Shown: in pieces, positions 1 through 27,016 of the stretch
How positions within the stretch are numbered: the first letter of the stretch is position 1
Layout of the letters: the number at the start of each line of letters is the position of its first letter
Source: a virus
Taxonomy: Duplodnaviria; Caudoviricetes
IMG/VR virus record: IMGVR_UViG_3300020045_005658
Coordinates: 1 to 27,016 of that record
Length of the DNA: 27,016 bases
Direction: 5' to 3' (one strand)
The notes under the pieces: generated by a model
The model's database searches: none
Told to the model about the DNA's origin: nothing
Seen by the model: only the letters and a program-made list of their open reading frames with translations
Made by a program: the position numbers and the translations under genes

Positions 1-635
1 CACTCACAGACACACAACAAGATTTCTTTGATGCATATCAAGATGGTGAAGAAGCACTCGTTCTGTATGGCTCCGCAGGCACAGGCAAAACTTTTCTAGC
101 GTTGCACCGAGCATTAGAGGATGTTTTGACACCAGAATCTATCTATAAGAAAATAGTAATTGTAAGAAGTTCTGTCCAAGGTAGAGAACAAGGTCATATG
201 CCGGGAGATGTTAATGAGAAGATGGAAGTTTTTGAGTTGCCATATCATGCCGTGTGTGCAGATCTTTTAGGTCGTGCAGATGCATACGAAAAACTTAAAG
301 ATATGGGTAAGATTGAATTTGTTTCAACATCATTCCTTCGCGGGGTAACATTTTCCGATTGTATTATCGTTGCAGATGAGATTCAAAATGAAACTTTTTC
401 TACAATTAGCACATTAATCACTCGCACAGGTAAAAATACCAAACTCGTTATTATGGGTGATGGTATCCAATCAGATTTAGTTCACTCTAAACACGATGTT
501 TCTGGATTTAGAGAATTTATCTCAGTGTCTAAAAATATGGAAGAATTCCGTCATTTTAAATTCACTTCGGATGATATTGTTCGATCTGGAATTTGCCGAT
601 CATGGATTATCCAGTGCGAGAAACTGGGTTTGTAA
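1..635 (+). CDS. phoH: PhoH-family ATPase, 5'-truncated by window edge
   Basis: Frame is open from base 3, upstream of the track ORF, and includes Walker A GSAGTGKT; also FLRGVTF, ADEIQN, GDGIQSDL and DIVRS PhoH motifs. Confidence 0.93.
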   Translation, partial: LTDTQQDFFDAYQDGEEALVLYGSAGTGKTFLALHRALEDVLTPESIYKKIVIVRSSVQGREQGHMPGDVNEKMEVFELPYHAVCADLLGRADAYEKLKDMGKIEFVSTSFLRGVTFSDCIIVADEIQNETFSTISTLITRTGKNTKLVIMGDGIQSDLVHSKHDVSGFREFISVSKNMEEFRHFKFTSDDIVRSGICRSWIIQCEKLGL

Positions 636-647
636 TATAATAATTAT

Positions 648-1049
648 TTGAAAGATATTATGACTAAATTGAAATATAATGAATACGTTCGCCAACTTGG
701 TGACGAGGGAATGTATCGAATGCTTGGAAACATGAGTGAAGTTCCTACCCTAGAAGCAGCAAGACAAGGGAGTGATTCTTTACTTGAGTCACTCCTTGAA
801 TCTAGTGGTCTATCTAAGGCAAAAATTCGCAAGGCTAAATATGCTATTGCTCAGGTCACTTTTCACGGAGCTAACTATCTTGCATTTCTGTATACTATCA
901 ATGGGACTAGCGTAATGCTCCGAGCTACTAACCTTGACACCAAGAAATTCTACATACCGAATGATGTGTGGGTAGTGATGACTAATCGAGAGACTGACGA
1001 GACAGAACTTCGACTAGCAATGTCTCTATCTATGCAAGAATTGAAATAA
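648..1049 (+). CDS. Hypothetical protein (start may be ATG 660)
   Basis: 133-aa ORF colinear with neighbours; no recognised domain. Confidence 0.7.
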   Translation: MKDIMTKLKYNEYVRQLGDEGMYRMLGNMSEVPTLEAARQGSDSLLESLLESSGLSKAKIRKAKYAIAQVTFHGANYLAFLYTINGTSVMLRATNLDTKKFYIPNDVWVVMTNRETDETELRLAMSLSMQELK

Positions 1050-1097
1050 TTTAGAGAGTGAGAGATAAATAACAACAACTCCACTTATAAATTCATT

Positions 1098-2612
1098 ATG
1101 CATTGTAAAAACTGTGACTCAAAAGATATCTCTGTAAAAAATATCCGTAAAAATCAAAACGGAACATCTTCTCAGAGATATCAATGCAATTCTTGTGCCA
1201 AATGGTTCTCTTCGCTGATTAATCTCAAAACAGAAAAACCTATTGCAAATGCTAAACGTTGGGTAATCACTTCTTGCCAGAATAACGCTACAGTCAATGA
1301 AGAATTCTGTAAATCTTTACAATTATATTGTGAAGATAAAGATGCATCTTTATTGATTGTTCCTATTATCTATCGTCCAGATGATCATGAATTGGTTACT
1401 TTCAATATTCCACAAGAATTAGACCATAATCTTATTCGTCATAAAATGAAGATACATAATGAAGTTGTTGTTATGGGATCATTCAACTTTATTCCTACAT
1501 CGGTTAATCCTCTCCAAGGATTAGATGCTCTGTCTAAGGGTGACACGTTAATTGTCCCTTCACCTCAATTGAGAATGAAGTCTCTTGCTGTATCAACTAA
1601 TCGACACCCTGCTATACTTCATACAACAGGGGCAATTTCTAATCCAGAATATACGAATACTAAGGTTGGTGAAAAAGCTCTGTTCAATCACTCATATTCT
1701 GCTATAGTAGTAGAGATTGATTCTGACGACGATTTTCATATTCGTACATTGAACGCTGATGAAAATGGTGTGTTCTATGATCTAGGATACAAATATCACC
1801 CATCTGGAAAAATTGAATTTGAATATCCAGAAGCATTAGTGACAGGTGATGAGCATGGAATAATGGCGGATCCTGTGGTAGAATCCGTCACATATACCGG
1901 TGATGATTCTATTGTTCGAACCCTAAAACCAAAATTTGTCATTCGTCATGATGTTCTAGATTGTGCATCGATTTCACACCATACACGCAAAGACACCATT
2001 AAAAATGTCGGTAAGGCAATGTTCGGATCAAACAAAATTGAAGATGAACTTGCAGGTACGGTAGATTATCTCCTTCGTACAAGTCAGTTGCCAGATGTAA
2101 AATTTGAGAGTATAATCGTAGATTCTAATCATAATTCTCACCTTACTCGTTGGTTTTCTGATATCGATATTCGAACTGAGCCTCACAATGCACTTTTCTA
2201 TCATAAGTATATGTGGAAAATTTTAGATTCTATGGAGCAAACACCTACAGGATTTAGTCACATTAATCCATTCGAGCAATTCTGCAAAGATATTGGCGTA
2301 CCAAGATTGAGGTTTCTATCTAAAGACGAGAGTTTTATGGTGGCAGACGTAGAACTTGGTCAACATGGTGATAAAGGCGTGAATGGTGCTAAAGGTGCAA
2401 TTTCACAGTTTGCTAACCTACCATCAAAATACGTTATTGGACATAGTCACACACCAGGAATTGTTTTTGGTGCGTATCAAGTCGGAACCTCGTCATATAA
2501 AAAGTTAGACTATACTGCTGGATTGAGTTCATGGATGAATAGCCATTGTATCGTGTATGGAAATGGTAAACGTCAAATGATCAATATTATCAATGGAAAG
2601 TGGAAAGCGTGA
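1098..2612 (+). CDS. T5 A1-like calcineurin-type metallophosphoesterase/nuclease with N-terminal Cys4 zinc ribbon
   Basis: GDEH, HDVLD, SNHNSH, QHGDKGVNG and GHSHTP metallophosphoesterase motifs; ITSCQNN and YQVGT resemble T5 A1; CxxC...CxxC at N-terminus; GATAAATA at 1064-1071. Confidence 0.75.
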   Translation: MHCKNCDSKDISVKNIRKNQNGTSSQRYQCNSCAKWFSSLINLKTEKPIANAKRWVITSCQNNATVNEEFCKSLQLYCEDKDASLLIVPIIYRPDDHELVTFNIPQELDHNLIRHKMKIHNEVVVMGSFNFIPTSVNPLQGLDALSKGDTLIVPSPQLRMKSLAVSTNRHPAILHTTGAISNPEYTNTKVGEKALFNHSYSAIVVEIDSDDDFHIRTLNADENGVFYDLGYKYHPSGKIEFEYPEALVTGDEHGIMADPVVESVTYTGDDSIVRTLKPKFVIRHDVLDCASISHHTRKDTIKNVGKAMFGSNKIEDELAGTVDYLLRTSQLPDVKFESIIVDSNHNSHLTRWFSDIDIRTEPHNALFYHKYMWKILDSMEQTPTGFSHINPFEQFCKDIGVPRLRFLSKDESFMVADVELGQHGDKGVNGAKGAISQFANLPSKYVIGHSHTPGIVFGAYQVGTSSYKKLDYTAGLSSWMNSHCIVYGNGKRQMINIINGKWKA

Positions 2613-2660
2613 CTTTCTATGTTATAATTAACTCATACCAAAATTCAAAAGGAAATTATC

Positions 2661-2804
2661 ATGCGCAAACATAAACGTCACCATTGTTCAAAGTTTTACT
2701 TGTTAGTAACTAAATTGAAATTTAGTAAATCTTCATTTGTTGAAGTGTGGCAAAAACCATATGATTTTCGATTTAAACTTTCCGGAACTTATACAAATGA
2801 ATAA
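2661..2804 (+). CDS. Small basic hypothetical protein, 47 aa (MRKHKRHHCSKFY...), not in ORF track
   Basis: Follows TGTTATAAT (2620-2628) and RBS AAAAGGAA; its stop overlaps the next ATG (ATGAATAA). Confidence 0.6.
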   Translation: MRKHKRHHCSKFYLLVTKLKFSKSSFVEVWQKPYDFRFKLSGTYTNE

Positions 2805-3066
2805 CTATGAAGTCAAAGTGACCAAGATTAATAATCGATTCCATGCCCGGTTAGTTTATCTTGGTAAATGTATCGATGAAATGGCATGTGAACTTCGTAT
2901 CGATATTGGATACATTTCTAGATACATGATTCGGATGGAAGATAAATCGGGTGGCGATAAATTTACATCGGCATCTCGTCTACGGATGAATACCAATCCA
3001 GATAACTTTGGATACCCAAAAGGTAAAGTTTGGCATTCTTCTAGAATCCAAAAGGAACAAGAATAA
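2797..3066 (+). CDS. Hypothetical protein, 89 aa (MNNYEVKVTKI...)
   Basis: ATG 2797 is translationally coupled to the upstream small ORF; the track start at 2737 is less likely. Confidence 0.7.
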   Translation: MNNYEVKVTKINNRFHARLVYLGKCIDEMACELRIDIGYISRYMIRMEDKSGGDKFTSASRLRMNTNPDNFGYPKGKVWHSSRIQKEQE

Positions 3067-3099
3067 ATTAGTGGTATAATTAATACAAGAATACTTTGT

Positions 3100-3173
3100 A
3101 CGGCCTTAGCTCAGTTGGATAGAGCAAAATTTTTCTAAAGTTTAGGTCACTGGTTCGACCCCAGTAGGCCGTA
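3100..3173 (+). tRNA. tRNA-Arg(UCU), no encoded CCA, acceptor stem extended by 13 bp of flank pairing
   Basis: Acceptor ACGGCCT/AGGCCGT, D arm GCTC/GAGC, anticodon loop TTTCTAA (TCT 3134-3136), T arm ACTGG-TTCGACC-CCAGT. Confidence 0.9.
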
Positions 3174-3187
3174 CAAAGTATTCTTAG

Positions 3188-3223
3188 GCGACCTTAGCTC
3201 AGTCGGTAGAGCAGGAAACTCAT
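3188..3223 (+). pseudogene. 5' half of a tRNA(CAU) (Met/Ile2 type), ending right after the anticodon
   Basis: GCGACCT-TA-GCTCAGTCGGTAGAGC-A-GGAAA-CTCAT then unrelated sequence; no matching 3' half seen in the window. Confidence 0.75.
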
Positions 3224-3247
3224 GTAAGATTAATGAAAGTGTTTTGT

Positions 3248-3354
3248 GCGAGTTTAGCTCATCGGTTAGAGCAGGGTACTCTCGCAAAAGGGCTCTATTA
3301 AATAGAACCCTTTGGATAATGCCTTGGTGACTGGTTCAACTCCAGTAACTCGCA
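3248..3354 (+). tRNA. tRNA(CAU) (Ile2/Met-like; GAU in an alternative register) interrupted by a 34-nt hairpin insertion in the anticodon
   Basis: Acceptor GCGAGTT/AACTCGC, D arm, anticodon stem GGGTA/TGCCT, T arm ACTGG-TTCAACT-CCAGT; removing 3282-3315 restores the loop CTCATAA. Confidence 0.8.
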
Positions 3355-3364
3355 CAAAACACTT

Positions 3365-4129
3365 TTATATAGAATACTTAAAATCTGCAATACTATCTAG
3401 TGTGAATTTATTTTTCTTAATTAAATTTATTGCAGTTTTAGTAATCACTACTAATTCTTTACTGTGTGTATTAATTAATGAATTCCATTTTGCAAGATCT
3501 TTATCTTTTTGCATACCTTTAACTTCGATGTAGACATCTGTATCTGGTAAATAAAAATCTGGGAAATATGATCTGGTACCTTCAAATTCATATGCAAACG
3601 GAATTTCTGGTTGTTTTATCGTAATATTATTTGAAATACAAAATTCTACAAATAACTGTTCCCAACTACCTAAAACTTTAAATCCATTGGAACATATTAA
3701 TTCTTTAACATTGCCACGATTATATGTACCTCTATAAGAATCTGGATGATCTAATACAGCTTTCTGCATTGCAATAGAAATATTTTTAATGTTTTGTTCT
3801 GAATTTTTGCGACCTGTTCCTGCAACACTTTGCTTTTCTCTAGTTTCTCTAGATACTATATATTCTGTTTTAATATTATTTTTGTCTATAAATTGATTGC
3901 ATGGAGTTTGTCTATTTATATTCATTTTACATAGTGATTCATGTCTTTTATTAGTTGTATGTTCTCCGCAGTGAATACATATTTTTTCAAATTTTTTGAT
4001 TTGACCTATATTACTAGCCTTGCCTCCAGACTGACACTGTTTTGAGTTATAATGTATTTGTAAATTGTTTACACTAACTTCTGATCTACATAACAAACAC
4101 GATACTTTATTTTTGATGTGACTTGACAT
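3365..4129 (-). CDS. Putative free-standing homing endonuclease: Zn-finger, NUMOD3-like segment and PD-(D/E)XK (TnsA-N-like) nuclease, 254 aa
   Basis: YFPDFYL...YIEVKG nuclease motif; SRETREKQS NUMOD3-like motif; Cys/His clusters; ATG 4129 has a GGAGA RBS; opposite strand to the host genes. Confidence 0.78.
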   Translation of the reverse strand: MSSHIKNKVSCLLCRSEVSVNNLQIHYNSKQCQSGGKASNIGQIKKFEKICIHCGEHTTNKRHESLCKMNINRQTPCNQFIDKNNIKTEYIVSRETREKQSVAGTGRKNSEQNIKNISIAMQKAVLDHPDSYRGTYNRGNVKELICSNGFKVLGSWEQLFVEFCISNNITIKQPEIPFAYEFEGTRSYFPDFYLPDTDVYIEVKGMQKDKDLAKWNSLINTHSKELVVITKTAINLIKKNKFTLDSIADFKYSI

Positions 4130-4143
4130 GAAATTGTCTCCGA

Positions 4144-4224
4144 TAAATAACAATGAAGGACAGTACGGATACCTGTGCTGTGTGGCAAAGAGTCTCACTT
4201 CTTTGCCTTACTTCATTATTTAAT
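4144..4224. promoter_or_regulatory. Three-way-junction element upstream of nuclease A, bounded by TAAATA on both strands
   Basis: P1 4152-4158/4211-4217, P3 4160-4166/4175-4181, P2 4184-4191/4200-4207; same architecture at 18419-18506. Confidence 0.65.
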
Positions 4225-4280
4225 CAAAATGAAATTTCAATGAATCTTGTGTTATAATTACACTAAGAAAAATTCTTAAC

Positions 4281-4375
4281 TAATCTAATTGCACTGCCTT
4301 CTGCAGAAGGTGTTTGGTTGCAATGTTATCGTAGGTACTAAAACGGTTCGATTCCGAGTCAGTGCAATTAGATTA
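4281..4375 (+). ncRNA. tRNA-like module closed by a 16-bp perfect inverted repeat
   Basis: TAATCTAATTGCACTG 4281-4296 pairs with 4360-4375; inside are the CCTTCTGCAGAAGG hairpin, an irregular middle arm and CGG-TTCGATT-CCG T arm; promoter at 4250-4258. Confidence 0.6.
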
Positions 4376-4397
4376 ATTTATATCATGAAAGATTATT

Positions 4398-4688
4398 ATG
4401 ACAGAACAAATTGAACAAGAATCAATCCCGGCGTCACCGGAAGTTGTTCCGGTGACGCCGACCGATGAGGTAATAGATCTTATTGAATCACCTTTCCAAC
4501 AGCAATCCAGAGCATTCTGGTTTAAGATCACGATCCCCAATGTTGAACCATTCCATCTCACTGTAATTGCTGTTACTTCTAATGGTGCTAGGGAAGGTAT
4601 CAAACAGCAGTTTCCAGATTCTATATCGTCTTATCTTGGTGTATCTGATAAAATTATGCAGATTCAAGAGCAGACTGTAGTACAATAG
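4398..4688 (+). CDS. Hypothetical protein
   Basis: 96-aa ORF between two RNA genes. Confidence 0.65.
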   Translation: MTEQIEQESIPASPEVVPVTPTDEVIDLIESPFQQQSRAFWFKITIPNVEPFHLTVIAVTSNGAREGIKQQFPDSISSYLGVSDKIMQIQEQTVVQ

Positions 4689-4693
4689 ATAAT

Positions 4694-4768
4694 TCTGGTG
4701 TAATTCAATGGTTAGAATAGTTGCCTTATAAGCGACCTACCCGTGTTCAATTCCCGGCATCAGAACCA
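4694..4768 (+). tRNA. tRNA-Ile(UAU), CCA encoded
   Basis: Acceptor TCTGGTG/CATCAGA, anticodon arm GTTGC-CTTATAA-GCGAC (TAT 4727-4729), T loop TTCAATT with one T-stem mismatch, ACCA end. Confidence 0.88.
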
Positions 4769-4836
4769 ATATATTTATTTGCATGACCATTAAAATGTGT
4801 TATAATTAATCTATCAAAATCAAACGGTAATTAAAA

Positions 4837-5004
4837 ATGAACTCTTACACTACACAAATCGCATCTCTTCTTAAAATTTCGTTGGAACTTGCAGTAAAGG
4901 TCCAATATGAAATGGAATGTGCAGGAATTAATTTTTCTGAGTGTTCTACTCGTAAATTTAACTCTGAAGCAAAACTTGCTTATGCTATCGTTAAAGGTAT
5001 CTAA
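4837..5004 (+). CDS. Small hypothetical protein, 55 aa (MNSYTTQIASLL...), not in ORF track
   Basis: Open frame directly after TGTTATAAT (4798-4806). Confidence 0.65.
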   Translation: MNSYTTQIASLLKISLELAVKVQYEMECAGINFSECSTRKFNSEAKLAYAIVKGI

Positions 5005-5074
5005 TTAATTTCTTGGTTAAGATAGTGAACCATATCTCTAAAACTATCTATTCTTTAACTTTAGGAAATTTATT

Positions 5075-5275
5075 ATGCATGTCAAAAATCAACAAAAATT
5101 TACATCTCGTCGTACCGGCGATGTTATCAAAGTGACTAAGATCAAGCGAGATATTAGTCTAGACAGTAAATTTGATGTTATTACCGTTGCCGACACAAAA
5201 AATGGCAAAGTGATTCAAGGTACTCAACGTACCGTCTATGCCGATTCTATTCGTCGTCGATACTTTAAGGTCTAA
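5075..5275 (+). CDS. Small basic hypothetical protein
   Basis: 66 aa, Lys/Arg rich, AGGA RBS. Confidence 0.7.
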   Translation: MHVKNQQKFTSRRTGDVIKVTKIKRDISLDSKFDVITVADTKNGKVIQGTQRTVYADSIRRRYFKV

Positions 5276-5282
5276 TTGAAGA

Positions 5283-5642
5283 ATGAGATATGGTATCATT
5301 GGCTCTCGTTCATTCTTGGACTACGGTCTATTAAAGTCTATTCTCGTTAGACATAACATATCTCAGATTATATCTGGTGGCGCAATAGGCGCAGATTCTC
5401 TTGCTGCCACCTTCTCAAAAGAAAACAATATTCCTCTCGTAGAGTATCTTCCAGATTATAAAAAGTATGGTAAGAAAGCCCCATTTGTTAGGAATAAGTT
5501 GATTGTCAATAGTTCAGATATCATTATTGCATTTTGGGATTTGACGTCTACCGGCACTAAACATTCTCTTGATTATGCTAAGCATAAGAAGATTCGGTCC
5601 ATAGTTGTAGATTTTTCTGGAAATATTTCTAGATATAAATAG
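5283..5642 (+). CDS. SLOG-superfamily protein (YspA/DUF2493-like)
   Basis: GSRSF, SGGAIGADSLA, RNKLIV and AFWD..STGTKH motifs. Confidence 0.85.
   Translation: MRYGIIGSRSFLDYGLLKSILVRHNISQIISGGAIGADSLAATFSKENNIPLVEYLPDYKKYGKKAPFVRNKLIVNSSDIIIAFWDLTSTGTKHSLDYAKHKKIRSIVVDFSGNISRYK
5634..5641 (+). promoter_or_regulatory. T4-type late promoter TATAAATA
   Basis: Exact T4 gp55 consensus about 30 nt upstream of the ClpP-like gene. Confidence 0.6.
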
Positions 5643-5672
5643 CTCAGTCTAACAACCAAACCAAGGAATATT

Positions 5673-6314
5673 ATGCCTGCTATTGATATCAGTGACCTTT
5701 TAGAACTAGATTCTAGAGAACAAGTTTCCTCATTTATTAAGACCACAAAGTCAGAACTTTATTCCCACCAAGTCTTCTTTGATGAAGATATCTGCGAGCC
5801 ACGACAATATCGTGATCTGATCAATCTGCTCTATACATGCGATGATGGTCATGAGTTTAATTTTTTCATGAACACTTCAGGTGGTGTAATGGCAACTGCT
5901 ATTGCAATTGTCGAAGCAATTAAAGCAACAGATGCTAAAGTACGTGCTATTATTGTTGGTGACTGTCATTCTGCGGGTTCTATCATTGCTCTAAATTGTC
6001 ATGAAATTATCGTGTCGGATTCTGCAATGATGATGTGCCACACAGCATCTTATGGTACTGGTGGGAATACTCATAATGTAAAAGCCCATACCGATTTCTC
6101 CACTACATATGTGAATAAATTGTTGGATGGTGCATATACAGGATTTCTATCTATCCAAGAATTGGGTGAATTGAAGAAAGGAATCGAAATGTGGTTCAAT
6201 GCAGAAGAGATTGGAAAGCGTCTAGAGAGCCGTCTAGCGTATATTAACAAGAAGGCAAGTGATACCATTAAAGTTGCTAAAAAGTCTTCTAAAAGCGATC
6301 CTAGTAAACCCTAG
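5673..6314 (+). CDS. ClpP-like serine protease subunit
   Basis: MNTSGG, CHSAGSIIAL (catalytic Ser region), MMCHT (catalytic His) and WFNAEE motifs. Confidence 0.85.
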   Translation: MPAIDISDLLELDSREQVSSFIKTTKSELYSHQVFFDEDICEPRQYRDLINLLYTCDDGHEFNFFMNTSGGVMATAIAIVEAIKATDAKVRAIIVGDCHSAGSIIALNCHEIIVSDSAMMMCHTASYGTGGNTHNVKAHTDFSTTYVNKLLDGAYTGFLSIQELGELKKGIEMWFNAEEIGKRLESRLAYINKKASDTIKVAKKSSKSDPSKP

Positions 6315-6369
6315 GCACAACATACGCTGTTAGGTGTTATAATTAGCATCTAACAGTAACATTTATATT

Positions 6370-8049
6370 ATGATACAAAAAATTGATCTCGAAGAACAAA
6401 TTAATGACGCATTCGTCTCTCTTGGATTTCCACCGCGTGGAAATCAGGTATCGATTTGTCTAGATGTTCTAGACAAGTTTATCAACGAAGAGAAAAGGAA
6501 TGTTTGTTTGTGTGCAGGTACTGGCGTTGGCAAATCAGTCATCTCTGCGGTTATTGCTAGAGTGTTGGATAAAGCAACACCGGACAATAATGCGTTGCCG
6601 TCTATCACTTGTGTAGGCACTAACGCTCTATCAAAACAATATTCGGAATCCTTCTCTGATCTTGGAAAATATGAATATTTTCAAATTATGGGAGCGTCTA
6701 ATTATTCTTGTGCGTTCATGGAAGGTCAATTATCAAACCCTATCAAGACTGCCGACCAGTGCGTGAAGTCAAAACTCATGCCACAAGAAGTCGATAGATA
6801 TTGTAAAGGTTGCGAGTATGATGAAGCTAAGAAGGTAGTAAATTCTACTGCTAATCTTGTCACAAATTATACCTATTATATGATTTCTGCTCTGGCGTCA
6901 AATCATCTTAAGAAACGTAAATTATTTGTCGCAGACGAATCGCATACACTTAACGAATGGTTTTGCTCTTATGCCGAAATCCTAGTATCTGTCGATAATA
7001 TTGACCGATATATCAAAGAATTGGGTGATACAAACGGTAAATGTGATGATCAAATTGCCGGATTGATCATGCTTAAACAAAAGGTATCATCATCTGAGAT
7101 TACAGAGGAAAACTATACGCAGTATCTAGAAATTCTATGTTCTTTGTATAATTCTGTCGCTGATGTATTGGCTTCACAGTCTAGTCAATTAAAATCTATT
7201 GACGTAGTTAAATCTGGTAAATATGATAAATTATCCTCTAAATATATCTCATTAGGTTCTAAGATTTCTGATCTATTCAATAACGAATATGACCATGTGT
7301 TTGACAATTCTGTTCCCGGAACATTTACCATCAAGACAATTTTTATCGGTAAGATGATGGGCAAATTGCTTACTGATTACAATTTATTCATGTCGGCAAC
7401 AATTACTCCAGATTATGCTTTTGATGTGTTAGAATTAGATAGAGACGAAACATCGTTTATTCTACTACCGCCAGTATTTCCACCAGAGAATAAACCGCTA
7501 TTTTTCATCGGTAAGAATGCTCTAAACTATAATTCGTTAAAAGATCCTGATGTCATTGATGTCATGAAACATTCTGTGAAATCTATTATCGATTTCCATG
7601 CTGGACAAAAAGGCTTGATTTTATCGCCTTCCTTTTATCTAGGTTCTCAAATGGTATATCGACTCCAAGGGACTAAAGTTTTTGAGCATAAATCTGGTGT
7701 AAAGCTACAGGATCTAATCCTAGATTTTAAGAGATATAAAGGTTCTGCTGTATTGGTGTCGCCTTCTATTTGGGAAGGTTTAGATTTTCCAGAGGATGAC
7801 TCTCGATTCCAAATTATCTTGAAGTCACCGTACCCTAATTTGTCCGACAAGCGTGTTAAACATATTGCCGATAAGTACCCACACATCTACCAGGAGATGA
7901 CACTGTTAAAATTATTACAAGGTGTAGGTAGATCTATTCGATCACCGATAGATACTGCAGCGACATATTTTATTGACCCATCGTCTAAAAAGATATATAA
8001 TGGAAAACAGAATTTATGGAAGGATCATTATGACGTTAAAACAAACTAA
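6370..8049 (+). CDS. DinG/XPD-family SF2 helicase
   Basis: GTGVGKS, DESH, SAT, SIWEGLDF and QGVGRSIRS motifs; four-Cys cluster after motif Ia. Confidence 0.9.
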   Translation: MIQKIDLEEQINDAFVSLGFPPRGNQVSICLDVLDKFINEEKRNVCLCAGTGVGKSVISAVIARVLDKATPDNNALPSITCVGTNALSKQYSESFSDLGKYEYFQIMGASNYSCAFMEGQLSNPIKTADQCVKSKLMPQEVDRYCKGCEYDEAKKVVNSTANLVTNYTYYMISALASNHLKKRKLFVADESHTLNEWFCSYAEILVSVDNIDRYIKELGDTNGKCDDQIAGLIMLKQKVSSSEITEENYTQYLEILCSLYNSVADVLASQSSQLKSIDVVKSGKYDKLSSKYISLGSKISDLFNNEYDHVFDNSVPGTFTIKTIFIGKMMGKLLTDYNLFMSATITPDYAFDVLELDRDETSFILLPPVFPPENKPLFFIGKNALNYNSLKDPDVIDVMKHSVKSIIDFHAGQKGLILSPSFYLGSQMVYRLQGTKVFEHKSGVKLQDLILDFKRYKGSAVLVSPSIWEGLDFPEDDSRFQIILKSPYPNLSDKRVKHIADKYPHIYQEMTLLKLLQGVGRSIRSPIDTAATYFIDPSSKKIYNGKQNLWKDHYDVKTN

Positions 8050-8059
8050 GGAAATAACT

Positions 8060-8431
8060 ATGGAAGAAGCTCCACCCTACCCTACAGGCGTAGTACCTCG
8101 TATGCCAGTCGGCAATCTTCAATTTGGACCTACACCGAATTATGTATCTAATAATGTAGATGGCGCATTTATTCCAGATGGCACCGTGATTAAAGTAAAG
8201 CCTACGAAGAAACATTCTCATTATTTCAAATCGGTAGCTGGACTAGATGAGATTGATGTTTATCGAGTCCTCGAATTATTCAACGTGACTAATCCTGCCA
8301 TTGCTCATGCCGCCAAGAAATTATTGGTCGCTGGTGGTCGAGGTGCAGGCAAAGATATCGATAAAGATATTGCCGAAGCTATCGATACTCTTGTTAGGTG
8401 GCAAAATATGCGTAGGGAAGATAATGTCTGA
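8060..8431 (+). CDS. Conserved phage protein (DUF3310-like C-terminal domain)
   Basis: HSHYFK...IDVYRVLELF...HAAKKLL..G.RG.GKD pattern; ATG 8060 has an AAGGA RBS. Confidence 0.7.
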   Translation: MEEAPPYPTGVVPRMPVGNLQFGPTPNYVSNNVDGAFIPDGTVIKVKPTKKHSHYFKSVAGLDEIDVYRVLELFNVTNPAIAHAAKKLLVAGGRGAGKDIDKDIAEAIDTLVRWQNMRREDNV

Positions 8432-8957
8432 TTTAAATTGGGTAATGACCGATATTGAGACTCTTTCTACAGCCTCTAATGCAGTAATTGTAACTATTGC
8501 ATCAGTAAAGTTTTCTATGGCGTCAGACAATATAGAGACATTCTGTGTCAATATTAATCCCAGATCATCTAAAGAAGTAGGATTACATATTGACATTGAT
8601 ACTCTTAACTGGTGGAAATCTCAGAAACCTGATGTAATGCAGACATGGATGCATTCTCAGATTGACTTACCTGCAGCACTAGATCAGTTTACTGAATTCT
8701 TTGGTACAGATAAAAATACTCTCCATTTTTGTAATGGTTTATCATTTGATTTTCCTATCCTGGATTCATCATATAGAGCAACAGGTAGAAAAGCACCGGG
8801 TAATTATTGGAATCAGCGAGATGCTCGCACCATCTATTGGGCTGCCGGTTTAGATCCTAGAAACGAACCTCGTGTGGGGAATTATCATTCTGCCATAGAT
8901 GATTGTCTAACACAGATTCAAAATCTTAAGAAAGCAATGGGAACTAAACATGTCTGA
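8424..8957 (+). CDS. DEDDh 3'-5' exonuclease (DexA/exonuclease VIII-like)
   Basis: DIETL, NGLSFDFPIL, RDARTI and HSAIDDC motifs; ATG 8424 overlaps the upstream stop. Confidence 0.85.
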   Translation: MSDLNWVMTDIETLSTASNAVIVTIASVKFSMASDNIETFCVNINPRSSKEVGLHIDIDTLNWWKSQKPDVMQTWMHSQIDLPAALDQFTEFFGTDKNTLHFCNGLSFDFPILDSSYRATGRKAPGNYWNQRDARTIYWAAGLDPRNEPRVGNYHSAIDDCLTQIQNLKKAMGTKHV

Positions 8958-9312
8958 TGTGCATTCACAATACGAATATCGTTTTTATAAGAATGTAACC
9001 AATTCTGCTCAATGTTTGTCATGTGGTCAAATTATAGAATCAAAACATCGACATGATTTTGTGTCGTGTGAGTGTGGTGATATTTCTATCGATGGTGGTT
9101 TAGATTATTGTCGTTATGTCGTTAAGAATGTGGATAATTTTAAAAATCTTTCCATTTCCCGTAAATTCACGGAAGTTGAACTTACGTTGTTTATCCACGA
9201 TTCCATTAGAAAATCTCTTGAGAATAAAATCTATTCGTCTACTTATGATGAAAATATTTTAGCCGCAGCGAAACATTTTAGACAATTATGGTACATTCAT
9301 TACGAACCATGA
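8950..9312 (+). CDS. Cys4 zinc-binding phage protein
   Basis: CLSCGQIIESKHRHDFVSCECG...DGG motif. Confidence 0.75.
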   Translation: MSDVHSQYEYRFYKNVTNSAQCLSCGQIIESKHRHDFVSCECGDISIDGGLDYCRYVVKNVDNFKNLSISRKFTEVELTLFIHDSIRKSLENKIYSSTYDENILAAAKHFRQLWYIHYEP

Positions 9313-9359
9313 TAAATACGTGATATAATATATTTTTTAACAATGAAAGAAGTGAAACA

Positions 9360-10025
9360 ATGCAAATTTCCAAATCAACCGTAGATATTCTCAAGAACTT
9401 CGCAAGTATCAACCAGAACATTCTCATTAAAGAAGGTAATGTACTAACATCACGTACCGTTGCCAAGAATCTTTTTGTGTCTGCAAAAGTAGATACAGAT
9501 TTCCCACAAGAATTTGGCATCTATAATCTCAACCAATTTTTGGGAGTATTGTCGCTTTTCTCAGATCCAGAATTAGAACTTACAGATAAGTCAGTTATTA
9601 TCTCTCAAGGTAAAAATAAAGTTCAGTATCTATTCGCATCTCCCGATGTTTTAGATTATCCAGAAAAAGCGATCACGATGCCTCCTATTGATGCAAAGTT
9701 TGAGCTTTCCGAGGAAAATCTTAAAAGTCTATTAAAGGCTGGTGCCGTTTTATCTTCTACCGATCTTCGTATCTCCGGAGACGGTGAGACCATCACGTGC
9801 ACCACATTAGATCCAAAGAATCCTTCTGCCAATACATTCTCGGTTGAAGTTGGTGAAACTGGTCGAACATTTGAGGCATTCATTAAACTGGAAACGCTGA
9901 AACTGATTTCTGGATCGTATACCGTATCTTTGTCATCAAAGAAAATCACCAAATTTGAGAATTCTTTGATTGCATATGAACTTTATATTGCAAATACATC
10001 CGATTCCAGTTGGGTTTCTGCATAA
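9360..10025 (+). CDS. 45: Sliding clamp (T4 gp45)
   Basis: N-terminal ILKNFASINQNI and FGIYNLNQFL, typical length. Confidence 0.95.
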   Translation: MQISKSTVDILKNFASINQNILIKEGNVLTSRTVAKNLFVSAKVDTDFPQEFGIYNLNQFLGVLSLFSDPELELTDKSVIISQGKNKVQYLFASPDVLDYPEKAITMPPIDAKFELSEENLKSLLKAGAVLSSTDLRISGDGETITCTTLDPKNPSANTFSVEVGETGRTFEAFIKLETLKLISGSYTVSLSSKKITKFENSLIAYELYIANTSDSSWVSA

Positions 10026-10068
10026 ATTGTGTTATAATTACTCTACCAACTAATAAATAGGAAACAAT

Positions 10069-10455
10069 ATGTTAGAATTTGCAGATTATAGAGAATCGTT
10101 AAATCAAGAGAGAATGATCATTGAATCATTTCTTGATGAGATGGCTAATCTACCATCTGCGGATACTGGCTTAGGTTACTTTATTTGGATTGGTGAAGTA
10201 GGTGGTCAGCATGGGCCAAGGGTTAAGGTAAGCAACAGTCATGGTAAAATGAATGTAAACAATTGTTTTGTTATGTCTGTTGCCAAGATTCCTGAGGTAC
10301 TCACTCCTAGATCATGTAAGTTGAGAAAGTCTGAGGTAGATGATATTTCAGACTGGATTAAACTTAACTATGATGTGTTAATGAAAATGTGGAATGTTTA
10401 TGAGACCGGTAACGGATCTATAATTAAACTACAAGATAAACTAAAGAAAATTTAA
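10069..10455 (+). CDS. Hypothetical protein, DUF4160-like, with a possible capsid-targeting N-terminus
   Basis: EMANL...TGL...IWIG...QHGPRVKV...WIKLN..VL.KMW pattern; TAAATA upstream. Confidence 0.65.
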   Translation: MLEFADYRESLNQERMIIESFLDEMANLPSADTGLGYFIWIGEVGGQHGPRVKVSNSHGKMNVNNCFVMSVAKIPEVLTPRSCKLRKSEVDDISDWIKLNYDVLMKMWNVYETGNGSIIKLQDKLKKI

Positions 10456-10464
10456 GGAAATATT

Positions 10465-10614
10465 ATGAAACCGACATCCAACTTCAAAATGAACTCTACT
10501 ACAAAGTACCTTCTCTCAACCATTGCCGATCCAGAAGCACGAAATAATTTTAAAAACAATATGATCCAAGCGCAACTTGCTTCAGAGATCAAGCCGGTAA
10601 AAGAGAAGAAATAA
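10465..10614 (+). CDS. Small basic protein, 49 aa (MKPTSNFKMNSTTKY...), not in ORF track
   Basis: AAGGAAATATT-ATG RBS context and an open frame to TAA. Confidence 0.75.
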   Translation: MKPTSNFKMNSTTKYLLSTIADPEARNNFKNNMIQAQLASEIKPVKEKK

Positions 10615-10650
10615 TCAAATAGCTAGGCGACGAAGTTTAGAACTGGCTTA

Positions 10651-11660
10651 GAAAAGTAATGGCGAAGTTCGAAGAAGCTATTACTTTTCACATCAAAACA
10701 TATTAGATCAGCACCCGTTTCGCACTGCTTTCTGGCTATGTTATAGTGAATATGTTTAATATGGCGGTAGTAATTGAGTAAAGTTGGGTCCAATGATACT
10801 CAATAGTTTGTAACACCCGAAAGGCAAGGGTTACTAATAAAACTGAGAACGACTGATATGCTTTACTACCACCATATCAAAGAACATTAGCTGAGTACAA
10901 GGCTCAGCATGTGAAATTATAGAGTAACTAAGCCTCAAGAGGAAGCTATAATGTTCTTTGATATGGTACATCTAGTTGTTTAGTAGTCATAGATATGTAT
11001 TTTAGCCTTAGCGGGGTGAACGAAGTATCAAACGGGACTGCAACGAAAAGACATCGAGGCTCGGAATCTCGATACTAAACAACAAACTATCACAAAGCAT
11101 TCTGCAGAATGTTAGCGTGGCCGCAGGCATGGCTTAGATAGCCTTTCCAAGTTCGATTCTTGGGGTGATAGTAGATGTGTCATATTAAACTATACTGCAT
11201 CAACGTGTGACGCCCTTAATGGTACCATTATTGTTCGACAAGTATTCGTTACATTGGAATAGAGATCCATTGCAGCATAGTTTAATATGATATGCACAGG
11301 AAAGATAATGCATATCATATCATATTAAACCATACTTGTCATTTGATATGCAACCGATAATACCGGTTGATCATACGTGGCCTCAGTCATCGTTCTAGAC
11401 GTGAGATAACGAAAATAGTATGGTTTAATATGATAACGCGCCAATATACGAAAAGTCCCTGGTGAGACTAGATGCCTTAGAAAATAAGGCTAGGTATGTT
11501 GGTGCTGATCTTGGCTAATCAGCTATCATATAGAAGTATCTTTGTGGAGTAGACAATGAGGGCAGAGTGATCCTTGCTCATGTTAACAACGGCATGAATA
11601 GGATAAGACACTGAGCGACCTGATTCTATTCTTTATGTAAAGAAGATACTTCTATATGAT
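10651..11660 (+). ncRNA. Array of about 10 back-to-back structured non-coding modules, each closed by an inverted repeat
   Basis: Closing stems at 10651/10689, 10696/10757, 10766/10870, 10871/10967, 10975/11083, 11086/11172, 11180/11290, 11318/11435, 11438/11505 and 11525/11660; no ORF in the track; G-U wobbles favour the + strand. Confidence 0.75.
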
Positions 11661-11663
11661 TAT

Positions 11664-11853
11664 GGCGGAGTGGTGAAATTGGCATACACAGACTGTGGCG
11701 GGACGCTTAAACCCTCTTTGGACTAACACTGATCAGTTAGAATATTAAACAGTTGCTATTAAAATGCGTGAGAGAAATCTTAAATTGTATTAATGCGGGG
11801 CACTGCACATATACTATGCATTTACTGTTGGTTCGAGCCCAACCTCCGACACC
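11664..11853 (+). ncRNA. Enlarged (~190 nt) tRNA-Leu-like RNA with expanded anticodon and variable domains
   Basis: Acceptor GGCGGAG/CTCCGAC (one mismatch), Leu-type D arm GTGAAATTGGCATACAC, T arm GTTGG-TTCGAGC-CCAAC, ends ACC(T). Confidence 0.7.
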
Positions 11854-11883
11854 TTAATTAGAATTTTTACATGTAGAATACAT

Positions 11884-12141
11884 ATGATAGAAAAACAACA
11901 TCCAGAATTTAGTGAACTAGCAAAAATGCTGGGTAATTTCCTACACATCACAAATAAATTATCCGTGTTGTGGGGCAGTAAAGAGTGTCGAACATATTTA
12001 CATTCACTGACTATTTCTGATAGACCTAACCGTGCAGGATTTCCATTTGATGCAATCGTTGCAATTTCATCGTTAATAGAATTGCATGATAAATCATTTC
12101 CAGAATATCTCCCTAAACCCTCTGTGTGGGACATTCCATAA
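11884..12141 (+). CDS. Small conserved protein (LWG..EC..YL..L..DR..R.GFP motif)
   Basis: Motif recalled from uncharacterised betaproteobacterial proteins; not verified by search. Confidence 0.7.
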   Translation: MIEKQHPEFSELAKMLGNFLHITNKLSVLWGSKECRTYLHSLTISDRPNRAGFPFDAIVAISSLIELHDKSFPEYLPKPSVWDIP

Positions 12142-12170
12142 TTAAATGGTTTTCATGTTATAATCATATC

Positions 12171-12341
12171 ATGGACAAATATTTCAAACAAGAAGCAGAA
12201 CGCAGGGGATACTCTGTGTTCTATGACCATACACTAAGAGTATGGACAGTCTTTAAGGAGGGATATGATGCTGAGTACATTCCTCCATATATCTTTAAAA
12301 ATACGCCAATAGATAAGTTGGTTCATGTCTATCTTCAATAA
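12171..12341 (+). CDS. Small hypothetical protein (MDKYFK...)
   Basis: ATG directly after TGTTATAAT (12156-12164), so possibly leaderless. Confidence 0.6.
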   Translation: MDKYFKQEAERRGYSVFYDHTLRVWTVFKEGYDAEYIPPYIFKNTPIDKLVHVYLQ

Positions 12342-12367
12342 GCACATCCATTATATTATGAACTACT

Positions 12368-12973
12368 ATGACCGTACTTTTAAAACTAATTAAACCAATC
12401 CAGTCACTAGATAAGTATATTAACAGGACTAATATAAAAATTCGGTCTTGGATATTCTTGAAATTTGGTGGGTATAAATGTACTCTATGTGGATCTAAAC
12501 ATTTACATTTTAAACATCAAGAGGCAATCGGCTGGGTAAATCATGTATCAGACACCACATCAAGAATGCTTCTATCATGGTCTATGAATGACCATATTGT
12601 ATGTCCATTATGCGCAATTGATGAAATTCATAACCACTTCATCGAACATTATTATTTTCCTAAAAATGGCGTTGATAATCTAGATGATATTGTAAAATTA
12701 GGGACATGTGATTATACAGGAAAGACAAATGTTCCCGTATGCAACATCATTTTTGGGTTGGGTACCGGTGGATTCAATCTTCGACATGGTAAAGAATGGT
12801 GGAATGGTTTTAATGCGTCAGAAGAAGCACTAGAGTCTGCGATCAGAACCTGTGTAATTCAATTATCCATTATCACATACGATACCGATAAACCATTGTA
12901 TGCATCTGGAAAATATCAAGTACCTTCACAAACATTCATAGAATGGAAAAGAAAACAGGACTGGTATCTTTAA
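12368..12973 (+). CDS. Cys-rich hypothetical protein
   Basis: 201-aa ORF with CxxC pairs. Confidence 0.7.
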   Translation: MTVLLKLIKPIQSLDKYINRTNIKIRSWIFLKFGGYKCTLCGSKHLHFKHQEAIGWVNHVSDTTSRMLLSWSMNDHIVCPLCAIDEIHNHFIEHYYFPKNGVDNLDDIVKLGTCDYTGKTNVPVCNIIFGLGTGGFNLRHGKEWWNGFNASEEALESAIRTCVIQLSIITYDTDKPLYASGKYQVPSQTFIEWKRKQDWYL

Positions 12974-13016
12974 ATGTGTTATAATTGATCTATTCCCTCT
13001 TCCAGAAAGTTTTATT

Positions 13017-13304
13017 ATGATTATTGCATCACCTCTCTATATTCGAGTTATTACAGCAGACCGAGACCGTGGCTATATGCTTTTGCTCTCATGGACAAAA
13101 CCTGTAAACCAACGAACAGCACACCAGATTTCAACTTTATCTTCACCTACTCGGGTAAGTCTTGATGCTATTATTGCATCTGCCATACGTATGGCAAAAG
13201 TTACAGAAGTGATTGATGTGACAGAATCTGGTATCAAGCGACAGCTTGCCAAGATGTTTGGAGAACTTCCAGAAAAGACTAAGAAAGTCTCTGAAGATGA
13301 ATAA
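13017..13304 (+). CDS. Hypothetical protein
   Basis: 95-aa ORF after promoter 12977-12985, overlapping the next start. Confidence 0.7.
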   Translation: MIIASPLYIRVITADRDRGYMLLLSWTKPVNQRTAHQISTLSSPTRVSLDAIIASAIRMAKVTEVIDVTESGIKRQLAKMFGELPEKTKKVSEDE

Positions 13305-13698
13305 AGTAGGATTTACTGCATCATGTTTTGATCTATTTCATGCGGGACATATTCTCATGTTGAAAGAAGCAAAATCTCAATGCAATTATCTTATAGTAGG
13401 ACTACAGACTGACCCTACTATAGATAGACCAGAGAAAAATTCTCCCGTACAATCTATATTTGAACGATTTGTACAACTAAAATCTTGCATTTATGTCGAT
13501 GAGATTGTTATATATGCCACAGAAAAAGATTTATTGGACATTTTAAATTCATATAAGATTGATGTTAGAATATTAGGGTCAGAATATGAAGGTAAAAATT
13601 TTACCGGACATGATCTTAATATGCAAATCTACTTCAATACACGTAAACATGGATTTAGCACAACAGAACTTCGCAAGCGTATTACTTCACAAGGTTAA
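13297..13698 (+). CDS. Cytidylyltransferase (TagD/glycerol-3-phosphate cytidylyltransferase-like)
   Basis: FDLFHAGH (HxGH) motif, GLQTD, STTELR; ATG 13297. Confidence 0.88.
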   Translation: MNKVGFTASCFDLFHAGHILMLKEAKSQCNYLIVGLQTDPTIDRPEKNSPVQSIFERFVQLKSCIYVDEIVIYATEKDLLDILNSYKIDVRILGSEYEGKNFTGHDLNMQIYFNTRKHGFSTTELRKRITSQG

Positions 13699-14642
13699 TG
13701 ATGAATCAATTTGAAAATTTAGTTTGGGAACAACGATTTCGCCCACATATTGTTCAGGATACTATCCTGCCAGAAATTACTAAAAAGATGATACAAGATA
13801 TTGTTAAATCTGGAAATATTCCTAATTTTTTGTTTGAGGGTACATCTGGGACCGGTAAGACTACGCTAGCGCGTGTAATTGCAGAAGAACTTGGCGCAGA
13901 TTTATTATTCATTAATGCATCTATCGATGGAAATATCGATACCCTGAGAACTACGATTTCACAGTTTGTGACTACAGTATCGTTTACAGATTCTAAAAAG
14001 ATTGTATTACTCGACGAAGCTGATTTTCTTAACCAACAATCTACACAACCTGCGATGCGCGGTTTTATGGATGAGTTTTCTAAAAATGCAATTTTTATCC
14101 TTACATGTAATCATAAACATCGCATCATTTCACCACTACTTTCGCGTCTTCAGGTAATTGAGTTTAAATTTTCTAAGGAAGAGAAACAGTCTGCAGCAAT
14201 GCAGATGCTTAAACGGTGTTGCCAAATTCTTGACACAGAAGAAGTTAAATACGACAAGAAAGCTGTCGCTGGAGTTGTATCGAAAAATTTCCCAGATTTT
14301 CGCAAGACTTTGGTAGAATTGCAACGATATTCTGCATCTGGTGAAATCGATTCCGGCATCTGTTCTGTGTCCGATGATGGCAATTTGGCAGAACTGTTCA
14401 AGGCAGTTAAAGGTAAAGACTTTACCACTTGTCGTAAATGGGTAGCCAATAACTCGATGGATTCTGCTACTTTTTATCGTTCACTGTATGACAAACTTCT
14501 ACCAGAATTAGTTCCTCAGACCGTGCCGCAAGTTATTCTACATATTAATGATTTTCAGTATCAGGCAGTTTCAGCAGTTGACCTAGAAATCAATCAAATG
14601 GCATTCCTTATCAATCTAATGTCTTCAGCGAGTTTCAAGTGA
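13698..14642 (+). CDS. 44: Clamp loader large subunit (T4 gp44)
   Basis: WEQRFRP, GTGKTT, LLDEAD, FILTCN, LSRL and FPDFRK motifs. Confidence 0.95.
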   Translation: MMNQFENLVWEQRFRPHIVQDTILPEITKKMIQDIVKSGNIPNFLFEGTSGTGKTTLARVIAEELGADLLFINASIDGNIDTLRTTISQFVTTVSFTDSKKIVLLDEADFLNQQSTQPAMRGFMDEFSKNAIFILTCNHKHRIISPLLSRLQVIEFKFSKEEKQSAAMQMLKRCCQILDTEEVKYDKKAVAGVVSKNFPDFRKTLVELQRYSASGEIDSGICSVSDDGNLAELFKAVKGKDFTTCRKWVANNSMDSATFYRSLYDKLLPELVPQTVPQVILHINDFQYQAVSAVDLEINQMAFLINLMSSASFK

Positions 14643-15022
14643 CTCCATTTGACTTCACTAAGTCTCTTACACAGACTAAAGACGATCTATATACGACGGA
14701 AGAAGTATTCAACAAAGAATACACTCCGTTTATGATTAATCGGATTCTGTCTAATTCATCACAGACTACTCTATTTGCAGATGCAATGAATAGAGGCATT
14801 TTAGATAAGAAGCTTCAATATGATTTTTATCGATTTGGTATCCCCAAGACTAAAGGTTACACAAAATATATTAAGAAAGATGTGTCTGAATATAATCAGG
14901 AACATTTAGATTTTATTTGTTCAATTATGAATGTATCTTTGAAGCGTGCTATTGAAATGTATGGTATGATTGGATCAGATGCAGTTCAATTTGAATTGAA
15001 TAAACGAGGCGGCAAGAAATGA
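14639..15022 (+). CDS. 62: Clamp loader small subunit (T4 gp62)
   Basis: PFDF, YTPFMINRILS and QYDFY motifs; located between 44 and regA. Confidence 0.9.
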   Translation: MTPFDFTKSLTQTKDDLYTTEEVFNKEYTPFMINRILSNSSQTTLFADAMNRGILDKKLQYDFYRFGIPKTKGYTKYIKKDVSEYNQEHLDFICSIMNVSLKRAIEMYGMIGSDAVQFELNKRGGKK

Positions 15023-15062
15023 TTTGATAAATAGTTCCATTAGTAACTAATTTTGGTATATA

Positions 15063-15473
15063 ATGGAAATAGAAGAACAAAAATTTGAATATGGTGTTGA
15101 GGTATTGTTGCCCACGCCAGATTCTTTCAATATCTTACGTGAATCTCTAACTCGAATAGGAATCGCATCTAAGAAAAGTAAAACGCTGTATCAAAGTTGT
15201 CATGTATTGCATAAACGTGGCAGATACATGATCATGCATTTTCTTGAGTTATTTCGCTTGGATGGAAGAAGTGCGGATATTTCAGAAGATGATTATCGTA
15301 GACGAAATACTGTCGCCAAATTAATTTCTCAATGGGGTATATGTAAACTAGTGTATAATGAAGACATCGAATTTACAGTTCCTGTATCGGAGATTAAGAT
15401 CATTCCATATAAAGAGAAAAAAGATTGGGTTCTCGTTTCTAAATACACCGTAGGAAATAAAAAATCATTATGA
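15063..15473 (+). CDS. regA: Translational repressor RegA
   Basis: RESLTRIGIAS, LYQSCHVLHKRGRY..HFLELF.LDG and RRNTVAKL motifs. Confidence 0.96.
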   Translation: MEIEEQKFEYGVEVLLPTPDSFNILRESLTRIGIASKKSKTLYQSCHVLHKRGRYMIMHFLELFRLDGRSADISEDDYRRRNTVAKLISQWGICKLVYNEDIEFTVPVSEIKIIPYKEKKDWVLVSKYTVGNKKSL

Positions 15474-15489
15474 AAGAAGGCTGGGGATT

Positions 15490-15708
15490 ATGACAAAGAA
15501 AATTACACCGCTACTAAATTCAATGGATACTCGAATGATCGGTTCTAGGTTCATGGTGAAGATTTCTACGATGGACAATGGTGTGCATCCAAAGTCAATT
15601 ATGTGTGCTACACAAGATCTCGTGAGTAAAGGTTTTTCTCTTAAATTCTTTAAGTTAGAAGAAGATGTGACAGAATTTGTAAAAATCTTGTCGAACTTCG
15701 TTAAATAG
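15490..15708 (+). CDS. Hypothetical protein
   Basis: 72-aa ORF with GGGG RBS-like element. Confidence 0.65.
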   Translation: MTKKITPLLNSMDTRMIGSRFMVKISTMDNGVHPKSIMCATQDLVSKGFSLKFFKLEEDVTEFVKILSNFVK

Positions 15709-15746
15709 TGTTATAATTACTTTATCGAAATCAAAAGGAATATATT

Positions 15747-16040
15747 ATGGCTAAGAAAATGATCTCTGAAGAAATTGGAACATTGGATGTCAATTATACT
15801 TCGGCAGAAGATGTTATTACCAATCTTCAGAAATATATCGATAGGTACGGTAAAGATAAAATTACTCTCGAACTAGAAACCACAGCATATTCGGATGATA
15901 ACTATGTTGCGATTAAGTTAAAACGTGAAGAAACTGATGTGGAAGAAAACGTCAGGATGGCAAATGAATCACGATGGAAATTGAATGAAGACAATAATGA
16001 GCGTGTGATGTATGAACGTCTGAAGAAAAAGTTTGAATAA
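15747..16040 (+). CDS. Hypothetical protein
   Basis: 97 aa; promoter 15709-15717 and AAAAGGAA RBS; REETD.E...YERLKKKF ending common in phage proteins. Confidence 0.8.
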   Translation: MAKKMISEEIGTLDVNYTSAEDVITNLQKYIDRYGKDKITLELETTAYSDDNYVAIKLKREETDVEENVRMANESRWKLNEDNNERVMYERLKKKFE

Positions 16041-16061
16041 ATAACAACGATAGGTTATAAT

Positions 16062-16178
16062 ATGTTTAAATACAATGAAGGTTCTGGATATGCCATCGAA
16101 GGTGACGGTTATGCAATTGACGGTTATGCAATTGACGGATATGGATTAGGTATTGATCTGAATCCTATCTTTATTTAA
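16062..16178 (+). CDS. 38-aa peptide with GYAID repeats (MFKYNEGSGYAIEGDGYAIDGYAIDGYGLGIDLNPIFI), not in ORF track
   Basis: Open frame; in-frame 15-bp tandem repeat TGACGGTTATGCAAT at 16103-16132; TAAATA and AGGT upstream. Confidence 0.5.
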   Translation: MFKYNEGSGYAIEGDGYAIDGYAIDGYGLGIDLNPIFI

Positions 16179-16185
16179 AGAATTT

Positions 16186-16271
16186 GGGGAATTATACCGT
16201 TAAGGACACGGCTCGGACTGTAAATCCGATGTCTTCAGACTGGCTAGGATCGTTACCTAGATTCCCCACCA
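16186..16271 (+). tRNA. tRNA-Tyr(GUA)
   Basis: GGGGAAT/ATTCCCC, TCGGA-CTGTAAA-TCCGA, long variable arm, T loop ATCGTTA, ACCA end. Confidence 0.93.
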
Positions 16272-16276
16272 AATAT

Positions 16277-16352
16277 TCCTCAGTAGCTCAGTTGGTAGAG
16301 CGCAGCACTGTTAATGCTGATGTCCGTGGATCGTGCCCACGCTGGGGAGCCA
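16277..16352 (+). tRNA. tRNA-Asn(GUU)
   Basis: TCCTCAG/CTGGGGA, CAGCA-CTGTTAA-TGCTG, T loop ATCGTGC, GCCA end. Confidence 0.95.
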
Positions 16353-16358
16353 AATTAC

Positions 16359-16432
16359 CTGCTCTAAAGTGTAAGTATATGCACGGTTCCTAAAGCGGGA
16401 AACATGCCAGTGAGAATCTGGGTGAGTAGCCA
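16359..16432 (+). ncRNA. tRNA-like cloverleaf with CCA end and no valid anticodon loop
   Basis: CTGCTC/GAGTAG closing stem, GTGTA/TGCAC arm, TTCCT-AAAGC-GGGAA arm, CCAG-TGAGAAT-CTGG T-like arm, CCA. Confidence 0.6.
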
Positions 16433-16437
16433 AATTT

Positions 16438-16512
16438 TTACTCAAGTCATTAGACCTCGAAAGAGAAGTCCTGTTTACAGGTGTTACGGCGTGTTGAACC
16501 GTTGAGAGTAAA
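16438..16512 (+). ncRNA. Small cloverleaf module
   Basis: TTTACTC/GAGTAAA closing stem; GAC-CTC-GAAA-GAG-AA-GTC, CCTG-TTTA-CAGG and ACGG...CCGT arms. Confidence 0.5.
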
Positions 16513-16642
16513 TTTATTCATGGATTCTGATGATATCGATGTCAGTGACGATTTGTTGGTAGCTTTCTTAGGTTCGATTCCCTAGCTCTGGTGAGTTTGA
16601 AATCTATCATCGTAAAGTCTTTGTAGAGTCCATGAATAAATT
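16511..16642 (+). ncRNA. Structured module closed by an 18-bp inverted repeat with an internal T arm
   Basis: 16511-16528 pairs with 16625-16642 (one G-U); contains TAGG-TTCGATT-CCCTA. Confidence 0.6.
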
Positions 16643-16682
16643 ATGTTATAATTAGTTACTGAAATTCAAAAGGAAATATATT

Positions 16683-17044
16683 ATGATTGAAATGATTAGT
16701 CCAGTTTCTAGAACAACACCCGGTATTTTTTGCTTAACACCATGTCAAGAGAAGCAAAACGTGCTGATCTACTTGAACATTTCAAGATTAAGACTGCTGA
16801 TGGTGAAAATACCTTTGTTGAAGTTGAAATGAAAATCAATGGTGTTGAAGTTGATTTTTCAAAGTCTGTTACTGAAATATGGGAACGGATGCAATCAAGC
16901 TATGATGAAGACTTGCTTGAAAAAGCCAAAGAATTGGTTGGCGTTATGCGATTGGAGCGATTGCAAGATATTATTCAGGGAGTTGAAGATAAACTGGAAA
17001 GAGAAGTTAATGAATTGTTTAGTAAGACTTTTGGTGTGGTATAA
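16683..17044 (+). CDS. Hypothetical protein split by an apparent -1 frameshift at the T6 run 16726-16731
   Basis: ATG 16683 has promoter and strong RBS but is out of frame with the 16730-17044 ORF; one extra T gives a 120-aa product. Confidence 0.6.
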
Positions 17045-17066
17045 TTAATGTGATAAATAGTATAAT

Positions 17067-17141
17067 CTCGGTAAGGTGTTGACGGCGACACATGTGCTTT
17101 GGGAGCATAAGAGCTTAGTTCGATTCTAAGTACCGTGACCA
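17067..17141 (+). tRNA. tRNA-Pro(UGG)
   Basis: CTCGGTA/TACCGTG (T-T mismatch), TGTGC-TTTGGGA-GCATA, CTTAG-TTCGATT-CTAAG, ACCA; A at position 8. Confidence 0.88.
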
Positions 17142-17350
17142 GTTTCGTTTCTTAATTGAAACACAATGAGAGTGCCTGAAGGCCCGTGGTTAAATCTAAT
17201 ACCACTGAGGAATGTTATTCCAAGAATCAGAAAATAACGTGTTTATAAATTCGGCGTCTAATAAACGCAAAGCCTTGATGGTTAGATACTGTAGATCAGT
17301 ATTTGACAAAATAAGATAGGCGAGTCAGTAATAGTTTTAGGCTGACACCA
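17142..17350 (+). ncRNA. Candidate ~200-nt multi-branched RNA ending in a minihelix plus ACCA
   Basis: Nested stems GCCT/AGGC, AAGGC/GCCTT, GTGGT/ACCAC, ATGTTATT/AATAACGT, AGATACTG/CAGTATTT and GTCAGT/GCTGAC-ACCA between two tRNAs. Confidence 0.55.
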
Positions 17351-17351
17351 T

Positions 17352-17426
17352 AAGTCTCTGGTGTAATTGGCAACACCCTAACCTCCAAAGTTAGAGTTCA
17401 CCGTTCGAGTCGGTGGGGACTTGCCA
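17352..17426 (+). tRNA. tRNA-Trp(CCA)
   Basis: AAGTCTC/GGGACTT, CTAAC-CTCCAAA-GTTAG, CACCG-TTCGAGT-CGGTG, GCCA end. Confidence 0.94.
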
Positions 17427-17436
17427 AAATAACAAC

Positions 17437-17474
17437 GACTTGCATTTAAGATATAAACTATGCAAGTCTTTTTT
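17437..17474 (+). terminator. Possible intrinsic terminator
   Basis: GACTTGCAT/ATGCAAGTC 9-bp stem followed by T6; the 14-nt loop is long for a terminator. Confidence 0.45.
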
Positions 17475-17477
17475 AAC

Positions 17478-17551
17478 GCTCTTGTAGTATAATGGTATTA
17501 CAGGTGATTTGTATTCATCATATTGGGGTTCGATTCCTCACAGGAGCACCA
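17478..17551 (+). tRNA. tRNA-Thr(UGU)
   Basis: GCTCTTG/CAGGAGC, GGTGA-TTTGTAT-TCATC, TGGGG-TTCGATT-CCTCA, ACCA end. Confidence 0.93.
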
Positions 17552-17559
17552 TTTAATAA

Positions 17560-18408
17560 TTAATGAATATTTAGTAGATTTTTAACTAATTCTATTTTTG
17601 ATTTGCTTATAAATTCTTTATGTGAAATTCTGAGTGTTGTTATTGTATGATATTTTTTAATTAGTTCATCTCGTAAATTATCATACTCTTTACTTTGTTC
17701 GTGTTGTTTACCGTCAAGTTCAATTAGTAGATTATATGTTGGAAAGAAGAAGTCACCATAATAGATTTTATTGTTACATCTAAATGTTTTATTTTTAATA
17801 TATTCAGTAAAATTATTTGATATAAGCCAATTTTCAAATGATAATTCAAGATATGATGGAGAACTTTTACATCTATTTTCTTGTGGATTCCATCCTAAAT
17901 CAATTCTTTGATTTACTTTAATTGATAATAATTTTTTATAGCATAATTTAGAGCATGTTTTTCTTGTTCCCTGAAAACAAACACTACATACTTCACAATA
18001 AGAAATTTTTGAATATATTTGTGATACTGGTTGTCTTTTCTTTTCTGTTTTAGATAGACTTTCTTTTAATTTTATAGCCTGCTGTTCTCTACTTTCTCTA
18101 CTTCTTATGCTATTATTGTACGTTGCTGCACACGACTGTGAACAAAATTTATTATTTCTACATTTGAATGTATAAAAATTATCACAGTAATCACATTTTC
18201 TAGGTGACATATTATATTCTGTTTCTTGTGTTAAATTGAATTCTTTAGATTTTGCATTTAACCTTCTGAATGTTATAGAACCACCCATTTTTACCCGTGC
18301 TTGCCCTATATCTGTATGTTTGTTTATATAATGTGTATGTATTCCCTTTGCAGAATATTCTTTTCTACCTATAATACATGAACAGAGAGGCGATTTATAA
18401 TTTGTCAT
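17560..18408 (-). CDS. Putative free-standing homing endonuclease: Zn-fingers plus DUF559/Vsr-like nuclease
   Basis: YYGDFFF...LLIELDGKQH...DNLRD motif; CxxC...FCSxSC repeats; AGGA RBS; opposite strand to the host genes. Confidence 0.8.
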   Translation of the reverse strand: MTNYKSPLCSCIIGRKEYSAKGIHTHYINKHTDIGQARVKMGGSITFRRLNAKSKEFNLTQETEYNMSPRKCDYCDNFYTFKCRNNKFCSQSCAATYNNSIRSRESREQQAIKLKESLSKTEKKRQPVSQIYSKISYCEVCSVCFQGTRKTCSKLCYKKLLSIKVNQRIDLGWNPQENRCKSSPSYLELSFENWLISNNFTEYIKNKTFRCNNKIYYGDFFFPTYNLLIELDGKQHEQSKEYDNLRDELIKKYHTITTLRISHKEFISKSKIELVKNLLNIH

Positions 18409-18418
18409 AGCTAATTCC

Positions 18419-18506
18419 TATAAATAGTTGAAATGCAGGGACAACGATCTAATTCGTCGCTGAACTTTTGCCGAATACAAAAGTTCTTACCTGTATTCTA
18501 TTTAAT
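18419..18506. promoter_or_regulatory. Three-way-junction element upstream of nuclease B, bounded by TAAATA on both strands
   Basis: P1 18432-18439/18490-18497, P3 18441-18447/18454-18460, P2 18462-18470/18478-18486. Confidence 0.65.
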
Positions 18507-18521
18507 GCTTAAAATATATCG

Positions 18522-18549
18522 CGGAGTTCGATTCTCCATACCCGCTCCA
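18522..18549 (+). pseudogene. 3' remnant of a tRNA-Gly-like gene
   Basis: GGAG-TTCGATT-CTCC T arm, then TACCCGC-T-CCA (U73 discriminator, Gly-type acceptor); 5' part absent. Confidence 0.7.
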
Positions 18550-18614
18550 TAATTTCTAGCCACATTAAAGCAATCAGGCCCGTTTGTTGCTAGAATTATT
18601 AAAGAAAGATGACT

Positions 18615-18779
18615 ATGAAAGAAATGAAACTTGTCGCTACTATTGGTGATCTTACTGTCCATACAAATAAATATCACGTTTTCGTAAAGGTTGATGGTAA
18701 TACAGTAATTTGTATGCCTCGAAAATCCAAAAATGGTTTAGCAGAATTAATTTCTGCTCTGGCATCAACTTTAAAGTGA
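18615..18779 (+). CDS. Small hypothetical protein, 54 aa (MKEMKLVATIGDL...), not in ORF track
   Basis: Open frame with purine-rich upstream sequence; alternative ATG at 18609. Confidence 0.55.
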   Translation: MKEMKLVATIGDLTVHTNKYHVFVKVDGNTVICMPRKSKNGLAELISALASTLK

Positions 18780-18793
18780 TATAATCAAATAAT

Positions 18794-18902
18794 TTGTGTA
18801 GTCAAGATAGTAACTTGGTAAACGGTGTTCCGGGTGTTGTATGCCAATGCCGTTAAAGATCGAAGCGGAACTTAATTATCTTTTGTGTCGCCTGCTATGC
18901 AA
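18794..18902 (+). ncRNA. G-U-rich multi-stem module
   Basis: TTGTGTAGT/GCTATGCAA, AAGATAGT/ATTATCTT and AACGGTGTT/AATGCCGTT stems; promoter at 18777-18785. Confidence 0.5.
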
Positions 18903-18907
18903 TAAAT

Positions 18908-19183
18908 TCTTCTGGATAGTAAGATTAAATTCAGATTTTTATTAATGAACCAAAGAAAGTGATATAATCAAGCTACGGGAATACGTGGAATATCAAGTAG
19001 GCATCGGCGTTGATGGAAACGCAGATGAGTGCACGCATTAACATAATTTCGTCTAGAGATTAGGACTCATCGAATTAGATGTAACATAAGGTTCAAATCC
19101 TTATAATTATGTAACTGGAATCAAGCCCAGTATGTCTACTTGATATGCAAATCTTCTGAGTGGTAAGATTAAACTCAGATTTT
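18908..19183 (+). repeat. Two copies of a ~32-nt hairpin element (18908-18940 and 19152-19183)
   Basis: TCTTCTG(GA/AG)T(A/G)GTAAGATTAAA(T/C)TCAGATTTT, each followed by TTAA...GAAAGTGAT. Confidence 0.8.
18990..19146 (+). ncRNA. tRNA-like module closed by a 15-bp inverted repeat, with a 34-nt anticodon-position loop and two T-like arms
   Basis: 18990-19004/19132-19146; GCGTT-GATGGA-AACGC; GATGAGT/ACTCATC; ATAAGG-TTCAAAT-CCTTAT; ACTGG-AATCAAGC-CCAGT. Confidence 0.65.
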
Positions 19184-19207
19184 ATTATTAACTTGAAAGT
19201 GATCTAT

Positions 19208-19498
19208 ATGTCTATTATCGATACTGAACAATTTGTTATTCCCAATGATCCAACTACGATTAAACAGATTAAAGATGCATGTTTTGAAATTTCTGCATCA
19301 ATGACTCGAATTGAGGGTGAGAAATCATTTATCAAGGAAGCTATTGAAGAATTGTCTAAAGCGACAGATATCCCGAAAAAACATTTAAATAAAATTTCGC
19401 GATATTTTCATAAGAGTAACAAAGATGAAGTTGTAGCAGAACAGGAAGCTTCAAATGAACTATATGATCGTATTTTTGCTGATCAAGAATCTATCTAA
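19208..19498 (+). CDS. dsbA: T4 DsbA-like double-stranded DNA-binding protein
   Basis: EISASMTRIEGEKSFIKEAI...IPKKHLNKI...FHK...E..ELYD pattern, 96 aa from ATG 19208. Confidence 0.75.
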   Translation: MSIIDTEQFVIPNDPTTIKQIKDACFEISASMTRIEGEKSFIKEAIEELSKATDIPKKHLNKISRYFHKSNKDEVVAEQEASNELYDRIFADQESI

Positions 19499-19567
19499 AA
19501 TTTAGTTAGTACCTAAACCTTCTTGCATTATAATAATGCAAGAAGGTTTTATCATTTGGAGAAAAAT

Positions 19568-22099
19568 TTGAGTAAAAAAGAATACTATTCTAGTGTCACT
19601 AGTCGTTTTGGAAAAATTTTATATAGAGGTTACTCTATTGATGAAAATGGTATTAAGCGTAGAGTCCATGCTAGACTAAATTATTCACCTACACTTTATC
19701 TAGAATCTCAGGAAGAAACACAGTTTAAATCTCTCTATGGTAAAACACTCCAAGAGAAAAAGTTTAATTCTATTCCTGAAGCTCGGGAGTATATCAAATC
19801 TTATAAAGATGTAATGAATATATATGGATATTCTGCAAGTAGGATTGAGTATGAATTTATTGCAAGAGCATTTCCAAACACAATGCAGATTCTTTTAGAA
19901 GATCTAAAAGTTATTGGTTTTGATATCGAGACAGAAGTAGGTGTATCAGGACCACCTGGAGTTCCAGATCCATATTTGGCATTAGAAAAAATTACTCATA
20001 TTGCTTTTCAAGATCATAAAACAGAAAAGGTTGTATCATACACAACTGCAAATATTTCTATTGCAGATGATTCTAATACAACATATAAAATATTTAAAAC
20101 TGAAGAGCAATTATTAGAAGCAATTATTAGATACATTGAAACAGAAGACCCAGATATCATGTATGGTTTCTATTCTGATTTTTTTGATGTCCCGTATATT
20201 ATTAATCGGATACGAAATGTATTAGGTGTGGAAGCTGCAAATCGACTATCACCTTTTGGTTATATTGACGAACGTGATTATGAAGTAAATAATCAGTCAT
20301 ATAAAGAATATACAATTGTTGGACGTACATTATTAGATACACAAGCAATGTATAAAAAATTCGTTCTGACTAAAAGAGAGGCTTACTCTCTAGATAATCT
20401 AGCTAAAATTGAACTTGGTGTTGGTAAACTTGAAAATCCATGTTCAACTTTCAAAGAATTTTCAGAATCTCCTGAACACATTAATAAATTTGCTCTTTAT
20501 AATGTGATCGATACTAAGAGATTAACAGAACTTGATAAAAAATGTGGTTTATTAGATCTCGCAGTATCTGTCACATATTTGACAAAATCGAACTTTCCCG
20601 ATGTATTTTCTCCTGTTAGATATTGGGAGTGTTACATTATGTCTATTCTATTAAATGAAAATACATTTGTCTCTGTAAATAAACAGAGTAATGGCAGTAA
20701 AGAAATTCCTGGTGCATATGTTGAAGACCCGATACCTGGGTTTTATGATTGGGTTGTAAGTATTGATGCGACCGCTCTTTATCCAAGTATCATGAAATGT
20801 CTAAATATATCACCTGAGACATTAGTTGAAGTTATTCCTAATGTTGATGTTCAGGGATTTCTCGATGGAAAAAGTCATGCCGATTATGGGTGTGATTCTG
20901 AACACACTATAGCAGCTAATGGTGCTATTTTTCATAAAAAATTTATTGGTATTGTCCCTAGATTAGTAGATAATGTACTAATTGGTCGCCGCATTGCTAA
21001 AAATGAGATGTTAAGATTGAAACAGTTATATGTCGATACTAAAGATCCACAAAATAAAAAATTAGCAGAACTTCAGAATATTCTTCAAGGCGCTTTAAAG
21101 GTAATGGCCAACAGTTTTTATGGCGTATTTCTGCAAAAGGGATTTATGTTCTACGATCCAAGAATCGGAGAAGCTATCACATTAACAGGGCAGTATATTA
21201 TCATGAAAGTTGGTGATCATTGCAATACTAGATTTAATGATTTCTTTAAAACATCAAATTTTAAATATACAATCTATAGAGATACAGATTCATGTTTCTT
21301 CACCTTTGGTAACATTGTTAAAAAATATTGGCCGAATTCAACTGATTTACAGATTACAGATGCTCTTGATAAATTAGTTGAAACTAAACTTCGTACATTT
21401 ATTGATGAAGCTACAGATTCAATAGCAACAGCTCAGAATCATTATGTCAAGACTATTTTCTTTAAGCGGGAAAACATTTGCTCGGGTGGTTTCTGGATGG
21501 CTAAGAAAAAATATGCATTAAAAGTATATGATTCTGAGGGTGTCCGATATCCTGATGGTGATTATAAAATCATGGGTATTGAGGTTGTGCGATCATCAAC
21601 ACCAGCGATAGCTAGAGCCGCACTGAAGGATTGTGTCATCCATGTTATTGATAAAAATATTGATCAAGTTCGATTAGATGTTGTACTTGCACATAAACAA
21701 TTTTTAAGTGTTCCTATCGAGGAAATTGCTTTTCCTCGAGGCGCTAATAATTTGTCTGCATATTCATCAACAGAGACTATCTATACAAAAGGAACACCTA
21801 TTGCTGTACGAGGTTCGTTATTGCACAACCATTTTGTTAAAAAACTTAATATTGGTGATAAATATCAACCCATTATGGAAGGTGATAAGATTAGGTTCAT
21901 TTATCTTAAAGAACCTAATCACTTTAAAGAAAATATTATTGCATTTTCAGAAATTTTGCCCCCAGAATTTGATCTACATAAGTATGTAGATAGAGAACTT
22001 CAGTTTCAGAAAGTATTCCTTGCCCCACTAGAAGGTATTATGAAAGCCGTTGGTTGGGAATTAGTACCAAAGAATACACTTGATGATTTTTTCTCTTAG
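19568..22099 (+). CDS. 43: Family B DNA polymerase (T4 gp43)
   Basis: DIET ExoI, YSLD, YNVID, DATALYPSI, KVMANSFYG, YRDTDS and KKKYAL motifs; likely TTG start at 19568 after GGAGA. Confidence 0.97.
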   Translation: MSKKEYYSSVTSRFGKILYRGYSIDENGIKRRVHARLNYSPTLYLESQEETQFKSLYGKTLQEKKFNSIPEAREYIKSYKDVMNIYGYSASRIEYEFIARAFPNTMQILLEDLKVIGFDIETEVGVSGPPGVPDPYLALEKITHIAFQDHKTEKVVSYTTANISIADDSNTTYKIFKTEEQLLEAIIRYIETEDPDIMYGFYSDFFDVPYIINRIRNVLGVEAANRLSPFGYIDERDYEVNNQSYKEYTIVGRTLLDTQAMYKKFVLTKREAYSLDNLAKIELGVGKLENPCSTFKEFSESPEHINKFALYNVIDTKRLTELDKKCGLLDLAVSVTYLTKSNFPDVFSPVRYWECYIMSILLNENTFVSVNKQSNGSKEIPGAYVEDPIPGFYDWVVSIDATALYPSIMKCLNISPETLVEVIPNVDVQGFLDGKSHADYGCDSEHTIAANGAIFHKKFIGIVPRLVDNVLIGRRIAKNEMLRLKQLYVDTKDPQNKKLAELQNILQGALKVMANSFYGVFLQKGFMFYDPRIGEAITLTGQYIIMKVGDHCNTRFNDFFKTSNFKYTIYRDTDSCFFTFGNIVKKYWPNSTDLQITDALDKLVETKLRTFIDEATDSIATAQNHYVKTIFFKRENICSGGFWMAKKKYALKVYDSEGVRYPDGDYKIMGIEVVRSSTPAIARAALKDCVIHVIDKNIDQVRLDVVLAHKQFLSVPIEEIAFPRGANNLSAYSSTETIYTKGTPIAVRGSLLHNHFVKKLNIGDKYQPIMEGDKIRFIYLKEPNHFKENIIAFSEILPPEFDLHKYVDRELQFQKVFLAPLEGIMKAVGWELVPKNTLDDFFS

Positions 22100-22108
22100 A
22101 AGGATATT

Positions 22109-22683
22109 ATGCGAACATTTACAGAATATAGACAATCCAAACTGTTAGAACAATTTCTAACTGAGATGCCAGAAATGGATTATAGATTAGATAAAGCTAA
22201 AGCTAACCAATTCAAACTGATTACGATAAACGAATATTAAAGTATGACTCTGCTACATTAATTCCTACAGATAAAGGAAATATACATGAAGCAGATTTTA
22301 GTTCTACCGGTAGACCAGTAAAATTATATTTTCATAAGCATCATAATGGTACTATAGGTGCAGTTTCTCATATCATCAATCACCAACAACAATTTGTACA
22401 TAAGGGTAATGATAATATTGACATTGTTCATTCTATGATGAAACATTACATACACAATCATAACCCATTGTCACAAGATTCTACTAATACTCCTGGATCT
22501 AAAAAGTTATGGACAGATTTTGTAAAATCTTCTCCAGAAAATATAGAATTTCACCATACACATAATGGAAACAAAATCACTAAATTGAATAAAGACAATA
22601 TCGATAAAGAATCTAAAAATATATGGAAAGATGAAAATGAAGGACAAGATCATAGAATTTTGGCAACATCAACTAAACAATAA
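22109..22683 (+). CDS. His-rich hypothetical protein split by an apparent -1 frameshift near 22205-22209
   Basis: ATG 22109 with AGGA RBS stops at 22240; the -1 frame is open from 22207 to 22683 without its own early start. Confidence 0.55.
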
Positions 22684-23044
22684 TTTTGAAATAACTTTTT
22701 TTAATAATAATTACCAGCTGAGAGTTGATAATTATATAATTAACTCTGCATTTGGTTTATATTCTACTATTTTAATATTAGATACTCCAATTATAGGAGA
22801 AATTTATTCTTTTTATATTAAGGGATTTACTTATAAAAATAAAACCCCATTGGAATATATTAATGATAGAGATGTTTTACCCAAAAGATATCACACTGCA
22901 GCAATTAATCATTTAGACCATTTTATTTTGTCTAAAACAGGAGACATAATTTTAGACAATCATCTATTAAACATAGAGAATGGTGTTATAATTAACTGTT
23001 ATCCAAACGAAGAAATTTCCATTAACCGCAACCAAAGAAAGTAA
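22631..23044 (+). CDS. AT-rich hypothetical protein
   Basis: 137-aa ORF. Confidence 0.6.
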   Translation: MKMKDKIIEFWQHQLNNNFEITFFNNNYQLRVDNYIINSAFGLYSTILILDTPIIGEIYSFYIKGFTYKNKTPLEYINDRDVLPKRYHTAAINHLDHFILSKTGDIILDNHLLNIENGVIINCYPNEEISINRNQRK

Positions 23045-23047
23045 ACT

Positions 23048-23476
23048 ATGAATCCTATTGAAGAAACCACAATTGCTGCTTTACAACAAGCAACTGCCCC
23101 AGAAGTTACTAAAGTTAAAAAGCTCAAACTAAAACCATTTGATATGGTTATGAATGATAACGTTGCAGTCATTCTACAAGAGTATCATATACAGGACGGT
23201 GAAACAGGAGAAATCGAAACCGGATACGGTGCAATGCTTGTTATCTGGGTTTCTACAAAGAAAGAAGAAGATTTCCCAATTGTGATGCATCTTCCTATTG
23301 CGGGTGAATGCTATACTAAAGTTGCGTATGATGCTCTAGTGTTGGCATCTGGTATGTGCGAGTCTGTCGAATCAAATATCACTGTCCTAGATGAAGAAGG
23401 TATTGAGACATTCTCTCTCGATGCAGACGATGTTGTCAGTGATTATCTAGATTGTGCAGAGTGCTCAGGTAGTTAA
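23048..23476 (+). CDS. Acidic hypothetical protein (paralogue of 23591-23962)
   Basis: Shared pattern N.AV.L...Y...L..W...D.PI...C....AY....LA....SV...I.V.DE. Confidence 0.8.
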   Translation: MNPIEETTIAALQQATAPEVTKVKKLKLKPFDMVMNDNVAVILQEYHIQDGETGEIETGYGAMLVIWVSTKKEEDFPIVMHLPIAGECYTKVAYDALVLASGMCESVESNITVLDEEGIETFSLDADDVVSDYLDCAECSGS

Positions 23477-23590
23477 TACCTCTCGGAGTGAATTAGGGTG
23501 ATTCTGGTGACATTGGATGTTGTAGATATAAAGATATACATCCTATACTACCGGAGTCACTAGTGATGTTTTAAATGAAAAGGAAAAATT

Positions 23591-23962
23591 ATGGAAAATG
23601 AAGTAATTAAGAAAGAATTAGAAACTCTTTCACTTGGATTTTTTGATTGGGTAACTCCAAATAATGCAGCAGTTCAATTAAGTCAGTTTATTGATGAGGA
23701 TAATGAGTATTACTCTGTTACTCTGTTACTCTGGTTAAAATCTTCTACTAACACTGGTGATGTTCCCATTACATTGGAAACTCAAGTAGGCAATAGTTGT
23801 ATGTATTGTGCTGCATATGAAGGTATTCAGTTGGCTTTATCTATCGTAGGGTCAGTTTATACTGACATTATCGTTTTTGATGAAGATGCAGATATTATTG
23901 AAGAACTAAATGCACAAGAAGTAATTGATGCATTTAAAGATGAGGAAGGTAAAGATGAGTAA
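23591..23962 (+). CDS. Acidic hypothetical protein (paralogue of 23048-23476)
   Basis: Same shared pattern; AAAGGAAA RBS; overlaps the uvsX start. Confidence 0.8.
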   Translation: MENEVIKKELETLSLGFFDWVTPNNAAVQLSQFIDEDNEYYSVTLLLWLKSSTNTGDVPITLETQVGNSCMYCAAYEGIQLALSIVGSVYTDIIVFDEDADIIEELNAQEVIDAFKDEEGKDE

Positions 23963-25019
23963 ATTGATGGATAAAATCCGTAAAACTAGTACGATTAAAA
24001 TCGCTGAAGTATTAGAGAATTCTACATTTTTTAATGATGTCGATGAAACAGCTACAGATATTCCAGCAATTAATATTGCTTTATCTGGATCGTTGACTGG
24101 TGGCCTTAAGTCTGGAATTTTGACCATTGCTGGCCCATCTCGGCACTTTAAATCTATGTATGGTTTGATTATGGCTGCGGCGTACATGAAAAAACATAAA
24201 GAATCTGTTCTATTGTTTTATGATTCAGAGTTCGGCTCACCCAAAGAATATTTTATGTCTGCTGGAATTGATCCTACCCGAGTGTTACATGTACCAGTCA
24301 AAGATCTAGAAGAATTGAAGTTTGATTTGGTGCAGCAGTTGACAGAATTAGATCGCGGTGATAAATTAGTTATTATGATCGATTCTATTGGTAACCTTGC
24401 TTCCAAAAAAGAAGCAGATGATGCAGAGGAAGGTAAATCTGTTGGCGATATGAGTCGTGCAAAATATCTTAAATCATTATACCGTATCATCACGCCGTAT
24501 CTTCGCATCAAGGATATTCCATTGATCCAAATTGCACATATTTACATGACCCAGGAGACTTATTCCAAAGCAGTAGTATCTGGCGGAACTGGTATCATGT
24601 TGGCATCAGATAATGTCTGGTTAATTGGTCGATCACAGGACAAAGATGGCACTGAACTAACAGGATATAACTTTACTATCCGAATCGAGAAAAGTCGATA
24701 CGTACGTGAAAAAACAGCTATCCCATTGACTGTAAAATTTGATGGCGGATTATCTAAGTATACAGGTTTATTAGATATTGCCGTAGAAGGTAAATGTGTC
24801 ATTAAACCTTCTAATGGTTGGTTCTCTCGTGTAGATGATAATGGTGAAATTGAGTCTAGAAAATGGCGACGGGCAGACACTGATACAGCAGAGTTTTGGA
24901 AACCAGTTTTGGAAACAAAAATGTTTAATCAATATATCTCTGATACTTATAAGGTATCAAACGGATCACTGTTGACCGATGACTTACCACCAACAATTAC
25001 TGATGATCTAGACGAATAA
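23955..25019 (+). CDS. uvsX: RecA-like recombinase UvsX
   Basis: GPSRHFKS Walker A, FYDSEFG, IDSIGNLASKKE, DMSRAK, SGGTG and KSRYVREK; ATG 23955. Confidence 0.96.
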   Translation: MSKLMDKIRKTSTIKIAEVLENSTFFNDVDETATDIPAINIALSGSLTGGLKSGILTIAGPSRHFKSMYGLIMAAAYMKKHKESVLLFYDSEFGSPKEYFMSAGIDPTRVLHVPVKDLEELKFDLVQQLTELDRGDKLVIMIDSIGNLASKKEADDAEEGKSVGDMSRAKYLKSLYRIITPYLRIKDIPLIQIAHIYMTQETYSKAVVSGGTGIMLASDNVWLIGRSQDKDGTELTGYNFTIRIEKSRYVREKTAIPLTVKFDGGLSKYTGLLDIAVEGKCVIKPSNGWFSRVDDNGEIESRKWRRADTDTAEFWKPVLETKMFNQYISDTYKVSNGSLLTDDLPPTITDDLDE

Positions 25020-25092
25020 ATTATTCTCTAACAGCGACGGTTCTGTGTTATAATAGATACAGAACCGTTTTCATTTATATAAGGATCTCTGG

Positions 25093-26484
25093 ATGATCGA
25101 AAATTTAATCTTTTCCCAACTACTAACTAACGAAGAATTTTCAAGAAAAGTGCTTCCACATCTGAAAGACGAGTATTTTTCTGGACAAAGTGAAAAGAAT
25201 TTTTTTAAGATTTATTCTAATTATTTTCATAAGCATAATCGTATCCCATCAAAAACGGCTATGTATCTAGAGGTTGAGAATCTAAAAGCCTCTGCAGATA
25301 TATACACTTCTATGAAGGAGATGGTTGGTCGAACTGTTGAATTTGAAGAGACATTGCCTTATCTGATAGAACAGACAGAAAAGTTCTGTCGTGAAAAATC
25401 AATCTTTAATGCTCTGAAGCAATCTATTCTTATTGTCGATGGTCAATCAAAGACTCAGACTGCAGAGGCGATTCCAGCTATCCTACAAGCTGCTCTAGCC
25501 GTATGTTTTGATACATCTGTAGGACACAATTACTTTGATGATTCTATCGCTAGGTACGATTACTATCATCAAGTAGAGGCACGTATTCCTACTGGCATGA
25601 AAGAGTTTGATAAAATCACTAAAGGTGGTTTTCCTCGTAAGACATTAAACCTTTTTCTAGCACCGCCACATGGTGGTAAATCTCTAGTAATGTCTAATGT
25701 AGGTGTAGGTGCGGTATTGGCTGGGTTCAATGTTCTTACTATCACTCTAGAGATGTCAGATATGGAATTCTCTAAACGATATGATGTTCAATTATTGGAT
25801 ATCGATTTCGATACATTATCTGTGTTGCCTAAAAATGTGTTTGAATCTAAGTTTGGTAAAATAGCTTCTCAGTCTCGCGGTAGGATGATCGTCAAAGAAT
25901 ATCCTACTGGTGCGGCACACGCTGGACATTTTAGGAGTCTGTTAGAAGAACTTCGGACAAAACAGGATTTCGTACCTGATCTCATCATCATTGATTATCT
26001 CGGTATTTGTGCATCTGAAAATTACAAAGCGTCTTCTGGTGCTAATTCGTATACCCTTATGAAATCTGTAGGTGAGGAACTTCGTGCTCTAGCTATCACT
26101 AGTAACTGTGCTATCGTTTCCGCGATCCAGACGAATAGGTCAGGAGTGGGCAATAGTTCACTTGGTATGGAAAATATTGCAGAATCACTTGGTTCTGCAA
26201 TGACAGCGGACTTTATTGCAGCAATTATTGTTACGGATGAATTGAAGGAGTTGAAACAAATGATGTTTGCTCAAATCAAAAATCGTTACTCTGGTATTAC
26301 AGATAATGCCAAGTTTCTTATGGGAATCGACTATGCAAAGATGAAATTATTTTCACTGGAGAATTCAACTATGCCCACATTCGAAAAGAAGAAATCTCGT
26401 ATCGAAACGAGTAACGATACTTTTGGTATAGATATGAATCACCAGATTAAAGTTGACAATTCATTTGCAGATTTTAGTTTTTAG
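25093..26484 (+). CDS. 41: Replicative helicase (T4 gp41)
   Basis: GGFPRKTL, APPHGGKS, ITLEM, VKEYPTG, IIIDYLGIC, EELRALA, QTNR and KNRY motifs. Confidence 0.96.
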   Translation: MIENLIFSQLLTNEEFSRKVLPHLKDEYFSGQSEKNFFKIYSNYFHKHNRIPSKTAMYLEVENLKASADIYTSMKEMVGRTVEFEETLPYLIEQTEKFCREKSIFNALKQSILIVDGQSKTQTAEAIPAILQAALAVCFDTSVGHNYFDDSIARYDYYHQVEARIPTGMKEFDKITKGGFPRKTLNLFLAPPHGGKSLVMSNVGVGAVLAGFNVLTITLEMSDMEFSKRYDVQLLDIDFDTLSVLPKNVFESKFGKIASQSRGRMIVKEYPTGAAHAGHFRSLLEELRTKQDFVPDLIIIDYLGICASENYKASSGANSYTLMKSVGEELRALAITSNCAIVSAIQTNRSGVGNSSLGMENIAESLGSAMTADFIAAIIVTDELKELKQMMFAQIKNRYSGITDNAKFLMGIDYAKMKLFSLENSTMPTFEKKKSRIETSNDTFGIDMNHQIKVDNSFADFSF

Positions 26485-26501
26485 GATATTAAATAGTATC
26501 T

Positions 26502-26903
26502 ATGAAAATTGCATTTTATATCGCCAAATATGGAACATTTACCGATAAAGTAATTGCTTTCTTTACTCGATCAAAATATTCTCACTGTGAATTAATATTC
26601 TCGGATGGTATGTTTGCATCATCTTCTCCACGAGATGGCGGCATTCGTCTAAAAAATATTTCACCAGATGAACATTGGGATATTATTGATTTGCCCAACA
26701 TATATGATGAGTCTACTATTCGATACTGGTTCATGACTAACGATGGTGACTCCTATGATTGGCTGGGTGCTGTCGGGTCTGTACTATCAATAGATCTTAC
26801 ATCCGAGAACAAAAAGTTCTGTTCGTATTCCTGTGCTATCGTCTTAGGACTAGACCCTATCGTCACTCCAGGTGGTCTATTTAGAAAACTTACCGCGAAA
26901 TAA
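26502..26903 (+). CDS. Permuted papain-like (YiiX/YebB-type NlpC/P60) cysteine hydrolase
   Basis: YSHCEL (His first), YDWLG and KFCS (Cys late) in permuted order. Confidence 0.75.
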   Translation: MKIAFYIAKYGTFTDKVIAFFTRSKYSHCELIFSDGMFASSSPRDGGIRLKNISPDEHWDIIDLPNIYDESTIRYWFMTNDGDSYDWLGAVGSVLSIDLTSENKKFCSYSCAIVLGLDPIVTPGGLFRKLTAK

Positions 26904-27016
26904 TGATGTCTAATTTAAATTCATTTGCAGAGTTAATGAAACAAGCAGCAGAAGATAAACGTCCTCGAAAAGCTGCAAAACGTGCACGCAAAGCAACTCA
27001 AGTAACACCCACGCTC
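26903..27016 (+). CDS. Hypothetical protein, 3'-truncated by window edge
   Basis: TAATG overlap; frame MMSNLNSFAELMKQAAEDKR... is open to the end. Confidence 0.6.
   Translation, partial: MMSNLNSFAELMKQAAEDKRPRKAAKRARKATQVTPTL

Follow-up and report, generated by a model that had tools for sequence, protein, structure and literature searches.

Hairpin inserts at position 34/35 of phage tRNA genes and a linked family of putative tRNA-targeting homing endonucleases

The interrupted tRNA gene and its surroundings

The window, which is the whole stretch of 27,016 nucleotides analysed here, is a 27 kb fragment of a T4-like phage carrying genes for DNA polymerase, clamp, clamp loader, RegA, UvsX and helicase. 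None of the cultured phages is close to it, the top match of its polymerase being at 43%. Two intact tRNA genes on the plus strand, recognised by both ARAGORN and Rfam, enclose the region of interest: tRNA-Arg(UCU) (3100-3174), which lies upstream of the cassette described below, and tRNA-Ile(UAU) (4694-4768), 1.3 kb from a tRNA gene (3248-3354) that is interrupted by a hairpin. Also within the cassette is a tRNA-like RNA (4283-4372, plus strand; fold z -3.5), and a second RNA of this kind occurs at about 11100-11175. Both have a long closing stem, a T-arm and a D-like hairpin built on a shared motif, CUGCAG, and neither is detected by ARAGORN or Rfam. The tRNA cluster is flanked, in the window as well as in its closest relative (G052), by the gene for a 504-aa protein (1098-2612 in the window) which is labelled 'DNA transfer protein' by PHROGs, shows phosphoesterase-like motifs by eye and returned no relatives in a search.

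The interrupted gene consists of a 5' exon (3248-3281, plus strand) whose last base is the wobble base C34, a 34-nt hairpin insert (3282-3315) and a 3' exon (3316-3354) running from A35 to the discriminator A73, with CCA not encoded. The exons were delimited from the sequence and the Rfam match, with a comparison of registers for the 5' exon, and the insert from its fold and pair probabilities. Rfam returned a full-length tRNA match over 3248-3354 (46.6 bits, E 3.6e-7) with the 34 extra bases in the anticodon loop, and ARAGORN at default settings missed the gene. When introns were allowed, a forced ARAGORN call of Glu(CUC) with the insert at 37/38 was obtained; it disagrees with the body and the context of the gene and was rejected. 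All the stems are complete (acceptor 7/7, D 4/4, anticodon 5/5 with two G-U pairs, T 5/5). Sequence, coordinates, Rfam match and stems agree with the original prediction, made from the letters alone, of a hairpin in the anticodon loop of an intact cloverleaf.

The precursor folds with a z of -4.15, none of 200 shuffled sequences being equally stable, and the insert alone forms an 11-bp hairpin (z -3.5). In the predicted layout the anticodon stem leads into a 3x3 internal loop, where CUC faces UAA, and beyond this come two junction pairs, a bulge and the 11-bp hairpin; the junction pairs U3282-A3316 (A35) and C3283-G3315 have probabilities of 0.81 and 0.84, respectively. A clean bulge-helix-bulge is absent from the window, as had been noted originally.

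The insert sequence was not found elsewhere by exact search of viral contigs or by blastn against annotated phages, and no second 12-mer copy of it in the window was present among 15 of the 17 matches listed. Exact search of viral contigs with the 5' half of the gene gave no match, and blastn recovered no copy with the insert from the annotated phages; the half-matches seen in phages of Aeromonas and Vibrio proved to be ordinary unannotated tRNAs. Uniqueness of the insert to this genome, together with an unspliced and unstable transcript, had been regarded as a sign of a pseudogene, and the exact hairpin was indeed found nowhere else, but its build and position are common in phages. No reads cover the insert, and it is evidence at the level of the class that argues against an assembly error as its source.

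The neighbouring nuclease and the mobile cassette

The ORF at 3365-4129 (minus strand), with its stop codon 10 bases from the interrupted tRNA gene, encodes a 254-aa PD-(D/E)XK endonuclease, which motif, profile matches and the context of the homologues suggest to be a tRNA(CAU)-targeting homing endonuclease. Its catalytic end is T7 endonuclease I-like, with the invariant PD..E.K residues, and three of the 120 homologues listed carry the accession PF07460 (NUMOD3). The best 80 of 260 relatives of the nuclease represent 58 distinct loci, and in at least 46 of these a tRNA(CAU) gene lies directly behind the nuclease gene (44 by ARAGORN, in addition to L262 and L274, where it is split by a group I intron); three more of the 58 show an overlapping CAU loop by eye. 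The slot behind the nuclease is occupied by intact CAU genes or by CAU genes with group I introns. At most of the loci the CAU gene alongside is free of an insert, and the hairpin therefore appears not to be required for immunity to the nuclease. A nuclease motif combined with a DNA-binding region, and an optional gene located beside or in a conserved target, are features of homing endonucleases, and the ORF is accordingly considered a putative homing endonuclease of the free-standing kind, directed against tRNA(CAU) genes of phages in their anticodon region.

The position of insertion of this nuclease family can be read from several phages. In the Citrobacter phage CkP1 (MW239124.1), which is in culture, a CAU gene is interrupted exactly at 34/35 by the nuclease ORF and a leader hairpin; in the Acinetobacter phages AM101 (NC_049511.1) and AC4 the ORF lies inside a CAU gene at a position compatible with 34/35; and in L258 and L276 orphan tRNA halves ending at C34 precede the nuclease. 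The insertion point of the nuclease coincides with the position of the hairpin.

The left border of the cassette is marked by an orphan 5' half of a resident tRNA(CAU) gene (3188-3223, plus strand), identified by its sequence and by alignment to the insert-bearing gene, which ends at the last anticodon base. A relative's contig matches the window to 3223 and rejoins it at 4386 (a single contig obtained at a low likeness setting, its short side comprising 41 bases and the intervening letters being unseen), and the span skipped by it includes the tRNA-like RNA at 4283-4372. A DNA sequencing run gave zero cover at 3336-4002 and over the insert, the joint 3223-4386 being the only part of it used, and the block is also absent from the syntenic slot in G052. 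These comparisons indicate that the cassette (3224-4385) displaced a resident CAU gene, leaving its 5' half behind. The leader of the nuclease gene, with a promoter-like site (4130-4259), is homologous to the leader of an unrelated ORF in G052, which is located there behind an insert-bearing tRNA-Tyr gene.

The same layout of an orphan CAU-type half, a hairpin-bearing CAU gene and an antisense nuclease of the same family recurs in L164, and nucleases of the family adjoin hairpin-bearing CAU genes in L152, L167 and L168. Overall, a nuclease of this family stands alongside 5 of 27 hairpin-bearing and 0 of 21 insert-free CAU genes (p 0.059). No general enrichment of homing nucleases beside the inserts was observed when any type was counted (8/34 vs 48/286, p 0.34).

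Group I introns, at 33/34 and 36/37, interrupt phage tRNA(CAU) genes beside the nuclease in L246, L262, L274, L294 and L290, and in the last of these the nuclease gene follows or sits within the intron. The introns of the first four match RF00028. In IME341 (L431), a phage of laboratory E. coli and hence convenient as a test system, a member of the family is located between a CAU tRNA and tRNA-Arg, which is the slot listed for SegB in T4.

A recurrent class of inserts at 34/35

Pattern scans returned 54 and 88 matches in viral contigs and 78 in metagenome contigs. After removal of artefacts and other insert types, the class comprises 34 inserts, 27 of them distinct inserts of 21-43 nt in CAU bodies (from viral and metagenome contigs, the window counted) and seven in Asn, Lys or Arg bodies; the metagenome contigs were taken as found and a viral origin is presumed for some. 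The register is unique in 22 of the 27 CAU cases and five also fit 35/36. A pattern requiring CUC and AUAA supplied 20 of the 27, and in a scan leaving bases 34 and 35 free the AUAA end was found in six of eight distinct stem-intact matches starting with CUC. Tandem and duplicated-arm artefacts and the 37/38 introns of eukaryote viruses were left out of the 34, as were the inserts of L057, L082, L092 and L088 (35/36), L087 and L126 (32/33-33/34), L140 (CAU only at 35/36) and those of ambiguous register (L014, L063, L074, L091, L096, L100 and L105). Three further cases are a Leu gene in G001 and Tyr genes in G052 and L126. The CAU pattern produced 16 matches in 185,579 cellular genomes, all of them tandem or duplicated genes and none genuine. 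Where ARAGORN reports insert-bearing genes it mislabels them as Glu, Lys, Pyl, Leu or Val.

The inserts are structured, 29 of the 34 having a fold z below -1.5, and their ends follow a pattern. The first insert base is Watson-Crick complementary to base 35 in 23 of 34 (10.0 in shuffles), the second pairs with the last base in 24 (13.3 in shuffles), and 30 inserts close with a purine (18.4 in shuffles). The first base also tracks base 35, U facing A35 and A facing U35 (20:5 vs 1:6, p 0.003, with the three further cases included; hand-counted over members that are not independent). The class has a junction rule, namely a pair between base 35 and the opening base of the insert and a purine at the insert's end, the junction pair being absent in 11 of the 34, both Arg cases among them.

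Hairpins of common descent were recognised in different tRNA genes. A 32-nt hairpin in an Asn gene (L064) is identical at 28 of 32 positions to that in the Tyr gene of G052 (L427), with one compensated pair and none broken; the window's own Tyr gene has no insert, in contrast to that of G052. Hairpins of a 30-nt family are shared by CAU, Asn and Lys genes, 1-3 of their pairs being compensated and 0 broken, the register in the Asn and Lys genes being 32/33-33/34. Homologous hairpins evidently move between tRNA genes. The bodies that receive them are largely intact: in terms of stem-mismatch counts, 29 of 32 insert-bearing bodies have zero mismatches as against 30 of 37 controls without an insert, only genes with a nearly intact anticodon stem having been admitted, and two bodies (L162 and L168) have 3-4.

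The class helps to fix the register of the insert in the window. Computation of the registers bore out that excision of 3282-3315 gives CAU and that of 3281-3314 gives GAU; GAU results at 32/33, where the start of the loop is non-standard, and at 33/34, CAU at 34/35, CUU at 35/36 and CUC at 36/37 and 37/38. CAU at 34/35 is favoured because a tRNA(CAU) gene lies behind the nuclease relatives in most loci, because the orphan half at 3188-3223 comes from a similar CAU gene, and because the nearest insert-free body is a CAU gene, as it is for 21 of 23 class members tested, the body reference set being CAU-rich (72/648). For the non-CAU cases the nearest body matches the assumed anticodon in 4 of 7. 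The class motif of CUC, insert and AUAA agrees with the same register. Nearest bodies, nuclease-locus context and register products led to the rejection of 32/33, 33/34, 35/36, 36/37 and 37/38; the 33/34 register, in which the window's insert would follow U33 and close with G, yields AAU for most of the class, and 37/38 gives CUC with G37, contrary to the body and its genomic context. The assignment of the insert to the junction between C34 and A35 of a tRNA(CAU) is confirmed by these sequence comparisons. Of the two registers originally taken as alternative routes to an Ile tRNA, CAU has been retained and GAU discarded.

The amino-acid identity of the tRNA is either Ile2 or elongator Met, its identity marks tending towards Ile2, and the tRNA is presumably not initiator-like. 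The nearest bodies are CAU genes without an annotated type, and the nearby Ile(UAU) gene is compatible with Met. An Ile2(CAU) could be redundant for AUA codons owing to this tRNA-Ile(UAU), and phage tRNAs are frequently dispensable.

Several other unusual tRNA genes were encountered in the survey. The 43-44-nt inserts of L057, L082, L092 and L088 contain a T-loop hairpin and resemble a short version of the build seen in Lak phages. The 41-nt inserts of L077 and L104, in large phage records, apparently split the 5' strand of the anticodon stem and not the loop. Arg-like tRNAs in L415 (13111-13213) and in phage phiWae14 (L433, c1626-1725) have the anticodon arm lengthened to a fully paired hairpin. 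These inserts are of another type, and one of the two genes, from an isolate that has been sequenced, follows a nuclease of the family described above. A phage tRNA-Ile(UAU) with a long variable arm, in many cases with C38, was observed in L005, L008, L009, L011 and about 20 similar loci.

Proposed origin and processing of the inserts

The hairpin inserts at 34/35 of phage tRNA genes are real, recurrent and structured, and their junction rule and homing partner are newly defined here. Their recurrence, along with the site of the cassette, points to a possible undescribed, enzyme-dependent splicing of tRNAs in infected bacteria. The best explanation of the locus, whose chances we consider evenly balanced, is an ORF-less, non-catalytic mini-intron at 34/35 of a tRNA(CAU) gene, which would be spliced by proteins and carried in a mobile cassette with a homing endonuclease. 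The nuclease would cut insert-free CAU genes of co-infecting phages; the insert and the nuclease would spread together, by collaborative homing, because the hairpin is proposed to destroy the target site. A host or phage ribonuclease, reading the 3x3 internal loop and the two-pair junction, would then cut the transcript after C34 and before A35, phage Pnk and RNA ligase 1 would heal and seal the tRNA halves, the ligase making use of the tRNA fold, and the spliced product would take over from the destroyed resident tRNA. Protein-assisted splicing and immunity to the adjacent nuclease, originally put forward as alternatives, are mutually compatible, and both have indirect support. To our knowledge, no enzyme has a cut stagger like the one proposed.

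The repertoire of RNA repair enzymes in the records carrying inserts is consistent with the sealing step. T4-type RNA ligase 1 was found over cut-off in 12 of 26 insert-carrying records as against 3 of 25 controls (p 0.013), the carriers mixing insert classes and the controls being unmatched for lineage and size, and in 5 of 7 near-complete carriers as against 1 of 8 near-complete controls (p 0.04). The ligase was absent over cut-off in 14 of the 26 carriers, mostly fragments, and none is visible within the 27-kb window or in G052. All four of the cultured nuclease carriers checked encode RNA ligase 1. RtcB occurs in 3 of the 26 carrier records, and an archaeal EndA/Sen-type endonuclease in none over cut-off, with one weak match, in what are mostly fragments. 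When the 2,598 ORFs of the window and of 15 carrier records were compared all-vs-all, 31 families proved to be present in four or more records. The 25 that were scanned include RNA ligases, Pnk, CCA enzyme, Thg1, RlaP, homing nucleases and metabolic proteins, besides three without useful annotation, and no candidate excising ribonuclease common to the 15 carrier records was found. The shared families thus amount to the RNA repair kit that is usual in large phages (compare PMC7824862).

The inserts share features with several known systems. T4 Pnk and Rnl1 rejoin tRNA cut in the anticodon (PMC3400036), and the repair of PrrC-cut tRNA-Lys, in which such a tRNA is healed and sealed in the same kind of phage (PMC3400036, PMC7824862), resembles the proposed sealing; however, T4 mends one cut in a host tRNA, whereas two cuts removing an insert are proposed here. 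As in collaborative homing (PMC2988022, PMC3984707), the insertion point of the nuclease is the position of the intervening element, a free-standing nuclease lies beside an ORF-less insert at its presumed target, and the target is a tRNA gene, L246, L262, L274 and L294 being group I versions of the cassette; unlike collaborative homing, the insert has no ribozyme and a CAU gene of elongator type serves as the target. The tRNA introns of bacteria are regarded as group I introns that splice themselves (PMC4090602). The archaeal and eukaryal protein-spliced introns, including the transposing introns of the Thermoproteales, are also short hairpins with similar inserts in unrelated tRNA bodies, and need an endonuclease and a ligase (PMC4090602), as is proposed for the present class, but the class differs in having no bulge-helix-bulge, a position other than 37/38, no endonuclease homologue over cut-off in the 26 carrier records and a bacterial virus as its carrier.

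The nearest precedent is offered by the Lak megaphages, whose tRNA genes have 'enigmatic' introns (Devoto et al. 2019, PMC6784885). Both lack a ribozyme, interrupt tRNA genes of phages in the anticodon loop and belong to no Rfam intron family, and the Lak mechanism has stood unexplained since 2019. The Lak inserts in the available part of Table S6, however, are of 79-114 nt, include T-loop or mini-tRNA parts and follow the anticodon (PMC6784885), whereas the inserts of the class are of 21-48 nt, mostly single hairpins at 34/35 with the junction pair and a linked homing endonuclease. Introns are unmentioned in the main text of the huge-phage paper (PMC7162821), and the available sections of a jumbo-phage review (PMC13282480) and the ZZ1 genome paper (PMC4177764) contain nothing on such inserts. 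In the literature covered, hairpin inserts at 34/35 are undescribed, as is the target of the nuclease family; that literature includes few subscription papers, and the remainder of Lak Table S6 or the supplements of PMC7162821 may list such genes.

A broader proposal, which we advance tentatively, is that the inserts constitute a third kind of phage tRNA intron, which has no ribozyme and is removed at 34/35 by proteins that recognise a junction motif other than bulge-helix-bulge, the ends being sealed by Pnk and Rnl1, and which occurs as 21-48-nt hairpins and as long forms with a homing ORF (CkP1, AM101) and spreads between tRNA genes. If true, it would be a bacterial counterpart of the archaeal introns, built from anticodon-nuclease and repair enzymes, and the tRNAs concerned would possibly be switched on only while an anticodon nuclease is active. 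The class offers exact predicted splice points, a mutable junction rule and a linked nuclease, and the question is directly testable in CkP1 and AM101, which are cultured T4-like phages holding the long form. Splicing, if it takes place, would be categorically new, with a ribonuclease to be found and an additional role for the RNA repair enzymes of phages; should the inserts be unspliced, it still holds that such genes are missed or mislabelled by tRNA finders, and a widespread nuclease family aimed at tRNA(CAU) has been defined.

An immunising scar in a dead gene is a rather unlikely explanation. In this scenario a nuclease gene of the family enters at 34/35 along with a leader hairpin masking its ribosome-binding site, and loss of the ORF or repair of the cut leaves a hairpin which is proof against re-cutting and never removed, the tRNA being inactive. 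The arrangement in CkP1, the compatible ones in AM101 and AC4 and the orphan halves ending at C34 ahead of the nuclease would be expected from such a history, which is also in keeping with the purine-rich 3' arms of several short inserts and with the stem mismatches in two bodies; introns disrupting a DNA target are known at Sulfolobus attB sites (PMC4090602). It leaves unexplained, however, why genes for Asn, Lys, Tyr, Leu and Arg tRNAs are also interrupted at this position, as well as the tracking of base 35 by the first insert base, the compensated hairpins, the intact bodies and the ligase enrichment.

That the precursor is itself the final product, an unspliced tRNA mimic by which anticodon nucleases or tRNA-binding defence sensors would be decoyed or inhibited, is improbable, although the intact bodies fit it equally well. 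It draws support from G012 (Lys) and L069 (Arg), where a gene with the same anticodon but no insert is present as well, from the additional CAU genes in most CAU carriers with long records, from the other tRNA-like RNAs of the window and from the Arg-like genes with fully paired arms in relatives. A decoy, however, has no need of an exact seven-base loop with an anticodon matching the body, both of which are restored by excision at 34/35, and in 7 of the 9 non-CAU cases, as counted in partial records, the anticodon is represented by the insert-bearing gene alone.

RNase III cuts a long duplex with a stagger of two bases. Removal of the insert by a known route, whether host RNase III (two-base 3' overhang), an archaeal-type endonuclease acting on a bulge-helix-bulge or a trans-acting group I ribozyme yielding Ile(GAU) between U33 and the final G, is very improbable: all three RNase III-type pairs are present in 5 of 34 inserts (1.8 in shuffles, p 0.03), but they have a probability of 0.0 in the window and class hairpins go down to 4-5 bp; a bulge-helix-bulge is found in 5 of 34 (3.9 by chance), with the canonical 37/38 position unoccupied and the archaeal endonuclease over cut-off in none of the 26 records; and the 33/34 register of the window does start after U33 and end in G, as the U/G boundary rule of group I introns demands, but that register fails across the class, the exon ends in C at 34/35, the insert is only 34 nt and has no ribozyme core, and RF00028 has no match in the window.

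Other non-coding features of the window deserve mention. Leu-like tRNA ends with ~100 extra bases between them occur at 11664-11853, where ARAGORN responds only at a lowered threshold, and numerous closed-stem non-coding units fill the ORF-free stretches 10620-11660, 16436-16640, 17150-17350 and 18960-19120. The relative's contigs cover parts of 11000-11660 and 18950-19150, and 11527-11662 has 88% identity with G052. A tRNA-like cloverleaf with a CCA end and a CUA triplet in its loop (16357-16433), whose fold is not above that of shuffles, is possibly an amber-reading tRNA or a look-alike. A second antisense nuclease gene, DUF559-like (17560-18408), lies directly 3' of tRNA-Thr and is followed by an orphan 3' tRNA half at about 18520-18550, the two together likely representing a second homing cassette.

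Follow-up and report, generated by a model that had tools for sequence, protein, structure and literature searches.

Hairpins with a late-promoter box in the 5′ arm, upstream of the ribosome-binding site (RBS) of the nuclease, are described for the T-even homing endonuclease genes I-TevI, I-TevII, I-TevIII, segB, Aeh1 mobE, and seg43(25) (PMC2988022), and similar hairpins are reported in PMC2677866. The former source also describes T4 SegB as an optional nuclease gene within a phage tRNA cluster, and the latter treats Vsr-like/DUF559 homing endonucleases. The C4 antisense RNA of phages P1 and P7 is presented as a three-stem scaffold with an RBS-complementary loop that varies with the target (PMC5320573), and the CfrI antisense RNA of the T4-like cyanophage S-PM2 as overlapping a homing endonuclease gene (PMC2984593). 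The tolerance of phages toward many toxic homing endonucleases is explained only in part by the single hairpins of T4, and so is the expression of nuclease ORFs that arrive antisense in tRNA clusters.

The window analyzed here, the whole stretch of 27,016 nt, comes from an uncultured T4-like phage and contains two nuclease genes, both headed by a three-armed element. The layout recalls that of the T-even hairpins in its late box, C4 in its scaffold and loop, SegB in its place among tRNAs, CfrI in the predicted antisense overlap, and the Vsr-like enzymes in the DUF559 domain of ORF 2, which is above the Pfam cut-off (27.7 bits; cut-off 20.6). A literature search by titles and abstract openings returned no description of the three-way-junction element. 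The word "endonuclease" is absent from the main text of PMC5737381; supplement 5 of PMC10690425 lists candidate RNAs upstream of GIY-YIG/HNH genes, with which, judging by the listing, the element family may overlap.

Two Three-Way Junctions between Facing Late Boxes

Both copies of the element lie where the original prediction had placed them (Table 1), and the three-way junction proposed there is recovered for each copy on both strands. Folding z-scores (+/- strand) are -6.0/-4.2 for copy 1 and -5.3/-4.6 for copy 2, with 0/200 shuffles as stable in each case. A structure descriptor matches the window twice, at the two known copies; 150 Markov-simulated windows have on average 0.09 matches, none has two, and none has both exact boxes. 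A covariance model trained without copy 1 recovers that copy at E 7e-8. The element has no Rfam match in the window or in 40 loci, whether the gathering score or a looser limit (E up to 5-10) is applied; a known ribozyme or other Rfam class was rejected. The TAAATA late-promoter-like boxes that had been seen facing each other across the junction do flank it in both copies; the consensus used for comparison was NATAAATA (PMC2984593).

Two finer structural claims stand only in part. The ACA/TGT pairing at the base of P3 holds in the register predicted for the mRNA strand (at 0.73), but not in that of the + strand; there, the prediction leaves GACAR unpaired in the junction, and P3 begins after it. 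The mixture of G-U and A-C signals noted within the window is partly accounted for by a 14-nt inversion in copy 1.

Table 1. Positions of the features discussed, numbered from the first letter of the window
Feature	Position	Strand	Basis or remark
tRNA-like gene, anticodon arm a long hairpin	3248..3354	+	Rfam tRNA, 46.6 bits
Nuclease 1, 254 aa	3365..4129	-	N-terminal Zn finger, second Cys cluster, PD-(D/E)XK
Nuclease 1 translation-initiation region, SD-like GGAGA	4130..4143	-	P3-loop target in un-inverted relatives
Late-promoter-like box, copy 1, pointing into element	4142..4149	+	Sequence, box statistics; predicted promoter of antisense RNA and downstream + strand genes
Three-way junction, copy 1	4152..4217	+	Folding, covariance model
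Copy 1 P1	4152-4158/4211-4217	+	
Copy 1 junction GACAG	4159-4163	+	
Copy 1 P3 region	4164-4183	+	
Copy 1 inverted 14-nt segment	4164..4177	.	Between 4-nt inverted repeats; versus all relatives found
Copy 1 P2	4184-4207	+	
Copy 1 junction TTA	4208-4210	+	
Late-promoter-like box, copy 1	4217..4224	-	Predicted promoter of nuclease 1 mRNA
tRNA-Thr(UGU)	17478..17551	+	
Nuclease 2, 282 aa	17560..18408	-	Zn finger, treble-clef-like module, DUF559/Vsr-like PD-(D/E)XK
7-nt word (-9 to -3) in nuclease 2 translation-initiation region	18411..18417	-	Repeated in P3 loop
Late-promoter box, copy 2, perfect, pointing into element	18419..18426	+	Predicted antisense promoter
Three-way junction, copy 2	18430..18498	+	Folding, covariance model
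Copy 2 P1	18430-18439/18490-18498	+	
Copy 2 junction GACAA	18440-18444	+	
Copy 2 P3	18445-18459	+	
Anti-RBS loop within copy 2 P3	18448-18456	+	
Copy 2 P2	18462-18486	+	
Copy 2 junction TTA	18487-18489	+	
Late-promoter-like box, copy 2	18499..18506	-	Predicted promoter of nuclease 2 mRNA
tRNA 3′ remnant (T arm, acceptor strand, CCA)	18520..18549	+	Resembles intact G003 tRNA-Gly

Nuclease Genes and Their tRNA Surroundings

The N-termini of the two ORFs align as one Zn-finger family, as had been noticed; in the finger of nuclease 2, Gly replaces the second, otherwise invariant Cys. The nuclease domains, thought to be different, do form two subfamilies but are not unrelated, both being of the PD-(D/E)XK fold and aligning colinearly (BLAST E 8e-5). 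That of nuclease 1, whose start at 4129 was picked from its RBS and the homolog L001, is canonical (SWE...PDF...EVK). Both ORFs keep the nuclease motif residues and match PHROG endonucleases (E 5e-12 and 2e-9); neither matches the GIY-YIG domain, and neither protein has a significant sequence match in the PDB. Protein-seeded locus scans gave 0 loci and 1 locus, and an indexed homolog search gave only the query.

ORF 2 ends 8 nt from tRNA-Thr. ORF 1, also said to end at a tRNA, lies 10 nt from a gene that matches Rfam tRNA but has no ARAGORN call, its hairpin anticodon arm being taken from the fold. The remnant past copy 2 does not duplicate tRNA-Thr, and integrase-like tRNA duplication was rejected on that ground. 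A relative, G003, which encodes tRNA-Thr and tRNA-Gly, is syntenic with the window, yet lacks cassette 1 at the corresponding site; near site 2 it has a different cassette, and elsewhere a leader 79% identical heads a different nuclease. In the DNA run of a small-share relative, a contig joint (3223-4386) bypasses cassette 1, which is a weak hint (side 41 nt). The proposal that the nuclease family is modular and optional (mobile), lies near tRNA genes, and carries a structured leader and late boxes is supported, and the shared leader probably has a regulatory role. Both ORFs are predicted to encode free-standing homing endonucleases and to have been inserted at tRNA 3′ ends, in antisense orientation.

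A Covarying Family with Predicted Folds on Both Strands

The descriptor search gave 108 matches in 475 records, of which 4 were removed as false and at least 104 distinct elements kept; matches in the metagenome scan are mostly chance, and family counts are to be taken as lower bounds. The leader has no blastn match in cultured phages, and model R1 has none in 4 cultured phage records. Among 58 model-aligned matches, 97% of P1 cells and 95% of P2 cells are paired, against 32-48% in slid controls, and the 242-283 double changes of these stems are equaled in 0/500 shuffles. Of the 88 class I elements, 87 have an exact TAAATA nested in the 5′ arm, upstream of the RBS and 5-16 nt ahead of the junction. 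Where the search did not demand it, the antisense-side box is present in 27/33, and the mRNA-side box is exact in 39/39 class I and 0/16 class II elements.

Junction-proximal wobble favors the antisense strand in P1 (24 versus 4 clusters; 12 versus 1 in the least biased subset) and in P3 (24 versus 1 clusters, a ratio inflated by the search patterns). Whole-P3 wobble in the subset with free P3 arms favors the mRNA strand, 11 versus 4, and the bias in P2 is not significant (8 versus 3 clusters). In 29 CCCAG-type rows, the G-U cells number 27 on the antisense strand versus 2 on the mRNA strand, with 6 true mismatches. Overall minimum free energies are equal between strands (53 versus 51), and the mRNA strand also folds, in the other P3 register, with 42 G-U-compatible one-sided changes. 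The 3-nt junction is T-N-A whichever strand is read. The tips of P3 are polarized (57 same-orientation pairs, 0 inverted); those of P2 are not (15 of each), marginally so against shuffles. There is no signal of kissing between the P2 and P3 loops (z -0.1 in class I, 0.6 in class II), and a match of the class I P2 loop to the tRNA or divergent flank was rejected as weak or absent (z 2.3 at 45 nt, 0.8 at 100 nt).

The P3 Loop Repeats the RBS Region

Read in mRNA sense, the P3 loop is a repeat of the translation-initiation region (TIR) of its own gene. The longest match averages 7.2 nt, and 10,000 permutations have a mean of 4.15 and a maximum of 4.66 nt (n = 73 with an ORF); 411 of the 526 matched letters lie inside the loop. 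With one element per cluster the match is 7.1 versus 4.3 nt permuted, reaching at least 6 nt in 55/66. It includes 3.7 non-SD letters versus 1.6 permuted, extends to the TIRs of the SD-less leaders L317, L329, and L351, and tracks the start codon, not the end of the element. On the gene-side flank of class I, z is 27.8 for P3 and 0.2 and -2.5 for P2. RNA of the opposite strand (+ in the window) would therefore show an anti-RBS loop and, as this matches the gene's ribosome landing site, the element likely damps production of the enzyme. A same-strand complement of the RBS is present neither upstream nor in P2 or P3 of class I, and a cis anti-RBS sequence upstream was rejected.

The predicted duplex of the copy 2 loop with its TIR has -6.7 kcal/mol, against -3.4 on the TIR of the other gene; those of the window subfamilies are weak (-6.4 to -6.7 kcal/mol). 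Duplex energies do not separate the two pairing directions (35 versus 37), and loop/TIR transitions give no more than a hint of direction (6 versus 1, p 0.125; looser count 23 versus 16, p 0.34). The mRNA's own P3 is the perfect complement of the antisense loop and would compete with the TIR. Because leader and RBS travel together, inheritance, and not selection at each gene, may account for some of the match.

In class II (at least 16 elements), whose gene is on the other strand, the loop of P2 is a cis complement of the RBS (15/16 at 6 nt or more, z 8.4). The two classes hence carry the anti-RBS loop on one and the same strand. Homology of class II is likely but not proven, because model R1 matches 0/16 of its loci and the search pattern itself prescribed the junction letters.

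A Proposed Promoter-RNA-RBS Cassette and Its Alternatives

We favor, with a probability of roughly 0.55, a portable cassette from which the nuclease message would be read in one direction and an antisense RNA that restrains the same gene in the other. Its parts, a pair of opposed late-promoter-like boxes around a three-way junction together with an RBS, stand before unrelated selfish nuclease genes. The first box would drive the nuclease mRNA; the second would drive an antisense RNA with three arms, in which the loop of P3 would base-pair in trans with the gene's own TIR and hold translation down. In some copies an extended P1 may add a T4-style block to read-through transcripts, as is predicted for copy 1 but not for copy 2. 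Copy 2 would retain the lock, and copy 1 would have lost the match through inversion of its tip. The element and its covariation, its independence of the protein family, the match of loop to TIR, and the two conserved boxes are observed; that either box is transcribed, that the RNA folds and pairs in trans, and that translation is repressed are steps that we infer from sequence.

Control by a T4-type hairpin alone is unlikely but deserves weight. In it, the extended P1 would hinder the RBS in read-through transcripts, late transcripts would escape, the second box would serve downstream host genes, and the loop-RBS match would be a passive relic of local duplication. The layout is that reported for I-TevI, segB, mobE, and the non-sequestering seg43(25) hairpin (PMC2988022), and in 17 of the 20 class I loci that have tRNAs these lie solely on the opposite strand, so that an outward promoter would be useful anyway. 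The predicted unpaired probability of the TIR also rises from long to late transcripts, from 0.46 to 0.54 in the family mean (n = 73) and from 0.19 to 0.55 for copy 1, but the average effect is small, and it is absent for copy 2 (0.52 versus 0.51). A relic would be expected to decay, whereas the match keeps step with the start codon in 66 clusters with differing RBS words; in addition, the matched letters are unpaired, and a cis complement occurs in class II.

It is rather improbable that the loop, as RNA of either strand or as an extruded DNA hairpin, pairs with the RBS-side duplex DNA, either controlling transcription at the two promoters that face each other or guiding the leader as it is re-attached to new ORFs. 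The start-codon tracking of the matched word, the class II complement on the mRNA strand itself, and the excess of G-U-type non-Watson-Crick cells over true mismatches all argue against it, even if both strands fold with a symmetrical 3-nt junction, P2 tips occur in both orientations (marginally so against shuffles), the tip inversion of copy 1 fits hairpin DNA, and leaders exchange ORFs at the ATG.

About equally doubtful is a functional fold on the mRNA, with the P3 loop as a spare copy of the RBS region; this copy would be a ribosome standby site, or else a decoy or threshold toward antisense RNA that reads through from the tRNA operon. The mRNA-strand register is predicted (at 0.73) and keeps G-U-compatible changes, and the cassettes lie antisense within tRNA clusters; a standby site needs neither non-SD spacer letters nor a match to SD-less leaders, and class II mRNA has complementarity, not identity.

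Recognition of the junction by the nuclease's own N-terminal Zn finger, for autoregulation or with the junction as RNA cofactor, was put forward in the original prediction and is highly improbable: both window copies do combine the two, and T4 I-TevI is reported to autorepress at its own late promoter, though on DNA (PMC2988022), but the junction is present in only 3 of 12 distinct Zn-finger leaders from the protein search, and only 11 of 87 class I elements precede a window-type finger (regular-expression test). Model R1 matched 0/11 junction-less Zn-finger loci; homologs that lack the junction are an outcome that the original prediction itself had named as refuting it. The Pfam domains behind the element include GIY-YIG, HNH, DUF559, DUF7487, and TnpB, and a near-identical leader (same P3, same RBS) heads GIY-YIG-like, finger-less, and Zn-finger genes. 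Since the element precedes unrelated families and the finger mostly occurs without it, a cofactor role is unlikely. The partner of the junction is the RBS region of the gene, not its protein.

An Inverted Tip in Copy 1

The segment inverted in copy 1 has an exact 22-nt match in the opposite orientation in three viral contigs and one metagenome contig (L137). The inversion, which is either a real mutation or an artefact, abolishes the anti-RBS match, the predicted duplex with its own TIR falling to -3.4 from -6.4 kcal/mol. It was seen in 1/88 class I elements and in none of a further narrow pattern scan, and programmed inversion was rejected accordingly. A more ambitious version of the cassette, which we regard as speculative, is a palindrome of about 70 bp serving as both mRNA leader and programmable antisense repressor, in trans through P3 (class I) or in cis through P2 (class II), with heritable unlocking by tip inversion. 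If true, inversion as in copy 1 would be a rare on-switch for selfish nucleases.

Comparison with Known Systems

The analysis contributes the refutation of protein recognition, a two-class strand logic, promoter control, and an inverted allele. A widespread, uncatalogued scaffold with a reprogrammable anti-RBS loop, traveling with promoter and RBS across GIY-YIG, HNH, PD-(D/E)XK, and TnpB genes, offers a directly testable answer to the tolerance and expression of such nucleases and a compact natural translational switch.

Unlike the T-even elements as described in PMC2988022, with a single hairpin and one promoter, the present ones have a three-way junction with invariant junction bases and a second box facing back; the match to the RBS is carried by a loop of the opposite strand, and their stem mostly ends before the RBS. 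SegB is given there as a GIY-YIG enzyme, whereas the window cassettes encode Zn-finger/treble-clef proteins, which carry exchangeable PD-(D/E)XK, Vsr-like, or HNH ends, and are inserted antisense to tRNAs. Relative to the Vsr-like/DUF559 enzymes of PMC2677866, the ORFs have other N-terminal modules and a tRNA-adjacent antisense site, and their cleavage is predicted. CfrI has a length of about 225 nt and connects psbA with the nuclease gene, and the relevant parts of PMC2984593 mention no junction scaffold. In contrast to C4, whose covariance model matches neither the window nor the 40 loci, and which is described with two targeting loops (PMC5320573), the element has one; it is encoded overlapping the leader of its own target and is predicted to control selfish nucleases under late promoters.

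The Two Elements and Their Phage

Judging by its genes, the source of the window is an uncultured T4-like phage: the DNA polymerase (43% identical to its best cultured match), sliding clamp, clamp loader, helicase, UvsX, and RegA-like repressor match T4-type PHROGs. Both junction elements lie where the original prediction had placed them, and a three-way junction is predicted on either strand of both copies (folding z between -4.2 and -6.0). Two elements exceed the chance expectation, as a structure descriptor matches twice in the window versus a mean of 0.09 times per simulated window (n = 150). Rfam matched tRNAs alone in the window, and permissive thresholds added no relevant family. The TAAATA-type box agrees with the late-promoter consensus in excerpts of PMC2984593. 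The nuclease ORFs do end beside tRNA or tRNA-like genes, ORF 1 at 10 nt from a tRNA-like gene and ORF 2 at 8 nt from a tRNA-Thr.

Features in the window and at other loci (L numbers)
Locus	Coordinates	Feature
Window	3190-3247	Truncated tRNA 5' half flanking cassette
Window	3248-3354	tRNA-like gene, anticodon loop replaced by long AAATAGA-tipped hairpin
Window	4152-4217 (+)	Junction copy 1
Window	4289-4370	Degenerate tRNA-like fold flanking cassette
Window	10069-10455	128-aa ORF
Window	18376-18378 region	ORF 2 residue 14, second Zn-finger Cys replaced by Gly
Window	18430-18498 (+)	Junction copy 2
Window	18520-18549	tRNA-Gly-like 3' remnant flanking cassette
L093	1285-1386	tRNA-like gene, AAATAGA-tipped hairpin as in window
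L014	2389-2490	tRNA-like gene, AAATAGA-tipped hairpin as in window
L475	about 13115-13215	tRNA-like gene, AAATAGA-tipped hairpin as in window
L097	1008-1199	One of four loci where group I intron and permuted tmRNA matches adjoin the cassettes
L228	G009:C1:9538-9624	Weak further R1 match

A Covarying Family of Junctions

DNA pattern scans and the descriptor, over 475 records, gave at least 108 distinct matches, of which at least 104 were kept once four had been dropped as false (L054, L367 plus strand, L359, and L245); L080, picked up earlier, did not reach the thresholds of the second descriptor. A covariance model built from 16 elements (R1) matches 55 of 71 additional class I loci and 0 of 16 class II loci, whose nuclease gene lies on the other strand of the element. 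In a 58-row R1 alignment, pairing reaches 97% in stem P1 and 95% in P2, double changes are numerous, and the covariation exceeds 500 of 500 shuffles and every slid control; because the alignment was fitted to R1, these counts lean towards the model. The L228 match (E = 3.5e-4) is away from the Zn-finger gene.

The P3 Loop and the Ribosome-Binding Site

Read in mRNA sense, the P3 loop of class I elements repeats the translation-initiation region (TIR) of its own gene. The mean longest match is 7.2 nt in the 73 elements with an ORF (31 without one were left out), versus 4.15 nt for permuted loop-TIR pairs (maximum 4.66 in 10,000 permutations), and 411 of the 526 matched letters fall inside the loop. 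The match persists when each cluster is reduced to a single element (7.1 versus 4.3 permuted, n = 66), when only letters that are not part of the SD word are counted (3.7 versus 1.6), and in SD-less leaders. No same-strand complement of the RBS region occurs in class I leaders, so that pairing requires the opposite strand. In the 16 class II elements, a cis complement of the gene's RBS sits in the P2 loop (at least 6 nt in 15 of 16, z 8.4). Hence the anti-RBS loop lies on one strand in both classes, that reading box-P1-GACAR-P3-P2-TTA-P1', which is the + strand of the window. The class II box is on this strand in 16/16 elements and on the other in 0/16; class I keeps both boxes (39/39 and 27/33, counted in elements whose search pattern left the box free), as expected if it needs two transcripts. 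Class II comprises L355, L357, L366, L367, and 12 more, and is also represented in G023 and G024; its P3 tips are often short and palindromic, and a contig has up to six pattern matches.

The element, the covariation, the protein independence, the loop-TIR match, the two boxes, and the optional cassettes were seen directly. To antisense repression we give a probability of roughly 0.55. In this model, each box would drive late transcription, yielding nuclease mRNA one way and antisense RNA the other; the three-armed antisense RNA, possibly a leader of downstream tRNA transcripts, would dock on the nuclease RBS and repress it, and in read-through RNA P1 would add a further block in some copies. 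Control by the hairpin alone is rather unlikely, pairing of the loop at the DNA level is more doubtful still, and a decoy on the mRNA side is improbable to the same degree. As to the strand, junction-proximal wobble pairs in P1 and P3 favor the + strand, and the predicted ensembles differ in P3 register between strands, the + strand register exposing the anti-RBS loop. Against the + strand stand equal MFEs, a P3 wobble count that is pattern-biased and reversed in the free subset (11 versus 4), a P2 wobble without significant strand bias, G-U-compatible changes in the mRNA-strand register, and a direction test of loop and TIR changes that is no more than suggestive. Both strands probably fold, and the + strand is the better supported candidate for the regulator.

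Copy 2 is intact, its + strand loop being predicted to pair with 7 nt of its own mRNA (positions -9 to -3) at -6.7 kcal/mol, versus -3.4 kcal/mol on the TIR of the other gene. In copy 1, a stretch of 14 nt flanked by 4-nt inverted repeats is inverted by comparison with three viral contigs and a metagenome contig that have exactly the same arm, and the predicted loop pairing goes from -6.4 in the relatives' orientation to -3.4 when inverted. This accounts for part of the mixed G-U and A-C signals noted originally. Across the family, P2 tips occur in both orientations (with a marginal excess over shuffles) and P3 tips in one, so tip inversion resembles an accident that recurs and is weeded out of P3 more than it does a programme. 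The inversion in copy 1 may also be an artefact of assembly or amplification.

A Junction Independent of the Zn Finger

The original prediction held that the Zn finger recognizes its own junction, to be found upstream of homologues. An alignment search for the finger gave 15 loci with 12 distinct leaders: 3 with the junction, 4 with another hairpin motif, 4 in which the late box stands 5 nt ahead of the ATG, and 1 lacking all three; R1 matched 0 of 11 junction-less loci. Window-type fingers are downstream of 11 of 87 class I elements, among the matches listed. By Pfam, the 73 proteins behind the junction include GIY-YIG, HNH, NUMOD3, DUF559, DUF7487, TnsA-N-like, and TnpB, and many have no match. 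Junction and finger occur independently of each other, and with unrelated families behind the same element, recognition by the finger is very improbable.

TnpB (IS605 OrfB) genes are headed by the junction at L287 and L432. Upstream of the Zn-finger ORF, L089, L090, L091, and L093 share another conserved leader, in which a late box is followed by a hairpin that contains an internal loop; it has no Rfam match. At L088, L094, L099, and L100 the ATG is exactly 5 nt after the late box, which suggests leaderless late mRNAs as a possible third means of restricting these nucleases.

Nucleases and Mobility

A search with residues 1-100 of ORF 2 retrieved 242 representatives; the matches listed have in common the Zn finger and a treble-clef-like module, followed by exchangeable nuclease domains. 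Among the 150 listed, 137 pass the finger motif test, and by our motif rules (with Pfam on 60) their ends are HNH-type (37), PDF..DPKN (35), Vsr-like (16), PDF..EVK (10), DUF559 (8), other HNH (5), and other or short (26). The nuclease domains of ORFs 1 and 2, predicted to be different, can be aligned through the catalytic region and are therefore distinct subfamilies of one fold and not unrelated domains. Their relatives are placed antisense within tRNA clusters.

The expected modular mobility is supported by G003, a relative syntenic with the window (70-80% nucleotide identity). Cassette 1 is missing there, the ORF beyond it coming straight after a similar tRNA-like gene. Close to site 2, G003 has a different nuclease, whose leader shares 79% identity with copy 1, then intact tRNA-Thr and tRNA-Gly. 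Free-standing homing endonuclease cassettes behave in this way, and cleavage by the two nucleases is presumed. The 128-aa ORF, which has no PHROG match at E 1e-8, is another optional insertion; G003 lacks it, and a contig joint passes over it.

The Cys replaced in ORF 2 is invariant in 16 aligned homologues. Many family members, among them P0003, P0009, and P0011, apparently extend into the adjoining tRNA on its antisense strand, which gives them GFEP/TAP-type tails. The AAATAGA-tipped genes could be decoy tRNAs or a small insertion family; those of the window, L093, and L014 are tRNAs for Rfam and not for ARAGORN. tRNA 3' remnants are also present past the Zn-finger genes of L091, L094, and L095, and matches like those of L097 are found at L096, L099, and L069.

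Comparison with Known Systems

The listings of the literature searched hold no description of the junction element; the unnamed candidate RNAs in excerpts of PMC10690425 could overlap the family. Its way of working would be C4-like antisense control, as outlined in the parts of PMC5320573 at hand, although it differs from C4 RNA in leaving the C4 model unmatched and in having one targeting loop. It would combine such an RNA with the nuclease leader control of T-even phages, while differing from the T-even hairpins as presented in extracts of PMC2988022 and PMC2677866. The junction element is real and would be a variant form of two known kinds of control, antisense and leader-based.
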